Of a stretch of 64,000 nt of DNA, positions 1 through 64,000 are shown one piece after another (position 1 is the first letter of the stretch; each line of letters opens with the position of its first letter). The position numbers and the translations under genes were made by a program. Source of the stretch: Clostridiaceae bacterium (GTDB lineage: Bacteria; Bacillota; Clostridia; Oscillospirales; Acutalibacteraceae); the NCBI GenBank assembly GCA_016280595.1, contig JAEEHB010000034.1:1073-65072 (forward strand), in the 5' to 3' direction. The notes under the pieces were generated by a model, which saw only the letters and a list, made by a program, of their open reading frames with translations, searched no databases and was not told where the DNA came from.

Positions 1-2342
1 CTTTTTCTGTTTTCTTTCTTTATTCTTTTCTCGGCTTCGAGCCGTTCTTTATCAAGTTTTCTTTCAGCCGCAAGACGTTCCGCCTTCGCTCTTTCCGAGT
101 CGTGGCGGGCTTTTCTTTCGGCAACAACGCTTTCGTAGTCGGCGATTATGCCGTCAAGGTTGTTGTAGCCGTCGTGCAGTTCAAGCGTGCGCACGGCGTT
201 GAGATAGGGAGTGGCGTAGGTGATATAGTTGTTTTTATCTCTGCTCGCCTTTTTCATCGCGTCGCGTCTGAGTTTGCGGTTTTCGCGCGTGTCATCCGGC
301 AGGTCGTATGCCGCCTGCTCCGCGTCGGGGTAATAGGTGCAGCTGCCTTCGGGGTATAACTGCTCAAACAGATGATGCGAGGATTTTATCTGCTTCGCGT
401 TTTTGATTTCCTGTTTGCGCCAGGTGCGCTCTTCTTTTATATCCGTTTCGGGCAGGGCGAGGGCGAGAGCGAGGATTTCTTCATAATCGTTGTGAAAACC
501 GTCTATGCCCGCGTCGGCGATTTTGCGGCAGAGTTCATATTGCTTCTTGCCGAAATCGGTTTCAAATCTTCTGATTTCGTGCATAACGAAGCGCGAGATT
601 TCAACCTCTTCATTCTGCTCTCTTGCGGCTGCGTTTTCTTCGCGCGCTTTCTGAATTGCCGCAAGGCGTGCTTCCTTTTCCTCCGGGGTGCCGGACGGCA
701 GGCTCTTTGCCTGAGCGAGCGCTTTTTTGCCGGGCAGAGCAACCTTCTCCGCGCCGTCATATTTACGCGCCTTGATTATCGCCTCACAGCCTTCGATATA
801 AGTGCTTTCCTCACGCTTATCGGAGTTTCTGTCTTCGATCAGGGTGCGGATTCTGATTACTCTTATCATTGACTTCTGCCCGGTTTCGGAAATATCGTAG
901 GCAAACCAGGGCAGCACGTCAACCGCCGCGCCGAAGATTGAGATTTTAAGCAGAGTGTCCAAGAGACCGAAAAGCACGCAGTCCGGATTCTTTTCCTGCT
1001 GTGAAAGGGGCAGGGCTTCATTGTAGTTTTTGTAAACATCAAGCACGGAGTAATCGTTGCCGTCGAAGCCCTTTCTTCTGTAAACCCAGGGGATGAAAAG
1101 ACCCGTCACAGCGCCGATAATGCCGCTCGCGTAGGACTGCACAAAGCCGAAAGCGCCGTCGATTCTTTCGCCTATAAGATACTGCTGATTGTCGCGCATA
1201 TCGGACTCAATCGCGGAGTCGATAACATTGCCGGTGTCAACAAATCTGTCAATCGTATAAACTATGAAAAGGCCTATAGCGGCAAATTTGGTTTTATAGA
1301 AAAGGAAGTATGATGCGATAAGGAAAATCTGCGCGATATTCTTGAATATCTTTATGTTTCGTTTGCCGAAGCGTTTTATGAACCAGGGGGAGAAAAGCAT
1401 ACCCCAGAAATTCGCGTTGTAGGAGATTGTGTTGAGCAGGCCGTAGGTGGTGCTCTTCATGATATGAGCGCGGTAAACCATCCACTCCCACACATTGCCC
1501 TTTGCGCCCTCAAGAAAGTCGTTCCAGCCGTCGGCGCATTTTATCCAGAATATCTTGTTGCCCGCGACAGCGCGCATTGAATTGGTGAAACTCATTTTGG
1601 TGATACGGCTCTTGGGAAGTACAAGGCGCTCCCTTGTGCCGAAATAGGCTATGAGCACCACTGGCATCAGCAGCGAAAGGGGAGTGTAAGCGCCGCGGTA
1701 ATAGCGCATATTGTATTTGTCGCCGTTTTTGCAAAGCACGTCAACCATCAGCGGGAAATAGATGTTGGTGATGGTGTAGCCCATAGAGTAGATAATGCTG
1801 GTGATTGCCATTATCTTGGTGCGCTCCTGGGTGTTGGGAGTCATAACGTGCACCATGTTTGTAACGCCCGTGTTTACCCATCCCTGCACATAGCCCTGAA
1901 TCTGACCGATGAGAAACAGCATTATTATCATTATGTATCTGCCGAAACGCCCCGAATCCCTGACCGTTTCATAAGGCAGCCAGAGCGAAATGATTGTGAG
2001 AATCATAGAGGGAATCGCCAGTTTGATATACACCCTGTATTTGCCGTCGGACGAGCGCAGGTTATCAACAATATAGGCGTTGAGCGGTGTGGTGATGTAG
2101 CCGATAGCCGTGCATACATAGCCCATAACGAGCAGTTCTGTGTTGTTCATCTTGAGCGTCATGCCTGTGAACTGATTGCCCACGCCGAAGCCGATGGTCC
2201 ACGAAATTGACATAAGCAGAGCCATCCAGCCCACCGAGAGCATCACAACCTCGCGGTAGGGAACATATTCGCCCGGCCTCGGCTGCCGCCAGTACATCCT
2301 GAGGTCGGATATTCCGTCTTTTACTTTTTGCACAGCTTCCAA
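1..2342 (-). CDS. MFS transporter, GPH/MFS_2 family, with long charged C-terminal extension (3' end outside window)
   Basis: Absent from the ORF track because it runs off the window. Manual translation from TTG at 2342 (RBS-like AGGCGGTG) gives MEAVQKVKDGISDLRMYWRQPRPGEYVPYRE...AYIVDNLRSSDGKYRVYI, then TPNTQERT; hydrophobic helices to about 900, then a K/E/R/A-rich tail. Confidence 0.8.
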   Translation of the reverse strand, partial: MEAVQKVKDGISDLRMYWRQPRPGEYVPYREVVMLSVGWMALLMSISWTIGFGVGNQFTGMTLKMNNTELLVMGYVCTAIGYITTPLNAYIVDNLRSSDGKYRVYIKLAIPSMILTIISLWLPYETVRDSGRFGRYIMIIMLFLIGQIQGYVQGWVNTGVTNMVHVMTPNTQERTKIMAITSIIYSMGYTITNIYFPLMVDVLCKNGDKYNMRYYRGAYTPLSLLMPVVLIAYFGTRERLVLPKSRITKMSFTNSMRAVAGNKIFWIKCADGWNDFLEGAKGNVWEWMVYRAHIMKSTTYGLLNTISYNANFWGMLFSPWFIKRFGKRNIKIFKNIAQIFLIASYFLFYKTKFAAIGLFIVYTIDRFVDTGNVIDSAIESDMRDNQQYLIGERIDGAFGFVQSYASGIIGAVTGLFIPWVYRRKGFDGNDYSVLDVYKNYNEALPLSQQEKNPDCVLFGLLDTLLKISIFGAAVDVLPWFAYDISETGQKSMIRVIRIRTLIEDRNSDKREESTYIEGCEAIIKARKYDGAEKVALPGKKALAQAKSLPSGTPEEKEARLAAIQKAREENAAAREQNEEVEISRFVMHEIRRFETDFGKKQYELCRKIADAGIDGFHNDYEEILALALALPETDIKEERTWRKQEIKNAKQIKSSHHLFEQLYPEGSCTYYPDAEQAAYDLPDDTRENRKLRRDAMKKASRDKNNYITYATPYLNAVRTLELHDGYNNLDGIIADYESVVAERKARHDSERAKAERLAAERKLDKERLEAEKRIKKENRK

Positions 2343-2360
2343 TGATTCACCGCCTAAACA

Positions 2361-2401
2361 AAAAGCCCGTAAATCGGAAAAACTGATACCGGTTTACGGG
2401 C
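2361..2401 (-). terminator. Probable intrinsic terminator after the GDSL gene
   Basis: GCCCGTAAA...TTTACGGGC stem followed by a U-run on the minus strand. Confidence 0.55.
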
Positions 2402-2428
2402 GCTGCCCTTGTGGTTTATAACTGAATA

Positions 2429-3241
2429 TTAAAGGAATATTCCCGTGAAAAATCCGAACATACGAAGATAGTTTGACGGATCTTTTGACACTCTGTCAAT
2501 CGGCTGGGCGAGAATCACGGGCTCGGTTTTGGTGCCGAGGCCGAGTTCACTCAGTTTTTTGAGAATAACCTTCGCTATGAGAATGTTGCCCTTTGCGTTG
2601 GGATGAATGGTATCTATTGCGATAAGATTTTTTTCCGCGGCGAAGGCGGAGCAGACATCCGCAAGTTCATAGGCGCTGGGGTTTTCTTTAAGATAATCTC
2701 TGAAGCAGGCGTTAAGCGCGTCAACGCCCTTCTGATAGAGACCCGCGATGCCTTTGATTTTCCAGGGGTTGTAAAGAGTCTGAAGGATAATCACGGCGTC
2801 GGAATTCTTTGCCTTTATCTTGGTTATGATTTCGTGAAGGTCTCTGTTGACGCCTTCAACTATCTTGTTGATTACGCTCATATTGCCGAAGGTAACGGTG
2901 AGCAGAAGCCAGGGAAGATTGTTTTTAATGAAATTGTTGCCGCCGATGGAAATGTTGATTATATCAGCGGATTTGATTGTGTCGGATACCTGCTGGTCGT
3001 CTATCCAGTTAAGCAGATTTGAGGTTGTGAAACCGTCAATCGCGAAGTTTGAGTAAATGTAGCCGTTGGTGTTGGCGACTATTTTGCCGTAGCAGGCCTC
3101 GCCGGGGTTTACTATGCCTGAGCCTACGCCGATTGAATCGCCGAGCACAAGGTAATGGAGTTTTTCCTGCGCGGCATATGCCGAAACGAAGCAGGAGAGA
3201 ATAATAACAAGTGAAAGTAATACGCTGATTAATTTTTTCAA
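2429..3241 (-). CDS. Secreted SGNH/GDSL hydrolase
   Basis: Signal peptide; LGDSI, SIGGNN and DTIHPN blocks; paralog of 55133..55984. Confidence 0.85.
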   Translation of the reverse strand: MKKLISVLLSLVIILSCFVSAYAAQEKLHYLVLGDSIGVGSGIVNPGEACYGKIVANTNGYIYSNFAIDGFTTSNLLNWIDDQQVSDTIKSADIINISIGGNNFIKNNLPWLLLTVTFGNMSVINKIVEGVNRDLHEIITKIKAKNSDAVIILQTLYNPWKIKGIAGLYQKGVDALNACFRDYLKENPSAYELADVCSAFAAEKNLIAIDTIHPNAKGNILIAKVILKKLSELGLGTKTEPVILAQPIDRVSKDPSNYLRMFGFFTGIFL

Positions 3242-3342
3242 AACGGGTACCTCCGGAAATGCGCAGAAATGTGCGTTTGAGTTTATTCATTCAATTTGGC
3301 TATGCGCCCTCAGGGAGCGTCATAGCCAAACCCAACGGTTTA

Positions 3343-3371
3343 ATTATAATAACCTTATTATGTATTGTCAA
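3343..3371 (-). promoter_or_regulatory. Sigma-A promoter of the GDSL gene
   Basis: Perfect TTGACA-17 bp-TATAAT on the minus strand. Confidence 0.8.
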
Positions 3372-3469
3372 GGCAGAATTGCCGAAACGGCGGGTAAAAT
3401 GTGTTGAGATTTTATAAAAATTGTGATAAAGTTTATCATAACATATTATTTTTCTTCAGGAGAGAAAAA

Positions 3470-5311
3470 ATGAAACTCAAGTCACTTATCGGCATTTTTC
3501 TTGTCTTTGCGCTGATTATTTCGGCGTGCGCTCCCGCTTTTGCCTACGGAAATTCCGCTGCGCAGAGCGATGCTTCCGGCGGAGATGACAGCGGCGTGCT
3601 CTCATTTATCAAAGAATTGTTTGAGCGGATTTCGGCGTTTTTCAGAGGGCTGAAAACACGCATTGAAGTCAGGCGGGAAGGCGTGAAAAACACGATGAAT
3701 CAGAACACCATTCATATGCTCAAATCTGCCACCGACACCATAGGCGACAGTTTCATAATCACCACCGAAGACGGCAAGGTTATAGCCGTAGACGGCGGCC
3801 ACTATACGGACACCGAGTATTTTGTGCAGTATCTCAAAGCGGTGACCGGCTCGGATAAACCGCATATTGACGCCTGGTTTCTTTCACATCCGCACGATGA
3901 TCACTGCGAAGTTTTTCTCGATGTCGTCGAAAACCGCAGTGAAGTATCGTTTGATAAAGTTTACGCAAATTTCCCCGAAACCGCTTTTTATGAAGGAGCC
4001 GACGAGTGGGCGGTACAGGTGCTCACCGATTACTACCGTCTTCTGCCCCGCTTTGAGGGCAAAACTGCCGAACTCACTGAAGGCGATGTGTTCAATGTCG
4101 GCGCGGCGGATTTCACTGTATTTTACACTTTCAATCCCGAATTCAAGCGCTGCAATTCCGCCTCAACCATAATGCGTATGGACCTTGGCGGCACTAGCGT
4201 GATGTTTACGGGCGACGCCTGGATTGACTCCGGCAATTATGTTGTCGAAAAATATGCAAACAGCGGTCTGCTTGACTGTGATATATGCAAAATGGCGCAT
4301 CACGGCAACGACGGCGTTGACAGGACCTTTTATGAAGCGGTATCACCGAGAATCTGCCTGTGGCCCACTCCCTCATGGGTCTGGGAAAATACAAACGGCA
4401 ATCTTACGACTCCCGAGGTGCGCGCCTGGATGGACGAAATCGGAGTGGAAAAGAATTATGTTGCGAAGGACGGCTCCCGTATGCTACGCCTCTTTAATCC
4501 CCGCATAGTTACAACAACCGATGTGTTTGAAGACGGCTATCCCGCCGACAGGGCTATTGACCGCCTTGCCGCTCTCGGCTATGAGGGAATCGATATGGGC
4601 TTTGACTACTGGACCTTTGAGGGCTCGCCGTTTATGGGCGATGATTATCTCGGCTGGGCGCAGTCGCTCAGAGAGCACGCGGATGAAACCGGCATACCCT
4701 ACACACACGCTCACTCACCGGGCGAAGCAAACTCCGGCGATGTTGTGGGCAGGTCTATAGAAGCCGCCGCCGTGCTCGGAGCAAAATATTGCGTTGTTCA
4801 CCCTGTGTGGCGTGACGAAAAAGGAGATATTATTAAGAGCAAATCAAAGTTCATTTCCGTAAACGCCGAGGCAATAAGCGAATGGCTGCCGAAAGCCGAA
4901 GAATGCGGAGTAATCCTGCTTTCCGAAAATGTCCTCTGGGGCGCTTCCGCCGACCCGCGCATTGTGGCGGACCTTGTAAAAGAAGTTGACTCACCGTGGT
5001 TCGGCTGGTGTTTTGATGTCGGTCACGCCTGGTGCAGCGGCTACAAACCCGACATACTCAAAAAATGCTCCGTCGTTCCGCTCTCGCTTCATATACAGGA
5101 TAACGACGGCGGCGGAGACGGTCATCTGATACCGGGCGACGGCACGATTGACTGGGATTTGTTTATCCGCACGCTCAAAGATGTCGGCTACACCGGAGAC
5201 TGCGTGATGGAAGCGCACCATCAGTCGCTTGTTGCGCCGGACGAAGAGAGAGACGCGATTCTCGCGAGGCTCCTTACCGAATCCGAAAAACTCCGCATTG
5301 AAATGATATAA
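3470..5311 (+). CDS. Secreted fusion: ComEC-like metallo-beta-lactamase-fold hydrolase + sugar-phosphate isomerase/epimerase (AP-endonuclease-2-type TIM barrel)
   Basis: ATG at 3470 after AGGAG; signal peptide; MBL motifs HPHDDH, FTGDA, KMAHHG; TIM-barrel motifs SEN, FDVGH, LHIQDN, HLIPGDG, MEAH. Confidence 0.8.
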   Translation: MKLKSLIGIFLVFALIISACAPAFAYGNSAAQSDASGGDDSGVLSFIKELFERISAFFRGLKTRIEVRREGVKNTMNQNTIHMLKSATDTIGDSFIITTEDGKVIAVDGGHYTDTEYFVQYLKAVTGSDKPHIDAWFLSHPHDDHCEVFLDVVENRSEVSFDKVYANFPETAFYEGADEWAVQVLTDYYRLLPRFEGKTAELTEGDVFNVGAADFTVFYTFNPEFKRCNSASTIMRMDLGGTSVMFTGDAWIDSGNYVVEKYANSGLLDCDICKMAHHGNDGVDRTFYEAVSPRICLWPTPSWVWENTNGNLTTPEVRAWMDEIGVEKNYVAKDGSRMLRLFNPRIVTTTDVFEDGYPADRAIDRLAALGYEGIDMGFDYWTFEGSPFMGDDYLGWAQSLREHADETGIPYTHAHSPGEANSGDVVGRSIEAAAVLGAKYCVVHPVWRDEKGDIIKSKSKFISVNAEAISEWLPKAEECGVILLSENVLWGASADPRIVADLVKEVDSPWFGWCFDVGHAWCSGYKPDILKKCSVVPLSLHIQDNDGGGDGHLIPGDGTIDWDLFIRTLKDVGYTGDCVMEAHHQSLVAPDEERDAILARLLTESEKLRIEMI

Positions 5312-5314
5312 AAG

Positions 5315-5344
5315 ACAGCCCGAGGGTTAAATCCTTCGGGCTGT
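5315..5344. terminator. Bidirectional terminator between convergent genes
   Basis: ACAGCCCGAGGG...CCTTCGGGCTGT hairpin. Confidence 0.7.
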
Positions 5345-5359
5345 AATTCTTTTGTATGA

Positions 5360-6631
5360 TTATTCCTTGATTTTGTCCCAGTATTCCTTTGCCGCCTGCT
5401 CCATTTTATTATCGCCGTATTCGTAATAAACTCTGTCTTTTATCGCGTCCGGCAGATACTGCTGTTTGACCCAGTGGCCAGGGAAATCGTGGGCGTATTT
5501 GTAAAACTGACCTTTGTGCTCATTGTCTTCGCCGTCAAAGTGCTTATTCTGAAGCTGGCGGGGAATGGGCCCTGTGTTGCCCTTTGCCACATCGCTCATA
5601 GCGGCGTTGATGGCATTATAGGCGGAGTTTGATTTCGGGCTGTTGCACACAAGTATCACCGCGTCCGCAAGCGGTATTCTCGCCTCGGGCAGGCCGAGCA
5701 TAAGCGCGGCGTCAACCGCCGCTTTCACCGTCGGGATAATCTGCGGATAGGCGAGCCCGACATCCTCGCACGCGCACACCATAAGCCTCCTGCAGGCGGA
5801 GGGCAGGTCGCCCGCTTCAAGCAGGCGGGCAAGGTAATGGATTGCGGCGTTTGCGTCCGAGCCCCTCATCGATTTCTGATAAGCGGAGATTATGTCGTAA
5901 TGCTCATCGCTGTCTTTATCATACCTCATCGCGCTCTTCTGTGTGAGCGAAACGGCGCTTTCGAGGGTGATGTGTTTTACGCCTTCCTCATAAGCGGCGG
6001 CAAGCACACAGAGTTCAACGCTGTTAAGCGCCTTTCTCACGTCGCCCGCGCAGGCGGTGGAAATGTGCTCGGGTACGCCGTCTTCAATTTCGTATTTTTC
6101 GCCGCGCGTTTTTGCCATTTCATCAAAGCCGCGCATAACCGATTTCTTGATTTCGGCAGGGGAGATGCTCTTGAATTCAAACACCGTTGACCTGCTCAGA
6201 ATTGCCGAATAAATATAGAAATACGGGTTTTCGGTGGTGGATGCGATAAGGGTAATGCTTCCGTTTTCGATATATTCAAGCAGAGACTGCTGCTGGCGTT
6301 TGTTGAAATACTGTATCTCGTCAAGGTAGAGAAGTATGCCATTTATGCCCTGCAGAGTGTCCAGCTGAGCGACGGTTTCCTTGATATCCGCCGTGCCTGC
6401 GGTTGTGCCGTTGAGTTTTACAAGATGGCGGTCCGTCTGCTTCGCGATTATGCTTGCAAGCGTGGTTTTGCCAACCCCCGGAGGGCCGTAAAAGACCATA
6501 TTCGGAAGTTCGCCCGATTCTATTATATTGCGCAGGGCCTTTCCTTCGCCGAGCAGATGCTCCTGGCCTACCATTTCGTCAATGGTTTTCGGCCTCATTC
6601 TGTCTGCAAGCGGGGCTGACATCTTTTTCAC
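5360..6631 (-). CDS. rarA: Replication-associated recombination protein A (AAA+ ATPase)
   Basis: PLADRMRP, Walker A GPPGVGKTT, LDEI, STTENPYF, KSMRGSD, EDVGLA, QQYLP. Confidence 0.95.
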   Translation of the reverse strand: MKKMSAPLADRMRPKTIDEMVGQEHLLGEGKALRNIIESGELPNMVFYGPPGVGKTTLASIIAKQTDRHLVKLNGTTAGTADIKETVAQLDTLQGINGILLYLDEIQYFNKRQQQSLLEYIENGSITLIASTTENPYFYIYSAILSRSTVFEFKSISPAEIKKSVMRGFDEMAKTRGEKYEIEDGVPEHISTACAGDVRKALNSVELCVLAAAYEEGVKHITLESAVSLTQKSAMRYDKDSDEHYDIISAYQKSMRGSDANAAIHYLARLLEAGDLPSACRRLMVCACEDVGLAYPQIIPTVKAAVDAALMLGLPEARIPLADAVILVCNSPKSNSAYNAINAAMSDVAKGNTGPIPRQLQNKHFDGEDNEHKGQFYKYAHDFPGHWVKQQYLPDAIKDRVYYEYGDNKMEQAAKEYWDKIKE

Positions 6632-6779
6632 CCTTTCCTGTGAGATTTATTACGCTTTATAATAACATATACATTCCGCGATTTCAACCCGGAGCGGTCA
6701 AACGCCGGAAATCGCGAAAAAATGAGAAAAACGGAGAAAAAGAGAGAAAAGCATCGATAACCCGGTATTATATCCTCAA

Positions 6780-6852
6780 TTTGACCTTTTTTGACCTTTG
6801 CAAATCTGACCTTTCCTGACTATAATAAACTCAAAAGTCAGGGAAAGTCAAA
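6780..6852 (+). promoter_or_regulatory. ctsR promoter with three CtsR boxes
   Basis: TTGCAA(6798)-17-TATAAT(6821); heptad direct repeats resembling RGTCAAA-N3-RGTCAAA at 6780-6797 (minus), 6806-6821 (minus) and 6836-6852 (plus). Confidence 0.85.
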
Positions 6853-6871
6853 CGAACGGAGGTGAGACGCT

Positions 6872-7339
6872 GTGAGTTCAAGTATTTCCGGCAAAATCAC
6901 ACAGATGCTCCTTGATATGCTCGAGCAGGACGGGACTACCGAAATAAGGCGAAACGACCTTGCCCAGTCACTCGGCTGTGTGCCGAGCCAGATAAACTAT
7001 GTAATCTCATCGCGCTTTACTCCGGAGAGGGGTTACATCGTTGAGAGCAGACGCGGAGGCGGCGGATATGTTAAAATCACCCGCGTGAGCCTCGATTTCC
7101 CCACGGCGATTATGCACGCAGTAAATTCCGTAGGCCCGTCAATCGATCCGCTTACGGCGAGGTCCTGCATTATGAACCTGCTGGCGGGGGATATAATAGA
7201 CCGCGATGCCGCGAGCCTGATTGCGGCGGCTCTTGACGAGAACGCCTTGAGACCGATACCTTATGAATACAGAGATACTGCCAGGGCATCAATACTAAAA
7301 CAGATGCTCCTCGCTTACAGTAATAACAGGAAAGGATGA
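6872..7339 (+). CDS. ctsR: Class III stress gene repressor CtsR
   Basis: CVPSQINYVI, RFT, ESRRGGGGY glycine loop; followed by mcsA-mcsB. Confidence 0.95.
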   Translation: MSSSISGKITQMLLDMLEQDGTTEIRRNDLAQSLGCVPSQINYVISSRFTPERGYIVESRRGGGGYVKITRVSLDFPTAIMHAVNSVGPSIDPLTARSCIMNLLAGDIIDRDAASLIAAALDENALRPIPYEYRDTARASILKQMLLAYSNNRKG

Positions 7340-7345
7340 TAGATT

Positions 7346-7864
7346 ATGCTGTGCCAGAACTGCGGAAAAAATGAAGCGAACACTCATATCAAACAAATTA
7401 TAAACGGCGATACCGCGGAGAGCCATCTCTGCTCGGAATGCGCCAACCATCTGGGCTATTCGGATATGTTTTCGGGCTTTGATTTCAGCCTGTCCGATTT
7501 CTTCGGCGGCTTCCTGAGCGATGTAATGCCCGGCCACCTTATCGGCGATGTGAAAAGATGCGAAAAATGCGGCGCGTCGTTCAACGATATAGTGCGTGAA
7601 GGCAGGGTAGGCTGTGCAAACTGCTATCGCACCTTCTATGACCGCCTGAGGCCCTCACTTCAGAGAATTCACGGCAAGGCAAGGCACTCCGGCAAAATCA
7701 GTCGCAGCGCCGCCGACGAAAAGAAAGAGGAAGAGACACTTCAGGAAAAAATCAACGCCCTTCAGGAGCAGATGAACGAAGCCGTTGCAAAGCAGGATTT
7801 TGAAAAAGCGGCTGAAATCAGAGATGAGATAAAGGCGCTGAAAGGAGAGAACAATAATGAGTAA
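7346..7864 (+). CDS. mcsA: McsA, protein-arginine kinase activator
   Basis: Four CxxC motifs and a C-terminal UVR domain (QDFEKAAEIRDEIK). Confidence 0.95.
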   Translation: MLCQNCGKNEANTHIKQIINGDTAESHLCSECANHLGYSDMFSGFDFSLSDFFGGFLSDVMPGHLIGDVKRCEKCGASFNDIVREGRVGCANCYRTFYDRLRPSLQRIHGKARHSGKISRSAADEKKEEETLQEKINALQEQMNEAVAKQDFEKAAEIRDEIKALKGENNNE

Positions 7865-8864
7865 ATGGTATGATAAAAAAGGCCCTCAGGGCGAGATAGT
7901 TCTTTCCACCAGAGTGCGCCTGTCAAGAAACCTTGAGGAATATCCATTCCCCTCACGCCTTGACGCAGAGGGTAAGAAAAAAGTAAACGAAACCGTAAAG
8001 ACTGCGGTCTTTGAAGGCGGCAACACCTCGCTTGAATATTTTGAGATGAAAGACCTCACCCGCCTTCAGGCGATTTCCCTTGCCGAAAGGCACGTGATAA
8101 GTCCCGACTTTACCGACAGAAAAGAGGGCGCCGCTCTCCTCATTTCGCAGGACGAGAGCATGAGCATTATGCTCTGTGAAGAGGACCATATCAAAATTCA
8201 GGCAGTACAGAGCGGACTCGCGCTTGAAGAAGTTTTCGCGAAGTGCGACGAGATAGATTCCCTGATTGACAGCAAACTCAAATACGCGTTTGACGAAAAA
8301 ATCGGTTACCTCACAAGCAGGCCGACAGACCTCGGCACCGCGATGAAGGCATCCGTGCTTGTACATCTGCCCGCACTCACCGCGCTCGGTCAGATTCCGA
8401 GGCTCGCCGCTACCGTGTCAAAACTCGGCATCAACATCACCGGTGCTTACGGCAACAGAATTCAGCCCGCCGGCGATATCTACAGGGTAAGCAACTGCAT
8501 TACGCTCGGCATTACCGAGGAAACCGCGATTGCCAACCTCAAATCAATAGTCCTTCAGCTTGTGGCACAGGAAAAATCCGCCCAGGAGAAGGAGATTAAA
8601 ACTCCCTCCGAAGAGGATAAGATTTACCGCGCGCTCGGCGTGCTTCAGAATGCAAGACTGCTGAGCACAAACGAGTTTATGGAAATGATTTCACTCGTGC
8701 GTATGGGCGCGGTGAACGGCTTCGTGGATATCCCGGTTGAGAAAATCGACTCGCTCATTATAGAAATGCAGCCTGCGACGATTTCGGTAAATCACGAGGG
8801 GCTGGATTCTATAACGGCAAGAGACGCAGAAAGGGCTAAGCAGGTCCGCTCCATCCTCAGTTGA
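7857..8864 (+). CDS. mcsB: McsB-family ATP:guanido phosphotransferase with a degenerate active site
   Basis: IVLSTRVRLSRN, EEDH, YAFDEKIGYLTS, QPA motifs and operon position; several catalytic positions substituted. Confidence 0.9.
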   Translation: MSKWYDKKGPQGEIVLSTRVRLSRNLEEYPFPSRLDAEGKKKVNETVKTAVFEGGNTSLEYFEMKDLTRLQAISLAERHVISPDFTDRKEGAALLISQDESMSIMLCEEDHIKIQAVQSGLALEEVFAKCDEIDSLIDSKLKYAFDEKIGYLTSRPTDLGTAMKASVLVHLPALTALGQIPRLAATVSKLGINITGAYGNRIQPAGDIYRVSNCITLGITEETAIANLKSIVLQLVAQEKSAQEKEIKTPSEEDKIYRALGVLQNARLLSTNEFMEMISLVRMGAVNGFVDIPVEKIDSLIIEMQPATISVNHEGLDSITARDAERAKQVRSILS

Positions 8865-8866
8865 CT

Positions 8867-9100
8867 CCGGTCGTAGCAATAAGCGCGAAAAGCGAAAAGA
8901 AAAAAGTTTTAATGAACTGCGGGTTTATAACTCGCAGTTCTTTTTATTGTTTTGCGGTAATTGACTATAAGGAAAAGATTATATTTTTCTTTTCTCAACG
9001 CCTTTATTCGCTCGCCGTACCTTAGTACTGTCTTCGCTCATAAATGCGTTGTTTTCATCGCTTCTTGCGTCCTCCCTGTTGCTGTGCCTTTGAGTAAGTA
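8867..9100 (+). repeat. Structured dispersed repeat, copy A (includes terminator hairpin 8914-8940)
   Basis: Head CGGTCGTAGCAATAAGCGCGAAAAGCGAAA, hairpin + U-run, second hairpin with GCCGTACCTTAGTACTGTCTTC, tail CCTCCCT...GTGCC; similar to copies B-E. Confidence 0.8.
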
Positions 9101-9139
9101 ACATCTGGAACAATTGTGTTTTTAACAAGTACTTGCCAC

Positions 9140-9239
9140 GTAGGGGCGGATATCATCCGCCCGTCACAAGGATATGCGTGAGCATCGTAGGGCACGGATA
9201 CATCCGTGCCGATGGCGGGATGTGGTCATCCCGCCATAC
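9140..9239. repeat. Cluster of GTAG-type REP palindromes
   Basis: GTAG-GGGCGGATATCATCCGCCC (9140-9162), GTAG-GGCACGGATACATCCGTGCC (9187-9210), inverted GGCGGGATG..CATCCCGCC-ATAC (9214-9239). Confidence 0.8.
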
Positions 9240-9254
9240 ATAAATTTAATGTTG

Positions 9255-9508
9255 CCTTTTCAGTGGCTCTCAGGGAGGGAACAGAAAAGGATGAAAACGG
9301 CGATTATTTCGGCCGACGACAGTATCAGGATACGGCAAGGCCGAAAGAACGCCGAGAAAAGACAATATAAACATTTATTCCTTATATCAAATCAGATGGC
9401 ATAAAGAAAAGAAGTTCGAGTTAAAAACCCGAACTTCTTTATTATTTGTCTTTTCGTTTTTCGTCGTATATTCGCCGACCGGGTTTTTCGCCTTTTATTT
9501 CCCGACCG
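9255..9508 (-). repeat. Structured dispersed repeat, copy B (inverted relative to A; head motif present twice in tandem)
   Basis: The minus strand reads CGGTCGGGAAATAAAAGGCGAAAAAC then CGGTCGGCGAATATACGACGAAAAACGAAA, then terminator 9408-9440 and second hairpin 9299-9353. Confidence 0.8.
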
Positions 9509-9905
9509 TTTTAGTTTCGGCTTCTTTCAGCGAGAAATTCCTGCCCTCGTGCTGAATCAGGCGGACGATTTTGCCGGTACCGTCTTTCTCAAGCCCGAAC
9601 ACATAGTTATATGTTGCGCCGTTGGGGGTGAGCCTTATGGTGCTGTCGTCGATTTCATATGTGCCTTCAATCACATTTCCTTTGTAGTTTTCGCTGTATG
9701 TGCCTTCGCCGAAGAAGTAGGTGTTGGTATTGTCGCTTTCTTCTTCAAAAACAAGGCCTGCGAGTGAATCTCCGCTGTTGCTGCCGCTTTCGGTTTCGGA
9801 TTGGGACGCGTCTTCCTTCGTGTCGGTTTTGCCGCAGGACGCGAGAGCGAAAACGAGTGAAAGAGTCAGAAGCAGGGCGGCTATTGTGATGATAATCTTT
9901 TTCAT
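9495..9905 (-). CDS. Lipoprotein of unknown function
   Basis: Signal peptide with lipobox LASC; Ser/Glu-rich linker; small beta-rich domain. Confidence 0.75.
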   Translation of the reverse strand: MKKIIITIAALLLTLSLVFALASCGKTDTKEDASQSETESGSNSGDSLAGLVFEEESDNTNTYFFGEGTYSENYKGNVIEGTYEIDDSTIRLTPNGATYNYVFGLEKDGTGKIVRLIQHEGRNFSLKEAETKTVGK

Positions 9906-9940
9906 AATTCTTCTCCTTTATCATCATGATTTACAGTCAT

Positions 9941-10014
9941 ATTATACACTTATGCTTATAAAAGTCAAACATAATAATCTTTGTGTTGACTGAATAATGC
10001 GGGATGAGTATAAT
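9941..10014. promoter_or_regulatory. Divergent sigma-A promoters
   Basis: Plus: TTGACT(9986)-17-TATAAT(10009); minus: TTGACT-16-TATAAT (9968-9941). Confidence 0.65.
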
Positions 10015-10093
10015 AAAGTAAATAATTAAAAAAAGTATAGTGAACCAACAGAGATAAAAATGAAAAATCAACAGCCCGATTGGGGGAAATCAA

Positions 10094-11110
10094 ATGGCTG
10101 TTTTATCTTTTCTGTGCGCGGCTTTCATATTCTGCGCATCTGTGATGAACGCCCTTCTGCCCTTGCCGGAGCGTGAAACTCTCGGGGCTGACGATTTACC
10201 GGGCACCGCCGTTACAATGCCGCTGGGCGGAGGATGTGACCCCTGGTTTTATGAGCAAGAAGGCAGATACTATTATTGCTATTCTCAGGGTGACGGAGTG
10301 GGAGTAAAGAGCGCAGATACTCTTTCCGGTCTTTTCGACGCAAACGGCAGAAAGGTTTATTCCGCCCCTCAGGGCACGGAATATTCGCAGGATTACTGGG
10401 CTCCGGAGCTTCACTTCATTGACGGCAGATGGTATATCTATGTATGCGCGGATGACGGCGAAAACGCCAATCACCGTATTTTCGTGCTCTCCTGCGACAC
10501 GCCCGAAGGCGACTATGTGATGGAGGGCAAAATCTGCGACAGCACCGACCGCTGGGCGATTGACGCCACAGTGCTTGAATATGAAAATGAGCTCTGGCTC
10601 ATCTGGTCGGGCTGGGAGGGTGAAACCGACAAAGGGCAGAATCTATATATAGCCCATATGAGCGACCCGCTTCACATAGACGGCAAAAGAGTTCTGATAT
10701 CCGTGCCGTTTCTCCCGTGGGAAAGGAAAGGCGCGCCTATTAACGAAGCGCCTGCCGTGCTGAAACACGACGGCAGTGTTTATCTTTTTTATTCGGCGAG
10801 CGGCAGTTGGACGGATGATTACTGCATAGGTATGCTCACCCTCACAGGCAGACCCGATTGCCCTTTCGGCTGGGTCAAAAGCCCTCTTCCGCTTCTTTCA
10901 AAGGCCGAAACCGCTTACGGACCCGGTCATTGCAGTTTCGTTTCCTGCGGTGAAGAGGATTATATAGTTTATCACGCAAACCTCGAATCCGGCACAGGCT
11001 GGGATGCGCGCAGCATACGCTTTCAGCCCGTTTATTACAGATTCGGGCTGCCCGTAACAGGCGGGCCCGTGCAAGAGGGCACGGAAATCACAGTATTTGA
11101 ACAGGAATAA
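10094..11110 (+). CDS. Glycoside hydrolase family 43 (arabinofuranosidase/xylosidase-like)
   Basis: DPW, YWAPELH, WAIDAT, INEAP and GPGH motifs; hydrophobic N-terminus. Confidence 0.9.
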   Translation: MAVLSFLCAAFIFCASVMNALLPLPERETLGADDLPGTAVTMPLGGGCDPWFYEQEGRYYYCYSQGDGVGVKSADTLSGLFDANGRKVYSAPQGTEYSQDYWAPELHFIDGRWYIYVCADDGENANHRIFVLSCDTPEGDYVMEGKICDSTDRWAIDATVLEYENELWLIWSGWEGETDKGQNLYIAHMSDPLHIDGKRVLISVPFLPWERKGAPINEAPAVLKHDGSVYLFYSASGSWTDDYCIGMLTLTGRPDCPFGWVKSPLPLLSKAETAYGPGHCSFVSCGEEDYIVYHANLESGTGWDARSIRFQPVYYRFGLPVTGGPVQEGTEITVFEQE

Positions 11111-11112
11111 CC

Positions 11113-12417
11113 ATGTCACAGAAATCAAATCTCAAAACAAACCCCGATGCCTGCCCGCTTGCCTCAAAGTGCGGCGGCTGTCAGCTGCAGAATATGACCT
11201 ACCCCCGTCAGCTTAAATGGAAGCAGGCGAGGGCTGAAATTCTGCTCTCTTCTTTCGGAAAAGTGGGCAGAATAATCGGTATGGATAACCCTTATCACTA
11301 CCGCAACAAGGTCCAGGCAGCTTTCGGCAGAACAAAGTCCGGCAAAATAATCTCGGGCGTTTATCAGAGCGGAAGCCATCGCATAGTCAATGTTGACTCC
11401 TGTATGACTGAGGACGAAACGGCGGACAGAATAATCGTGAGCATCAGAAATATGCTCCCCGATTTCGGCATATGGGTTTATGATGAAGACAGACGCACGG
11501 GCTGGCTAAGGCATGTGCTTGTGAAAAGAGGCTTTTCAAGCGGCGAAGTGATGGTTGTGCTCGTGGCGGCAAACGGCAGATTTCCGCTTAAAAAGAAATT
11601 CACTTCGAAACTGCTTGAACTTCATCCCGAAATCACCACAGTCATACTCAACATAAATGCAAAAGACACCAATCTTGTGCTCGGTGACAGAGAGGAAGTC
11701 CTTTACGGCAAAGGATATATAGTCGATACTCTCTGCTCGCTTGAATTTGCGATATCCGCAAAGTCTTTTTATCAGATTAATCCCGTGCAGACCGAAAAAC
11801 TCTACGCGAAGGCGATTGAATACGCCTGCCTCAATGAAAACTCGGTTGTGATTGACGCGTACTGCGGCATAGGCACAATAGGGCTCGCCGCTTCGAAATA
11901 CGCGGGCACGGTAATCGGCGCGGAACTTAACCCCGACGCTGTGAAAGACGCGATTTCAAACGCTAAGCGAAACGGCGTGAAAAACGCGAGGTTTTACTGC
12001 GCGGACGCAGGCGATTTTATGGAAGAGATGGCTGCAGCAGGTGAGAGAGCGGATGTTGTGTTTATGGATCCGCCCCGCTCGGGCAGCAGCAAAAAATTCC
12101 TTTCATCGCTGATTAAAATGAAGCCTGACAGGGTTGTCTATATTTCCTGCAATCCCGAAACGCAGGCTCGCGACCTGCGCACCCTCACCCGCGGCGGATA
12201 CAAAGTCGAAAAAATCACACCCGTGGATATGTTTCCGTTTACAAATCATATAGAGACTGTTGTTTTATTGGTTAGGTATATGTCAACAGAGAACTATGTT
12301 ACCTTCGAGGTCAAGCCCGATGAGCTCGACCTAGAGAACCTGAATGCAGTTGAAACTTTTTTAGAAAATTCAGTCGAATGTCATTCATTAGATTTGTATT
12401 ACAACAAAGGAGGATAA
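11113..12417 (+). CDS. rlmD: 23S rRNA (uracil-C5)-methyltransferase RlmD/RumA with a foreign-looking C-terminal extension
   Basis: C..CGGC Fe-S motif, SFYQIN, DAYCGIG, DPPRSG, YISCNP, DMFPFTNHIETV. Confidence 0.92.
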   Translation: MSQKSNLKTNPDACPLASKCGGCQLQNMTYPRQLKWKQARAEILLSSFGKVGRIIGMDNPYHYRNKVQAAFGRTKSGKIISGVYQSGSHRIVNVDSCMTEDETADRIIVSIRNMLPDFGIWVYDEDRRTGWLRHVLVKRGFSSGEVMVVLVAANGRFPLKKKFTSKLLELHPEITTVILNINAKDTNLVLGDREEVLYGKGYIVDTLCSLEFAISAKSFYQINPVQTEKLYAKAIEYACLNENSVVIDAYCGIGTIGLAASKYAGTVIGAELNPDAVKDAISNAKRNGVKNARFYCADAGDFMEEMAAAGERADVVFMDPPRSGSSKKFLSSLIKMKPDRVVYISCNPETQARDLRTLTRGGYKVEKITPVDMFPFTNHIETVVLLVRYMSTENYVTFEVKPDELDLENLNAVETFLENSVECHSLDLYYNKGG

Positions 12418-12418
12418 T

Positions 12419-13357
12419 ATGAAACCTGTAAAAAGAATAATCACATTATTGTTTGCAATAATGTTGCTTGTTTCTGTGAATGGATGTTTCGCCAATAACA
12501 GTTCTTCTAATACTCCAGTCTCAACAACTTTTGTTAGAGAGGAAACATTAGAAAAAACAACTAAAACTGAAGAAACTTCAACTGAGACTTCAACAACTGC
12601 CGAAACTACAACAACAGCAAGTGTCTATATTGTAAATACAAATCAAGATAATTTGATGTTGAGAGAATCGCCTTCTCTTGATGGGAAAGTCCTTGCCGGT
12701 ATACCCAAGGGTACGAAATTGATAGTTGATAAAGAGTCTAACGGGTGGTCTCAGGTTTCGTATAATGGCAAAATCGGTTGGGTGAAGTCTGACTATCTTC
12801 TTGAAGAATCTCAATACAGAGAGACACCAATTGACAAAACTGCTGAAATTCAATCAAGAATTAGAGTTTTTTATGTCAGGACTAACACCACAACTGCGGA
12901 TTATGTGGAACCTGTTGTGTTTTGGAGAAACGAAAGTAATAAAACTATAAAATATATTCATTTCGAGTTTACACCGTATAATGCAGTTGATGATGTTGTA
13001 CAATGCAATATAAGGCATTATTCAACTCATACTTGTTCTATAACAGGACCTATTCCGAAAACAGAACAAGGAAGTTATTATCATGTTAGCGATTTGGATT
13101 CTGAATATGGAGAGTGTTGGTTACTTGTTGGAAATGATGATGACGGCAGAGTGTTCGCATATTCACCAGGACCATATTGGGATAATTTCTATCTTTCGGA
13201 CGACGATATTAACAAAACCGCATTAGTATATGAGTGGGAAAATGTGTGGTATAATACTGATATTAGAAGAATCACTTTAGATAGTATAATCATCGAGTAT
13301 ATGGATGGAGAGAGATTTTACATTGACAATTCTAATATTAATAAAGTGTTTTGGTGA
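12419..13357 (+). CDS. SH3b-domain lipoprotein, AT-rich
   Basis: Lipobox-like VNGC, Thr-rich linker, SH3b pattern LMLRESPS...GWSQVSYNGKIGWVKSDYL; visibly lower GC than its neighbours. Confidence 0.75.
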   Translation: MKPVKRIITLLFAIMLLVSVNGCFANNSSSNTPVSTTFVREETLEKTTKTEETSTETSTTAETTTTASVYIVNTNQDNLMLRESPSLDGKVLAGIPKGTKLIVDKESNGWSQVSYNGKIGWVKSDYLLEESQYRETPIDKTAEIQSRIRVFYVRTNTTTADYVEPVVFWRNESNKTIKYIHFEFTPYNAVDDVVQCNIRHYSTHTCSITGPIPKTEQGSYYHVSDLDSEYGECWLLVGNDDDGRVFAYSPGPYWDNFYLSDDDINKTALVYEWENVWYNTDIRRITLDSIIIEYMDGERFYIDNSNINKVFW

Positions 13358-13615
13358 GAAATAAGACTTTTTAGATAGTAGTTCATCAGCGACGGAAGAT
13401 AACTAGTTTTTTTGTTGATTTGCTCTTATTGGGTTTTTGCGAGTACTTGACAACCTATATACTGTTGAAGTATTTTCAGCCCCTGTGAGAATCCGATTCG
13501 TTTTTAGATAGATTATAAAGGATAATCTTTGGCAAAACTGAAAAATTTTTTAATTGTTGTTAAAGACATAAAAACCTAACAGTTTTTTTTATTTAAGCGA
13601 GGACACTGGTGTAAC

Positions 13616-14140
13616 ATGGCCAATATAATCACCATAATCCGAATAATCTGCAGCACAGCCTTGCTGTTCTGCCCTGTGTTTTCGCCGGCGTTTTATGTCT
13701 TGTACATCATTGCCGGAGTCAGCGATATGGCAGACGGGGCGGTCGCGCGGAAAACGGGTACGGTCAGCGAGTTCGGCTCGAAACTTGATACGGCGGCCGA
13801 CTTTGTTTTGGTTGCCGTGTGTCTGATAAAACTGATTCCGGTCATTCACGCGCCGCTTTGGCTTATCATCTGGATTATTGTGATTGCCGTAATCAAGACG
13901 GTCAACCTGATTTCCGGATATATAATGCGAAAAGAAATCGTTGTCTTGCACACCGTAATGAACAAGGTGACGGGTATACTGCTGTTTGCGCTTGTGCCGA
14001 CTTTAAAGTTTATTGATATTGAATACAGCGGGGCTGCCGTCTGCGCCGCGGCAACATTCGCGGCGATACAGGAGGGCCACCTTATCAGAACAGGAGCGGG
14101 CAACTCCAAACCCGAGCAAATGGACGGCAAACCTGTCTGA
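13616..14140 (+). CDS. CDP-alcohol phosphatidyltransferase family protein
   Basis: ANIITIIR and SDMADGAVAR...FGSKLDTAAD signature. Confidence 0.9.
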   Translation: MANIITIIRIICSTALLFCPVFSPAFYVLYIIAGVSDMADGAVARKTGTVSEFGSKLDTAADFVLVAVCLIKLIPVIHAPLWLIIWIIVIAVIKTVNLISGYIMRKEIVVLHTVMNKVTGILLFALVPTLKFIDIEYSGAAVCAAATFAAIQEGHLIRTGAGNSKPEQMDGKPV

Positions 14141-14169
14141 TTTACAAATATTTTCCCGGAGGATTAACC

Positions 14170-14583
14170 ATGAGCAACAAACTTAAAAAGATTCTTGTAT
14201 CCGTTGTGATGATTGCGGGCGGAGCGGTATTCCTCGCGCTCGGATTTATGAGCGTGAAGCAGATAAACCACTATCCGCAGACTGCCGCGGTCGTTTCGCA
14301 TATTCAGAAAGATTATGTGCCCGACAGCGACGGATATGACCGCGAAGAAATAAAAATATTCGTGACCTATGAGGTTGACGGAAAAGAATACACCGAAGAA
14401 CTGCAAAACACAAAGACAAATCTCAGGCAGGGTGATAACATCACGGTTTATTACAACCCCGACAACCCGGCAGAGGTGTCCGGTGCCACAAAGACCATGG
14501 CGGCAATTCAGCTCGGAATCGGCGCTGCTCTTGCGCTCGCAGGCCTCGGCACTCTTGTTTTGGCCATTATCAGAGGTTACTGA
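14170..14583 (+). CDS. DUF3592-like membrane protein
   Basis: TM helix, YEVDGKEY, GDNITVYYNPDNP, TM helix. Confidence 0.75.
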   Translation: MSNKLKKILVSVVMIAGGAVFLALGFMSVKQINHYPQTAAVVSHIQKDYVPDSDGYDREEIKIFVTYEVDGKEYTEELQNTKTNLRQGDNITVYYNPDNPAEVSGATKTMAAIQLGIGAALALAGLGTLVLAIIRGY

Positions 14584-14588
14584 TTAAC

Positions 14589-14729
14589 TATGAGAACCAA
14601 ATAATCAAAAAGCCCATAATGGTTGAATGGGAAGATGATGATACCGTCATCATAAATGATGTCAGGATAGAAAATGTTGAAACAGACAAAGAGAAAATAT
14701 ATCACCGCAAACCTGTTCCGGCAGAGTAA
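14589..14729 (+). pseudogene. 3' gene remnant (DUF5412-like C-terminus)
   Basis: Open frame YENQIIKKPIMVEWEDDDTVIINDVRIENV...PAE* with no good start or RBS; VEWEDDDTVIIN resembles DUF5412 C-termini as I recall them. Confidence 0.4.
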
Positions 14730-14747
14730 AATGAGGAGGGAAGGAAA

Positions 14748-15500
14748 ATGAAACTTGAAATCGCGGATTTGTTACTATATGGTGAATGGGACGAATCAAC
14801 TTGCGATTATCCCGGGGATACAGTCTGGCTTGAAAAAAGCAGCGAGCAGTTTTTCTTAACAGATGATTTAACACATTTCGGATATGATAACTATGAAGAT
14901 ATAGAAGATTCGGGTTATTTTGTTCCTTTGTTTCGAACAAGTATAACAGAACTAATGAGAAAATATATACTGTTATGCAATGACAGAGAAGCAGAAGAAG
15001 AGATTAACAGAATAGTCCGTGAAGAAGACGAAGAATATCCGGTGGCATTCAGAATATACTCGGAAGTTCACCCTGATTTCGAGTCGTCGTGGATTGAATT
15101 TGAAAGTAGCAAACTTGAAAAAGATGCGAGAGAATGGGCGAAAAAGCAAGGAATTGAGTTTTACGGTGATTATGATTCGGAGAGAAAACTGAATCTAAGC
15201 GAAAACAAGCAGTATTTTTACAACTTAGATGAGGATGGTTCATGTTCCGGGTTTTGGCTGTCAAAAAAGGATTATTCTATAATTGACATGTCTGACAGAA
15301 AAGAAATAATTGATTTGGAAAAACTTACGCAGGAAGAGTTTGACAAAGAATATATTCCCATTCCCTGTGTTTCTGAAGACGAAGCAAAAAGCGTCGGAAT
15401 GAAATGGGAAGAAATGATAATAAAAACAGCAAAAAAATGGTGCAATGAAAACAGCATTCTATGGTTTATTCCCTCTGGAAAACCCGACCATATCAAGTAA
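14748..15500 (+). CDS. Acidic hypothetical protein with two UPF0158-like repeats, AT-rich
   Basis: Strong RBS; the two halves end in AREWAKKQGIEF and AKKWCNENSILW. Confidence 0.6.
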   Translation: MKLEIADLLLYGEWDESTCDYPGDTVWLEKSSEQFFLTDDLTHFGYDNYEDIEDSGYFVPLFRTSITELMRKYILLCNDREAEEEINRIVREEDEEYPVAFRIYSEVHPDFESSWIEFESSKLEKDAREWAKKQGIEFYGDYDSERKLNLSENKQYFYNLDEDGSCSGFWLSKKDYSIIDMSDRKEIIDLEKLTQEEFDKEYIPIPCVSEDEAKSVGMKWEEMIIKTAKKWCNENSILWFIPSGKPDHIK

Positions 15501-15533
15501 TTGTAAAAAAATATTTACCGAAAAGGAAATCCC

Positions 15534-16160
15534 ATGAACTCAAATGATATTATTATCCGCGCGGAAAAAGCGGAGGACTACGCAAAAGTTGAAAACCTTA
15601 TAAGAGAATCATTCTGGAATGTTTACCGCCCGGGATGCAGTGAACACTATGTGATTCACGTGCTCAGGGACGACCCCGCCTTCGTGAAAGAACTCGATTT
15701 TGTTATGGAGCGGGGCGGCGAAATCATAGGGCAGAATATATTTATGCGCACGGTGATAAACTCCGATAGCGGCAGTGATGTGCCCGTGCTTACCATGGGT
15801 CCCATCTGCATCACTCCCGATCTCAAACGGAAGGGCTACGGCAAGAAACTGCTGGATTATTCGCTTGAAAAGGCCACTGCGCTCGGCTTCGGCGCCGTGC
15901 TCTTTGAGGGTAAAATTGATTTTTACGGCAAGAGCGGTTTTGATTACGCCTCAAAATTCGGCATCAGGTATCACGACCTGCCGGAGGACGCCGATTCATC
16001 ATTTTTCCTGTGCAAAGAACTGATACCCGGATACCTTGACGGCGTGACGGGCGTTTATCAGACACCTGCGGGCTACTATGTTGACGACGCGGATGTTGAA
16101 GAGTTTGACAAAGCCTTTCCGTATAAAGAAAAACTGAAACTTCCCGGTCAGATTTTCTGA
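15534..16160 (+). CDS. GNAT family N-acetyltransferase
   Basis: RESFWNVYRPGCSEH and LTMGPI...KRKGYGKKL acetyl-CoA motif. Confidence 0.9.
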   Translation: MNSNDIIIRAEKAEDYAKVENLIRESFWNVYRPGCSEHYVIHVLRDDPAFVKELDFVMERGGEIIGQNIFMRTVINSDSGSDVPVLTMGPICITPDLKRKGYGKKLLDYSLEKATALGFGAVLFEGKIDFYGKSGFDYASKFGIRYHDLPEDADSSFFLCKELIPGYLDGVTGVYQTPAGYYVDDADVEEFDKAFPYKEKLKLPGQIF

Positions 16161-16178
16161 AAAAAACGAGGTGAAACA

Positions 16179-16493
16179 ATGGCTTCGGACAAAGAATATC
16201 TTGATTTTATTCTTGATCAGCTGTCGCTTTCGGACGGCATAACTTTCAGGCCGATGATGGGCGAATATATAATCTACTGCAGGGGCAAGGTGATTGGCGG
16301 TATTTACGACAACAGATTTCTCGTAAAGCCCGTTAAATCCGCGCGTGAAATGATGCCCGACGCAGACCTTGAGCTGCCTTATGAGGGCGGCAAGGAAATG
16401 CTGCTTGTTGATAATGTGGAAGACAGGGAGTTCCTTGCGCTTCTCACCGGAAAACTATATGATGAATTGCCTGTTCCGAAAAGCAGAAAATGA
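16179..16493 (+). CDS. TfoX/Sxy N-terminal domain protein
   Basis: RPMMGEY, GGIYDNRFLVKP, PYEGGKEM. Confidence 0.85.
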   Translation: MASDKEYLDFILDQLSLSDGITFRPMMGEYIIYCRGKVIGGIYDNRFLVKPVKSAREMMPDADLELPYEGGKEMLLVDNVEDREFLALLTGKLYDELPVPKSRK

Positions 16494-16504
16494 GGAAGAA
16501 CAAT

Positions 16505-16612
16505 ATGAAAACCAAAATGAAAAAACTGCTGTCAGTTACGCTTGCGCTCTGCGTTATCGCGGGCATGGAGGAAGCGCTGATTGACGCGCTCATCGCAAAA
16601 ATTGCCGCATAA
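16505..16612 (+). pseudogene. 35-aa ORF; probable internally deleted secreted-protein gene
   Basis: RBS GAGG; MKTKMKKLLSVTLALCVIAG (signal-peptide start) joined to MEEALIDALIAKIAA*; terminator follows. Confidence 0.45.
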
Positions 16613-16632
16613 GATAATTACAATAATCAGAT

Positions 16633-16660
16633 CCCCGGCACTTGATTGTGCCGGGGTTTT
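16633..16660 (+). terminator. Intrinsic terminator
   Basis: CCCCGGCAC...GTGCCGGGG-TTTT. Confidence 0.8.
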
Positions 16661-16737
16661 CCGCGCCCGGAAGGCTTCTTCTTGATTTATGCTGTTTAAT
16701 ATGATAAAATAATATAATTAAAACCGGAGGTGATTTA

Positions 16738-17442
16738 ATGCTCAGAATAGAACATCTTACAAAGACCTACGCGGACAAAAAGGCCGTTGACGACCTTTCG
16801 CTGCACATAAACCCGGGCGAAATCTACGGCTTCATCGGTCACAACGGAGCAGGAAAAACCACCACTCTCAAAAGCTGTGTCGGCATTCTCGAATTTGATG
16901 AGGGCGAAATATATATTGACGGCGTTTCAATCAAAGACGACCCCATCGCCTGTAAGAGCAAAATCGCTTATATTCCCGATAATCCCGATTTGTATGACTA
17001 TATGAGCGGGGCGAAATACCTCAGTTTCATAGCGGATATTTTCAAAGTCCCGCTTGACGAGAGAAAAGAGAAGATAAACAAATACGCCGAGCTTTTTGAA
17101 ATCAAAAAGGATCTCGGCAGTTCGATTCAGTCCTATTCACACGGCATGAAGCAGAAACTTGCCGTCATCTCCGCACTCATCCATTCACCCAGGCTTGTTA
17201 TTCTCGATGAGCCTTTTGTGGGGCTTGACCCGAAATCAGCGTTTACCTTAAAGCAGATAATGCGTGAAATCTGCGACGAAGGCGGAGCAATCTTCTTCTC
17301 AACACACGTGCTCGAAGTCGCCGAAAAACTCTGCGACAAGGTTGCCATAATCAAAGAGGGCAGGCTCATAAAATCCGGCAGTATGGAAGAGGTCAAGGGC
17401 GATTCATCGCTTGAATCCGTATTCCTTGAACTGGAGGGATGA
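16738..17442 (+). CDS. ABC transporter ATP-binding protein
   Basis: GHNGAGKTT, YSHGMKQK, LDEP, STH; upstream TTGATT-17-TAAAAT. Confidence 0.95.
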   Translation: MLRIEHLTKTYADKKAVDDLSLHINPGEIYGFIGHNGAGKTTTLKSCVGILEFDEGEIYIDGVSIKDDPIACKSKIAYIPDNPDLYDYMSGAKYLSFIADIFKVPLDERKEKINKYAELFEIKKDLGSSIQSYSHGMKQKLAVISALIHSPRLVILDEPFVGLDPKSAFTLKQIMREICDEGGAIFFSTHVLEVAEKLCDKVAIIKEGRLIKSGSMEEVKGDSSLESVFLELEG

Positions 17443-19037
17443 CGATGTTTATTCTTCTGTTCAAAAAACAGATGACGGAGATGTTCCGCAACTACTTTGT
17501 AAACCGCAAAACGGGCAAACTCCGTTCAAGGCCGCAGATTTTCCTGTTCATCGCTTTGTTTGTCGGCCTGCTCGCGCTTATTTCAAGCGCGTTTTTCGGC
17601 GTGGCAAGGTCCTTCGCAACCGCCCTTGTGTTTACGGATTATGAGTGGCTTTATTATGCTCTGCTCGGTTTCATTGCCGTTGCACTCGGAGTTTTCGGCT
17701 CGGTGTTCAACACCTATTCGATGCTTTACCTTGCCAAGGATAACGACTTGCTGCTTTCAATGCCGATACGTCCCTCAACCCTGCTCGGCTCCCGTATGGC
17801 GAGCGCCTATGTGCTGAGCATAATCTATGAGGCGATAGTGTATATCCCGGCTATGATTGAGTATCTGAAACTAAGCCCGGCAACTGCGGCAAACATCATT
17901 CTGCCGTCATTAAATCTTTTCATTTCCGGCTTTGCCGTGCTTGCGCTGACCTGTTTCTTCGGCTGGATTATAGCCGTGATTTCACGGAAAATCAGCAATA
18001 AAAACATAATCACCGTGGTGCTCTCGCTCGTATTCTTTTTCGGCTATTACTTTGTGATGTATAAGTTTCAGGCGCTCATGTCGCTTGTGCTCAATTACGC
18101 CGAAAAAACCGCGGAGGTCGTGAAAAAATACGCTTATCCGTTTTACCTTTTCGGCAGAGCGAACACGGGCGAAATAATCCCGTTTATCCTCTTTGCCATT
18201 ATCGCATTCGGCCTGTTTTTGATAGCGCTTCTCATAATGTCGCGCACATTCATTAAACTCGCCACCGCAAACAAGGGCCTCAAAAAGAAGGAATACAATT
18301 CTTCCGCCCTCAAAACAAGGAGCGTGAAACGCGCCCTCTTTATGAAGGAAATCCGCAGATTCACGGGCACTCCCGTTTATATGCTCAACAGCGGGCTCGG
18401 TATGCTGATTGCTCCCGTTGCCTCCGTAATCGCGCTCGTGAAAGGCGATGTGCTCAGAGCGGCGCTTGTAAACCAGGCGGGCGAATACCGCGCGCTTATC
18501 CCGGCGCTCATAGTCACGGCTGTGTGTATGGTTTGCGCTATGGATAATCTCACAGCGCCTTCCGTTTCGCTTGAAGGAAAAGCCATATGGGTAATAAGGA
18601 GCATGCCTGCCGAAACAAAGAGCGTGCTCGCGGCTAAAATCAAACTTCATGTTATTCTCAATCTCATACCCGCCGAAATCTCGGCGCTGCTTCTCGGCAT
18701 AGCCTTCGGCTGCACCGCGCCGGAAATCGTACTTGTTATGCTCGCCGCGGCGGCATTTATACTGATGACCGCCTGTGCAGGTCTTATGTTAAATTTGCTT
18801 AAGCCCGACCTCAACTGGACAAGCGAAGTAATTCCCGTAAAGCAGGATCCGCCCTTGCTCTTTTCAATGCTGTTCGGCTTTATAACCGCGGTGCTCTCGG
18901 TTCCCGTGGCATATGTGCTTATGTTTGCGGGCTCTCTTGCGGGTCTTGCGGCAATAACTGCGGTTTATTTCATTGCGGCGGTTATCCTGTACAGATGGAT
19001 AAACACCAAAGGCGTAAAACTGTTTGACAGACTTTAA
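17439..19037 (+). CDS. ABC-2 type exporter permease
   Basis: Many TM helices, DNDLLLSMPI, SLEGK; overlaps the ATPase stop. Confidence 0.85.
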   Translation: MTMFILLFKKQMTEMFRNYFVNRKTGKLRSRPQIFLFIALFVGLLALISSAFFGVARSFATALVFTDYEWLYYALLGFIAVALGVFGSVFNTYSMLYLAKDNDLLLSMPIRPSTLLGSRMASAYVLSIIYEAIVYIPAMIEYLKLSPATAANIILPSLNLFISGFAVLALTCFFGWIIAVISRKISNKNIITVVLSLVFFFGYYFVMYKFQALMSLVLNYAEKTAEVVKKYAYPFYLFGRANTGEIIPFILFAIIAFGLFLIALLIMSRTFIKLATANKGLKKKEYNSSALKTRSVKRALFMKEIRRFTGTPVYMLNSGLGMLIAPVASVIALVKGDVLRAALVNQAGEYRALIPALIVTAVCMVCAMDNLTAPSVSLEGKAIWVIRSMPAETKSVLAAKIKLHVILNLIPAEISALLLGIAFGCTAPEIVLVMLAAAAFILMTACAGLMLNLLKPDLNWTSEVIPVKQDPPLLFSMLFGFITAVLSVPVAYVLMFAGSLAGLAAITAVYFIAAVILYRWINTKGVKLFDRL

Positions 19038-19063
19038 GATATACCGGGTTTGGAGGAAGAAAA

Positions 19064-19972
19064 ATGCAGAAGATTTTTGACGCGCTTCACCTCGCCTTCC
19101 GTCAGCAGGAAGCAATAATGAGAATCGGCAGGATTGCCGGCAACCTTTTCAGCGGCGGATTTTCGGCAAAGAAGTTAATCGCTCTGCTTGTGGCTTTTGC
19201 CGAAATGTTCGGCTGTGTGCTGTTTGATTATCCGCTCACCCCTTCGGGGCAGGAACTTGATCTTACCGGCTACAATCTCGTTTTCTGCGATGAGTTTGAC
19301 GGCGACACGCTTGACACCGATGTGTGGTTCCACAGAGGAGTAGGCCCCAGAAGAAACGGAGCCAACAGTTCAAGCCAGGTAAGACTTGAAAACGGCAATA
19401 TGATAATGACCTGCGAATACCTTGAAGACGGCGAATTCGGGCCGGGCTGGTATTCTGGCATGATTGCGCTCAGGCAGAAATACCTCAGGGGATATTTTGA
19501 AATAAAATGCAAGTGCAATCCGGGCGGAGAATTCTGGAGCGCTTTCTGGATTCAGGCGGACCATCCTTATGAGCACGAAATCTCAAAGGGCGGCCCCGGC
19601 GGCGCGGAACTCGATATATTCGAGGCGTTCGGCGGCTCTGAGAAAAACGCCTCCGTGCGCAACAGTGTCACCCAGACTATCCACTGCAACGGCTGGGATG
19701 ACAACCCGGATAAAATCGATTCGAGGATGCTCGGCAAATTCAAGGGCAACAACATATTTGAAGAATACAACACCTACGGCCTTGAGTGGACCGAGGATGA
19801 ATATATTTTCTATATCAACGGCGTTGAAACCGCGAGGTCGTCTTTCGGCAACGGCGTATCCGAAGTGGAGGAAACCGTAATCGTTTCTCTCGAAATTCCG
19901 GATGAAATAACGCACGAAAAAGATTTCTCCTCCGACTTTGTCGTTGACTATGTTAAAATTTATCAGAAATAA
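19064..19972 (+). CDS. Glycoside hydrolase family 16
   Basis: LVFCDEFDG, WSAFW, catalytic ELDIFE, YGLEW, VDYVKIY. Confidence 0.9.
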   Translation: MQKIFDALHLAFRQQEAIMRIGRIAGNLFSGGFSAKKLIALLVAFAEMFGCVLFDYPLTPSGQELDLTGYNLVFCDEFDGDTLDTDVWFHRGVGPRRNGANSSSQVRLENGNMIMTCEYLEDGEFGPGWYSGMIALRQKYLRGYFEIKCKCNPGGEFWSAFWIQADHPYEHEISKGGPGGAELDIFEAFGGSEKNASVRNSVTQTIHCNGWDDNPDKIDSRMLGKFKGNNIFEEYNTYGLEWTEDEYIFYINGVETARSSFGNGVSEVEETVIVSLEIPDEITHEKDFSSDFVVDYVKIYQK

Positions 19973-20009
19973 ACCGGCTTTCCGGTATCCGGAACAGGGG
20001 TGATTTAAG

Positions 20010-20867
20010 TTGATTGATGTTTTGATTGATACCCTGCTTGACGCGCTCAAACTGCTTCCGTTTCTGTTTGCGACCTATCTGCTTATGGAGTTTATTGAGC
20101 ATAAGGCAGGGGAGAAAAGTGAAATAATAATCCGCAGGGCGGGCAGGCTCGGTCCCGCTCTCGGCGCTCTGCTCGGGCTTGTGCCCCAGTGCGGTTTTTC
20201 GGCGGGCGCGGCATCGCTCTACGCGGGCGGCCTTGTTTCCGCAGGCACGCTTATCGCCGTATTCCTTTCCACTTCGGATGAAATGCTCCCGATTTTAATC
20301 TCCGAAAAAGTAAAGGCGTCGGTGCTTATTGAGATTCTTCTCATAAAGTTTGTAACGGCACTTATAGCGGGCTTTGCCGCGGATATAATCATCCGGCTCG
20401 GCAGAAAAGGAGAAAACGAGCGCAGAATAAAATCAATCTGCGATGATGACCACTGCCACTGTGAGGAAGAGGGTATATTCCGCTCCGCGCTCCACCACAC
20501 CCTGCAGATTGCGCTCTTTATTCTGATTGTCACATTCGCCCTCAACACGGCTGTTCACTACATAGGCGAGGATAATCTTGCCAAAGTGTTTGTGAATATC
20601 CCTGTTGCCGGCTGCGCGGTTTCCTCACTTGTGGGGCTTATTCCCAACTGCGCCGCCTCGGTAGTAATTACCGAACTTTATCTCTCTGGAATAATCGGCA
20701 CGGGCGCGATGATTTCGGGTCTTCTCACAGGCTGCGGAATCGGTCTGCTTGTGCTTTTCAGAATGAACAAACATAACGCAAAAGAGAATCTTGCCTTCCT
20801 GCTGACCCTTTATGTTACGGGTGTTGTGATAGGCAGTGTGATAGAATTTTTGGGTATAACAATATAA
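20010..20867 (+). CDS. Putative metal (manganese/arsenic-type) transporter
   Basis: Internal repeats PQCGFS and PNCAAS, STSDE, His/Cys loop CDDDHCHC. Confidence 0.7.
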   Translation: MIDVLIDTLLDALKLLPFLFATYLLMEFIEHKAGEKSEIIIRRAGRLGPALGALLGLVPQCGFSAGAASLYAGGLVSAGTLIAVFLSTSDEMLPILISEKVKASVLIEILLIKFVTALIAGFAADIIIRLGRKGENERRIKSICDDDHCHCEEEGIFRSALHHTLQIALFILIVTFALNTAVHYIGEDNLAKVFVNIPVAGCAVSSLVGLIPNCAASVVITELYLSGIIGTGAMISGLLTGCGIGLLVLFRMNKHNAKENLAFLLTLYVTGVVIGSVIEFLGITI

Positions 20868-20987
20868 AATTTACAGTTTTTTAATAAATTTACCTAAAAA
20901 AATCTTCCCAAATTGCAAAAACAGTGATATAATATCACGGTAAATACCCTGATTTCGCAGGATTATCACTAAACGGAGGTTTATGAA

Positions 20988-22529
20988 ATGAAAAACATCT
21001 CTAAACGTACACTTGCCGTTCTTATGGCAGCGCTGATGCTTTTATCGGTGATGTCCGTAAGTTCATTTGCCACCTTAACTTTCACTCTTACAGCAAGTGA
21101 TAACGGCAGCAATGTTGCATTAACCGCATCAAGTTCAGACTACACTTACACTGCTGAAGCCCCGTCGACCGACGGAGCAGCTGTAAGCGGCAAAAAGATT
21201 ACCATCAATACTCTTTCGGCCGGTAATTATACCATCACCGCCAAAAATTCCGATAATACCGATACCGGCTCGGTTACCGTAAAAGGCCAGAAGGTTACAT
21301 TCACCATTGATCCCGCTGAAGAAACTCAGACACTTATAATTACCAACAGCAGCGGTGTTGATCTCAAGTTCTTTGTAAAAGGTTTGCAGGCTAAAGTTCA
21401 GAAGATCAACGACACTCTCACAACGATCACTGACATTAAACTCACCGGCACCGAAAAGCAGTATACTATTATCGGCTATTATTTTGATACTGCCTCCAAC
21501 ACCCTCTATTTCGGTGAGCAGAAAGTCAATAAATTCAAAGATAAGCAGAATGCTCCTTCAGGCATCAAGCCGACCGCCACAGAGGATACCATCACCATCG
21601 AAAAGATTACAGGCGCGGAATATGCGATTACAGACGGCACTACCGTTCCTCAGGATACCGACTGGACCGATGAAAATGTGTTCACCAAGTGCGGCGGTGA
21701 GGCTCTTAAAGCAGAGCAGTTCTACACCGTATATGCGAGAATGAAGGCGACCGATGACAAGCTTGCCAGCGATGCCGTTTCCGCAAAGATTAAGACTCTC
21801 AAGCCCTGCGCAACAACTCCCGAAAAGGTTGCACCGGTTGATTTCACATCCGTTACAAAGACTGCTGTTACAATAAAATCGGTTGACGGCTACGAGTATT
21901 CAAACGACGGCAAGACCTGGTCCTCAAAGACAACCTTCACAGGTCTTACCTCCGGCAAGAGCTACACTTTCTATCAGAGAGTTGCCGCCAAAGACGACTT
22001 CGCTCCCTCCGCACCGACCAGCAAGAGCGTAACCACTAACACTGCAGATATCTATACTGCCGATATCAAGAAGATAGGCACTCTCACCTGGAAAGATGCC
22101 GATAACATCAGAATGGGCAAGGAAAATGAGTTTACCCTTTCCGGCGATATCAGAACAAACGGCAACATTCAGTGGGGCGACACCTGCGTAGTTCCCGTTT
22201 CCTTCTCGGACGGCACCGCCACCATCACCTCCTTCACTCCCAGTGCGGACGGCTCCAAGTTTGCGGCAAAATACACTCCCGCATCAACAGGTGAAAAGAA
22301 GATCACCGTTATTTATCAGAAGAAAATCTACAAAGGAACCGACGGTTGGGTTAACGACGGCGAGCCCATCACCCAGACTTACAACATCACCGTTCTTCAC
22401 AGTGATGACGGTTTCTGGGGCATCCTTGTTAAACTTGTCAACTTCCTTACCGGTCAGTTCCCCCAGATGCTTGCCAACGGTATGAAGTGGCTCCAGGAGC
22501 ACGGCGCATCTTTCCTTATCTTCATCTGA
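20988..22529 (+). CDS. Secreted/surface protein with two FN3-like repeats
   Basis: Signal peptide; Thr-rich beta domains; EY..W...FT.L...YT.Y.R twice; hydrophobic C-terminus. Confidence 0.7.
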   Translation: MKNISKRTLAVLMAALMLLSVMSVSSFATLTFTLTASDNGSNVALTASSSDYTYTAEAPSTDGAAVSGKKITINTLSAGNYTITAKNSDNTDTGSVTVKGQKVTFTIDPAEETQTLIITNSSGVDLKFFVKGLQAKVQKINDTLTTITDIKLTGTEKQYTIIGYYFDTASNTLYFGEQKVNKFKDKQNAPSGIKPTATEDTITIEKITGAEYAITDGTTVPQDTDWTDENVFTKCGGEALKAEQFYTVYARMKATDDKLASDAVSAKIKTLKPCATTPEKVAPVDFTSVTKTAVTIKSVDGYEYSNDGKTWSSKTTFTGLTSGKSYTFYQRVAAKDDFAPSAPTSKSVTTNTADIYTADIKKIGTLTWKDADNIRMGKENEFTLSGDIRTNGNIQWGDTCVVPVSFSDGTATITSFTPSADGSKFAAKYTPASTGEKKITVIYQKKIYKGTDGWVNDGEPITQTYNITVLHSDDGFWGILVKLVNFLTGQFPQMLANGMKWLQEHGASFLIFI

Positions 22530-22572
22530 TTTGAAGAAAATAAGTTACTTATAAAATAATTTAAAAAAATAC

Positions 22573-22720
22573 TTGAAATTATGCCCTGCGTGTGGTAAAC
22601 TTTAACGGCAATTCACACGCAGGGCTATTTTTATCGCCGGTGCGGTTTATCCGTGGCGGTATCAGGCGCTGCGGCGGTTGTGTGAAACTAACACAAAAAA
22701 ACCTAAGGAGGAAAAATCAA
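22573..22720 (+). promoter_or_regulatory. rpsB promoter and structured 5' leader (probable S2 autoregulatory element)
   Basis: TTGAAA-17-TAAACT with extended TG; leader closed by CACAC(22614)/GTGTG pairing around GC-rich hairpins. Confidence 0.65.
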
Positions 22721-23473
22721 ATGTCAGTAGTTTCAATGAAGCAGTTGCTTGAGGCGGGCGTTCACTTCGGCCACCAGACCAGAAGATGGAACCCCAAGAT
22801 GGCAGAGTACATTTTCACGGAGCGTAACGGTATCTACATCATCGACCTTCAGAAGACCGTTAAGAAACTTGAAGAGGCTTACCTCTTTGTCCGTGACATT
22901 TCCGCAGAGGGCGGCGACGTTCTCTTTGTAGGCACCAAGAAGCAGGCTCAGGATTCCATCAAGGAAGAGGCAATCCGCTGCGGTATGCCCTATGTCAACG
23001 CACGTTGGCTCGGCGGCATGCTCACCAACTTCAACACCATCAAGAAGAGAATCGCAAGGCTTGACCAGCTCAAGACCATGGAGTCAAACGGCACTTTTGA
23101 CCGCCTGACCAAGAAGGAAGTTACCAAACTCTCACTCGAAATCGAAAAACTCGAAAAGTATCTCGGCGGTATCACCGGCATGAAGAAGCAGCCCGCCGTT
23201 ATGTTCATTATAGACCCGCGCAAAGAGAAGATAGCAGTTCTCGAAGCAAAGAAACTCGGTATCCCCATCGTTGCCATAGTTGATACCAACTGTGACCCCG
23301 ACGAAGTTGACTATGTAATCCCCGGCAATGATGACGCTATCCGTGCCGTGAAACTCATCGCAGGCGCAATGGCAGACGCCGTTATCGAAGGCAGACAGGG
23401 TGAGCAGAGCGCTCCCGCCGAAGCCGCTGAGGAAGCAAAAGCAGAAGAAACCGAAACCGCAGAGGAGGAATAA
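22721..23473 (+). CDS. rpsB: 30S ribosomal protein S2
   Basis: [32 protein letters not shown]; ATG 22721 after AAGGAGG. Confidence 0.98.
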
Positions 23474-23476
23474 TAA

Positions 23477-24571
23477 ATGGCAGCATTCACAGCAAAAGAC
23501 GTTCAGGCTCTCAGAGAGAAGACCAATGTCGGCATGATGGACTGCAAAAAGGCCCTTACCGAAGCCGACGGCGATATGGACAAGGCAGTTGAGATTCTCC
23601 GCGAAAAAGGTCTCGCTTCCGCCGCCAAAAAAGCAAGCCGTATAGCAGCAGAAGGCGTTATCGGCGTTTACTCCGATGCATCGGGTTCAGCCCTTGTAGA
23701 ACTTAACTGTGAAACCGACTTTGTCGGCAAGAACCCCGACTTTGTCGCTCTTTCAAATCAGATAGCAAAGACAGCCGTTATCGCAAAGCCCGCCGATGTT
23801 GAAGCACTCGGCGCAGCCACCATCGCAGACGGCACAATGAGCGTTACCGACGCTATCCAGGATCTCTTCCTTAAGATCCGCGAAAACCTCAAGCTCCGCA
23901 GATTTGCCCTTGTTGAAGGCACTGCCGTTTCCTACATTCACGGCGGCGGCTCCGTAGGCGTTCTTGTATCCTTTGATACCGACGCTGCCGACAGCGACGA
24001 ATTCAAGGCGATGGGCAAAAACATTGCAATGCAGGTTGCCGCAATGAGCCCCGAATATCTCAAGGAAAGCGATATCTCCGCAGACGAACTCGCGAAGATG
24101 AAGAATATCACCATCGAGAGCGCTCTCAACAAGCCCGATTCTCTTCCCAAGCCCATTCTTATGAGCATCATCGCAAAAACGATTGAAGCAGGCAAATGGG
24201 AGCAGAAAGATATCGACGCTTACGAGGCAGAGAAGAACAACAAGTTCCTCTTCAACTTCCTCTCTGAAGAAGCGAAAGCAGCTCTTGCCGAAACAGCAGT
24301 TGCCGGCAAAGAAGAGTACACTGCAAACCCGATTTTCGGCAAACTTACCGAAGGCCGTATTGCCAAGCAGATCAAAGAAATCTGCCTGCTTGAGCAGCCC
24401 TTCGTTCGTACCGACCTGTTTGACGGCACTGTAGGCGCTTATGTCGCCGACACCGCCAAGAAACTCGGCGCGAAGATTGAAGTCACCGGTTTCGTTCGTT
24501 TCGCAAAAGGCGAAGGCATTGAAAAGAAGGTTGACGACTTCGCAGCAGAAGTTGCAGGCATGGTAAAATAA
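23477..24571 (+). CDS. tsf: Elongation factor Ts with an internal insertion
   Basis: GMMDCKKAL, NCETDFV, GEGIEKK; follows rpsB. Confidence 0.97.
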   Translation: MAAFTAKDVQALREKTNVGMMDCKKALTEADGDMDKAVEILREKGLASAAKKASRIAAEGVIGVYSDASGSALVELNCETDFVGKNPDFVALSNQIAKTAVIAKPADVEALGAATIADGTMSVTDAIQDLFLKIRENLKLRRFALVEGTAVSYIHGGGSVGVLVSFDTDAADSDEFKAMGKNIAMQVAAMSPEYLKESDISADELAKMKNITIESALNKPDSLPKPILMSIIAKTIEAGKWEQKDIDAYEAEKNNKFLFNFLSEEAKAALAETAVAGKEEYTANPIFGKLTEGRIAKQIKEICLLEQPFVRTDLFDGTVGAYVADTAKKLGAKIEVTGFVRFAKGEGIEKKVDDFAAEVAGMVK

Positions 24572-24584
24572 TCAATCAATTAAA

Positions 24585-24616
24585 ACGCGGGGCGCTGCGC
24601 CCCGCGTAACTTTTTA
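24585..24616 (+). terminator. rpsB-tsf terminator
   Basis: ACGCGGGGCGC..GCGCCCCGCGT followed by a T-run. Confidence 0.75.
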
Positions 24617-24635
24617 CTATACGGAGGATTATATA

Positions 24636-25508
24636 ATGAAAAAATATTCTCTTTTTTCAAAAGCGTTATCAATATTGCTGACCGTTGCGATTCTTTCCAG
24701 CTGTCTTGCCGTAATGTCTTATGCTGATGAAGAATATGACGCATGGGACGAAGGAATGACTATGTGGTATTGGAAAGAAGATAAAGGTGGACACTCTCTT
24801 CTGAGAGTTGGATTCAGCGAGAAATATGTGAGATTCGGAGAGAATGTTACGGTTGAAGTCTTTTTCGGTAAAGAATCAAAAACCTTTTCCGGGGATGAAC
24901 TGCTTTCAGTACGCGAGGAAGGATATTACTATGACGCTGTAGAACTAGAACAGGCTATCTATATAAAAGACGCTGTTTCCTGTGCTCCTTCAAAGGTAGT
25001 TGTTGCTGAAAACTCGGTTTACGATGCCGAAGAAAACGGAAACAGCCCTATCACAATTGAAGGATACAGCGATAGAGAGTTCTATTTTTTTAAAATACAA
25101 AATGTTGAGGACTCAGTCTATCTTGATGAAACAGAGTGTTATATAGGAGACGGTATACGTTGCAACTCACCTATTCCGGTTGATTTTTATATGAACGATG
25201 AACTTGTATCACAAAATACCAGTTCGTTTGAATACTTAACGGAGAATGAAGGCAAATACGTATTCAGCGCAAAAAAAATGGGGATTGTTTTGTATACAAG
25301 AGAGTTTACGGTGAAAAAACTGACTTCAGCAGATAAAGTCAAGCATTACCTGGAACTGATATTATTTGCACCTGTTTACTTATTTGTTGAATCGGTTCTC
25401 GCCGCTATAACTTTTTCATTTATTTCCACGATCATTGGCACGGCCGGCATTTTCGGCCCGTTTGTTGCGATACGTGATCTGTTTGAAAAATTATTCAGTA
25501 ATAACTGA
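24636..25508 (+). CDS. Hypothetical secreted, membrane-anchored protein, AT-rich
   Basis: Signal peptide, acidic beta-rich body, C-terminal hydrophobic segment. Confidence 0.65.
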   Translation: MKKYSLFSKALSILLTVAILSSCLAVMSYADEEYDAWDEGMTMWYWKEDKGGHSLLRVGFSEKYVRFGENVTVEVFFGKESKTFSGDELLSVREEGYYYDAVELEQAIYIKDAVSCAPSKVVVAENSVYDAEENGNSPITIEGYSDREFYFFKIQNVEDSVYLDETECYIGDGIRCNSPIPVDFYMNDELVSQNTSSFEYLTENEGKYVFSAKKMGIVLYTREFTVKKLTSADKVKHYLELILFAPVYLFVESVLAAITFSFISTIIGTAGIFGPFVAIRDLFEKLFSNN

Positions 25509-25518
25509 AAACAGATAA

Positions 25519-25554
25519 CAAAACAGCAGGTAACAGAGGTTACCTGCTGTTTTT
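25519..25554. terminator. Bidirectional terminator closing the heptose operon
   Basis: AAAACAGCAGGTAAC-loop-GTTACCTGCTGTTTT. Confidence 0.85.
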
Positions 25555-25565
25555 CTTTATGTATA

Positions 25566-26858
25566 TTAAGAAAATATATCTTTGCAGAATGAGAGCAGAT
25601 CGGGATAGTCCGCGAGTCCTTCGGCTTCGCTTTCCTGCTTTCCGCAGGAGAGCAGTACGGACTTGCATCCGGCGTTTATGCCTGCCTGCCTGTCACTCAG
25701 CGCGTCACCCGCCATATAACTTGAAGCGAGGTCTATGTTGAGGTCTTCAGCTGCTTTCAGCAGCATACCGGGAGCGGGCTTTCGGCAGTTGCATTTTATT
25801 TTGTACTCGGGTCTCTCTCCCGGATGACCCGGTTCGGGATGATGCGGGCAGTAATATATCGCGTCAAGATACGCACCCTCACGCCCGAGCAAGTCTTCAA
25901 GCCTTGCGTTTATAGCGTCAAGTTCTTCAAAGGTGCAATCGCCCCTCGCTATCACCGCCTGGTTTGTGGCGAGTACGGCGAGCATACCGCTGTCATTTAT
26001 CATTTTGAGCGCCTGCGCTGCGCCGGGCAGAAGTTCAATATCATCCTTATTTGTGATATAGCCCTTATAAACATTCAGCGTGCCGTCCCTGTCAATGAAT
26101 ACGGCTCTCTGTTTGTTTCTGAGATTTCTTTTTGCGGGAATGCCGAGTGAAATATCTTTTTCCGCTTTTTCAAGGCGGGCGGGTGTACCCGCGTCGTGCA
26201 CATATTCGGTGCATCTGTAGGCGAATAATCTGCCGCTGTTTACGGCGGGCATAAGAATATCGCGGTCAAGGTCTTTCGCGCCGCCGGGCTCAAGGTTGCG
26301 GAGAAACTCGCGTGAGAGAATCTGTATTCCCGCGTTTGAAAGATTTTCGCAGCAGTCAGTTTTGCTTTCCTTAGGCACAAAAGCGCTTATCCTGCCGTCT
26401 TTGCCGCAGATAATAGCGGTGCTGTCCGCCGGGTGCGAATTGGGGTGGGCAAAGAGAGTTGCGAGAGCGCCCGACTGCCTGTGAAAAGCGTACATTCTGT
26501 CAAGAGAAAAATCAAAAATCAGGTCTCCCGAGCAGAGCAGAATATCCTCGGCAAACCCGAGCAGGGCGAGAGCGCCGCCCGTGCCGAGGGGCTCACTTTC
26601 CTCATAAAACGAAATGTCTATGCCGAAACCGGAGGAAGAAGCAAAGTAGTCTTTTATCACTTCGCTCTTGTATCCGGTGACTATCACAGCCTCGCTTATT
26701 CCCTCTCTCGCAAGTATTTTCAGCTGGCGCGAAAGAATTGCTTCACCGCAAACGGGAAAAAGCGGCTTGGGCAGCCCCGCGCTTATCTGCGCGAGACGCG
26801 TGCCTTCACCGCCGGCAAGTATTATCGCTTTTTTGATGTCAGATGATTTCATTTTCAT
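25566..26858 (-). CDS. Fused sugar-1-phosphate nucleotidyltransferase (HddC-like) + heptose-1,7-bisphosphate phosphatase (GmhB-like)
   Basis: ILAGGEGTRL...PKPL, EPLGTGG; HAD motif FIDRDGT; Zn site CPHHP...CNCRKP. Confidence 0.9.
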   Translation of the reverse strand: MKMKSSDIKKAIILAGGEGTRLAQISAGLPKPLFPVCGEAILSRQLKILAREGISEAVIVTGYKSEVIKDYFASSSGFGIDISFYEESEPLGTGGALALLGFAEDILLCSGDLIFDFSLDRMYAFHRQSGALATLFAHPNSHPADSTAIICGKDGRISAFVPKESKTDCCENLSNAGIQILSREFLRNLEPGGAKDLDRDILMPAVNSGRLFAYRCTEYVHDAGTPARLEKAEKDISLGIPAKRNLRNKQRAVFIDRDGTLNVYKGYITNKDDIELLPGAAQALKMINDSGMLAVLATNQAVIARGDCTFEELDAINARLEDLLGREGAYLDAIYYCPHHPEPGHPGERPEYKIKCNCRKPAPGMLLKAAEDLNIDLASSYMAGDALSDRQAGINAGCKSVLLSCGKQESEAEGLADYPDLLSFCKDIFS

Positions 26859-27819
26859 ACATTAGAACGGTGCCGCTCTTTTCAAATTCAAACTTTTCAA
26901 ACGTATATTCCTTGAACGCTTCCCTTACCGTCTGCTGATCTTTCGCCGGCACATAGAGCAGCATATATCCGCCGCCGCCCGCGCCGAGTATCTTGCCGCC
27001 GAGAGCGCCGCTTTCTTTTGCTCTGTTATAAAGTCTGTCTATTTCGTCGGTTGTGATGCTGCCGGAAAGTTTCTTCTTGAGTGTCCACGAGCGGTCGAGC
27101 AGATAGCCGATATCGTCAAGATCGCCGTGAAGAAACACCCTGTGCGCCTCGTCAACCGTCTGCTTCATTTCGTCAAGGAACGAGATTGTTTTGGGTATAT
27201 TATCCTGCTGCGCTTTTGCGACTTCGCCCGAAAAATGAGTGAAGCCCGTGAACATAAGCATCAGATTTCTGCTGAATTCCTTGGCTCTGACAGGGCTGAT
27301 TCTGAGAGGCTCAACCCTGTAGCCGTCTTTGTCAAAGTAGTATCTGTTGAGACCGCCGAAAGCGGATGCGAGCTGGTCCTGCACTCCTCCCGCTTCGCCG
27401 CACAGGTCTCTTTCGATATGAATTGCCTGCTTTGCGATTTCCATTTTGTCGGGATAAAGCCCCTTCATCGCGCTCAGGCCCTGCACAAGGGCAACGGCAA
27501 ACGCCGAACTTGAGCCTATGCCGGAGCAGGCGGGCAGATCCGCATCGTAGTTAATCTGAAGACCGTCATAGGGGATGTAGCCGAGAGCCGCCTTCACGAG
27601 CGGATGGCTAAGTTCGTCAAGCGAGTTGAAGCGCTCGATTTTTGAGTAGGTGAGCTGATTTTTATAACTGAAAATCTGCGGCAGATCGCGTATTGTGACA
27701 TAGCAATACTTATCTATGGTGGTAGATATTACACTGCCGCCGTATTTTGAAAAGTATTCATAAAAATCTGTTCCGCCGCCGAAAAATGAAATGCGGAACG
27801 GCGCTCTGACTATAAGCAT
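26839..27819 (-). CDS. hddA: GHMP kinase, D-glycero-D-manno-heptose-7-phosphate kinase-like
   Basis: RAPFRISFFGGGTDF, LPACSGIGSSS, GVQDQ, GGKILGAGGGG. Confidence 0.85.
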   Translation of the reverse strand: MLIVRAPFRISFFGGGTDFYEYFSKYGGSVISTTIDKYCYVTIRDLPQIFSYKNQLTYSKIERFNSLDELSHPLVKAALGYIPYDGLQINYDADLPACSGIGSSSAFAVALVQGLSAMKGLYPDKMEIAKQAIHIERDLCGEAGGVQDQLASAFGGLNRYYFDKDGYRVEPLRISPVRAKEFSRNLMLMFTGFTHFSGEVAKAQQDNIPKTISFLDEMKQTVDEAHRVFLHGDLDDIGYLLDRSWTLKKKLSGSITTDEIDRLYNRAKESGALGGKILGAGGGGYMLLYVPAKDQQTVREAFKEYTFEKFEFEKSGTVLMYENEII

Positions 27820-27820
27820 A

Positions 27821-28702
27821 TCAGTTCTCCGTAAAGGTCAGTTTATCGGTAATGCCGAGAGTTTTTTTCAGAAGGGCATTGCTCATAACGGAAGTGTCCG
27901 CACGCCTGTCTTTAAAAAACTTTTTGCCTTCTTCAAAAGTAATCGGCTTTATAAGATATTCGGGCAGACCGTTTGCTCTCGCGATTTCCAGCCCGATTTC
28001 ATACTTGGTGTAAGGTGTATCGCTCGCGATATTTATAAAAGCGGGCAGGTTTTCTTTATCGAGCGAAGCGAGTTTAAGCAGAAGGGCCGCGACTGTTTTG
28101 TAAGAGAGGGCACTGCGCCTCATACCGTCAATCATTTCGGTGCTTTCGCCTTTTCCGAGTTTCAGGCAGATATTATCGTAAAAACTTGTTTTGCCGCTGA
28201 GAAGCGATTTGCCCGTCATAAACGGAAGCCTGGCGCAGGTGAAGCCGTGAGAGGCAACTATATGCTCCGCTTCCGCTTTCTGGTCGCCGTAAACATTTAC
28301 CGGGCAGAGGTCGTCGGACTCCGAAAAAGCGGGTATATTCTCCGGGTTTTCGCCGTAAACACAGTCGGTGGAGGCGAAAAACAGTTTGTCAATGTCCGGC
28401 ATAATCTCAAAAAATCTTTCGAGCGCGGTAACATTTATTTCCCAGGCGGCGTGGTGATTTGAAAACACTCTGTCAATGTTATGCTCAGCCGCAAGGTAAA
28501 ATACAACCGGCTTTTCGCCTTCGCAATGCGAGGCGAGGTTTGCAAGGTCCTCTTCTTTTGTCACATCGCACTTTACCGCCTGCACTCCGGGCACGGAAAT
28601 GCGGTTTTCCGTGCGGTAGGTACATATTGTTTTTTCTCCCGAACGCACGGCGGCTTCAGCTATGTAACTGCCGAGAAATCCGCATCCCACAATCAGAATC
28701 AT
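27821..28702 (-). CDS. RmlD-like NDP-4-keto-sugar reductase
   Basis: GCGFLG, STDCVYG, YGDQK (YxxxK). Confidence 0.8.
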   Translation of the reverse strand: MILIVGCGFLGSYIAEAAVRSGEKTICTYRTENRISVPGVQAVKCDVTKEEDLANLASHCEGEKPVVFYLAAEHNIDRVFSNHHAAWEINVTALERFFEIMPDIDKLFFASTDCVYGENPENIPAFSESDDLCPVNVYGDQKAEAEHIVASHGFTCARLPFMTGKSLLSGKTSFYDNICLKLGKGESTEMIDGMRRSALSYKTVAALLLKLASLDKENLPAFINIASDTPYTKYEIGLEIARANGLPEYLIKPITFEEGKKFFKDRRADTSVMSNALLKKTLGITDKLTFTEN

Positions 28703-28706
28703 TTTC

Positions 28707-30614
28707 TTACCTCAAATAGTTGATTTCGTTTCTGCCGTAAACCGTTCTTCCCCTGCGTCTGCCGAACCACACGGTTTCTTTAGCGTATTCGGGCAGGCTG
28801 TCATACACGGGCGACGGCTTTATCTCTATTTTTCCGTCATATTTTTCAAGCACGGGCTTTTCGCCCTTTATTATCATATCAAAAAACTTCGGGAAATCAT
28901 AGCCGGGCGTCAGCACTATGCCTTTGTCAAACGGCTTTCTGAGCACGGCTTTCTGATATTCGAGCAGAGCGGCAAAGAGCCCGCTTTCAATATCATATTT
29001 TTTGATGTACGGGAGAAGTTCACTCATAAACCCGTCGAGATGAGTCACCGCCTCAAGGAAGGCGCCCTCCTCAAAAAACCAGGTTACATGGCCGAATTCG
29101 GGTTTATGATAATTCCAGTCGCCGGCGAGGGAGTTTTCATATTTATCCATGAAATTCATCCACAGGTTATGCACGGCTCCCGGTGTATTCATTATGTAAT
29201 CGAGAAGACCCGAATAGAAATCATAAAAACTTACGCCTTTTTCCTCGTGCAGATACATAGCAAAACACCTGAGGAAACCGAGACTGTGGAAGCACTGTGT
29301 GCACACGGAAAACAGGTTTGCCTGCACCCAGTCCTCGTCATTCATCGTGGAGGTTGAACGCACCAGGTAGGAATACTCGGGTATCTCCTCGTTTTTGTCG
29401 GGCGCGCTGTGAATATGATTGAAGCCGACTTTGATGACTTTTATCTTGTTTTCTTTTATGAACTCGGGCCTTGACAGATCCGAATTCGGAAGCATTTCAC
29501 AGTGATAAACGCTCAGCGAATTATGCTGCCCGTTTTCCATAAGCTTGCAGATGCCCTGACAGAAACTCTCTTTAGTTTCGCCGGGAAGCCCGAGAATAAG
29601 TTCTGAGTAGGTGGGTATGCCCGCCTCGTTGTACTTTTTCATAAGGCTCGAGAAATGTTCCATCGTCAGATTCTTTCTGCCGATTTTTTCGAGCGCGGCA
29701 TCCGAGAGAGTCTGGTACGCCATGGTTGCGCCCTTATCCATACCCTCGCTGTTAAGCAGACTGCAGATTCTGAAAACGCGGTCTGCACTGTTTTTTTCAT
29801 AGCAGGGTCTGAATACCTGCGGAAAGCCGTATTTTCTTTTTGCGGCAACAAGTGCCTGCGCTATTTCGTAGTCTCTGTCAAACATACCGAAGTTTGAATC
29901 GGCGCAGAAGCAGTAGGCGATTTTGTGAAGGGCGAGCCACTCGATTTCCGCGAGCACTTTTTCCATAGGGAAAAATCTCATTTTTCTGCCCGTGACCCAG
30001 TCGCAGTAAGCGCAGTTGTAGGGGCAGCCCCTGTTGGTTTCAAGCACGCTGAGAAATTCCATACCGGGATTTTCGTCAATTATTCTGTCAAACACTCCGG
30101 TAAGATAAGGGGAGGGATAGGGTATCTCTTTCCCTTCGGCGCATTTCTTCGGTGTCTTTACAACCTTGCCGTTTTCTCTGTAAGCGATTGAAGGCACAAG
30201 TGAGTATTCGCCGCGCGGAATCTTTCTGAGCACTTCGGCAAATACGGTTTCACCCTCGCCGAAGGTGAGAAAATCTATGTAGGGCTCACTTTCGAGCATC
30301 GAGGCGTCCTCGTCAACGCTGTGACCGCCGAAGGTGATAATGCAATCGGGGTATTTTTCGCGCACCGCCTTTGCGAGCGCCTTGTCATACTCGGTATTCC
30401 ACACACTGCACGAAAACGCGACAAGATACGGATCCTTTATTTTTTCAAGAGCATCCGCAATCTTTTCGCGTCTGAATATTATATCGGCGAAATCATATTC
30501 TGTTTTCAGGTCAGCCTGTGACAGGCAGTAGGCAATCAGGGTGCCGGCGGCATAGGGGAGGTAAACGGAGCCGTCAAACTCAAAGCCCACCTGGACAAAA
30601 TATACTTTTTTCAT
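28707..30614 (-). CDS. Cobalamin-binding radical SAM protein
   Basis: N-terminal B12-binding-type domain (FSCSVWN, FGGH, GEGE); ETNRGCPYNCAYCDW (CxxxCxxC); DSNFG; LILGLPGET. Confidence 0.88.
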   Translation of the reverse strand: MKKVYFVQVGFEFDGSVYLPYAAGTLIAYCLSQADLKTEYDFADIIFRREKIADALEKIKDPYLVAFSCSVWNTEYDKALAKAVREKYPDCIITFGGHSVDEDASMLESEPYIDFLTFGEGETVFAEVLRKIPRGEYSLVPSIAYRENGKVVKTPKKCAEGKEIPYPSPYLTGVFDRIIDENPGMEFLSVLETNRGCPYNCAYCDWVTGRKMRFFPMEKVLAEIEWLALHKIAYCFCADSNFGMFDRDYEIAQALVAAKRKYGFPQVFRPCYEKNSADRVFRICSLLNSEGMDKGATMAYQTLSDAALEKIGRKNLTMEHFSSLMKKYNEAGIPTYSELILGLPGETKESFCQGICKLMENGQHNSLSVYHCEMLPNSDLSRPEFIKENKIKVIKVGFNHIHSAPDKNEEIPEYSYLVRSTSTMNDEDWVQANLFSVCTQCFHSLGFLRCFAMYLHEEKGVSFYDFYSGLLDYIMNTPGAVHNLWMNFMDKYENSLAGDWNYHKPEFGHVTWFFEEGAFLEAVTHLDGFMSELLPYIKKYDIESGLFAALLEYQKAVLRKPFDKGIVLTPGYDFPKFFDMIIKGEKPVLEKYDGKIEIKPSPVYDSLPEYAKETVWFGRRRGRTVYGRNEINYLR

Positions 30615-30621
30615 ATGTGTG

Positions 30622-30993
30622 TCAATCCGTCAGTATATCCTTACTCCCGTCCTCTCTTTCAACCGCTTTAGTGTAAAGGACGACGAGATTTGTATTTTCA
30701 AGATATTCAAATGTGTGGCGCACACCTGCGGGCAGGGTAAACATTTCGCCCTGTGCGAAGATTCTTTCTTCCTCTTCGTCTTCAAGGCGCGCCGTTACCT
30801 TTACCTTACCCGAGCCGACATAAAAGGTTTCGTCGGACATGGCGTGATAGTGCATATTGCCTCTCACCGCGCCTTTTTCTGTGTAAACAAAGTTAACCTG
30901 CTCATAGCCCGAGTGAACAAGCTGAGCGAGGGTGCCGCGCTCGTCGGTAAAGGTAAAATCGGGTTTTACAATCTTAATAAGCATATCAGACAT
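30622..30993 (-). CDS. Cupin-fold NDP-sugar epimerase/isomerase
   Basis: DERG, RGNMHYH...E and H cupin motifs. Confidence 0.75.
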   Translation of the reverse strand: MSDMLIKIVKPDFTFTDERGTLAQLVHSGYEQVNFVYTEKGAVRGNMHYHAMSDETFYVGSGKVKVTARLEDEEEERIFAQGEMFTLPAGVRHTFEYLENTNLVVLYTKAVEREDGSKDILTD

Positions 30994-31921
30994 TCCCGTA
31001 AAATGAGTTTTTGATTATCGAATAGGCTTTTATCAGCTCGGCAATTCCGTCCTCGAGCGTGTACTGTGTCTTATATCCGAGTTTTTCAATCTTTTCGTTT
31101 GATACAATGTAATTGCGCTTGTCGGGGTCGGAGTTTACCTGGCTTTCAATGTAAGTGAAATCGGGAATCTGCTCCTTGATTTTTGCGCAGAGCTCGAGTT
31201 TTGAAATGTTCGCGCTGCTCAGGCCGCAGTTGAAGGTCTGCCCGTTCATTCTGTCAAAGTTTTCAATCGCAAAGATAAATGCGCGCGCGGCGTCTCTCAC
31301 GTGCAGAAAATTCCTTTTGAAATCGCCCTCGAATATCACATTGAATCTGTCAAACACGGCGCGGTAAACGAAGTCGTTTACAAGCAGGTCCGTGCGCATT
31401 CTCGGTGACGCGCCGAAAAGGGTAGCAAAGCGGAAGGTAACGGAGTTGCCCGCATCAAGCACCGCTTTTTCAGCCTCCATCTTGGTTTTGCCGTAAAGGG
31501 AAATCGGAGCAATCGGAGATTCCTCGGTGCAGTATTCCTGACCCTGACCGAGACCGTAGCCGCTGTTGGTGCAGGGGAAGATTATTTTCTGCCCGGGAGA
31601 GCGGAGTTTTATTATAAGTTTTACGGCGTCGCAGTTAATACTCTTGGCGGCGGTTTTGTCTTTGAGGCAGGCGGGGAAACCCACTATCGCCGCGAGCGGA
31701 ATTATGATATCTTTGCCGGGCAGAAGTCCGGCTACGGTTTCTTCATCGCGGCAGTCGCCGTTTACAACCGCAAGATTTCTGTCGGCACAGCAGTCAAGTA
31801 TGGATGCCTGCCTGTAAAGGAAAGAATCAAGCACGGTAACCCTGTGCCCCTTTGCGAGAAGCATGGGCACAAGCACGCTGCCTATATATCCGGCGCCGCC
31901 GGTAATGAGAATGTCTGCCAT
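30986..31921 (-). CDS. NAD-dependent NDP-heptose C4 dehydrogenase/epimerase (Cj1427-like SDR)
   Basis: Start MADILITGGAGYIG at 31921; DIIIPLAAIVG, TNSGYG, CTEESP, YGKTK, SPRMRTDLLVNDF, GLSSAN and DPDKRNY match C. jejuni Cj1427 as I recall it. Confidence 0.8.
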   Translation of the reverse strand: MADILITGGAGYIGSVLVPMLLAKGHRVTVLDSFLYRQASILDCCADRNLAVVNGDCRDEETVAGLLPGKDIIIPLAAIVGFPACLKDKTAAKSINCDAVKLIIKLRSPGQKIIFPCTNSGYGLGQGQEYCTEESPIAPISLYGKTKMEAEKAVLDAGNSVTFRFATLFGASPRMRTDLLVNDFVYRAVFDRFNVIFEGDFKRNFLHVRDAARAFIFAIENFDRMNGQTFNCGLSSANISKLELCAKIKEQIPDFTYIESQVNSDPDKRNYIVSNEKIEKLGYKTQYTLEDGIAELIKAYSIIKNSFYGNV

Positions 31922-31972
31922 AATGTCTACGCGGAAAACCGCACTCCGTTCTCTACATATTTTTACAAGCAT

Positions 31973-32001
31973 ATAATATCATAGTAAATAATAAAAAGCA
32001 A
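31973..32001 (-). promoter_or_regulatory. Sigma-A promoter of the heptose operon
   Basis: TTGCTT-17-TATTAT with extended TG on the minus strand. Confidence 0.6.
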
Positions 32002-32018
32002 CCACACATATAAATCAA

Positions 32019-32047
32019 AAAAGGCGGAGGGGTTTACCCTCCGCTTT
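32019..32047 (-). terminator. Terminator after the lipoprotein gene
   Basis: AAAGGCGGAGGG...CCCTCCGCTTT with a U-run on the minus strand. Confidence 0.75.
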
Positions 32048-32064
32048 GAGTATTTGCAAATGAA

Positions 32065-32985
32065 TTAATATTTGAAATCTTTGTAGATGATATGAGTGGT
32101 GCCGGTCGCCGTGCCGGAGCCGATGCCGATATCTATCGCAACGCTGATGTCGTATGTTACGGTAAGACCTACGAGTTCGCCGCTGACTGCGTCTATTTCG
32201 GCAACTATCTTTGCGTTTTTATAGTTTTCTTTGATGTCCGCGCCTTCATAGGTGCCCGCAATCGCGTCATAGATTACTTCGGCTGTTTTGTGGTCGTAGT
32301 AATTCTTGTCTTCCTTACCTACGCAGATGCCGCACTTGTCAATCGGAGCGGAGGTGCTTCTTTGATTTTTGTTGCCTACGCTGCTGCCGGGTTTAACATT
32401 GATTATGAGTGTGTAAACTCCGCCGTCCTGCTCGCACTTCGCGGAGATGATGTCCGCTTCGCTGAGAGTGCTCTTGCGCAGATAATGTCTCTTTGCGTCG
32501 CCGTCCCAGTTGCCCTTAGCAACTTTTTCGCTGTATTTGTTATCTTCGCCTATGCCGACAAATTTTTCAACAAGGCCTTTGAAGGGCTTGAGGGCAACGC
32601 TCATATCGAAGTTTGCGCTGTCGGTGTAGCGCTCTTTTGAGAAGCCCGCCTTCTTGCTGTAAGCGTTATTGACGGCAGTGTTGTAGAGATCGATGATTTC
32701 TTTTGTGTTCTGGGGAGCGGCAACAACGGATGCTTCCTCTGCCGCTTCACTTGATTCTTCTTCTGCCGCGGAGGTTTCGGCTTCGCTCTTGCTCTCTTCT
32801 TCCTTCGCGCTTTCCTGAGTAACCGCCTCTGTTTCGCTTTCTGAAACGGCTTCGGTTTCGGTGTTTATCTCTTCGGTAACCTGTTCATCCGAAGAGGGTT
32901 CGGTGACATCTTCGCCCTTCTTGCCGCAGGAGGCAAATGCGAGCACAATAACAAAAACGAGCAGAACAGATAATAACTTTTTCAT
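32065..32985 (-). CDS. Lipoprotein of unknown function
   Basis: ATG 32985 after AAGGAG; lipobox FASC; long E/S/T/A linker. Confidence 0.75.
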   Translation of the reverse strand: MKKLLSVLLVFVIVLAFASCGKKGEDVTEPSSDEQVTEEINTETEAVSESETEAVTQESAKEEESKSEAETSAAEEESSEAAEEASVVAAPQNTKEIIDLYNTAVNNAYSKKAGFSKERYTDSANFDMSVALKPFKGLVEKFVGIGEDNKYSEKVAKGNWDGDAKRHYLRKSTLSEADIISAKCEQDGGVYTLIINVKPGSSVGNKNQRSTSAPIDKCGICVGKEDKNYYDHKTAEVIYDAIAGTYEGADIKENYKNAKIVAEIDAVSGELVGLTVTYDISVAIDIGIGSGTATGTTHIIYKDFKY

Positions 32986-33058
32986 GATTCCAATCTCCTT
33001 TGTTTTCAGAATTGCAATTCCCTGCCGCAAATAGCAACAGGGAATTTTTTGTGTTTAT

Positions 33059-34210
33059 TTATGCTTTCAGAACACGCGCTCTGATAACGCCCTCGATTGA
33101 CGCGTCAAACTCTTTGTCGGTATCGACAACGGTATATGCCATACCTTTCTTTGACTCAGTGAAGGTGGCGGCAACCTGCGCGCCGGCGGACTGAGCCGCC
33201 GCAGTTGCCTTCGCGAGGATGTCTTCGCCTTCTTTATGAAGCAGGCAGGTGCGCACTGCAAAAGAGGGGGCGAGAGATGCCGCGGGGTAGTTGACCGAAT
33301 TTTTGATTTCGCCTTTTTCAAGGTAATCCGCAATCTGCTGTGCCGCCATAACGGCGCAGTTGTCTTCACTCTCGGGTGTGGAAGCGCCGAGGTGGGGGAT
33401 GGCGGTAACGCCCTTGTGGCCTATCTGGTCATCGGTCGGGAAATCGGTTACATAAGCCGCAACCTTGCCGCTGTCAAGCGCTTCAAGAAGGGAAGCGTTG
33501 TCGCACAGTTCGCCTCTTGCAAAGTTGAGGATGCGTACGCCGTCTTTCATCTTAGCGATTGTTTCGCTGCCCACGATTCCTCTGGTGGAATCATTGAGGG
33601 GCAGATGAAGGGTGATGTAATCGGCTTTTGCGTATATGTCGTTCATATCGGCGGTGATTTCCATACCTTTTGCCCTGAAGGCGTCTGCCGCCTCTGCGCT
33701 CAGGAAGGGATCATAGCCGACTATACTCATGCCGAGAGCCTGCGCCGCGCCGGCAACGAGAGCGCCGATTGCGCCCATGCCGACAACGCCGAGAGTCTTG
33801 CCGAGAATTTCGGGGCCTACAAATGAGGACTTGCCCTTTTCAACAAGTTTGCCTACATTGTCGCCTTCACCCTTAAGGGTTTTGCACCAGTCGATTGAAT
33901 CGGCGATTTTTCTTGAGGAGAGGAAAAGTGCGCACACAACGAGTTCTTTAACCGCGTTTGCGTTTGCGCCGGGAGTGTTGAATACAACAACGCCCTTTTC
34001 CGCAAAATCGGCAACGGGGATGTTATTGACACCCGCGCCGGCTCTTGCCACGGCAACGGTCTTGTCGCTCAGAGCCATCTCGTGCATTGAGGCGGACCTT
34101 ACGAGCACCGCATCGGGAGCGGCTACACTGTCGGAGCAGGCGTACTTTGCGCCGTCAAGTTTATCAAGGCCGATTTTTGATATTTTGTTGAGAGTAAGAA
34201 TATCGTACAT
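33059..34210 (-). CDS. serA: D-3-phosphoglycerate dehydrogenase
   Basis: ARAGAGVNNI, GMGAIG, NFARG, PHLGAST; follows serC. Confidence 0.9.
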   Translation of the reverse strand: MYDILTLNKISKIGLDKLDGAKYACSDSVAAPDAVLVRSASMHEMALSDKTVAVARAGAGVNNIPVADFAEKGVVVFNTPGANANAVKELVVCALFLSSRKIADSIDWCKTLKGEGDNVGKLVEKGKSSFVGPEILGKTLGVVGMGAIGALVAGAAQALGMSIVGYDPFLSAEAADAFRAKGMEITADMNDIYAKADYITLHLPLNDSTRGIVGSETIAKMKDGVRILNFARGELCDNASLLEALDSGKVAAYVTDFPTDDQIGHKGVTAIPHLGASTPESEDNCAVMAAQQIADYLEKGEIKNSVNYPAASLAPSFAVRTCLLHKEGEDILAKATAAAQSAGAQVAATFTESKKGMAYTVVDTDKEFDASIEGVIRARVLKA

Positions 34211-34222
34211 TTTTTACCCTCC

Positions 34223-35302
34223 TCAGTTGTTCTTTTCGAATTCGGACATGAAGTCAACAAGTTTTTCAACGCCTTCAACGGGCATTGCGTTGTAGATGCT
34301 GGCTCTCATACCGCCTACGGAGCGGTGGCCCTTGAGGTTTACAAATCCCGCGTCGGCAGCCTCTTTTACGAATTTCGCATTGAGTTCGTCGCTGTCGGTA
34401 ACGAAGGTTACGTTCATCATAGAGCGGTCCTTCGGGTTTACGGGGTTATGGAACATCTCACTGCCGTCAAGGTAATTGTAAAGAATGGCGGCTTTCTTTT
34501 CGTTGCGGAGTTTGAGTGCCTCAAGACCGCCGAGATTCTTTATCCACTCGAGCACGAGTTTGCACATATAGATTGAGTAGCAGGGAGGAGTGTTATACAT
34601 TGAATCGTTGTCGGCAAGAGTCTTGTAGTCGAGCATAACGGGAGTATAGTCTCTCGCGTGGCCGAGAAGATCCTCGCGTACTATTACAACGGTAAGGCCT
34701 GCGGGAGCAACGTTCTTCTGCGCGCCGCCGTAGATAACGCCGTATTTGGAAACATCCATAGGCTCGGAAAGGAAGCAGGATGAAACATCGGCGATAAGGG
34801 GAACATTGCCCGTGTCGGGAAGTTCGGTGAAGCGGGTGCCGTAGATAGTGTTGTTCTGGCAGATGTAGAAGTAGTCGGCGTCGGGGGTGAAGTTTGCCTT
34901 GTCAAGAGCGGGAATGCAGGAGAAATTCTGCTCTTTTGAGGAGGCAACTACTTTGATGTCGCCGTATTTGGTGGCCTCTTTGTAGGCCTTGGTTGAAAAC
35001 TGACCTGAAAGCACATAGTCCGCTTTTCCGCTTCCGTTGAGGAAGTTGAGGGGGATAGCCGCAAACTGAGTGGATGCGCCGCCCTGGCAGAAAATGATTT
35101 TATAGTTTTCGGGTACGTTAAGTACTTCTCTGAAAAGGTCAAGTGCGCCGTAAATGATGGGCTCATATGCCTTTGAACGGTGGCTCATTTCGAGCACCGA
35201 CTGACCTGTGCCGTTGTAGTCAAGCATTTCCTCGGCGGCTCTGTTGAGCACGCTCTCGGGGAGCATTGAGGGACCGGCTGAAAAATTGTAAACTCTTGCC
35301 AT
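34223..35302 (-). CDS. serC: Phosphoserine aminotransferase
   Basis: YNFSAGP, EMSHRS, GAQKN, GHRSVGGMRAS; start MARVY at 35302. Confidence 0.97.
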   Translation of the reverse strand: MARVYNFSAGPSMLPESVLNRAAEEMLDYNGTGQSVLEMSHRSKAYEPIIYGALDLFREVLNVPENYKIIFCQGGASTQFAAIPLNFLNGSGKADYVLSGQFSTKAYKEATKYGDIKVVASSKEQNFSCIPALDKANFTPDADYFYICQNNTIYGTRFTELPDTGNVPLIADVSSCFLSEPMDVSKYGVIYGGAQKNVAPAGLTVVIVREDLLGHARDYTPVMLDYKTLADNDSMYNTPPCYSIYMCKLVLEWIKNLGGLEALKLRNEKKAAILYNYLDGSEMFHNPVNPKDRSMMNVTFVTDSDELNAKFVKEAADAGFVNLKGHRSVGGMRASIYNAMPVEGVEKLVDFMSEFEKNN

Positions 35303-35336
35303 TTGTGTATATCCTTCTTTCAATAGTATTGCGTGA

Positions 35337-37136
35337 TTATTCGGCGCTTTCGGCTTCCTGCTCAACACAGGCTATACCGAGATCCGAAAGCTGAACGCCG
35401 TCAACGGCGGCGGGGCAGTCTGTCATAGGTTCGCTTGCGTTCTGCACTTTGGGGTATGCGATTACATCCCTGAGCGATTCACACGCGAGCATCTGCATAA
35501 TCAGACGGTCGAGGCCTATGCCCATGCCTCCGTGAGGCGGAGCGCCGTATTTGAATGCGTCAAGCAGATATCCGAATTTTTCGTGCGCCTCTTCGTCGGT
35601 AAGACCGAGAAGTGAGAAAATCCTGCCCTGAAGCGCGGGATCCGTGATTCTGATTGAGCCTGAGGAGAGCTCGATGCCGTTTAATACAAGGTCGTAAGCC
35701 TTTGCCCTGACGCTTGCTTTATCCGTTTCGAGATAGTCGAGGCATTCGTCCATAGGAGCGGTGAAAGGATGGTGCATTGCAACAAACTGACCCGCTTCCT
35801 CATCCCAGTCAAAGAACGGAAATTCGGTTATCCACAGCAGATTATATTTGTCTTTGGGTATTATGTCAAGCCTCTTGGCAACGATTTGGCGAAGTGCACC
35901 TAAAACGGATAAAACGAGTGAATTTTTATTGTCACCTATTATAAGAATGACATCGCCGTTTTCCGCGCCTGCCTTTTCAAAAATCGCTTTCATCTCGTCT
36001 TCGGTCATGAACTTCGAGAAGGAGGCATTGTATTCGCCGTCCTCACCGATTCTGATATAGGCGAGACCTTTTGCGCCTATACCCTTTGCGTCGAGGGTGA
36101 GTTTGTCAATCTCCTTGCGGGTGAGCACGGAGTAGGCGCCTTTTGCGTTTATGCATCTCACGGAGCCGCCGCCCTCTATGGCAGACGTGAAAACTCCGAA
36201 TCCGCAACTCTTTACTATATCGCTCAGGTCGGTGATTTCAAGGCCGTATCTGGTGTCCGGCTTGTCACTGCCGTAGCGCTCCATAGCCTCTTTATAAGTG
36301 AGCCTGGGCAGGGGCAGGGGAATGTCAACACCGATTGCCTCTTTGAAAACTCTCTGCATATAGCCCTCGCCGATTGAAAGCACATCCTCCATATCGACAA
36401 AGGACATTTCAAGGTCTATCTGGGTGAATTCGGGCTGTCTGTCCGCCCTGAGGTCTTCATCGCGGAAGCATCTCGCAATCTGCATATATCTGTCAAAGCC
36501 CGCGACCATCGAAAGCTGTTTGTAAAGCTGAGGGGACTGGGGCAGAGCGTAAAACTTGCCCTTGTGTACTCTTGAAGGCACAAGATAGTCTCTGGCGCCC
36601 TCGGGTGTTGATTTGATTAAAATCGGGGTTTCTATTTCGATGAAACCGTTTTCGTCAAAGTAATCACGGGTGATTTTCGTGATTTTGTGACGCATTATGA
36701 TATTCTTCTGAAGGTCGGGCCTTCTGAGGTCGAGATATCTGTATTTGAGGCGGGTAAGTTCCGCAGTCTGGCTGTTTTCCGCAATTTCAAAGGGCGGAGT
36801 TTCGCTCTTTGCGAGCACGCGAAGTTCGAGCACTTCTATCTCAATATCGCCTGTGGGAATTTCGGAGTTTTTGTTTGAGCGCTCCCTGACTTTTCCCCTT
36901 GCGGCGAGCACGAATTCGCTCCTTGCGGCAAAGGCCTTGTCAAAGATTTCCTTTTCGGTGCTTTCGTCAAAAGCGAGCTGAACTATACCCGTTCTGTCAC
37001 GCAGGTCTATGAATATGAGCGAGCCGAGGTCTCTCTGTCTCTGCACCCAGCCCGTTACCGTAACTTCTCTGCCGGCATCCGTAATTCTGAGATTGCCGCA
37101 GTAGTCGGTTCTTTTTAATCCGGTTAAAGTTTCCAT
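35337..37136 (-). CDS. aspS: Aspartate--tRNA ligase
   Basis: FIDLRDRTG, YRYLDLRR, LPQSPQ, FRDEDLRADRQPEFTQ, PPHGG. Confidence 0.98.
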   Translation of the reverse strand: METLTGLKRTDYCGNLRITDAGREVTVTGWVQRQRDLGSLIFIDLRDRTGIVQLAFDESTEKEIFDKAFAARSEFVLAARGKVRERSNKNSEIPTGDIEIEVLELRVLAKSETPPFEIAENSQTAELTRLKYRYLDLRRPDLQKNIIMRHKITKITRDYFDENGFIEIETPILIKSTPEGARDYLVPSRVHKGKFYALPQSPQLYKQLSMVAGFDRYMQIARCFRDEDLRADRQPEFTQIDLEMSFVDMEDVLSIGEGYMQRVFKEAIGVDIPLPLPRLTYKEAMERYGSDKPDTRYGLEITDLSDIVKSCGFGVFTSAIEGGGSVRCINAKGAYSVLTRKEIDKLTLDAKGIGAKGLAYIRIGEDGEYNASFSKFMTEDEMKAIFEKAGAENGDVILIIGDNKNSLVLSVLGALRQIVAKRLDIIPKDKYNLLWITEFPFFDWDEEAGQFVAMHHPFTAPMDECLDYLETDKASVRAKAYDLVLNGIELSSGSIRITDPALQGRIFSLLGLTDEEAHEKFGYLLDAFKYGAPPHGGMGIGLDRLIMQMLACESLRDVIAYPKVQNASEPMTDCPAAVDGVQLSDLGIACVEQEAESAE

Positions 37137-37153
37137 TTATGTTTATCCTTCTT

Positions 37154-38491
37154 TCAAAGTCCGAATATATCCGAAAAACCGGTTCCGTTTTCGGGGTCGA
37201 CGCCTATGCCTTTTGCGGCGTCCTGAGCGCAGAGTCTGATAAAGCCCTCGTCAAAATCTTCAAGCGCAACGGGAGTGCTCTCGCCGCTGAGCATATTTTT
37301 GACATTGACCGTGCCCTGAGCAATTTCATCGCTGCCTATAACGGCCGTATATCTCGCGCCGATTTTGTCGGCATATTTCATCTGTGCCTTGAGCGACCTG
37401 CCCACTATATCCGTCTGCGCGGAGACGAAGTTTGAGCGCAGCTCGGAAACAAGAGCCATAGCCCTGATTCCCGCTTCGGTGTCCATAGGAGCGATATAGA
37501 TATCACAGCCGCTGTCATCGGGCAGGACCTTGCCCTGCGATTCCATCACGAGTTTAAGTCTGCCCGTGCCGAGACCGAAGCCGAGCGCGGGTATTACGGG
37601 GCCGCCGAGTTCTTCAATCAGTCCGTCGTATCTTCCGCCGCCGCACACTGTGCCCTGAGCACCGATTTCGCTTGAAATAAACTCAAATACGGTGCGGGTG
37701 TAATAGTCAAGGCCTCTGACTATTCTCGGATTTACGGCGTATTCTATGCACATGCCGTCAAGGTAGTTTTTGACCGCGTCAAAATGCGCTTTGCAGTCGT
37801 CACACAGATAATCGAGGATAACGGGTGACGCGGCGGCAATCTCTTTGCACACGGGGCTTTTGCAGTCAAGAATTCTCATCGGGTTTTTGTCAAGACGGTC
37901 AAGGCAGGTCTGACACAGACTGTCTTTATGCGCCGAAAAATACTCTTTGAGAGCCGCGTGATAGTTCTTTCTGCATTCGGGGCAGCCTATGGAATTGATT
38001 TCGAGGCTGATGCCGCTTATGTCAAGTTCTTCGAATATATGCGAAGCGAGCGAAATGATTTCCGCGTCCGCAGCGGGAGAGGCGGCGCCGAGTGTTTCAA
38101 CGCCGAACTGCTGGAATTCCCTCCATCTGCCCGCCTGAGGTTTTTCGTACCTGTAGCAGTTGAGCAGGTAGCAGAGTTTCTTGGGCAGAGCATCATTGAA
38201 CATGCCGTGCTCAAGGAAAGACCTTACCGCGCCTGCCGTGCCTTCGGGGCGCAGGGTGATTGACCTGCCGCCTTTGTCATCGAAGGTGTACATTTCTTTC
38301 TGCACCACATCCGTTGTTTCGCCCACGCCTCTCTGAAAGAGTTCGGTGTGCTCAAACACGGGCGTGCGTATCTCTCTGAAGCCGAACGAGGCGGCTATGT
38401 CAAAGAGAGTATTTTCAAGGAATCTCTGCTTCCCGGTTTCTTCGGGAAGCATATCCTGAGTGCCTTTTACGGCTTTTGTCAAAAGAGCCAT
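37154..38491 (-). CDS. hisS: Histidine--tRNA ligase
   Basis: LRPEGTA, RYEKPQAGR, RGLDYY, GGGRYDG. Confidence 0.98.
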   Translation of the reverse strand: MALLTKAVKGTQDMLPEETGKQRFLENTLFDIAASFGFREIRTPVFEHTELFQRGVGETTDVVQKEMYTFDDKGGRSITLRPEGTAGAVRSFLEHGMFNDALPKKLCYLLNCYRYEKPQAGRWREFQQFGVETLGAASPAADAEIISLASHIFEELDISGISLEINSIGCPECRKNYHAALKEYFSAHKDSLCQTCLDRLDKNPMRILDCKSPVCKEIAAASPVILDYLCDDCKAHFDAVKNYLDGMCIEYAVNPRIVRGLDYYTRTVFEFISSEIGAQGTVCGGGRYDGLIEELGGPVIPALGFGLGTGRLKLVMESQGKVLPDDSGCDIYIAPMDTEAGIRAMALVSELRSNFVSAQTDIVGRSLKAQMKYADKIGARYTAVIGSDEIAQGTVNVKNMLSGESTPVALEDFDEGFIRLCAQDAAKGIGVDPENGTGFSDIFGL

Positions 38492-38495
38492 ATTC

Positions 38496-38912
38496 TTATC
38501 CTTCTTTGCCTGATTTGGAGTGTACTAAGTTACGCCAGTCAAGGTCGCCTCTTTCGAGCGAGTGAATAATCGCCTCCGCCGTTGCTATATTGGTGGCAAC
38601 GGGGATGTTATGCACATCGCAAAGGCGAAGCAGAGTGGCTTCGTTGGGCTCGTGAGGTTTAGCGGTGAGAGGGTCTCTGAAAAGGAGAAGCAGGTCCACT
38701 TCGTTGCACTGAATTCTGGAAATAATCTGCTGGTCTCCGCCCTGGGAGCCGCTGAAAAACCTTGTGATATCAAGGCCTGTTGCCTCGGCAACGAGTTTGC
38801 CGGTGGTGCCTGTGGCAAAAATATTGTGCCTGCTGAGTATGCCGCAGTATGCGATGCAGAACTGAACCATAAGTTCTTTTTTCGCGTCGTGTGCTATAAG
38901 GGCTATATTCAT
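38496..38912 (-). CDS. mgsA: Methylglyoxal synthase family protein
   Basis: [36 protein letters not shown]. Confidence 0.88.
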
Positions 38913-38943
38913 TGTGTACCTCCTTGTATTGTTTCAGGGCTGT

Positions 38944-41523
38944 TTATTCCTCGGAACTGCTGTCGGGGGCCTGTGTTTCTTCGTTTTCCTGTGCGGGTGC
39001 TTCGCCTTCCGCGGCGGAAGTATCCGCGCCTTCTTCGTCTTCGGGAATTTCTTCCTCCTCCGCCTTCGTGACGGAAACTGCGGAGATAATCTTGTCACCC
39101 TCGTCAAGTCGGATTATCTTGGTGCCCGTGGCATATTTGCCCTGAACACTCAGCGAATCAACGGGAATTCTTATGATAACGCCGTTGAGAGTGATGAGCA
39201 TAAGGTCATCGTCGGGATTTACGGACTGAACGCTGACAACGAAGCCCGTTTTGTCAACCTTCATATTGAGCTGACCTGCGGTGCCTCTGCCGTGAGTGTC
39301 AAACAGTCTGTCGCCTTCAAGCAGTTTGCCTTTGCCGGTTTCCGTGATTGTGACAACCGGATGGTCCGCCGTCTTGACATCCATACCGACAACGCAGTCG
39401 TCTTCGCCCTTGAGGCGGATTGCTCTCACGCCTGCGGCTGTTCTGCCCATATTTCTTACGGTCTTCTCATCAATGTAGAGAAGTCTGCCGTATTTCGTGC
39501 CTATAAACAGAGTCTGTTCGCCGTCCGTAAGGCGTACCCAGCCGAGTTCGTCGTCTTCGTTGAGGTTGATGGCTCTTATGCCGACCTTACGCAGATTCTT
39601 GAAATTGTCGAGGGAGGTCTTCTTGATGACACCCTTCTTTGTCTGCATAACGAGATAAACATTTTCCTCGCCGAAGTTCGGCACTTTGATCATTGCCGTA
39701 ATTCTTTCGCCGGGATTAATCTGCAACACATTTACAACATTTGTGCCTTTTGCGTTCTTGGAGCCTTCGGGCACTTCATAGCCCTTCATACGGAAGGCTC
39801 TGCCCTGGTTGGTGAAGCACATAATGAAATCGTGAGTGGAGCAGGTGAACAGCGATTTGACCGTGTCTTCGTCTCTGGTCTTTACGCCTCTGCTTCCTCT
39901 GCCGTTTCTGTTCTGCTGCCTGTATTCCGAGGCGGGCGTGCGCTTGATATAACCCATTTCGGTAAGGGTGAACACGCATTCCTCTTCGGGAATCAGGTCT
40001 TCGATATCCACTTCGCCGCTGACATCGACTATCTCCGTTCTTCTGTCGTCACCGTATTTGTCTCTGATAGCGGTGAGTTCATCCTTAAGAACGCCCTTGA
40101 GCATCGTTTCGTCGGAGAGAAGCGAGCGGTAGTAAGCAATCTTTTCTTCGAGTTCCTTGTATTCGTTTTCGAGTTTTTCGTGGTCAAGCCCCTGCAATGC
40201 TTTCAGACGCATATCGAGGATGGCCTGAGCCTGAATTTCATCGAGCGAGAAGCGGTCCATAAGTTTCTGCTTCGCGTCGTCGTAACTTGTGCGGATTATA
40301 TGAATAACTTCATCTATATTATCCTGCGCGATAATAAGACCTTCGAGCAGGTGGGCTCTTTCAAGCGCCTTCTTGAGAAGGAAATCGGTCCTTCTGCGTA
40401 TAACCTGCTTCTGGAAGGCGATATACTCATCAAAGTATTCTTTGAGAGTGAGCACCTTCGGCTGCTTCTGGTCGTCAACAAGGGCGCGCATTATGATGCT
40501 GAAAGAGGACTGCATCTCCGTCTGGCTGTAGAGTTTGTTGAGCACAACCTGCGCGTTTGCGTCTCTCTTGAGTTCGATGACTATGCGCATACCGTTTCTG
40601 TCGCTCTCGTCGCGAAGGTCTGATATGCCGTCAATGCGCTTGTCTCTGACCTGCTCGGCAATCTTCTTTATGAGCGCGCGTTTCTTTACAAGGTAGGGGA
40701 GTTCTGTGACGATGATTCTCGTCCTGTTTTCTCTGCCGTATTCCTCAAACTCAGTCCTCGCTCTGATAACCACCTTGCCTCTGCCGGTGGCGTAAGCGGC
40801 TCTGATGCCGGCTCTGCCCATGATTATGCCTTTGGTCGGGAAATCGGGGCCCTTTATGAACTGCATCATATCGTCAAGCGTGGCATCCGGATTTTCGAGC
40901 ACGCAGATGCACGCGTCAATCGCCTCTCTGAGGTTGTGCGGCGGAATGCTTGTGGTCATACCTACCGCGATACCCTGCGAGCCGTTTACGATAAGGTTGG
41001 GAAATCTTGAGGGAAGCGCCTTGGGCTCTTTGCAGCTTTCGTCAAAGTTGGGCACCCAGTCAACCGTATCTTTCTCGATATCGTCGAGCATATGGTTGCT
41101 GATTTTGCTCAGCCTCGCTTCAGTGTATCTGTAAGCGGCAGGGGGGTCGCCGTCAACCGAGCCGAAGTTGCCATGGCCTTCAACGAGCATATATCTCATT
41201 GAGAAGTCCTGAGCAAGACGTACCATTGCGTCATAAACGGAAGTATCGCCGTGCGGATGATATTTACCGAGCACGTCGCCTACGCAGGTGGCGGCTTTCT
41301 TGAAAGGTTTGTCGCTTGTGAGGTTATCCTCATAGAGCGTGTAGAGAATTCTGCGGTGAACGGGTTTCAGGCCGTCTCTCACATCGGGGAGCGCTCTGTC
41401 GACTATGACGGACATGGCATAATCCAGCAGCGCGGCTTTCATTTCGGGTACGATATCCGAGGTGGTTATGACCTGATTCGGAAACAGAATATCTTCGGGT
41501 TTGTAATCTCTCTTATGTGCCAT
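38944..41523 (-). CDS. gyrA: DNA gyrase subunit A
   Basis: [21 protein letters not shown], catalytic RYTE, GyrA-box-like QNRNGRG, pinwheel repeats, acidic tail. Confidence 0.93.
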
Positions 41524-41535
41524 AATGCCACCTCC

Positions 41536-43605
41536 TTATATATCAAGATTAGTAACGTATTTCGCGTTTTCTTCTATCCACTCGCGTCTCGGGTCAACTT
41601 CTTCGCCCATGAGCAGAGTGAATATCTCGTCCGCAAGGATTGCGTCGGAGAGCGTGATTCTTCTGAGTGTGCGCGTTTCGGGATTCATTGTGGTATCCCA
41701 GAGTTCGTGGTAATCCATTTCGCCGAGACCTTTGAAACGGCTGATATCGATTTTCGTATCCGCCTTGTCGCCTCTCATCTCTGCGGAGACTTTATCTCTC
41801 TCTTCGTCGGAGTAGGCAACTCTCTGGGTTTTGCCCTTGGTGAGTTTGTAAAGAGGGGGAACGGCCGAGTAAACATAGCCGTGCTCAATCAGAGGTCTCA
41901 TATATCTGAAGAAGAAGGTGAGCAGCAGGGTGCGGATGTGAGCACCGTCGACATCGGCATCCGACATAATCACTATCTTGTGGTAGCGCAGTTTTTCAAT
42001 GTTGAAATCTTCGCCTATGCCGCAGCCGAAAGCAACAATCAGCGGGCTGAGTTTGTCGTTGCCGTAAACTTTGTCAAGACGTGCCTTTTCAACGTTGAGC
42101 ATCTTGCCCCACATCGGCAGTATCGCCTGGAAGCGGGAGTCTCTGCCCTGGCTCGCGGAGCCCGCGGCGGAGTCGCCCTCAACGATGTATATTTCGCACA
42201 GAGAGGGGTCTCTCTCATTGCAGTCAAGCAGTTTGTCGGGCATCTGTCCGCTTTCGAGGCCGTTCTTTCTTCTTACGGTCTCTCTCGCTTTTCTCGCCGC
42301 TTCTCTCGCCCTGTTGGCGTTGAGCGCTTTTTCGAGAATCATTCTCGCCGCCTGCGGATTATCGTCAAAATACTGTTCAAGACCTTCGGCTACTATTGAG
42401 TTGACGAGAGTCCTCACTTCGGGGTTGCCGAGTTTCGCCTTAGTCTGGCCTTCAAACTGAGCGTTTGTGAGTTTAACCGAAATAACGCAGGCAAGACCTT
42501 CCTGCACGTCTTCGCCGCTCACGCCGCCCTCTTTGATGATTTTGGCTTTTTTGCCGTATTTGTTGATGGCGTTTGTCAGCGCTCTCTTGAAGCCGTCTTC
42601 GTGCATGCCGCCTTCGGGCGTGCGCACGTTGTTGGCAAAGGAGACAATCTTTTTATCGTATGAATCGTTATACTGGAAAGCGAGCTCTGCGAGGATGTCA
42701 TCCTTCTTGCCCGAAAGATAGACTATATCTTCGTGGATGGGCGTCTTATGCTTGTTGAGGAAGGTGACATATTCGTTTATGCCGCCCTCGTAGCACATTG
42801 TCGCGCTGCGGTCCTTCTCCGGCTTTTCGGCGCTTGACGAGCGCAGGTCCTTTATGGTGATTGTAAGGCCCGCGTTGAGGAACGCCTCCTCGCGCATACG
42901 CTTGAACAGAGTGTCGTAATTATACTCGAGCGTGTCGGTAAACATAACCGGGTCGGGCTTGAATCTCACGTGAGTGCCCGTGTGGTCGGTGTCGCCGATT
43001 ATCTTCATTTCCTGCGTGATATCGCCGCGCGAGAATTTCATCTGATGAATTTTGCCGTTTCTGTGCACCTCAACCTCGAGCCACTCGGAAAGGGCGTTTA
43101 CGACCGAGGCGCCAACACCGTGAAGACCGCCGGATACTTTGTATCCGCCGCCGCCGAATTTACCGCCTGCGTGAAGCACGGTGAAAACAACTTCGAGAGC
43201 GCTCTTGCCCGTCTGGTCCTGAGTGTCAACGGGAATGCCTCTGCCGTTGTCGGTAACGCTGATAATGTTGTCTTCCTGAATTTCAACAACGATTTCCGTG
43301 CAGTAGCCTGCAAGCGCTTCGTCAATGGAGTTGTCAACTATCTCATATACAAGGTGATGAAGACCGCTCTCACCTGTGGAGCCGATATACATACCGGGCC
43401 TTTTGCGCACGGCCTCAAGGCCTTCGAGCACCTGAATCTGGCTGGCATCGTAATCTTCGGTGACAACTGTGTTCATCTCGGCACCGAACTCGAAATCTTC
43501 GATATCCTTTTCCGCTTTGGCTATTTCCGCAGCCTCTTCGGGGTCGATTTCGGTCAGTATGCCTTCGTTTTCTTTTTCTTTGTCTTTTTTGATATCCTTA
43601 CTCAA
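41536..43605 (-). CDS. gyrB: DNA gyrase subunit B
   Basis: [36 protein letters not shown]. Confidence 0.95.
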
Positions 43606-43621
43606 AGTTCCAACCTCACAA

Positions 43622-44506
43622 TCACATTCCTATTCTTGACGCGGGATTATTTTTCTTTTTCTTCTTTTTGGGCTTGTACGGGGGAGGATTGTCAAGTTTC
43701 ATCCTCGCTCCCTTGCCGTCTCTCGAGCCGAGATATTTATTGACATTTATCACGGGACCCGTGAGCTCGGGGCTCATATAGTCCACACAGTTTGCGAGCA
43801 TCTCCTGGTCGTTGTTCACAGCGCCGAGTATTGTAACACAGATGAGACTTTGTGTTTCGTTGGTGCCGTCGTCATATATTTCGTTAAAGAGTTTGAACAT
43901 ACGCTTCATCGCGGTGGGGTTGTTTTGCTTTATGGTGTCAAGCACAACCTTGTTGCCGTGATTGAGGAAGAAATCCTCGGGCAGGAACTGACCGTACTTG
44001 TCAATGTTTGCCTTGTATTCCGCGCGAAGCTCGGGGAAGATGGTGGTGAATCTGCTCGCGAGGGTGTTCGGGTCATAAGATGAGGAGCCGCTCTGCACAG
44101 CCGCCTTTGAAACGGGCGTGGGCAGTTTTGATTTGACAGGCGCCTTCGCTCCTTTGATGCCGAAGGTTTCAATCACGGTATCAGAAAAATCGTTGACAAC
44201 ATAGCGCACGTCTTTTTCGTTTGCCTCGGCGGGGTCGAAAAGAGTTTCGGTGAGTTTGGAGTAGTCGCTGTCAAGAATTTCGCCTTCTTTGAGCGCGCCG
44301 TAAATCGCTATCTTGTTGTTGAAGTGCTCAATGCGCACCGCCTTGCCGCTGCCGGCAAAGGTGAGAAAGTATCTGCCGGAGTCAATGCTCAGCGGCACTT
44401 CATTTTTGCCGAGACCGTCTGGAAGGAGAGGGGAAAAGCCGCACTTTTCGAGCGTGGGTTTCATGCCCTCGTAAATGTCCTGCAAGAGGTTATAAATATC
44501 TGCCAT
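43622..44506 (-). CDS. Hypothetical protein directly upstream of gyrB
   Basis: 294-aa ORF with RBS AGGAG, host-like codon usage and a Lys-rich tail; no recognised motif. Confidence 0.75.
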
Positions 44507-44819
44507 TTTATCGTCTCCTGATATCCGGCAGTCCCGTAATACGCCCTGAAAGGGAATCGTGTCACGGAGCCTGCGCGTTATTTCATGCTATTATAACATA
44601 CTACCATTATAATATAGTTCTAATAAAGAAATATCGCGCATAAAATTTTATAAATATTTATATATTTTATAAAGTAAAGGAGGCAAAAAGGCTTTTCCGC
44701 TTTTTCCCGCCTTCTGCAAAGCGGTGCATATTGACAAAAACCCGAATATGTTATAATATACACTGAAATAATATGCGGCGTATTTTGCCGTTATCAAATA
44801 ATAAAGTCGGTGGAAAACT

Positions 44820-45881
44820 ATGAAAAAGAAAGTTCTCATTCTCTTCGGCGGAGTTTCAAGCGAGCACGATGTTTCCCTCGTTTCCGCGTCATCCGTAATC
44901 AAAAATATCCCTGCCGGCAAATACGATGTGCTCACTATGGGCATCACAAAGGACGGCGAGTTTTATCTTTACAAGGGCGATGCGGACAGCATCCCCGAAG
45001 GCGGCTGGCTTAAAGATGAATCTCTGCTCGAAAGAGCGGTTATTTCCCCGGTGCGCTCCCATCACGGCATAATCCACCTCGAAACGGGAGAGACCGAGAG
45101 AATAGATATCGTATTCCCCGTGCTTCACGGCAAAAACGGGGAGGACGGCACAATGCAGGGCCTGCTTGAACTCAGCGGCATTCCCTATGTAGGCTGCAAC
45201 CATCTCTCGTCCGCAATCTGTATGGATAAAGCGTTCACAAACACCGTTGCCGATTTCAGCGGTATCGCTCAGGCAAAGTGGCTCGCTTATACCAAAGAAG
45301 AATACGCAGACGCGCCTGCCGACTGCCTGAAAAAGGCGGAAGAATACCTCGGATACCCCGTTTTCGTTAAGCCCGCAAACGCCGGCTCATCCGTAGGCAT
45401 TTCAAAAGCAAAGAACGCATCCGAATTCGCCGAGGCGTGCAAAACCGCTTTTGAGCATGACAGAAAGATTGTGCTTGAGGAATGCATCGTAGGGCGCGAG
45501 CTTGAATGCGCCGTTATGGGCAACGCACGCCCCGTGGCGTCAACAGTGGGCGAAATAGTACCCTGCAACGATTTTTACGACTATGACGCAAAATACATTG
45601 ACGATAATTCCGCCCTTCACATTCCCGCGAGAATCCCAGCTGAAAAGATAGAAGAAATCAGAGACCTCGCCGTGAAAACCTACAAGGCTCTCGGCTGCTC
45701 GGGGCTCTCAAGAGTAGATTTCTTTATGCACGAGAGCGACGGAAAGATACTGTTCAACGAAATTAACACCATACCGGGCTTCACCTCAATCAGTATGTTC
45801 CCCAAACTGTTCGGAGCAGTCGGAATTCCTTACGGCGAACTGATTGACAGGCTCTTTGAGTATGCGCTTGAAAGACAATGA
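44820..45881 (+). CDS. ddl: D-alanine--D-alanine ligase
   Basis: GGVSSEHDVS, LHGKNGEDG, GSSVG, YDYDAKY, NEINTIPG. Confidence 0.95.
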   Translation: MKKKVLILFGGVSSEHDVSLVSASSVIKNIPAGKYDVLTMGITKDGEFYLYKGDADSIPEGGWLKDESLLERAVISPVRSHHGIIHLETGETERIDIVFPVLHGKNGEDGTMQGLLELSGIPYVGCNHLSSAICMDKAFTNTVADFSGIAQAKWLAYTKEEYADAPADCLKKAEEYLGYPVFVKPANAGSSVGISKAKNASEFAEACKTAFEHDRKIVLEECIVGRELECAVMGNARPVASTVGEIVPCNDFYDYDAKYIDDNSALHIPARIPAEKIEEIRDLAVKTYKALGCSGLSRVDFFMHESDGKILFNEINTIPGFTSISMFPKLFGAVGIPYGELIDRLFEYALERQ

Positions 45882-46303
45882 GAGACGGATATATAACTGT
45901 AATTGACCGCCATTTTGCCGGCGGAGACGAAGAGCCCGGCTGCGGCGAACTCAGAACCGCCTGCCGCATCGGTGCAAAAGACGGCGCGATAATAATCGAA
46001 TACACCGAAATTCTTGACGGTGAGAATGACTGCCGCTGTGTAATCACGCTCACGGAGAAAAGAGTTACGATGATAAGAAGCGGAGTTTTCCGCACAACGA
46101 TTATTTTTGAGAACCGCAAGCGCAATTCCTGCGCCTATCACACGCCTTACGGCGAAATCCTTATCGGAGTGTACACAAACGCACTTTTCTCGGATATGTC
46201 CGAAAGCGGCGGCACTCTGAACCTTGCATACACACTTGATAATTCGGGAGATTTAATCTCAGAAAACGAATTGAAAATATCGGTTGAATTAAAGGAAGAT
46301 TAA
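45878..46303 (+). CDS. DUF1934 (YwiB-like) protein
   Basis: Beta-barrel pattern with YHTPYG; usual position upstream of argS. Confidence 0.8.
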   Translation: MRDGYITVIDRHFAGGDEEPGCGELRTACRIGAKDGAIIIEYTEILDGENDCRCVITLTEKRVTMIRSGVFRTTIIFENRKRNSCAYHTPYGEILIGVYTNALFSDMSESGGTLNLAYTLDNSGDLISENELKISVELKED

Positions 46304-46304
46304 G

Positions 46305-48050
46305 ATGTCAGTATTGGTTAAACAGGCAATAACACAAATAAGAACAGCAATTATGGATGCTGCCGGCAGAGCCGTTGCCGACGGCGAGTTTGAGCCCTGC
46401 CCGCTCAGCGATTTCATTATCGAAGTGCCCGCAAACAGGGCAAACGGTGATTATTCCTCAAACGCCGCAATGGCGTGGGCGAGGGATCTTCACAAGGCTC
46501 CGCGCGCCATCGCGCAGATTCTTGCGGACAGAATGATGCTTGAAGATACCTTTGTCAGCAGGTTTGAAATCGCGGGCCCCGGCTTTATGAATTTCTATCT
46601 TGACGATACATTCGGAGCCTGCATAATCGAGGATATCCTCGAAAAGAAGGAAGATTACGGCAAATCCACATACGGCGGCGGCAGAAAAATCAATGTTGAG
46701 TTTGTTTCCGCCAACCCCACGGGTCCCATGCATATGGGTAACGCAAGGGGAGGTGCTCTGGGCGACTGCCTTGCGAGTGTGCTCGAATGCGCGGGCTACG
46801 AAGTAAGCCGTGAGTTTTATGTGAATGACGCGGGCAATCAGATTGACAAATTCGGTCTCTCGCTCGATATCAGATATCAGCAGCTTTTCCTCGGCGAAAA
46901 CGCCCCCGAACTGCCCGAAGACAGTTATCACGGCGATGATATAATCGAAAGAGCGAAAGAGTTTGCCGGTATTTACGGCGACAAATATATGAGTGTGTCC
47001 GAGCAGGAGCGCAGACAGGCTCTTATCGATTTCGCCCTGCCGAAAAACATTGAAAACATGAAGGTGAATATGAAGAAATACCGTATCAATTACGATACTT
47101 GGTTCCTCGAAAGCACCCTTCATAACGACGGCGAATTAAACGAAATTATCAATATTCTCAAGGAAAAAGGTCTCACTTACGAAAAAGACGGAGCGCTCTG
47201 GTATAAAAACAGCGAAGTGCTCGCCGAAAGGCTCCGCAGAGAGGGCAAGTCCGATGCCGATATTGAAAAACTTGAACTCAAAGACGAAGTGCTCATAAGG
47301 CAAAACGGTAATCCCACCTACTTTGCCGCCGATATAGCCTATCACCGTAACAAACTCGCGGTAAGGGGCTTTGACAGAGCGATAGATGTTTGGGGCGCCG
47401 ACCATCACGGCCATATTGCCAGGATGAAGGGCGCGCTTGACGCCGTAGGTCTTGACGGAGACCGTCTTGATGTGCTGCTTATGCAGCTTGTAAATCTTAT
47501 CAAGGACGGCAAGCCCGTCAAGATGAGCAAGAGAAGCGGCAAGGCAATCACCCTGACCGACCTGCTTGACGAAATTCCCATAGATGCCGTCAGGTTTTTC
47601 TTCAACACCAGAGAGCCCGGCTCACCGATAGATTTTGACCTTGACCTCGCAATTTCGCAAAACAGCGAAAACCCGGTTTATTACTGCCAGTATGCGCACG
47701 CAAGAATATGCTCCATCCTCGCGAAACTCGCCGAGAATAACATTCAGCCGAGAAAATGCACGCTGAAAGAACTTATGCTTCTCAAAGAGGATGAGGAGAA
47801 GGAACTTATCCGCCACCTCGCTTCATATACCGATGAAATCATCTCGGCGGCAAAGTATTACGACCCTGCAAAGATTACGCGCTATGCGGTTGAACTTGCA
47901 ACTCTCTTCCACAAGTTCTATAACGCGCACAGGGTAAACTGCGATGACGAGAGTCTTATGCAGGCGAGGGTGAGTCTGTGTCTGAGTGTTAAGACGGTAC
48001 TGGCGAATATCCTCAATATGTTCAGTATCACGGTCCCCGACAAAATGTAA
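46305..48050 (+). CDS. argS: Arginine--tRNA ligase
   Basis: EFVSANPTGPMHMGN, WGADHHG, KMSKR, YCQYAHAR. Confidence 0.98.
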   Translation: MSVLVKQAITQIRTAIMDAAGRAVADGEFEPCPLSDFIIEVPANRANGDYSSNAAMAWARDLHKAPRAIAQILADRMMLEDTFVSRFEIAGPGFMNFYLDDTFGACIIEDILEKKEDYGKSTYGGGRKINVEFVSANPTGPMHMGNARGGALGDCLASVLECAGYEVSREFYVNDAGNQIDKFGLSLDIRYQQLFLGENAPELPEDSYHGDDIIERAKEFAGIYGDKYMSVSEQERRQALIDFALPKNIENMKVNMKKYRINYDTWFLESTLHNDGELNEIINILKEKGLTYEKDGALWYKNSEVLAERLRREGKSDADIEKLELKDEVLIRQNGNPTYFAADIAYHRNKLAVRGFDRAIDVWGADHHGHIARMKGALDAVGLDGDRLDVLLMQLVNLIKDGKPVKMSKRSGKAITLTDLLDEIPIDAVRFFFNTREPGSPIDFDLDLAISQNSENPVYYCQYAHARICSILAKLAENNIQPRKCTLKELMLLKEDEEKELIRHLASYTDEIISAAKYYDPAKITRYAVELATLFHKFYNAHRVNCDDESLMQARVSLCLSVKTVLANILNMFSITVPDKM

Positions 48051-48057
48051 TCTTCTT

Positions 48058-48285
48058 CGGTCGGCGAATATACGGCAAAAAACAAACAGACAAGTTATAT
48101 AGAAGTGCGGATTTTTAACTCGCACTTCTGTTTTTTATTCGTACTGATTTTCATAGGGAATAATTGTTTTGTCTGTTTTCGGCGTCTTTTCGCCTTTGCC
48201 GTATCTTGATACTGTCTTCAGTCGAAAATACGCCGTTTTTGCTCGTCTCTTCTCCTCCCTAAGTGCCACTCAGGTAGCAAGATTA
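48058..48285 (+). repeat. Structured dispersed repeat, copy C (terminator hairpin 48101-48129)
   Basis: CGGTCGGCGAATATACGGCAAAAAACAAAC head; second hairpin 48181-48234 with GCCGTATCTTGATACTGTCTTC; CTCCTCCCTAAGTGCC tail. Confidence 0.85.
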
Positions 48286-48305
48286 ATAATTGCTTTTTAC
48301 AAATG

Positions 48306-48540
48306 CGCACCCCGTAGGGGTGCGGGTGTCCGGTGGACACCTTCGCGTAACGAAAGCACCGACCGAACCGACAGGTGAGACCGGATATCATCCGCCCGCA
48401 ATACAGGATATGCGGAGCATCATCATCGTCGCTTGCGCCCCTTCATTGCGAATTTCGCATTGCGCATTGCGAATTAACCAATCGTCCCTTAATTCTGCAT
48501 TAATAAAAAGGACTGCAATTGTAATATTGCAGTCCGTTTT
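48306..48540. repeat. REP-like palindromes, heptamer tandem repeats and the opposing gene's terminator
   Basis: CGCACCCCGTAGGGGTGCG, GGTGTCCGGTGGACACC, CGGATATCATCCGCCC...AGGATATGCGGAGCAT; CATTGCG-type 7-mers at 48444-48475; GGACTGCAAT...ATTGCAGTCC. Confidence 0.7.
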
Positions 48541-48621
48541 GCGTTTTATGCTGTTGTTTGGCTGAAAAATGCGCCGATTTGCTTAAAAAACGCCGTTCAC
48601 GGCGTTTTTCGGCGCGGGAGG

Positions 48622-49551
48622 TCAAATTATACTCATAACGAAATCGTATGCCTTATTGAAGCAGTCTCTGCCCTTTTTCACTATTGTTGCGATGGTCCAG
48701 GCGTGCAGTGATATGATGCCCGTGCCCTCAAATGTTTCGTATCTGATGCCGGCGTCCTCATACTGCTTCGCGAGGTCGTATGCCTCAAAGCGCAGGTAAT
48801 CCTTTGCCGCGCTTACGATGAATGCGGGCGGAAAATCCTTTGTCACGCGGGGGTAGGAGAGCGCTCCTTCGGGCGTTTCGAGGTAGGCTTTTGCTTCGTC
48901 CGGGTCCATTCCGAGAAATGAGCAGACCATAAGATTTATATCAAAAAACTTTGACTGCGGTTTGCTTTCGTCAATCAGGTTTTTGAGGTCAAAACAGCCG
49001 CAGTGGCTCACGAGCGCCTTCACATCGAAGGCGTCACTGTGCCTGAAATTTATGCCGAGCGTGTCAAACAGGCTCTTGTCTTTAGCGAGCGCGGCGCATT
49101 CGAGTATGTAGTATCCGCCGGCGCTTTCGCCCGCGAGCACGATTCTGTCCGTGTCGAAATTGTATTCGTCCGCCTTGTCAAAGAGCAGGTCAATGGCGGT
49201 AAAGATTTCTTTTAACTGTGCGGGAAAAACTTTTCCGGGCGCGTAGGTGTAGGAAATCGAGGCGGTGAAAAAGCCTTTTTCAGCCCAGTTTGCCACATAG
49301 GTGTCGCGCATTTCGGTAATTCCCGATATCCAGCCGCCGCCGTGAATGTAGATAAACAGCGGCTTTTTCTCGGCTTTTAGGTCTTTCCTTGTGCAGAGAT
49401 TTATATACTGCTTCTTCTCGCTTCCGTAGGCGATTTTGCTGTATTCGCAGGTTTTGGGGGTGGGTCTGTGAAGCGCAAGGTAGGCAAGGCCTTCCGTGAA
49501 ATTATACCAGCAGGTGGCGATTTTCGCGTGCGTGTAAAGTCCTTTGTTCAT
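48622..49551 (-). CDS. Alpha/beta hydrolase (HSL-like esterase)
   Basis: HGGGW, GESAGG, C-terminal Asp and His. Confidence 0.9.
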   Translation of the reverse strand: MNKGLYTHAKIATCWYNFTEGLAYLALHRPTPKTCEYSKIAYGSEKKQYINLCTRKDLKAEKKPLFIYIHGGGWISGITEMRDTYVANWAEKGFFTASISYTYAPGKVFPAQLKEIFTAIDLLFDKADEYNFDTDRIVLAGESAGGYYILECAALAKDKSLFDTLGINFRHSDAFDVKALVSHCGCFDLKNLIDESKPQSKFFDINLMVCSFLGMDPDEAKAYLETPEGALSYPRVTKDFPPAFIVSAAKDYLRFEAYDLAKQYEDAGIRYETFEGTGIISLHAWTIATIVKKGRDCFNKAYDFVMSII

Positions 49552-49554
49552 TTT

Positions 49555-50019
49555 TCACCTTTCCACTCTGCAAGTCAGAGTAACAATGCCGCTGTCGATA
49601 ATGTCAACCATTCCGTAATATCCTTCGGCTATCGAGCCGGGATTCATTATGTAGAGCCCGTCTTCATAGCCGCTTGTCTGTTTGTGCGTGTGGCCGTAAA
49701 GCACGGCGTCCGCCTTGAGCGACTGCGCTTTTGATATGAGATAAGCCTCGCCGTATTTCACCTTTTCAAGGTAACCGTGAGTGCACAGAATTCTTTTGCC
49801 GCCGATTATCAGCATTTCGTTTTCGGGCAGGGACGATAAAAAATCGCAGTTGCCTTTTACCGCCGTAACCGGTCTGCCGTTTATTTCGTAAGTGAGAAAG
49901 TCAAGGTCTCTCTCGCCGTCGCCGAGGTAGATTATGCGGTCAGCCTCTTTATGCATAAGAAGGGCCTGCCTGAAATAATAAGGCGTGCCGTGTGAATCCG
50001 AAAAAACAAGAAGTCTCAT
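49555..50019 (-). CDS. YfcE/YsnB-family metallophosphoesterase
   Basis: SDSHG, GD, GNCD, THG, GHTH, NPGS. Confidence 0.92.
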   Translation of the reverse strand: MRLLVFSDSHGTPYYFRQALLMHKEADRIIYLGDGERDLDFLTYEINGRPVTAVKGNCDFLSSLPENEMLIIGGKRILCTHGYLEKVKYGEAYLISKAQSLKADAVLYGHTHKQTSGYEDGLYIMNPGSIAEGYYGMVDIIDSGIVTLTCRVER

Positions 50020-51626
50020 TATTCCGCCGTTTCCGTTTCCGCCGCCGTTTTTCTGCGGGTGAGCATTTCGTTGAGGTATGCGGCAATATCCTCATCCTCG
50101 CCCTTTTTGATTATGAAATGTTTCTGTGAGTATTTATCTTTCTTTGCGGTGAATTCTCCGCTCATATCAACGCTTACGCTCATCGGTTTTGAAAGCGCGT
50201 AGTATTCTCCGCCGCCTTCAAACGCATACTGCACAGCCGTCAGGTCGAAACTCGGGTTGAGGTACGGCGCCTGACTGCCGCAGTGCAGACGGTAGCAGTC
50301 GCACACGGGATTTCCTTCACACTCTTCCTCAAAGCCCGTCTTTATGCTCTTGCCTACATCGTAAGGCGAAAAGACCATGAGATTTCTGTATTTTTCGAGC
50401 ACCGCAGCCGCCGAAACGGGGTCGGTTTCGATGTTGAATTCTTTGCCCGAAGGATATTTGCCTGCCATTGCAACAATGGAGTGAACCTTTTTGTTAAAGA
50501 GATTCGCGTCTTTTCTCAGTGCGGCGGCTATGTTTGTGAAAGTGCCGAGCGTGATAATGGTTACTCCGCCGTCGGGGGCATTCGCGAGCAGGTCAAGGCA
50601 GAGGTCAGCGGCATCCTGCGAAGCGCAGGCGCTGCTCTCGTATTTACAGTATTTTTTTGTGATTTCTTTGCTGTATTTTGAATTATCCGGAAGCACTGCC
50701 GCGCCCTTGTGAGAGCCCACGGGAATTTCGTCATAACCGTAGTATTCGCTTATCGCCCTGATGGTCGCGTTGCCGTAAATGTTTGAGGTGCAGTTGAGTA
50801 TTCCGAGCAGTCTGATGCCGTATTTTTCAAGCATTTCAAACATTATCGCCATAGCGCCCGCGTCGTCGCAGTCGGGGCCTATGTCGGTGTCAAGTATAAC
50901 CGCTCTCTTCTCTTCGCAAAGGGGAGTGTAGGCGGGTTTGCCGAATTCCTCCTCGGAGTTTACTGTCTTCACGGTGTATCTGATAATCCAGAAGATGAGC
51001 GCCGCCACCACGATTGCCGCACCGACCGCCACAACATATTTCATTGGCACAAGGTCATACACCTTGTCGCCGAGAATCGTGAAAAGAATTACTCTGGGCA
51101 GTATACCTGCGAGCGACATGCCGAGGTAGGGGAGATACCTTACTCTCATTGCGCCGAAAAACAGCGAGCAGAAGTCAATCGGAAGCCCGGCTATACGCAT
51201 TATGAATATGCTCGATTTTTCGTGTTTTTCGTAAATATCCAGTATTTTTTTGCCGCTCTTGATGCTCTTGATTTTCTTTACTACAAAGGGCCCGCCGAGA
51301 ATAAGACCGAGCAGATAGGTTACGCTGACCTCGATTATGATGCCGACTGTATTGACCGTGAGGGCGAGCCAGAGTTTCAGCGACATACCGACCGCTATGT
51401 AAACCAGCGAGGCGGGCACCACGAGCACCGCGCCTTTTACGGCATATACGCCGAGCACAACCGCCACGGCCTTGGGTATTGAGCCCGCATTTTCAATGAG
51501 GGCGCGCACGTCGATATTCTGCAAATCCTTGAATTTGACCAGAATCACCGTTATAACCGCCACGGCGATGATTATTCTTATTGCCAGGCCGAATGAATGC
51601 CTGAATCGCATAAATTTCTCTTTCAC
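50019..51626 (-). CDS. Fusion: VTT/DedA (TVP38) membrane domain + nucleoside hydrolase (IUNH-like) domain
   Basis: N-terminal TM helices with the FIMRIAGLP..SLFFG pattern; C-terminal DTDIGPDCDDAGA, TLGTFTN, MAG, EFNI, SFD. Confidence 0.8.
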   Translation of the reverse strand: MKEKFMRFRHSFGLAIRIIIAVAVITVILVKFKDLQNIDVRALIENAGSIPKAVAVVLGVYAVKGAVLVVPASLVYIAVGMSLKLWLALTVNTVGIIIEVSVTYLLGLILGGPFVVKKIKSIKSGKKILDIYEKHEKSSIFIMRIAGLPIDFCSLFFGAMRVRYLPYLGMSLAGILPRVILFTILGDKVYDLVPMKYVVAVGAAIVVAALIFWIIRYTVKTVNSEEEFGKPAYTPLCEEKRAVILDTDIGPDCDDAGAMAIMFEMLEKYGIRLLGILNCTSNIYGNATIRAISEYYGYDEIPVGSHKGAAVLPDNSKYSKEITKKYCKYESSACASQDAADLCLDLLANAPDGGVTIITLGTFTNIAAALRKDANLFNKKVHSIVAMAGKYPSGKEFNIETDPVSAAAVLEKYRNLMVFSPYDVGKSIKTGFEEECEGNPVCDCYRLHCGSQAPYLNPSFDLTAVQYAFEGGGEYYALSKPMSVSVDMSGEFTAKKDKYSQKHFIIKKGEDEDIAAYLNEMLTRRKTAAETETAE

Positions 51627-51820
51627 TTTTATTCTCCTTGACTTTTTCCGGGAAGAAAAAGGTTATTTGTTTCTATTATTACAATTATACTCCCGCGCCG
51701 TGATTTTATCAAGAAAAAAAGCATCTCTTCAGGGCAAAAAATGGAGGTTGATTTTATATTATTTTGTGATATAATACATAATCAAGTAAGTATGGATTTC
51801 AAAAGAAAGAGAAAACCGTT

Positions 51821-53239
51821 ATGATTACTGCAAAGGAAAAGTATCAGCGCGCGCTGGGCAGTCTGACTTTTGACAGAATGTACGGCTACGTTAAGAAAAA
51901 TCCTTCCGAAAATATAATAAAACTTATCAACCTCGGCGAGAAGTTTCTGGGCAATACTTTCCCGAAGAAGAATTTTGAGGCTTTCCGCAATGCCGTGAGC
52001 GACCCTGGCAGCGTCTGGTACGGCTATGCCGAAAGAATCATCAACGAGTGTGACGGCGGTTACATCAAAAAACTTCTTATGGCTCTCGGGCTCGGGGCAG
52101 GTGTTGCAGGCACAAAAGCGGTGCGCGCCAACAGAGAAAAATACAAGTGCAATATTCCGTTCATTATGCTTCTCGATCCCACCAGCGCCTGCAATATGAA
52201 CTGCAAGGGCTGCTGGAGCGCGGAATACGGCCACAAATCAAATCTCTCGCTCGATGAAATGCGCAGCATAGTTGACCAGGGTACGAAAATCGGCACTCAT
52301 GTATATATGTTTACGGGCGGCGAGCCCCTCATCAGAAAGAACGATATTCTCACCCTCTGCCGCGAAAACCCCAACTGCGCTTTCCTCGCTTACACCAACT
52401 CCACTCTCATAGATGAGAAACTCTGTGAAGAGGTTAAAGAAGTAGGCAACCTCACCTTCGCCGTGAGTATTGAGGGCACACCCGAAAGCAACGACGAGCG
52501 AAGAGGACAGGGCGCCTATGAGCACGCAATCAGGGCTATGGACCTGCTCAGGGAGCACGGCATCTTTTTCGGCATTTCCGTTTGCTACACGAGCAAAAAT
52601 GTCAGCGAAGTGACGAGCGACGAATTTCTCGATTATATGATAGAAAAGGGCGTAAGATTCGCCTTCTATTTCAACTATATGCCCGTAGGCCATATGGGCG
52701 ACGCGGACCTGATTCCGCGCCCGGACCAAAGAGCGCATATGTACACCTGGCTCAGAAAAGTCAGGGATTCAAAAACGGGCAAGCCCCTGTTTTTCCTCGA
52801 TTTCCAGAATGACGCGGAATATGTGGGCGGCTGCATAGCAGGCGGCAGAAACTATTTCCACATCAACTCCGAAGGCGATATGGAGCCCTGCGTTTTCGTT
52901 CATTATTCGGACTCCAACATAAGAAACAAAACCATACTCGAAGGTCTCCACAGCCCGCTGTTTATGGCTTACTATCATAACCAGCCGTTCAACGACAATC
53001 ACCTCAGGCCCTGCCCGATGCTCGAAAATCCGGACTGCCTGCGTAAGATTATCGCCGACACCGGAGCGCAGTCTACAGACCTTATCCAGAAGGAAGATGT
53101 AAACACCCTCTGCTCCAAGTGCGATAAATTTGCCGCGGAATGGAAGCCCATAGCTGACAATCTCTGGCAGACTATGACTCACCCGGACCCCAAAACGCAG
53201 TTTTACCGCGACACGGACGAGGCAAAAGCCGGAAAATAA
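51821..53239 (+). CDS. Radical SAM protein with a SPASM/twitch-like C-terminal domain
   Basis: CNMNCKGC, GGEP, GCIAGG...EPCVF, RPCPM. Confidence 0.9.
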   Translation: MITAKEKYQRALGSLTFDRMYGYVKKNPSENIIKLINLGEKFLGNTFPKKNFEAFRNAVSDPGSVWYGYAERIINECDGGYIKKLLMALGLGAGVAGTKAVRANREKYKCNIPFIMLLDPTSACNMNCKGCWSAEYGHKSNLSLDEMRSIVDQGTKIGTHVYMFTGGEPLIRKNDILTLCRENPNCAFLAYTNSTLIDEKLCEEVKEVGNLTFAVSIEGTPESNDERRGQGAYEHAIRAMDLLREHGIFFGISVCYTSKNVSEVTSDEFLDYMIEKGVRFAFYFNYMPVGHMGDADLIPRPDQRAHMYTWLRKVRDSKTGKPLFFLDFQNDAEYVGGCIAGGRNYFHINSEGDMEPCVFVHYSDSNIRNKTILEGLHSPLFMAYYHNQPFNDNHLRPCPMLENPDCLRKIIADTGAQSTDLIQKEDVNTLCSKCDKFAAEWKPIADNLWQTMTHPDPKTQFYRDTDEAKAGK

Positions 53240-53245
53240 AACTCA

Positions 53246-53372
53246 ATACTTAAGGGGTGCTGATTATTCGGCTGAGATTATACCCATGAACCTGATCCCG
53301 GTAATTCGGGCGTAGGAACAGAGTATCACTGATTATCAAAGCACCCGGAAAACAGCCGGGTGCTTTTATTTT
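53246..53372 (+). promoter_or_regulatory. TPP riboswitch with intrinsic-terminator expression platform
   Basis: GGGGTGC...GCTGAGA..ATACCC..GAACCTGATC.GGTAAT..GGCGTAGGAA core; terminator AGCACCCGG..CCGGGTGCTTTT; upstream of thiT. Confidence 0.93.
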
Positions 53373-53398
53373 TACATATTACAAACGGAGGAATTAAT

Positions 53399-54088
53399 AT
53401 GAAAAACGAATCTAAAACTTTCGTGCTTGCCGAGTCGGCAATCATGCTCGCGCTCTCCGCGACGCTTTACACCGTAAGTGAATTCATCCCCTGGCCCACA
53501 TGGATTCAGGGCGGAGGAGTCACGCTTTTCGCCAGCGTGCCGCTGATAGTGCTCTCTTACAGAAGAGGCTTTAAGGCAGCCCTGCCCGCCTCTTTCCTGC
53601 TCGGCCTGTTTGAACTGTTTATGGGGCTTAAAAACTTCGCCTGGGTAAAGGGCCCCGTTTCCTATGCCGTGGTTGCCCTTTTTGACTACATCCTCGCTTT
53701 CGGTGTTTTAGGCTTAGGAGGACTTTTCAGAAACAGGAAGGGAAGCACCGTCGCAAAACTGACGGCCGGAGCGGTCGTGACAAACGCGCTCAGATTTGTC
53801 TGCCACTTCATCAGCGGAATAACCGTATGGAGCGAATATACGCAGGGTAACGGCGGATTTACCAACCTTGATTCGCTTGTTCACGGCATTACAAAAGGCT
53901 CGGTCATTTATTCCGTAACCTATAACGGCGGCTATATGCTGCCCGAAACGGTTATCGCCGTAATCGGCTGCGCGGCGATTGCTCTCGTTCTGCCGAAAAA
54001 AGCGGTAGCAAGATATTCACAGGGTGTTACCGCCTCAGCAGAGAAATCACAGGAAACTGCACAAAGCGAAAACAATAATGCCGAATAA
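53399..54088 (+). CDS. thiT: Energy-coupled thiamine transporter S component ThiT
   Basis: QGGGVT, LFDYILAF, RFVCHFISG, YSVTYNGGY; downstream of the TPP riboswitch; ATG 53399 after GGAGG. Confidence 0.9.
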   Translation: MKNESKTFVLAESAIMLALSATLYTVSEFIPWPTWIQGGGVTLFASVPLIVLSYRRGFKAALPASFLLGLFELFMGLKNFAWVKGPVSYAVVALFDYILAFGVLGLGGLFRNRKGSTVAKLTAGAVVTNALRFVCHFISGITVWSEYTQGNGGFTNLDSLVHGITKGSVIYSVTYNGGYMLPETVIAVIGCAAIALVLPKKAVARYSQGVTASAEKSQETAQSENNNAE

Positions 54089-54157
54089 AAATATTGAAAA
54101 CAAAATGCGGATATGGTAGAATAATCGGGAAGTCAATCATTTGGGAGGGCAGTATCA

Positions 54158-54655
54158 ATGCCTAAGAGAAAAGATTATATTTCCTGGGACGAATATTTTA
54201 TGGGTATCGCGATGCTTTCGTCTTACCGCAGCAAAGACCCCAACACCCGTGTCGGCGCCTGCATCGTGAATGACAAAAACCGCATTATGTCAATGGGCTA
54301 CAACGGTTTCCCCATGGGCTGCAGCGACGACGAGTTTCCCTGGGACAGAGCGGGTGAAGAATACAATACAAAGTATCCCTATGTCTGCCACGCGGAGCTT
54401 AACGCAATTCTCAACGCGCGCGGCACAAACCTCGAAGGCTGCAAGATTTATGTTGCGCTTTTCCCCTGCAACGAATGCGCCAAAGCGGTTATTCAGTGCG
54501 GCATAAAAGAGGTCATCTATCTTTCCGATAAATATGACGGCACGCCCGGCAACAGAGCGTCGAAGAGAATGTTTGACGCGGCGGGGGTGAAGTACAAGAA
54601 AATCGAAATTGACCGCAAAGGAATTATGATCGATTTCACAGTAGAAAACATCTGA
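54158..54655 (+). CDS. dCMP deaminase family protein
   Basis: WDEYFM, RSKDP, GYNG, HAELNA, PCNEC. Confidence 0.93.
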   Translation: MPKRKDYISWDEYFMGIAMLSSYRSKDPNTRVGACIVNDKNRIMSMGYNGFPMGCSDDEFPWDRAGEEYNTKYPYVCHAELNAILNARGTNLEGCKIYVALFPCNECAKAVIQCGIKEVIYLSDKYDGTPGNRASKRMFDAAGVKYKKIEIDRKGIMIDFTVENI

Positions 54656-54890
54656 CCGGTCGTAGAATAAACGGCGAAAAACGAACAAAAAAAAGAAGAA
54701 GAGGACTGCAAGTTTTTGATTTGCGGTCCTCGTTTTTTATTCAATCAAATTTACATAAGGAATAGTTTATATTTTTTGTTCTCGACTCTTTCCGTCCTTT
54801 GCCGTATCTTGATACTGTCTTCATTCGCAAATGCTCCGTTTTCGCTCGTCTCTTCTCCTCCCTAAGTGCCATTGAGGAAGCAAGATAAAT
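54656..54890 (+). repeat. Structured dispersed repeat, copy D (terminator hairpin 54701-54731)
   Basis: CCGGTCGTAGAATAAACGGCGAAAAACGAAC head directly after TGA; CCTTTGCCGTATCTTGATACTGTCTTCA and GCTCGTCTCTTCTCCTCCCTAAGTGCCA identical to copy C. Confidence 0.85.
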
Positions 54891-54916
54891 ACTTGTTTTT
54901 GATAAATGGGCATTCC

Positions 54917-55114
54917 GTAGGGGCGGATATCATCCGCCCGCCAAACAGGATATGCGTGAGCATTGGCCCTCTACAATTATGGAGAGGGTGCCCCGAAGGG
55001 GCGGGTGTGGTTAATGCGGAGCATTACAATCGGAGCAGCGCTCCCCTCAATTCTGCGTTCTGCATTCTTAATTCTGCATTAATAAAAGGCTGTAAGCGTT
55101 ATGCTTACAGCCTT
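54917..55114. repeat. GTAG-REP, heptamer tandem repeats and the opposing gene's terminator
   Basis: GTAG-GGGCGGATATCATCCGCCC identical to 9140-9162; AGGATATGCGTGAGCAT; AATTCTG/CATTCTG-type 7-mers at 55049-55080; AAGGCTGTAAGC..GCTTACAGCCTT. Confidence 0.75.
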
Positions 55115-55132
55115 GAAACTTTGTTGTAATTA

Positions 55133-55984
55133 TCAGAACGGATTGTGGCCTGTGGCGAGGCGGACTATGAAGCCGATGAATTTGCCTGCGGCTTCGCCGT
55201 ATTCCTCAACATAGTAGTCATACTCAATGCCTTCTGCAATCAGGACAGGCTCCGTGTTTTCGCCGAGTCCGAGTTCCTTCAGTTTCTGAAGGACGAGGCG
55301 GGCTATCACTATGTTGCCTTCGGCATTGGGGTGCACCGAATCGCGGGCGATATATTCTCTGTGCCCGTTCATCGCAGTTGCCACATCAACTATTTCATAC
55401 GCGCCGGGATGTTCTTCGAGGTAGCCGTATATCATATCGTTCACGGTGTTTGTGCCGTGCTTGTATGCGCCGCCGAGCAGCCCGTACCACGAGCAGAGCA
55501 CCGTCTGCGCAAGGATTACGGCATCGGGGTTGAGTGCTTTGATTTCGTCAATGATTTTTGCGAAATTCTCAATCATATTTGCGGTGAGCTGCTTGTATCT
55601 CGGCGTTTCGATGCCTGCCACAAGGCCTACCGCTATGCCTACAACGCCCTCGTCGGTGAAATAATCGTTGCCGCCGATTGAGAGGCTGATTATCTCCGCG
55701 TCTTTTATGAGGGAGCGTGCGTATTCGTTTTCGGTCACCTGAATGAGCAGGCCCTCGGTTGTCCTCGCGGATCGGCCGATGTTGTAATAGTTGTATCCGT
55801 TAGTGTTTGCGACTATCGCTCCGTATGACGCCTCTTCGGGGTTTTTCACTCCGAAGCCCTGGGCAATCGAGTCACCCATAAGCAGGTAGTCTGTTTCCGC
55901 CTGCTGTGCCGCCGCCGTTGCCGCAAGAGTAAAGAGCAGGGCAAAGGTAAGCAGAAGCGATATCGTTCTTTTGATTGTTTTCAT
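55133..55984 (-). CDS. Secreted SGNH/GDSL hydrolase
   Basis: Signal peptide; MGDSI, SIGGND, DSVHPN; paralog of 2429..3241. Confidence 0.85.
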   Translation of the reverse strand: MKTIKRTISLLLTFALLFTLAATAAAQQAETDYLLMGDSIAQGFGVKNPEEASYGAIVANTNGYNYYNIGRSARTTEGLLIQVTENEYARSLIKDAEIISLSIGGNDYFTDEGVVGIAVGLVAGIETPRYKQLTANMIENFAKIIDEIKALNPDAVILAQTVLCSWYGLLGGAYKHGTNTVNDMIYGYLEEHPGAYEIVDVATAMNGHREYIARDSVHPNAEGNIVIARLVLQKLKELGLGENTEPVLIAEGIEYDYYVEEYGEAAGKFIGFIVRLATGHNPF

Positions 55985-56012
55985 TTATTTACCCCTCCCG
56001 GTATCCCCGTAA

Positions 56013-56882
56013 TCAGAATTTACCGCCGCCGCCACCGTGGCTTATGCCGCCTCCGGAAACGTGGATGCTCGTGCCGCCGAAGTGACCTCCCGAGCTTCCC
56101 GAGCCGCCGGAATCTTTATGCGTATCTTTGGGCTTGGGCATTGCGGAAACATTAGAGTAAAGGAATATATCATCCTGATTTGCAATATTGAGCGAATCGG
56201 AAACAGCATACTCTCTCGCGTTGCTCTTGATGCCTACGCTCTTGAGTTTGCTCTTCATGGGTGAAGTGCCGAGCGCGCCCGAGATAACGCCGAGAATAGC
56301 GCTGATTACAGATGAGCGCCCTGCGGGGAAACTCTTTTCGACCTCCGGAATCGGGAGTTCGTTTTCGTCGCCTTCACCCTCAATCCAGATATCATAGATA
56401 TCGCCGTTTGCGCCCGACTCAATCAGTTCACTTGATTCGTAAGCGAACGCGGCAAAAGCCTTGTAGTAATCGCCGCCGCTCAGGTAGGGGAGCATAGTTT
56501 CTTCTATTCTCTCGATGCCCGCGTCGGTTATGTATTCAAGGCATACGCCGCAGGTGGATATCCAGTAATCCCTGTCAGCCATTGAAATTGCGAGCGCTAC
56601 GGCATCGCTGCCGTATTCGCCGTTGTCAATATAATCATCGGCAAAAGTCATCATATCGTAGTAGCCGTAGTCCTGCATATCGTCAACGGTTACCACGATT
56701 ATATTCACGCCGCATTTTTCGCTGAGTTCTTCAAGGTAGGAGGCAAGCTGAGTCTTTTCGTCGCCCGAGAGAAGATTTGCGCCGTCACTGAGTTTGTCGG
56801 AATAGGCGGCCGCGCTTATCGCAAGTGAAACAACGAATACAGCCGCAAAGACAAGGGCGAGAATTCTGCATACTTTCTTCAT
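56013..56882 (-). CDS. TPM-domain membrane protein (YdjH-like)
   Basis: Signal peptide, D.ANLLS..E, TPM pattern, TM helix, Gly/Ser tail ending HGGGGGKF. Confidence 0.85.
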   Translation of the reverse strand: MKKVCRILALVFAAVFVVSLAISAAAYSDKLSDGANLLSGDEKTQLASYLEELSEKCGVNIIVVTVDDMQDYGYYDMMTFADDYIDNGEYGSDAVALAISMADRDYWISTCGVCLEYITDAGIERIEETMLPYLSGGDYYKAFAAFAYESSELIESGANGDIYDIWIEGEGDENELPIPEVEKSFPAGRSSVISAILGVISGALGTSPMKSKLKSVGIKSNAREYAVSDSLNIANQDDIFLYSNVSAMPKPKDTHKDSGGSGSSGGHFGGTSIHVSGGGISHGGGGGKF

Positions 56883-56895
56883 ATCACACGCCCCC

Positions 56896-57975
56896 TTATC
56901 TCAGAAACAGGAACTGAATCAGAAATGAAGCGGCCGCAACACCTGCGGCGATTGCCGCGAAGTATTTGCCGTATTTCGCCTTGTCCATAGGCAAGTCGCC
57001 GACGAATTTGCCGGTCTGACCGTTCATGGCGAAGGTGTATTTCTGATTGTTCCAGGTGGTGTTGAGGAGCCATACGGGGCAAAGGGTATATTTTGCCCTG
57101 CTGTTTGAAAGATTGATTGTGCTGCTCTCAACTTCCACCGAGGCGTAGTTGCTTACTGTGGATTTGAAGGCTTCTTCGGTGCTCGCCTTTATTCTTTCGT
57201 TAGCTCTCACCGCCGATTCTTCGGCATCCACATCATATTTATCTGCAAGGAAGCCCGCAAGGTAAGCCGTCTGAAAATCAACCGCTTTGCTGAAATCATA
57301 AGGCTCTATGGACTCCATCAGCGTATCGTCGATATTTTTTGAGCCGTCAACGGGCACATTCGTGAAAGAGAGCGTGCCGCTGCGGTTGATGCCGTAATGG
57401 GAAGTTTCGGTGTAGATATTGAGAGCGTCTTCCCACACCCTCGTTTTGGTGGCTTTGTATTTTATGTCCGCCTCGGCATCGGCATCGAAAAGCCAGAAGG
57501 GAACATATATGCCCTTGATTTCGTCAATGTGATTCTGATCTTTGAATACGGAGGGAACAAGTTTTTTGCCCTCAAGGTGATGCATAAGGCCCGCCTTTGC
57601 GGCTTCTTTGTCAAGCTGGAAAGGAATAACATAATCGGGCTTGAGCATACCGCTGAACTGATCCATCATCACTACGGGGTTTCCGCAGTAGGGGCAGGAG
57701 GTGGCGGCTGTGTTTTCGTCGCCTATTATTTCTCCTCCGCAGCTTTTGCATACATAAGAGCGCAGATTGCTCGCTTCGCCCTCATCCCATTCGGAGCCCG
57801 CAGGCACATCCCACTGCATATTATCCTGCGGTTTGTCGAGCGTGAGGTCAAAGGCCGCCAGAGCCTCCATCTCAAACTCGGTGTCGCAGTAGGGGCATTT
57901 CATTTTCTGAATGCCGCTGTCAAACGCGAGCGCGCCGCCGCAGTTAGGGCACTTGTATTCTTGAATTTCTGCCAT
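56896..57975 (-). CDS. Zinc-ribbon membrane protein (YdjG-like)
   Basis: CPNC, CPYC, CKSC, CPYC; YVPFW; NGQTGK; C-terminal TM; start MAEIQ at 57975. Confidence 0.85.
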   Translation of the reverse strand: MAEIQEYKCPNCGGALAFDSGIQKMKCPYCDTEFEMEALAAFDLTLDKPQDNMQWDVPAGSEWDEGEASNLRSYVCKSCGGEIIGDENTAATSCPYCGNPVVMMDQFSGMLKPDYVIPFQLDKEAAKAGLMHHLEGKKLVPSVFKDQNHIDEIKGIYVPFWLFDADAEADIKYKATKTRVWEDALNIYTETSHYGINRSGTLSFTNVPVDGSKNIDDTLMESIEPYDFSKAVDFQTAYLAGFLADKYDVDAEESAVRANERIKASTEEAFKSTVSNYASVEVESSTINLSNSRAKYTLCPVWLLNTTWNNQKYTFAMNGQTGKFVGDLPMDKAKYGKYFAAIAAGVAAASFLIQFLFLR

Positions 57976-58043
57976 CGGAAAATCTCCTTGATAAAACATT
58001 CTGCCGTACAGGCGCACCTGTACGGCAGTTATTTGCCTGCTGA

Positions 58044-59360
58044 TTACTGAGCGTCGTTTTCGTCAAAAGCGTCTCCGCACTCGGGGCAGAATTTGGGAGG
58101 ATTGTGGGGATCTTCGGGAGTCCAGCCGCATTTGTCGCACTTGTAAACGGGTGCGCCGGCAGGTCTCTTTGCTCCGCAGTTAGCGCAGAATTTGCCTTTG
58201 TTCACAGCGCCGCAGGAGCATTTCCAGCCTTCGTCGTCGGGCTTCTTTGCGCCGCATTCGGGGCAGAAGTTGCCTGTGGCTGTTGCGCCGCAGGAGCATT
58301 TCCAGCCGGCTGCCGCGGGTGCTGCGGGTGCCGCGGGATTTGCGTTCTGCTGCTGACCCATAGCGTAAAGGTTGGCGGCGTTCATCGCTCCGCCTGCATT
58401 CATAGCCATACCCATGCCTACAAAGCCGTTCATTGCGCCGGATTCGTTGGATGCCGCTGCTCTCATTGCGTCGGCTGTTGCGCCGGTGATTGCCGCTGCG
58501 CCCATGGTGGGATCCTTGTAAACGGCAGTTGCCTGAATCTGCTTGATGCGTTCCTGATCCTCTTCGGGAAGAGTGACGGAGCCGAGAGCCACGGAAACAA
58601 CTTCAAGGCCCCTGATTTCGCCCCACTTCTGCGAAAGAACCTGGTTCATCGCATTTTCGAGGTCGGTGGTGTGGGTTACTATCTGGTTGGGACGGATTTC
58701 AAGATCGCTGAGCTGACCGAAAGCGGGCTGAAGAGCGCTGACGAATTCGGTTTTGAGCTGAGTGTCAAGTTCGTCTCTCTTGTATTCTGTGGTTACGTTG
58801 CCGCAGACATTGGTGTAGAAAAGAAGGGGATCGGCGATTCTGTAGGAATAAACGCCGCTGCATCTTATGGATACATCGATGTCAAGGCCGATTTTGGAAT
58901 CAACAACTCTGAAGGGGATGGGATTCGCGGTGCCGAATTTATTATCAACGAGTTCCTTGGTGTTGAAGTAATAAACTCTCTGGTCTTTGCCGGTGTCACC
59001 GCCGTAGGTGAATCTTCTGCCGACTATTTTGAAAGTCTCTTTGATTGATTCCTTGAGATTGCCGGTGAAGATTGAGGGCTCGGTGGATGTGTTATAGATG
59101 AATTCGCCGGGCTCTGCGCAGACCTCAACGATCTTGCCCTGCTCAACGATAATCATGCACTGGCCGTCTGCAACGGCGATGCCGGAGCCGTTTGAAATAA
59201 TGTTGTCATTGCCTTTGGTGTTGGAGGAACGGGAGGTAATCTGCTTGGTGCCTCTCGTCATAAGTACATCTTTGGGCATAGCCTCGCAATAGAAAAATTC
59301 CTTCCACTGATCGGCAAGTGTTCCGCCTAATGCGCCGGCGGCTGCTCTTATAAGGCCCAT
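58044..59360 (-). CDS. SPFH-domain protein with C-terminal zinc ribbons (YdjI-like)
   Basis: DQWKEFF, ISNGS.IAV, KFGT; WKCSCG..FCPECG repeats. Confidence 0.85.
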   Translation of the reverse strand: MGLIRAAAGALGGTLADQWKEFFYCEAMPKDVLMTRGTKQITSRSSNTKGNDNIISNGSGIAVADGQCMIIVEQGKIVEVCAEPGEFIYNTSTEPSIFTGNLKESIKETFKIVGRRFTYGGDTGKDQRVYYFNTKELVDNKFGTANPIPFRVVDSKIGLDIDVSIRCSGVYSYRIADPLLFYTNVCGNVTTEYKRDELDTQLKTEFVSALQPAFGQLSDLEIRPNQIVTHTTDLENAMNQVLSQKWGEIRGLEVVSVALGSVTLPEEDQERIKQIQATAVYKDPTMGAAAITGATADAMRAAASNESGAMNGFVGMGMAMNAGGAMNAANLYAMGQQQNANPAAPAAPAAAGWKCSCGATATGNFCPECGAKKPDDEGWKCSCGAVNKGKFCANCGAKRPAGAPVYKCDKCGWTPEDPHNPPKFCPECGDAFDENDAQ

Positions 59361-59392
59361 AGGTAAAGTCTCCTTTCAAATTTTATAAAAAA

Positions 59393-59533
59393 ATTATATC
59401 AATTAGGCGAAAAAAAGTCAACAATTCCGCCCTTTTGCCCGCTTGTATGTTTGCACAATAATAATTGTATTTATAGTTGAAAACACACAAAAACGTACTT
59501 TTATATTGAAAATATATAGTGCTTATGTTAAAA
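59393..59533. promoter_or_regulatory. Divergent sigma-A promoters
   Basis: Minus: TTGACT-17-TATAAT (59421-59393); plus: TTGAAA-17-TAAAAT (about 59506-59534). Confidence 0.6.
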
Positions 59534-59573
59534 TTACACGGATAATACAGGTTGCGAAAGGGGAGAAAAGCCT

Positions 59574-61082
59574 ATGACTTCCGAAGCGGTTCGCGAAGAA
59601 AACACAAACGAAACCGCCGGTCTTCAGGCGGCGCATAAAGACAGACGGTATGTAGGCACCAAAGAAACCGCGGCTTATATTCTTTACGACATAGCGCAGT
59701 CCTTCAATATCAACAAATACAGTGATATTTTTATCACCGATATTGTCAAGATAGGGCTCAGATTCCAGAGTATTGTCAGTTTTGTGGTCGGTCTGTGGGA
59801 TATGGTCAACGACATTTTCCTTGCCGCCATTGTTGACAAAACAAGGACAAGATGGGGCAAATTCAAGCCCTGGCTTATCATTTACGCAATCCCCGGCCTC
59901 GTGCTCTATACCCTTTACTGGACCATGCCCGTCACAATCGGCGGTATGGGCAAATACGATATCGGCAAACTGATATTCTTTCTGCTTTTCAGTCTGATTC
60001 AGAATCTCGCCGATTCCACCAAGGGTATCGCAAGGACCGGTATGCTCGCAACGATTACCCCCAATATCATTGACAGAACCAGGCTTATCACCGAAGCAAA
60101 CCTGCTCTCCGGTTTCGTTGAAAAGGGTCCCGAAATCATAATGGGCGTGCTGATTGACCTCGTAAACCACGGCAAACTCAAAATCAAGATGCCTTCGCTC
60201 TACATTTCCGCAGGCGTTTTCTGCAGCATTGTGAGCGGCGCTTTCGCGATTGCGTTTGCCTTCATAGCAAAAGAGAGAGTCAATCAGACTGTTGACAAAC
60301 CGAGTATCAAGGCGAGTTTCAAATCAATACTCACAAACAAGCCGCTGCTGCTCATAACCCTTTCCGAATTCCTCGGCGCTTTCAGCATCGGCTCCGGCGT
60401 AAACTATTACTACATCAACGTTCTCGGCCTTGCCACGATGTCCACCATAGTCGGCATCCCGGGCGCGATAGTTTCCCCGATTTCCTATTCTTATGTTCCC
60501 TGGGCAAGAAAGAAATTCTCCACCAAGACCCTCTGGGTTTTCGGCTCGCATATCAACGACTTCCTCATGGTCGGTGTTTTCCTGATAGGTTCAATCAACA
60601 AGAACTACAAGAAACTCGGCGCCATGATACCGGCATTTATGCTGCGTGAAACAATCTGGATGTTCTTCTGGGGCATAAGGTCTGTTATTCCCGAAGAGAT
60701 GCGAAACGAATCCATCGACTACGGCGAATGGAAAAACGGCTACAGAAACGAAGGCCTTACGGGCGTAGCAAAAGAACTGCCCAGAAAACTTATCAACACC
60801 TTCGGCAATACCATCAAAGCCGCAATTCTCCACAAGGTAGGCTATGTGGAAGGCGCGGGCTTCGGCGGTCAGTCCGAAAAGACCGAGTATTCACTCTTCT
60901 GGATGTGCACCATTCTTCCCGTTATCACAAGCATACTTTCCATCGTGCCCAAACTCTTCTATGACCTGAGCGGTGGAAAGAAGGAAAGAATGTATGCGGA
61001 ACTTTATGAGAGACGCGCGGCGATAGCGAATGAAGTTAACCAGATGAAAGACGAACTCGACGCGGATGCGGTCGGCGAATAA
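59574..61082 (+). CDS. MFS transporter, GPH/MFS_2 family
   Basis: WDMVND...IVDKTRTRWGKFKPW, DYGEWKNGYRNEG; about 12 TM helices. Confidence 0.92.
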   Translation: MTSEAVREENTNETAGLQAAHKDRRYVGTKETAAYILYDIAQSFNINKYSDIFITDIVKIGLRFQSIVSFVVGLWDMVNDIFLAAIVDKTRTRWGKFKPWLIIYAIPGLVLYTLYWTMPVTIGGMGKYDIGKLIFFLLFSLIQNLADSTKGIARTGMLATITPNIIDRTRLITEANLLSGFVEKGPEIIMGVLIDLVNHGKLKIKMPSLYISAGVFCSIVSGAFAIAFAFIAKERVNQTVDKPSIKASFKSILTNKPLLLITLSEFLGAFSIGSGVNYYYINVLGLATMSTIVGIPGAIVSPISYSYVPWARKKFSTKTLWVFGSHINDFLMVGVFLIGSINKNYKKLGAMIPAFMLRETIWMFFWGIRSVIPEEMRNESIDYGEWKNGYRNEGLTGVAKELPRKLINTFGNTIKAAILHKVGYVEGAGFGGQSEKTEYSLFWMCTILPVITSILSIVPKLFYDLSGGKKERMYAELYERRAAIANEVNQMKDELDADAVGE

Positions 61083-61147
61083 ACGGCGAAAAACAAACAA
61101 AAAAGTAAAAGAGGACTGCAAGTTTTGAACTTGCGGTCCTCTTTTTA
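61069..61147 (+). repeat. Structured dispersed repeat, copy E (head and terminator only)
   Basis: CGGTCGGCGAATAAACGGCGAAAAACAAAC overlapping the MFS stop; GAGGACTGCAAG..TTGCGGTCCTC hairpin nearly identical to copy D. Confidence 0.8.
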
Positions 61148-61185
61148 TACAAGCGGAGCGAAACGCTCCTTCTTTGCAAATTGTT

Positions 61186-63342
61186 TTATTCGTCTTTACT
61201 GAGTTTCGATGTGCTTCTCTGTGCCATAACAAGCCTTGCGTAGATTCCGTTTTGCTGCAGCAGTTCACGGTGGGTGCCCGTTTCGGCTATTCTGCCTTTT
61301 TCCATAACCACGAGCCTGTCGGCGTTTCTCAGAGTTGAAAGGCGGTGGGCGATTGCGAAAGTTGTTCTGCCCTTTATGAGCCTTGCGAGGGCCTGCTGAA
61401 TCTGCTCCTCGGTCTCGGGGTCGAGTGCGCTCGTTGCTTCATCGAGTATCAGTATTTTCGGATTCCTGAGCACCGCGCGCGCGATTGAAATTCTCTGCCT
61501 CTCGCCGCCCGAAAGATTGTGGCCGTCTTCACCCACAACGGTGTTGTAGCCGTCAGGCGCAGCCATAATGAAGGAGTGGGCGTTTGCCGCCTTTGCCGCC
61601 GCTATTATTTCGCCCGGCTGAGCGTCCGGCCTTGCGTAAGCGATGTTTTCATATATCGTGCCGGTAAAGAGGAAATTCTCCTGAAATACCACGCCGAGCT
61701 GCTCTCTGAAATCGTGCTGATTCATATCCCTTATATCCGTGCCGCCTATTGTGATAGAGCCGGAGTCCGCGTCATACAGGCGCATAATAAGGTTAATAAG
61801 CGTGCTCTTGCCCGCTCCGGAGTGACCGACCAGACCTATCATTTCGCCCTGCTTAACCGTTAAATCAATGTCCTTGAGCACGGGCTCATACGCCTTGTAG
61901 CCGAAGCGCAGGGAGGATATCACAAGGTCTCCGTCAAGCACGGCGGGTTTCGGGTCTTCCGCGTCTTCCACATCGTGCTTTTCGTCAACAATTTCAAATA
62001 TCTTGATAAGTGAAGCGGCAACGTCGCCGAGCCTCTGCGGAAGGCTGCTCATCCATCTGAGCGGCTGATAGATATAGGCAAGGAAAAGAGTGAATTCAAG
62101 CAGCTGGCCCGCGCTTATGGAGCCGGTGATTACCATCCTGCCGCCGAAATAGATTACAAAGAATTCGCCTATTCCCATAACAAACGACAGAATCGGAAAG
62201 GCTATTGCCCACAGGTGCTCGTTGCTTGTGCTCACCTTAGCAACCTTCCTTGAAGCGGCTGAAAATTTTTTGATTTCGCGCTCCTCGCTGCCGAAGGTTT
62301 TTACAACTCTTATACCTCTTACTATATCGTGTAGAATTGAGTTTTCTCTCGATTCGCAGCGCCACTGCTTCTGATATCTCACCTTGACCGTTGACCAGAA
62401 TTTGTGAATTGCGTAAGTAACAAGCGGCACGGGTATAAGCACCACGAGTGTCAGCAGGGGGCTGATGCTCAGCAAGATAATAAGAATCACTATGAACATA
62501 AGCAGTTTTTCGAGTGCGTACATTCCCTGCTCAACTATGAAACGCTTGACTTTGTCGGTGTCATTGCTCACCCTCTTCATAAGGTCGCCCGACGTTTTCT
62601 GCGACATTGAGGAGGCGGAGAGGCGCTGTACCTTGTCATACACGAGCACCCTCAGGTCGTTTGAAAGGTCGCCGCTCGCGATGTTTGCCTTGCGTTTGCT
62701 GAATATATTGAATACTTTGCTGAGAATCTGTGTGCCCGCCATCAGCGCGGCGACAATCGCAATACCGCGTGTTTTGTCCGCGTGCGGAAGAGTATTGTTA
62801 TAAAGATAATCGTCAATGAGCCTTGCGTTGAGTACCGGCAGAATTGCCGAGCAGATTGATGAAAGAATTACAAAGAACGATGCAAACAGCAGCACGCCCG
62901 TGTAAGGCTTCGCGAGGGACAGCAGTTTCTTTGCGAGGTAGCCCTTTTCCACGCAGAAAAGGCAGGTGTTCAGACCTTTTGCATAGTGTCTGCCGCATTT
63001 GGGGCATACCCTGAAGCCTTCTTTCGAAATCTCGGTTTCTTCGCCCGTGCTTATGTAGTGGTTGATTACCTTGCAGAATTCGCCGATTTCTTCAACGCAT
63101 CCCATTGAAAATCTGCATACTTCAAGGCTCTCGCACATATCGGCAGGGGAGTTAACGGGCACAAGTTCAAGCGTGCCGCAGCCGACGTAAGGGCGTATCA
63201 CAAGTTCTTCAATTCCGTCAATTGACGCTTCAAACAGAGTTTTGCCGCCGAGCGAAGCGGTCACTGTGCCGTCGCTGAAAAGCAGTGTTCCGGTGCATAT
63301 TTCTCCCGAGGGGGCAATATCAAATTTCGCCTGAGTGAGCAA
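61186..63342 (-). CDS. ABC exporter (TMD+NBD) with an extra N-terminal domain and zinc ribbon
   Basis: CPKC...CLFC; TM helices; GHSGAGKS, LSGGERQR, LDEAT, AHRL. Confidence 0.92.
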   Translation of the reverse strand: MLTQAKFDIAPSGEICTGTLLFSDGTVTASLGGKTLFEASIDGIEELVIRPYVGCGTLELVPVNSPADMCESLEVCRFSMGCVEEIGEFCKVINHYISTGEETEISKEGFRVCPKCGRHYAKGLNTCLFCVEKGYLAKKLLSLAKPYTGVLLFASFFVILSSICSAILPVLNARLIDDYLYNNTLPHADKTRGIAIVAALMAGTQILSKVFNIFSKRKANIASGDLSNDLRVLVYDKVQRLSASSMSQKTSGDLMKRVSNDTDKVKRFIVEQGMYALEKLLMFIVILIILLSISPLLTLVVLIPVPLVTYAIHKFWSTVKVRYQKQWRCESRENSILHDIVRGIRVVKTFGSEEREIKKFSAASRKVAKVSTSNEHLWAIAFPILSFVMGIGEFFVIYFGGRMVITGSISAGQLLEFTLFLAYIYQPLRWMSSLPQRLGDVAASLIKIFEIVDEKHDVEDAEDPKPAVLDGDLVISSLRFGYKAYEPVLKDIDLTVKQGEMIGLVGHSGAGKSTLINLIMRLYDADSGSITIGGTDIRDMNQHDFREQLGVVFQENFLFTGTIYENIAYARPDAQPGEIIAAAKAANAHSFIMAAPDGYNTVVGEDGHNLSGGERQRISIARAVLRNPKILILDEATSALDPETEEQIQQALARLIKGRTTFAIAHRLSTLRNADRLVVMEKGRIAETGTHRELLQQNGIYARLVMAQRSTSKLSKDE

Positions 63343-63376
63343 GGTAATTCACCTCCTTACATCCGGTAGTTGTTTA

Positions 63377-63910
63377 TCAATAAAGGTAGGGCTCGAGTTT
63401 TCTGCGGCTCTTTTTGGGTATGGAGTCGAAATCCAAAATCCTGTATCTGTTGCCGTCAACATCAATCAGGTCAAAGCCCTTTTCGTGGTAGCGTATGTTT
63501 TTGGTAAGATCCTTCACGGTGAAGTTTCTCTTTAAGTCGCCGAGCATCACGTCAAAATAGAAGTTGCCGAATTTTTCGCGGATTGAAAGAATTTCGGTGA
63601 TGACGGGGCTGAAATATCTCTGCGAAAGTTCTTCATTGATGAGTTTTTGATTTTCTTCTGAAAAATCCGAAATATGCTCTATGATGCCGAGTTCTTTCTT
63701 ATCAATATCGGATATGCAGACATAGTCATCGGGGAAAGAGAGCGGCAGAGCCCTTGCGAGCACCACTCTTTTGTATTCCGTGCCGTTAATTACGGCTCCC
63801 AGGAAGCCCTTCTCTGTTCTGAAAAAGCTGCAGGAATCCGGAGATAAATATTCCGCCTTGAGAGTATCGGGGGAGATGGTCTGCTGTTCGTTATTCTGCG
63901 TTTTGTTCAT
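63377..63910 (-). CDS. DUF1854-like protein
   Basis: RALPLS, ELGII, YFSP.I..I and DVDGNRY.I pattern; lies between ABC genes. Confidence 0.75.
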   Translation of the reverse strand: MNKTQNNEQQTISPDTLKAEYLSPDSCSFFRTEKGFLGAVINGTEYKRVVLARALPLSFPDDYVCISDIDKKELGIIEHISDFSEENQKLINEELSQRYFSPVITEILSIREKFGNFYFDVMLGDLKRNFTVKDLTKNIRYHEKGFDLIDVDGNRYRILDFDSIPKKSRRKLEPYLY

Positions 63911-64000
63911 TGCTCTGCTCCTCCTCTTCGCCGTTATTTGTGCACGAATCGGCGCCTATCGCTATGGTCTTGAGCGCTTCGGACTGAATCTTGTATAGCC
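63891..64000 (-). CDS. C-terminal end of a probable ABC transporter (5' part outside window)
   Basis: Manual translation LYKIQSEALKTIAIGADSCTNNGEEEEQSNEQNAE*; overlaps the DUF1854 start. Confidence 0.55.
   Translation of the reverse strand, partial: LYKIQSEALKTIAIGADSCTNNGEEEEQSNEQNAE

Follow-up and report, generated by a model that had tools for sequence, protein, structure and literature searches.

A modular BOX/Correia-like repeat family with a built-in terminator hairpin, probably mobile, docked at gene ends in a gut Clostridia genome

The window analysed here, a continuous stretch of 64 kb, contains five copies (A to E) of a structured, non-coding repeat, each situated at the end of a protein-coding gene (Table 1). 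A first-pass annotation had recognized these five copies, and their positions were confirmed by both a profile search and an independent repeat search. The neighboring genes are also those named at that stage, encoding a McsB-type guanido kinase, ArgRS, a dCMP/cytidine deaminase, and an MFS_2 transporter; for the fifth, which had been called a lipoprotein gene, the N-terminus of the 136-aa open reading frame does resemble a lipoprotein signal peptide by eye, but the product has no Pfam match. As first described, every copy starts within about 8 nt of a stop codon or overlaps it. In copy E, the MFS_2 transporter gene ends at the TAA of the head itself (61080-61082), its tail (..AVGE) being element-encoded. 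The partial head at copy B likewise supplies the TAA (9495-9497 on the + strand, read TTA) that ends the 136-aa putative lipoprotein gene, so that the last residues of this product (..VGK) are encoded by the element. Copies A-D each continue into a conserved 3' extension of about 30 nt.

Table 1. Copies of the repeat in the 64-kb window and their modules (P1 and P2, long-range stems; HP1, terminator hairpin; HP2, long hairpin).
Feature	Position	Strand	Remarks
Copy A	8868..9110	+	full length; 3 nt past mcsB-like stop (TGA 8862-8864)
A, match in profile search	8868-9098	+	
A, P1 5' arm	8869-8891	+	
A, P2 5' arm	8894-8902	+	
A, HP1	8914-8940	+	
A, U-tract	8941-8951	+	
A, linker	8967-8975	+	ATAAGGAA
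A, P2 3' arm	8986-8994	+	
A, HP2	8996-9051	+	core 9014-9031
A, P1 3' arm	9052-9076	+	with CCTCCC
A, 3' extension	9083-9110	+	
Copy B	9243..9481	-	full length; profile match 9258-9481
B, P1 5' arm	9458-9480	-	
B, HP1	9411-9437	-	
B, HP2	9298-9354	-	core 9319-9336
B, P1 3' arm	9273-9297	-	
B, extension	9243-9270	-	
Extra partial head upstream of copy B	9482..9508	-	model positions about 1-26
Copy C	48058..48289	+	full length; 7 nt past argS stop (TAA 48048-48050); profile match 48058-48277
C, P1 5' arm	48059-48081	+	
C, P2 5' arm	48084-48092	+	
C, HP1	48102-48128	+	
C, U-tract	48129-48139	+	
C, P2 3' arm	48170-48178	+	
C, HP2	48180-48235	+	core 48198-48215
C, P1 3' arm	48236-48259	+	
C, extension	48262-48289	+	
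Copy D	54657..54892	+	full length; 1 nt past dCMP/cytidine deaminase stop (TGA 54653-54655); profile match 54657-54880
D, HP1	54703-54729	+	
D, HP2	54783-54838	+	core 54801-54818
Copy E	61069..61146	+	head and terminator only
E, HP1	61111-61141	+	
E, U-tract	61142-61146	+	

About sixty copies of this ~250-base non-coding repeat are present in the 1.83 Mb draft genome, which derives from an animal-gut bacterium. A profile search of the genome returned 110 matches, 31 of them full length, and the family is put at these 31 copies plus about 40 partial ones; the 72 matches scoring 40 bits or more collapse to 55 loci with a combined length of 13.3 kb, and 16 of the 72 lie within 400 nt of a contig end. 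The full unit comprises about 225 nt plus the 30-nt extension (i.e., 225-255 nt) and is AT-rich outside its stems. Its modules are ordered as a head, the terminator hairpin HP1 with its U-tract, the conserved linker ATAAGGAA, the hairpin HP2 with the invariant tip GCCGUAY-N4-RUACUGUC, and a tail that pairs with the head. Copies may be mosaic, nested, or tandem, and additional HP2 modules were found behind copies on four contigs (C10, C25, C48, and C64). No reading frame is kept on either strand, in agreement with the first-pass annotation; its claim that terminal inverted repeats are lacking was overturned, since head and tail form imperfect inverted repeats of about 20-25 nt (P1), with a second pair (P2) inside.

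A full copy folds as a single unit in which head and tail are joined by P1, the long-range stem P2 encloses HP1, and HP2 forms a long hairpin. The columns of P1 (alignment columns 2-24 with 194-221) are 92-99% paired, with compensatory variants present. The initial impression that stems are kept despite divergence extends to the larger alignment, in which 97.0% of cells pair (vs. 45.2-50.0% with slid partners) and 26 of 55 pairs carry double-sided, compensatory changes. The covariation score of 0.363, compared to at most 0.080 in controls, was reached in none of 500 shuffles, and the covariation extends to the long-range stems P1 and P2. On the gene-sense strand, 100 G-U cells were counted vs. 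15 A-C cells, and the alignment fold energy is -45.4 kcal/mol for the + strand vs. -29.8 for the reverse; the G-U wobbles of HP1 are those of the sense strand, and beyond HP1 the asymmetry is weak, save for one invariant G-U in the core. Copy D had been singled out for a more decayed outer stem; its HP2 outer stem combines two variants and for that reason pairs poorly.

A terminator-like hairpin and, behind it, a U-rich stretch are present in all head-bearing copies, in the sense orientation of the gene upstream. Averaged over 56 copies, HP1 folds at -19.0 kcal/mol, and the next 10 bases contain a mean of 5.9 T (at least six in 30 of the 56). With its GC-rich stem, short loop, directly adjoining U-tract, and orientation in the upstream gene's sense, HP1 has the features of an intrinsic (Rho-independent) terminator, and is predicted from its sequence to terminate transcription in vivo. 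Because the element is consistently co-oriented with its nearest upstream gene (53 of 56 copies), HP1 would be the first terminator that RNA polymerase meets behind that gene, and the element therefore most likely ends the gene's transcripts. Any read-through RNA would acquire a large closed structure at its 3' end. If HP1 terminates efficiently, the covarying stems P1, P2, and HP2 would rarely exist as RNA, and read-through RNA, single-stranded DNA, or inverted-repeat recognition would then have to account for their conservation.

The docking at stop codons exceeds chance genome-wide: the element starts within 14 nt of the stop of a co-oriented gene in 47 of 56 head-bearing copies, compared to 4.9% of random intergenic positions, and in six of the 56 the head's own TAA is the gene stop. 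The junctions had been described as always convergent, which holds for the five copies in the window but for only 28 of the 44 assessable copies across the genome. Native terminators in relatives start 5-30 nt past the stop. We favor reading the docking as insertion that targets the terminator region or the sequence close to the stop; the spacer may have been lost or trimmed after insertion, and the TAA of the head would rescue cases in which the native stop is gone. To our knowledge, no known transposition chemistry accounts for docking this tight.

The core was detected in 16 of 121 genomes of the genus, at 1 to 47 per genome, and the remaining 105 are without it. Orthologous gene ends were compared for mcsB, argS, and the deaminase gene in five relatives (G137, G009, G018, G081, and G042), and for argS in 30 genomes of the genus; presence and absence differ between close relatives. 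In the closest of these, G137 (90-95% amino-acid identity), mcsB and argS are followed by plain terminators without the element, and the deaminase gene by a copy of a different subtype; in G018, the element behind mcsB is of a subtype of its own and the one behind argS is a mini version. The syntenic argS junction measures about 75 nt in G137 vs. 571 nt in this genome. The repeat breaks assemblies; no empty/filled allele pair was found at nucleotide resolution, public contigs ending at the element borders. Like bacterial MITEs, the repeat is short (below the usual limit of about 300 bp), non-coding, and multicopy, with terminal inverted repeats and presence/absence at orthologous sites. Target-site duplication, a further MITE criterion, was not detected in 31 copies (the longest word common to both flanks averaged 6.3 nt vs. 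6.7 nt in mismatched controls), and since the right flanks mostly consist of other repeats, an old target duplication could be hidden. No matches were obtained for the transposase families DDE_Tnp_1 (PF01609), Y1_Tnp (PF01797), rve (PF00665), DDE_Tnp_4 (PF13359), or IS110-type (PF01548) in this assembly, which is 78% complete and fragmented at repeats; insertion sequences frequently fail to assemble. The first of the two early alternatives, a non-autonomous mobile element delivering a terminator to gene ends, is supported by the patchiness, the orthologous differences, the mosaic copies, the assembly breaks, and the HP1 of every head-bearing copy. The gain and loss suggest that the element transposes, presumably moved by an enzyme. 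We consider it probable (roughly 0.7) that this is a BOX/Correia-like family of miniature mobile repeats, non-autonomous and modular with a built-in terminator, which works like BOX, Correia, and SPRITE and is carried by a subset of species in one uncultured Clostridia genus of animal guts.

Several of these results would also suit a multicopy 3'-UTR RNA module that acts in cis and was selected by the host (for example to stabilise mRNA, to block exonucleases, or as a terminating-ribosome switch), having spread by its usefulness, with mobility secondary: the strong covariation over the entire fold (P1 and P2 included), the excess of G-U over A-C pairs on the gene-sense strand, the strict orientation to the upstream gene, and the conservation of the core motif across phyla. 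On such an account, the stop spacing is tight because the ribosome has to contact the outer P1 helix as it terminates, and with the textbook size of the ribosome footprint, a spacing of 0-13 nt would place the first paired bases near the footprint's edge. There is no single geometry, however, as the ribosome reads into the head in six copies and stops up to 13 nt short in others, and most of the fold comes after the terminator, so that terminated transcripts would be unable to form P1, P2, and HP2. Nor does any Rfam family match: over the window, only a TPP riboswitch was found at the gathering threshold, and permissive scans of copies A/B and C gave a best E of 0.069, all far below the gathering score. 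Together with the absence of the core from most of the genus and of the element behind mcsB and argS in the closest relative, this makes such a module unlikely, the patchy distribution making a multicopy functional RNA, which the folded part may still be, the less likely primary nature of the repeat.

We regard as quite improbable a role as a substrate for single-strand DNA recombination or transposition, in which the P1-joined ends are recognised by a strand-specific enzyme in the manner of attC or IS200/IS605 ends. This would explain both the missing target duplication and the fixed orientation; the pairing is strand-asymmetric (G-T wobbles being tolerated in DNA too), the element adjoins the end of the ORF in a single orientation, like attC sites, and a sister Clostridia family with a directly duplicated terminator hairpin (see below) is also in keeping with it. 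However, the genome yielded no matches to a Y1 (HUH) transposase, attC-type core sites were not noticed by eye, and the copies lie behind housekeeping genes at mostly convergent junctions, unlike co-oriented cassette arrays. A small gene on the opposite strand (AGGGAGG as ribosome-binding site, about 10 nt, ATGAAAAC as start codon, and an open frame, with HP1 as a bidirectional terminator) is very hard to credit, for although the reversed CCTCCC box hardly varies within this genome, the ribosome-binding site and ATGAAAAC are kept in 22 of 31 full copies, and the B-type peptide (MKTAIISADDS..RKNAEKRQ) resembles by eye the peptide read from the reverse frame of a relative found in another MAG, just 7 of the 31 copies encode a peptide of 25 or more residues, 15 run for only 6 or 16 residues before a stop, in differing frames, 9 are without the motif, the purine box is missing from the tails of related families in G051 and G050, CCTCCC is accounted for as the P1 3' arm pairing with the head, and the wobble pairs favor the other strand.

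Considered as a mobile repeat, the family looks like a new relative of BOX and Correia rather than a new RNA gene. The BOX elements of Streptococcus pneumoniae and its relatives are described as modular boxA-boxB-boxC repeats, and target duplications have been reported for them (Croucher et al., 2011; PMC3049150), whereas none were found here. Both elements are non-coding, modular, and of variable length, with a repeatable central module and ends that pair together, and both are found grouped with other repeats behind genes. BOX copies retrieved through the BOXA1R primer site read GCCTTGCCGTA, 6-7 nt, and TACTGACTTCG, compared to GCCTT(T)GCCGTAY, 4 nt, and RTACTGTCTTC in the present repeat; the BOX ends are CGAAAATC ... 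GATTTTCAT, and the closing helix of the repeat is GCGAAAAAC ... GTTTTCAT. The likeness is confined to short motifs, the profile of the repeat finding BOX loci at E about 0.1 over 31 nt. Membership in BOX was rejected, as the repeat does not contain the boxA, boxB, and boxC module sequences and has only the ~30 nt core and the closing CGAAAA/TTTTCAT motif in common with them. BOX also lacks a terminator hairpin and belongs to a different host class.

The Neisseria repeat sequences examined, which we take to be Correia elements (CREE/nemis), are likewise abundant, hairpin-forming, and non-coding, and have a central motif in common with this repeat. CCGTAC-N5-GTACTGTC occurs in 10 of 13 genomes from the genus of a Neisseria MAG, with up to 248 copies (at most one match per genome for a control pattern), and the copies read ..CGCCTTGCCGTACTATTTGTACTGTCTGCGGCTTCG.. 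with a loop of 5 nt vs. 4 nt here. The terminal repeats of Correia, given as 26 bp (PMC3049150), end in TATA in the fetched Correia-type copies, the ends of which are unrelated to those of the present repeat; the latter has no such terminal repeats and has the CCGTAC..GTACTGTC motif alone in common, and was thus not assigned to Correia. Correia also has no built-in terminator module, is reported to lie often upstream of genes as a promoter (PMC10969869), and is credited in a review with RNA-level effects such as RNase III cleavage. SPRITE works like the present repeat, its authors suggesting co-option as a terminator, but by its published description it consists of a single 18-bp duplex and a ~105 nt U-rich tract, with neither a second hairpin nor long-range closing stems. 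The repeat does not fit REP/BIME elements with RAYT, as this assembly gave no Y1_Tnp match and the unit is about 225 nt long and AT-rich outside its stems, vs. GC-rich palindromes of 20-40 nt.

A repeat of the Oxalobacteraceae (Massilia, Undibacterium, and Janthinobacterium), for which we know of no published name, has the same HP2 tip; one Massilia haematophila genome contains 29 copies of GCCGTAC-N4-GTACTGTC, with no match to a control pattern. Many copies abut a stop codon, but the repeat amounts to one long, simple hairpin (about 125-140 nt) that has clear terminal repeats of 20 bp and no terminator module. It has a TAA or near-TAA triplet on either side, the trace expected of a 3-bp duplication, and in these GC-rich genomes such a duplication would alone explain landing on TAA stops. 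Overall, the tip GCCGUAY-N4-6-RUACUG(U/A)C is found in families with unrelated ends, namely streptococcal BOX, the Neisseria Correia-type repeats, the Oxalobacteraceae repeat, and at least two Clostridia families, and the CGAAAA/UUUUCAU closing helix is common to BOX and the present repeat. We tentatively raise the possibility that these families form a cross-phylum superfamily in which the tip docks one conserved factor (a host RNA/DNA-binding protein or a trans mobilisation function), and in which stop docking would be part of structure- or context-directed integration at the stop/terminator region rather than an after-effect of selection. Elsewhere in the Clostridia, the flanks of a sister family carry an entire terminator hairpin in direct duplication, and this hints at insertion directed by structure.

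The repeat is abundant, oriented and structured; its pairing is maintained across variants, and its occupancy differs among close relatives. All five copies placed in the window by the first-pass annotation were borne out by sequence reading and by a genome-wide iterated profile search, and copies A–D are each followed by a conserved extension of ~30 nt. The neighboring genes also proved to be as originally named, encoding a McsB-type kinase, ArgRS, a dCMP/cytidine deaminase, and an MFS_2 transporter; the 136-aa ORF that had been called a lipoprotein gene has no Pfam match, and its signal peptide appears lipoprotein-like by eye. Across the assembly (a single draft MAG of 1.83 Mb in 65 contigs, 78% complete, with crude gene calls, the window being C43:1073-65072), the search returned 110 matches at E ≤0.001, many of the weak ones being the terminator hairpin read on the opposite strand, and 31 full-length copies. 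The 72 matches of at least 40 bits merged into 55 loci totaling 13.3 kb (0.7% of the assembly); the family, whose genome-wide number had been left to a search, is multicopy. Contig ends are within 400 nt for 16 of these 72 matches, so the assembly is broken by the repeat and understates its copy number; public contigs from four animal-gut runs end exactly at element borders.

Coordinates of the repeat copies, the parts of the consensus fold (alignment columns), and other features of the window
Feature	Position	Strand	Remark
Copy A	8868-9098	+	
Copy B	9258-9481	-	
Extra partial head preceding copy B	9482-9508		
Copy C	48058-48277	+	
Copy D	54657-54880	+	
Copy E	61069-61146	+	Head and terminator
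P1, head-tail stem	columns 2-24 with 194-221		
P2, inner long-range stem	columns 27-35 with 127-135		Encloses HP1, U-tract, and linker ATAAGGAA
HP1, terminator hairpin	columns 49-77		
HP2, long hairpin	columns 137-193		Three stacked helices; invariant tip GCCGUAY-N4-RUACUGUC
Other repeat families	9139-9240; 48306-48420; 54908-55030		Directly 3' of the element
Short AT-rich tandem-like motifs	48440-48500; 55040-55085		
TPP riboswitch	53243-53336	+	61.4 bits vs. gathering score 54.3; upstream of ORF 53360-54088
Tandem copies of 76 nt	58154-58307		Two, 78 nt apart, 76% identical

The anatomy rests on an alignment of the 31 full copies and its consensus fold, which is one closed structure. The earlier statement that terminal inverted repeats are absent was wrong, as the head and tail that pair in P1 are imperfect inverted repeats bounding the element. 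In this alignment, both sides have changed in 26 of 55 pairs, paired cells amount to 97.0% (vs. 45.2–50.0% with partners slid by 1–3 columns), and the covariation score of 0.363 (at most 0.080 in controls) was reached by none of 500 shuffles; the rows are paralogues from one genome, so the counts stem from four or five variant lineages rather than 31 independent events. Covariation extends to the long-range stems P1 and P2, and copies combine heads, terminators, and HP2 variants in a shuffled manner, indicating that the pairing is maintained and not merely inherited. The conservation of stems first noticed between diverged window copies is thus upheld, as is the weak stem of copy D, which pairs poorly in the alignment because its HP2 arms derive from two different variants.

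A tally over the paired cells gave 100 G-U and 15 A-C cells, and the alignment folds at −45.4 kcal/mol on the gene-sense strand vs. −29.8 kcal/mol on the reverse; the wobble asymmetry lies mostly in HP1 and in a single invariant G-U pair at the HP2 tip; elsewhere in HP2, and in P1 and P2, it is weak. HP1 folds at a mean of −19.0 kcal/mol (56 copies), and T accounts for a mean of 5.9 of the next 10 bases (at least six in 30 of the 56). Judged by its sequence, HP1 is built like an intrinsic terminator, has every sequence feature of one, and is the first such signal 3' of the gene. Scanning the copy C junction for promoters yielded one weak match, not above shuffles. The element's reverse strand resembles a ribosome-binding site plus ATG; a small gene on that strand was rejected, its frames not being conserved among the 31 full copies (a peptide of 25 or more residues in only 7, frames ending after 6 or 16 residues and differing from one another in 15, and no motif in 9), in agreement with the original view that no ORF is conserved. 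The purine box is missing from related families in two other MAGs, and CCTCCC is accounted for as the 3' arm of P1. Identity with a known Rfam family, which had been considered, did not emerge: searches with the window, the copies, and ten foreign loci gave no relevant match at gathering or permissive thresholds.

Of 121 genomes of the genus, 16 contain the HP2 core, which occurs 47 times in this genome (G000) and 26, 21, 18, 16, 9, and 6 times in others; the pattern reversed as a control matched once in the same 121. Among 400 evenly sampled genomes of the class, the core is multi-copy in six genomes from three other families, and it was absent from nine searched genomes of other genera in the window's own family. 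Orthologous gene ends were compared with five relatives in the genus, of which G137 is the closest (90–95% amino-acid identity). The ends of mcsB and argS, occupied here by full copies A and C, carry plain terminators in G137, giving the element-free orthologous loci that the first-pass annotation had envisaged; G018 has a full copy of its own subtype at mcsB and a mini version at argS, and G009, G081, and G042 have no copy at mcsB and no forward copy at argS. At the dCMP deaminase end, full copy D corresponds to a full copy of a different subtype in G137 and to no copy in G018, G009, G081, and G042. The junction between argS and an alpha/beta-hydrolase gene spans 571 nt here vs. ~75 nt in G137, and in G042 the argS end holds a reverse-oriented relative of the element that belongs to the junction's opposite side. 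These differences in occupancy are gain, loss, or replacement over a short time scale. In G018, the tip stem of the copy behind mcsB (locus L262) reads GTGC..GCAC in place of GTAC..GTAC, so that the tip, invariant elsewhere, has changed in a compensatory way, and the mini form behind argS (L012) comprises head, hairpin, and TTTCAT tail, with HP2 absent.

In four DNA runs over 46500–62500, depth is higher over the copies, and contigs halt at element borders, none bridging an empty site. Target duplication and flank complementarity gave nothing above control. The first-pass annotation saw no transposase with the window copies, and a search of the 78%-complete genome for five transposase families likewise found none. 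A reverse transcriptase flanking a copy had also been considered; the single RVT_1 match in the genome is a UG26 defence-class enzyme (402 aa; PADLOC model, E 1.9e-171; L230:2783-4717, contig C5 at ~54782-56716), preceded by its associated COG2852-type protein (182 aa). As a partner of the element it was rejected, there being no visible link and no adjacent copy, the nearest lying ~8 kb away.

The docking at stop codons described for the window holds genome-wide and is far from random: 47 of the 56 head-bearing copies begin −14 to +14 nt from the stop of a co-oriented crude gene, a range that captures 4.9% of random intergenic positions and 1.2% of random positions. The commonest stop-to-head spacer is 2 nt, and the non-docked copies are mostly second members of tandems or lie behind an extra partial head. 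The head's own TAA (positions 12–14) is the gene stop in six of the 56 copies, E among them, and for copy B the extra partial head supplies the stop; proteins whose stop lies inside an element head thus owe their last 3–4 residues to the element. Constant orientation relative to the upstream gene was likewise confirmed, the nearest such gene being co-oriented in 53 of 56 copies, and two of the three exceptions have co-oriented ORFs (189 and 130 codons) that end at −1 and +14. The claim that the junctions are always convergent stands for the window copies and fails genome-wide, where the 3' neighbor is convergent in 28 and co-directional in 16 of the 44 copies that follow a co-oriented gene and have a downstream gene on their contig; with ~24% of all gene 3' ends facing a convergent neighbor, such junctions are enriched at the element. 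Docking recurs with own subfamilies in the same-genus carriers G009, G137, and G081, and less clearly in G042, the head lying 0–9 nt 3' of the stop in most loci examined. By eye, the TAA/TGA-like triplet 3' of CCTCCC showed no correspondence with the type of the left stop codon. To our knowledge, this docking is far more precise than known insertion chemistry explains.

The same architecture occurs in two further Clostridia MAGs, likewise close 3' of stops. A sister family in other Clostridia families (L218, L229, L223, L244, and L249; genomes G150, G290, and G237) starts with CAGACYGTCGAAAAAGTCGG, shares the HP2 tip, and sits directly 3' of the gene's intrinsic terminator hairpin; the entire hairpin (18–28 bp, locus-specific) is directly repeated at the element's far end, which looks like a structure-sized target duplication. 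The HP2 tip alone is present in repeat families of other phyla. For the collection-wide scan, the core pattern was loose, with ~140 chance matches expected arithmetically in 596 Gb, so single matches are meaningless and only multi-copy genomes count. The Massilia haematophila genome (G047, L191–L217) has 29 exact core matches (control, 0); its repeat is a ~125–140-nt hairpin with 20-bp terminal repeats GAGCGCCTAACAAAACCTCC and a TAA or near-TAA triplet on both sides, as a 3-bp duplication would leave, and is often found at a stop codon. In the genus of a Neisseria MAG, the tip reaches up to 248 copies per genome within elements of ~106 and ~155 nt, which we take, with reviews as a guide, to be Correia elements. 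In streptococcal BOX, the tip adjoins the BOXA1R primer site, and BOX also shares the closing motif CGAAAA...TTTTCAT with the present element. The element profile detects Massilia-, Correia-, and BOX-type loci over 28–40 nt only (E 0.0003–0.2), in a comparison with a small target set in which some loci were picked by the motif itself. At the level of sequence, then, the tip links the element to BOX, Correia, and Massilia repeats as a shared motif, not as family membership. We know of no identification of the enzymes that mobilise BOX and Correia elements. The portions of the literature searched (PMC3049150, PMC3184786, PMC10969869; mostly non-subscription papers) contained neither a description of this Clostridia family nor a statement of a BOX–Correia common motif.

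The docking admits three readings. Insertion may be targeted to the stop/terminator region, in favor of which the sister family, flanked by a duplicate of a whole terminator hairpin, and the Massilia repeat, which appears to duplicate a TAA triplet, speak only by analogy. Alternatively, useless spacer may be trimmed in a genome that is 92% coding, with the head TAA rescuing overshoots, or the terminating ribosome may functionally need contact with P1.

We propose that the element would be mobilised in trans and that HP1 would end the transcript of the upstream gene. Private terminators in relatives begin 5–30 nt after the stop, and none is left between stop and head here. The closed fold of P1, P2, and HP2 would form in read-through RNA and could act there as a barrier to exonucleases or protect the convergent neighbor. 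If HP1 terminates as predicted, the transcripts of ~3% of this genome's genes would end on a selfish-looking repeat rather than a private terminator, making a mobile element part of routine gene architecture. Should one common factor bind the tip, three long-known orphan repeat families would be linked. From a practical perspective, the family breaks metagenome assemblies and yields both element-encoded C-terminal tails and spurious small ORFs, which annotators should recognise.

The other repeat families that fill the same window junctions comprise a longer unit with GGGGTGCGGGTGTCCGGTGGACACC..CACCGACCGAACCGAC and GC-rich hairpin units, for example CGTAGGGGCGGATATCATCCGCCCG followed by AGGATATGCG(T)GAGCAT; other genomes of the genus contain related units. 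Between these hairpin units and the convergent gene's terminator are the AT-rich motifs (ATTGCGAATT / AATTCTGCATT type), and relatives have similar motifs directly after argS. The tandem of 76-nt copies may be an internal repeat of coding sequence, since ORFs on both strands cover this stretch.

Follow-up and report, generated by a model that had tools for sequence, protein, structure and literature searches.

Six tightly coupled genes occupy positions 25566 to 31972 on the minus strand of the window (the whole 64,000-nucleotide stretch of DNA that was analysed), with what looks like a promoter in front of them and a strong terminator behind. From 5' to 3' they encode an SDR dehydrogenase, a small cupin, a B12 radical SAM enzyme (orthogroup rA), an RmlD-like reductase, a GHMP kinase of the heptose type, and a protein in which a nucleotidyltransferase is fused to GmhB. 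The junctions, in operon order, are an 8-nt overlap, gaps of 7, 4, and 1 nt, and a 20-nt overlap. Domain content by Pfam and NCBIfam is extended SDR, Cupin_2, B12-binding with Radical_SAM, RmlD_sub_bind, GHMP kinase, and NTP_transferase with HAD/GmhB. Together with the ORF coordinates, these assignments confirm the six-gene operon, including its overlaps, gaps, and domains, that was described in an earlier sequence-only reading.

That reading also gave the operon its own promoter and a strong terminator, and the latter holds up. A bidirectional intrinsic terminator with a 15-bp stem (25520 to 25553) closes the operon and the convergent gene at 24636 to 25508. The promoter amounts to an extended -10 site read by eye (31973 to 32001, minus strand; TTGCTT, a 17-nt spacer, and TGA-TATTAT), which is located just past the terminator of the upstream gene (32024 to 32044). 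In the 5' gap of the operon, a sigma-70 consensus scan came up with no promoter; this site escaped it because its -35 hexamer matches at only 3 of 6 positions. The flanks are housekeeping in character, with rpsB, tsf, and a hypothetical gene on one side and lipoprotein, serA-like, serC-like, aspS, hisS, gyrA, and gyrB genes on the other. No glycosyltransferase, flippase, or GmhA gene was found within ~10 kb of the operon.

Predicted oxidation, isomerisation, and reduction steps

The first gene (30986 to 31972) encodes an extended SDR (Pfam Epimerase, 105.7 bits) predicted to be a GDP-heptose C4 dehydrogenase. Its residues 20 to 327 align with residues 4 to 311 of PDB 6VO6/6VO8 (E 1.2e-107, 363 bits, ~58% identity). 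We take 6VO6 to be Cj1427, and the close match to Cj1427 first noticed from the sequence is borne out by this alignment. Orthologs of the SDR, 62 to 83% identical, are present in 41 related loci. The function of Cj1427 has been described (PMC10680097), and at this level of identity the operon enzyme would oxidise C4 to give GDP-D-glycero-4-keto-D-lyxo-heptose. Because the extended -10 site and the ATG at 31972 overlap, the SDR more probably begins at the ATG at 31921 (MADILITGGAGY, 311 aa). The orthologous SDR ORFs are also 311 aa long, although this ATG has no good Shine-Dalgarno sequence near it.

The cupin (30622 to 30993, 123 aa) exceeds the cut-offs for Cupin_2 and PF14667 and is predicted to act on a 4-keto sugar nucleotide, as either a C3 epimerase or a 3,4-ketoisomerase. 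Residues H48, H50, E55, and H93 are invariant in an alignment of 37 orthologs. In sequence it resembles the C-terminal cupin domain of CapF (Cap5F; E 8e-5), which is cited as a C3 epimerase in PMC9978623. Its AlphaFold model (pLDDT 95.3) best matches the QdtA/FdtA/FdtD/WlaRA ketoisomerases (TM 0.77 to 0.80), followed by RmlC-type epimerases. The cupin shares size and fold with FdtA/QdtA and the CapF cupin (TM ~0.8), and its HxH pair is at the same position as His49/His51 of FdtA, although identity to the ketoisomerases is only 14 to 20%. NDP-4-keto sugars are the substrates in all of these systems, as predicted for the operon cupin, but the latter would take a GDP-heptose in place of a dTDP- or UDP-6-deoxyhexose, and it is not followed by an aminotransferase. 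Orthology to Cj1430 was rejected on the grounds of the CapF-cupin-like sequence and FdtA/QdtA-like fold, and this same combination makes a predicted 3,4-ketoisomerase role as likely as epimerisation. Judging from the fold and the HxH...E...H residues, the cupin would act on the keto sugar through an enediol, either inverting C3 (CapF-type) or shifting the keto group to C3 (FdtA/QdtA-type).

The second SDR (27821 to 28702) is RmlD-like and a predicted keto-reductase, scoring 70.9 bits on RmlD_sub_bind and 48.8 bits on the rmlD equivalog model (cut-off 224). It contains the GxGxxG (GCGFLG) and YxxxK (YGDQK) motifs, which suggest that it would reduce the leftover keto group. Orthology to Cj1428 was also rejected, the operon reductase being RmlD-like. 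Orthologs were found in 22 related loci, all with the architecture SDR-cupin-...-rA-...-RmlD-HddA (architecture 1); a second cluster architecture lacks the RmlD-like gene, and the reduction step is therefore not universal.

The C. jejuni HS:2 capsule route to GDP-D-glycero-L-gluco-heptose uses GmhA, HddA, GmhB, and HddC, followed by Cj1427, Cj1430, and Cj1428. Common to this route and the operon are the activation modules (GHMP kinase, GmhB phosphatase, and guanylyltransferase-type NTP transferase), a C4 dehydrogenase ~58% identical between them, and the logic of oxidising, isomerising, and reducing. The oxidise-epimerise-reduce logic proposed previously is thus retained, whereas orthology of the cupin and reductase to Cj1430 and Cj1428 is not, and ketoisomerisation stands level with epimerisation. 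The operon differs from the HS:2 route in lacking GmhA, in the fusion of HddC with GmhB, in the insertion of a cobalamin radical SAM enzyme, in its 123-aa CapF/FdtA-like cupin where Cj1430 is RmlC-like, and in an RmlD-like rather than Cj1428-like reductase. It also comes from a Gram-positive anaerobe of the gut and has no capsule assembly genes in its vicinity.

Activation modules and the starting sugar

HddA (D-glycero-D-manno-heptose 7-phosphate kinase) is the best NCBIfam model for the GHMP sugar kinase (26839 to 27819), which scores 165.7 bits against a cut-off of 600. Its best PDB relatives (E 1e-41 to 6e-37) are 4usm/4usk, titled 'putative sugar kinase' and presumably WcbL, 4n3o, a putative heptose 7-phosphate kinase, and 3k85, a heptose 1-phosphate kinase. 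The last gene (25566 to 26858) encodes a fusion of a predicted sugar-1-phosphate nucleotidyl(guanylyl)transferase (residues ~10 to 236) and a GmhB-type heptose-1,7-bisphosphate phosphatase (residues ~250 to 418). The fusion exceeds the cut-off for HAD-IIIA and histidinol-phosphatase domain models and scores 156.2 bits (cut-off 178) and 145.5 bits (cut-off 149.6) on GmhB models; its transferase part scores 78 bits on the HddC model and 121 bits on a mannose-1-P guanylyltransferase model. PDB matches include E. coli GmhB (2gmw, E 1.6e-36) and GDP-mannose pyrophosphorylase (7d72, E 6e-27), and the nearest solved relatives of kinase, phosphatase, and nucleotidyltransferase are heptose-pathway or GDP-mannose enzymes. 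Family membership suggests that the kinase would phosphorylate D-glycero-D-manno-heptose 7-phosphate at C1, that the GmhB domain would take off the 7-phosphate, and that the sedoheptulose-7-phosphate isomerase step would come from outside the operon. GmhA was found neither in the operon nor in any of 78 related loci, and the sole GmhA-like SIS gene of the genome, which scores below cut-off, is present in 23 of the 24 genomes of the genus whether they have the cluster or not.

As the HddA, HddC, and GmhB models all score under the NCBI curated cut-offs, the sugar could differ, and GDP is the predicted nucleotide. The starting sugar may then be an octose, the kind of sugar used in lincosamide biosynthesis, or else a hexose, or may not be linked to GDP; alternatively, the cupin may itself be the missing aldose-ketose isomerase. 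Cupin sugar-phosphate isomerases carry a full metal-type His-His-Glu-His set, as does the operon cupin, which in architecture 2 is located between HddA and HddC-GmhB, and the absence of GmhA from every cluster would fit either this role or a different sugar. We nevertheless regard this whole group of readings as improbable. The best matches of each activation module are heptose enzymes, the SDR is closely related to a GDP-heptose-specific dehydrogenase, and the cupin's fold matches, as listed, comprise NDP-keto-sugar enzymes and a few artificial metalloproteins, with no phosphosugar isomerases among them.

A TokK/CysS-like radical SAM enzyme

The product of the third gene (28707 to 30614), rA, is a radical SAM enzyme of the cobalamin-dependent kind and a predicted C-methyltransferase. 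Both its B12-binding and Radical_SAM domains are over the Pfam cut-offs, and it matches TokK (7kdx, E 2.5e-93, residues 2 to 543) and CysS (9n1b, E 5.5e-51). TokK and ThnK, which alkylate C6 of carbapenems, and CysS (cystobactamid alkoxy groups) are cobalamin-dependent radical SAM sequential methylases that share with rA a similar length and the domain order of B12 Rossmann, radical SAM barrel, and C-terminal domain. They also share the Cys-X3-Cys-X2-Cys-X-Trp motif (CPYNCAYCDW in rA), the lower-axial Trp, equivalent to TokK Trp76, and the D-x-N motif, as read from an alignment in the light of PMC9204698 and PMC12931638. Identity is about 40% or less, however, and the C-terminal domain has diverged. 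Whereas these enzymes belong to antibiotic clusters, rA is part of a nucleotide-sugar operon whose metabolism is primary and of the envelope type, and the radiation of its family within one genus has produced five old paralog groups.

The earlier view of a class B radical SAM enzyme as the tailoring step is upheld as to class, but a GenK- or OxsB-like affiliation was rejected by sequence. Its TokK/ThnK/CysS/KedN5-like character favours predicted C-methylation, possibly iterative, over an OxsB-like rearrangement. Class B does include the non-methylases OxsB, HpnJ, and BchE (PMC9204698), and rA reaches only 248.7 bits on the KedN5-family model (cut-off 700), which covers residues 18 to 381 and leaves a family-specific C-terminal 250 aa. 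It could contract or rearrange the sugar ring in the manner of OxsB/HpnJ, or epimerise or dehydrate the sugar. We consider this unlikely, as both close solved relatives are radical methylases, OxsB is absent among the sequence matches at E 1e-3, and rA retains two TokK residues linked with the transfer of the methyl radical group, namely the hydrophobic Trp that lies beneath the corrin and the Trp that follows the Cys loop (PMC12931638).

By homology to TokK/CysS and the cofactor motifs, a 5'-deoxyadenosyl radical would abstract hydrogen and methylcobalamin would methylate an unactivated sp3 carbon. Chemical precedent for C-methylation of a sugar side chain comes from GenK/Fms7 (aminoglycoside C6') and Fom3 (cytidylyl-2-hydroxyethylphosphonate), which methylate a carbinol carbon of a sugar or nucleotide-activated substrate. 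These enzymes belong to another sequence cluster of class B (PMC9204698), are absent among the close relatives of rA, and act on pseudo-oligosaccharides or a CMP-phosphonate rather than the GDP-heptose predicted here. By analogy, our best guess is that methylation takes place on one of the exocyclic carbinol carbons, C7 or C6; methylation of C7 would yield an 8-deoxy-octose-type sugar. Searches of the host genome (78% complete) turned up neither CobS nor CbiC nor a cobalamin riboswitch, and CobS was likewise not found in relatives that are 100% and 95% complete, so cobalamin would have to be imported.

Related loci and the proposed pathway

Orthologs of rA define 73 related species-level loci, all from uncultured Acutalibacteraceae/Clostridia of animal guts. 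At least one of HddA, cupin, HddC-GmhB, and SDR lies within 9 kb of rA in 65 of the 73 loci, and at least three in 57, such that linkage of the radical SAM gene to heptose genes recurs well beyond this genome. Heptose-linked clusters hold one to six TokK-like paralogs. A tree resolves five radical SAM orthogroups with one member each from the host genome (G000), whose other four paralogs, rB to rE, are on two other contigs (C22 and C6). Contig C22 also holds a soluble GT2 resembling dolichol-phosphate-mannose synthase, and in relatives all five paralog groups and the GT2 sit in one cluster with heptose genes. The description of the operon as stand-alone is misleading in this respect.

The GT2 beside rB shares 55% identity with its counterpart in 33 clusters, and its best solved relative is the dolichol-phosphate mannose synthase 5mlz. 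Among dolichol/polyprenyl-phosphate sugar synthases (DPMS/Ppm1, GtrB, CsbB, ArnC, with GT-C partners) it is nearest to Pyrococcus DPMS, a GDP-sugar user, but it has no predicted transmembrane anchor. It accompanies the paralogous methylases on contig C22 and in 30 of the 73 rA loci but is absent from the window, and polytopic membrane proteins co-occur in the clusters, as in DPMS/Ppm1-type systems with GT-C partners.

This setting raises the less probable, though not negligible, alternative that rA methylates a later intermediate (a polyprenyl-phosphate-linked heptose, finished glycan, or acceptor) and that the four other tailoring and activation enzymes of the operon make, unaided, plain epimerised GDP-heptose as in Campylobacter. 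The methylase target might thus be a lipid-linked sugar or the final glycan. The neighbours of paralogs rB to rE are the DPMS-like GT2 and polytopic membrane proteins instead of nucleotide-sugar enzymes, the rE-GT2-rB-rC module is also seen by itself, away from heptose genes (L103, L104, and contigs C22 and C6), and in C. jejuni the oxidise-epimerise-reduce trio suffices without further enzymes (PMC10680097). Against this, rA is almost always found among nucleotide-sugar genes, with the cupin or HddC-GmhB gene immediately before it. In architecture 1 it lies upstream of the RmlD-like gene, from which two membrane-protein genes sometimes separate it, and in the window the 4- and 7-nt gaps couple its translation to that of nucleotide-sugar genes. 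The window-type operon, moreover, has no glycosyltransferase or membrane protein.

We therefore prefer methylation of the GDP-sugar, and the product of the operon is probably a GDP-heptose, C-methylated and epimerised, that is destined for an envelope glycan. A literature search found no published GDP-heptose pathway with B12 radical C-methylation, in agreement with the prior remark that no characterised pathway with such a combination is known in Clostridia. The paralogs rB to rE and the soluble DPMS/Ppm1-like GT2 probably add more methyl groups to the sugar and attach it to polyprenyl phosphate, from which it would pass to an envelope acceptor. The window operon would then represent the minimal core of a variable system of heptose and TokK-like methylase genes in one uncultured Acutalibacteraceae genus. 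The identical six-gene order is found in two other species of the genus (L017/L029 and L018/L030), at 55 to 83% protein identity.

Layout of the operon and its radical SAM enzyme

The six minus-strand genes had been described from the sequence alone as tightly coupled, and the reading frame coordinates and junctions agree with that description. They encode, in order, an SDR closely resembling Cj1427 (30986-31972, 328 aa), a small cupin (30622-30993, 123 aa), the radical SAM enzyme (28707-30614, 635 aa), a putative RmlD-like reductase (27821-28702, 293 aa), an HddA-like kinase (26839-27819, 326 aa), and a nucleotidyltransferase-GmhB fusion (25566-26858, 430 aa). The first two genes overlap by 8 nt, the next three junctions are gaps of 7, 4, and 1 nt, and the last two genes overlap by 20 nt. 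The strong terminator ascribed to the end of the operon is present as a 15-bp bidirectional hairpin at 25520-25553, and a separate terminator at 32024-32044 serves the lipoprotein gene upstream. A consensus scan detected no promoter in the short 5' gap of the operon. Read directly from the sequence, positions 32001-31973 contain TTGCTT, a 17-nt spacer, and TGA-TATTAT, a site of the extended -10 type that overlaps the first ATG of the SDR. Because of this overlap, 31921 is the most probable start of the SDR (MADILITGGAGY, 311 aa), and 311 aa is also the length of the orthologous SDR reading frames in relatives.

Housekeeping genes flank the operon, with rpsB and tsf on one side and serA-like, serC-like, aspS, hisS, gyrA, and gyrB on the other, and base composition across the region is even. 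Its immediate neighbor at 32065-33030 (minus strand) is an apparent lipoprotein, with the lipobox FASC and a linker that is acidic and rich in Ser, Thr, and Glu; the one at 24636-25508 (plus strand) is a secreted protein that has two membrane helices at its C terminus. Neither matches a Pfam family. An Rfam scan of the window placed no riboswitch in the operon leader; its sole match was a TPP riboswitch (RF00059, 61.4 bits) at 53243-53336 on the plus strand, far from the operon and unrelated to it.

The radical SAM enzyme contains a B12-binding domain (PF02310, 42.0 bits) and a radical SAM domain (PF04055, 44.8 bits), both of which exceed their cut-offs. Among solved structures it is closest to TokK (E 2.5e-93, residues 2-543) and CysS (E 5.5e-51). 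Both of these are radical methylases that depend on cobalamin and attach methyl groups sequentially to sp3 carbons (PMC9204698). The Cys-X3-Cys-X2-Cys-X-Trp loop is kept as CPYNCAYCDW at residue 197, equivalents of TokK W76 and W215 are aligned, including the Trp positioned below the corrin in TokK, and D-S-N stands at the D-A-N of TokK. The Cys loop-Trp, the lower Trp, and the D-x-N motif are features that have been used to predict TokK-like radical methylation (PMC9204698, PMC12931638). The sequence-only reading had also allowed for an OxsB-like rearrangement, an alternative made less likely as OxsB is absent from the PDB sequence matches of the enzyme at E 1e-3. Given the proximity to TokK and CysS, the retained motifs, and the absence of OxsB, C-methylation is the most likely chemistry. 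Against the KedN5-family model the enzyme scores 248.7 bits, below the cut-off of 700, with residues 18-381 alone aligning, and on this score it falls in a sister family outside the curated KedN5 subfamily. The C-terminal domain (residues 464-620) is family-specific and includes the motifs YDFY, WFFEE, and AKETVWFGR.

Predicted enzymes of heptose activation and remodeling

The SDR aligns end to end with the structures PDB 6VO6/6VO8 (E 1.2e-107, approximately 58% identity over 308 residues), which we take to be Cj1427, reportedly described by Huddleston et al. 2020. The name given by the depositors is consistent with Cj1427, and the close match that had been claimed for this protein is borne out by the full-length similarity.

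The activation enzymes are more distant from their models. For the kinase, the best NCBIfam model is HddA at 165.7 bits (cut-off 600). Its top PDB matches, 4usm/4usk, were deposited merely as 'putative sugar kinase', and 4n3o and 3k85 are solved relatives deposited as heptose phosphate kinases; E-values to these nearest structures range from 1e-41 to 6e-37. The N-terminal half of the fusion scores 78 bits on the HddC model (cut-off 300) and better, at 121 bits, on a mannose-1-P guanylyltransferase model. Comparison with solved structures likewise places this nucleotidyltransferase closest to GDP-mannose pyrophosphorylases, with a weaker relation to HddC. An ortholog of the fusion from a second cluster architecture, described below, reaches 200 bits on the HddC model. 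The C-terminal half falls just under the cut-offs of two GmhB models (145.5 bits against 149.6, and 156.2 bits against 178), exceeds those of the models for the HAD-IIIA and histidinol-phosphatase domains, and aligns with E. coli GmhB (2gmw) at E 1.6e-36. No SIS gene (GmhA) is present in the operon or among the 20 recurring annotated gene families of 78 related loci. The source genome does carry a GmhA-like SIS gene on another contig (C19; 129 bits against a cut-off of 209), and such a gene was found in 23 of 24 genomes of the genus, with or without a cluster. The missing GmhA and the sub-threshold scores of the activation enzymes are weak points of the pathway proposed below.

The cupin had been read as an epimerase on the model of the Campylobacter pathway, where Cj1430 has that role. 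It matches Cupin_2 in Pfam, passes the cut-off for PF14667 (33.2 bits against 28.7), and aligns with residues 245-350 of Cap5F at E 8e-5; judging from the latter two matches, PF14667 appears to represent the cupin domain of CapF. In CapF, the cupin epimerizes C3 of a 4-keto sugar (PMC9978623). There is no RmlC-family Pfam match and no sequence match to RmlC or Cj1430 in the PDB, so the protein is not an RmlC-like enzyme of the Cj1430 kind, and it resembles RmlC-type epimerases at the level of fold only (TM approximately 0.7). The top Foldseek matches of its structure model (pLDDT 95.3) are the FdtA/QdtA/FdtD/WlaRA 3,4-ketoisomerases, with TM scores of 0.77-0.80, followed by RmlC-type epimerases. 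Residues H48, H50, E55, and H93 are invariant across 37 orthologs, and H48-x-H50 lies at the position of FdtA H49/H51, as judged from the names of PDB mutants; no FdtA Pfam match was found. The CapF-type sequence match, the invariant His/Glu set, and the FdtA/QdtA-like fold together argue for an enzyme of NDP-keto-sugars, predicted to act either as a C3 epimerase or by shifting the keto group to C3. Alternatively, the cupin could be the missing sedoheptulose-7-phosphate isomerase, as its His/His/Glu/His set is of a metal-binding type and GmhA is absent, but the fold matches indicate NDP-keto-sugar enzymes and make this role less likely.

The fourth gene is an intact extended SDR that is distantly RmlD-like (48.8 bits on the rmlD model, cut-off 224). 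As its GxGxxG and YxxxK motifs are intact, it is plausibly a reductase, of a subfamily of its own. The PDB search returned no Cj1428-like match for it.

Related loci and dispersed paralogs

In the protein database, relatives of the radical SAM enzyme form more than 120 clusters at 62% identity or above, all of them metagenomic. A scan of species-representative genomes yielded the 78 related loci, which come from uncultured Acutalibacteraceae, Oscillospiraceae, or Clostridia of ruminant and other animal guts. Among the 73 loci that carry the orthogroup of the window enzyme (rA), 65 have at least one of HddA, the cupin, HddC-GmhB, and the Cj1427-like SDR within 9 kb, and 57 have at least three. 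The sequence-only reading had named linkage to heptose genes elsewhere as its own test, and the linkage is there. A differing setting is found at three of the eight rA loci that lack heptose genes. In two rumen metagenome-assembled genomes (L043:1869-18312 and L048), the rA ortholog shares 62% identity with the window enzyme, has no heptose genes within 9 kb, and is accompanied by a DegT/EryC1-type sugar aminotransferase, a GDSL-like protein, a carbamoyltransferase, DUF5989, a polytopic membrane protein, and a 2314-aa repeat surface protein, a context that again suggests sugar tailoring. Within the genus, 13 of 24 sampled genomes carry an rA ortholog; outside it, none as close was found at E 1e-200 in 200 genomes of the order, covering 30 families and 121 genera.

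The clusters follow two architectures and contain from one to six TokK-like genes. The first runs SDR, cupin, [rE, GT2, rB, rC], rA, [two polytopic membrane proteins], RmlD-like gene, and HddA, with HddC-GmhB adjoining, and its minimal form is seen in the window, in L029 (UBA1236), and in L030 (a reindeer metagenome-assembled genome). The second runs HddA, cupin, HddC-GmhB, rA, one to four more paralogs, GT2, and SDR. It is without the RmlD-like gene, and this missing reductase is a further weak point of the proposed pathway.

Five orthogroups emerge from a tree of 219 TokK-like proteins, rA and the four paralog groups rB to rE, four of them with support of 0.95-1.0 and one with 0.3. In the source genome every orthogroup is represented by a single gene. 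The rA gene lies in the window and rB on contig C22, while C6 carries rC, rD, and rE in tandem. The operon had been called stand-alone, a description that needs correction. The same separation of the heptose core from rE-GT2-rB-rC on different contigs recurs in one other genome at least (L075 and L104). With five orthogroups spread over three contigs and the split recurring elsewhere, the operon is best regarded as the central part of a system whose genes are dispersed. The tandem on C6 (16674-22660, equivalent to L013:12675-18661) encodes proteins 37-43% identical to the window enzyme and lies behind a divergent TetR regulator. A GMP-synthase-C/PP-loop protein comes after it, and no sugar genes are beside it. 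The C22 locus (15147-23244; L014 and L015) encodes a DUF5058 protein (7 TM), a 4-TM protein, rB, a GT2, a 237-aa unknown protein, a GGGtGRT-family protein, and an MBOAT acyltransferase. The GT2, which comes after rB, is a soluble protein of 257 aa, 55% identical to the GT2 of 33 clusters, and its best solved relative is a GDP-mannose-using dolichol-phosphate mannose synthase (DPMS/Ppm1-like). Within the same system, this locus probably serves for loading of a lipid carrier and for transfer.

The position of the heptose/radical SAM island differs among species. A block comprising GNAT, M42, M42, GalK, VTT, and a 2-hydroxyacid dehydrogenase is conserved (C18:1232-7229 in the source genome, compared across L059-L105), and in many species of the genus the island directly follows it. 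In the source genome nothing related follows the block, and the core operon is found between serA and tsf; the island has thus changed position within the genus. In Cj1427, tightly bound NADH is recycled by alpha-ketoglutarate in a ping-pong mechanism (PMC10680097). The 2-hydroxyacid dehydrogenase, which adjoins HddA in the second architecture, was considered as an alpha-ketoglutarate recycler for the Cj1427-like SDR and was rejected as mere synteny, because the source genome keeps the whole block on C18 with no cluster after it.

A proposed pathway and its corrinoid supply

Homology and gene linkage suggest a pathway in which heptose 7-phosphate would be converted to GDP-heptose by the kinase, the GmhB domain, and the transferase domain. 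The SDR would then oxidize C4, the cupin would epimerize C3 or shift the keto group, rA would carry out radical C-methylation, perhaps after the cupin step, and the RmlD-like SDR would reduce the keto group. The DPMS-like GT2 and membrane partners, encoded outside the operon, would probably receive the product for use in an envelope glycan, and rB to rE may add further methylations. A tentative extension, which we regard as rather unlikely, is that the operon and the four dispersed paralogs build one heptose scaffold into a higher-carbon sugar of C8 to about C12, with several C-methyl groups or with alkyl branches, that is loaded on polyprenyl phosphate by the GT2 and displayed on the envelope. 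If true, species variation in methylase number, from one to six, would give rise to a set of related surface sugars through radical carbon-chain building, a way of diversifying glycans that is not known to have been described before.

The logic is like that of heptose remodeling in C. jejuni, whereas here the cupin and reductase are non-orthologous and a TokK-like methylase is added. C-methyl branches on bacterial sugars normally arise by enolate chemistry on keto sugars or through thiamine enzymes. The claim that no characterized pathway in Clostridia has this combination stands in the literature searched, where queries on GDP-heptose with radical SAM/cobalamin, TokK with heptose, and nucleotide-sugar C-methylation returned no such pathway; many subscription papers fell outside this search. 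The enzyme families and the nucleotide-sugar logic are already known, and it is their combination that is new. If the pathway is correct, radical C-methylation would reach beyond antibiotic tailoring into ordinary nucleotide-sugar and envelope metabolism in gut anaerobes. The window version pairs one methylase with every enzyme predicted from heptose 7-phosphate to the reduced product, so that no other member of the system would be simpler to reconstitute. Such a reconstitution could establish substrate, methylation site, and step order for the clusters of one to six methylases in dozens of uncultured ruminant and animal-gut species.

No CobS was found in five genomes (the source genome, G018, G009, G012, and G022), nor CbiC in the source genome, the sole one searched for it. 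As cobalamin synthesis genes were detected neither in the source genome nor in its more complete relatives, the genus is probably a corrinoid auxotroph that relies on uptake; this dependence is another weak point of the proposed pathway. Because nothing points to cobalamin synthesis within the genus, the structure of the surface glycan would, if the pathway is correct, be tied to corrinoid supply. Genomes of the genus each carry at least five cobalamin-dependent radical SAM genes, and among the same five genomes a cobalamin riboswitch is present in G022 only.
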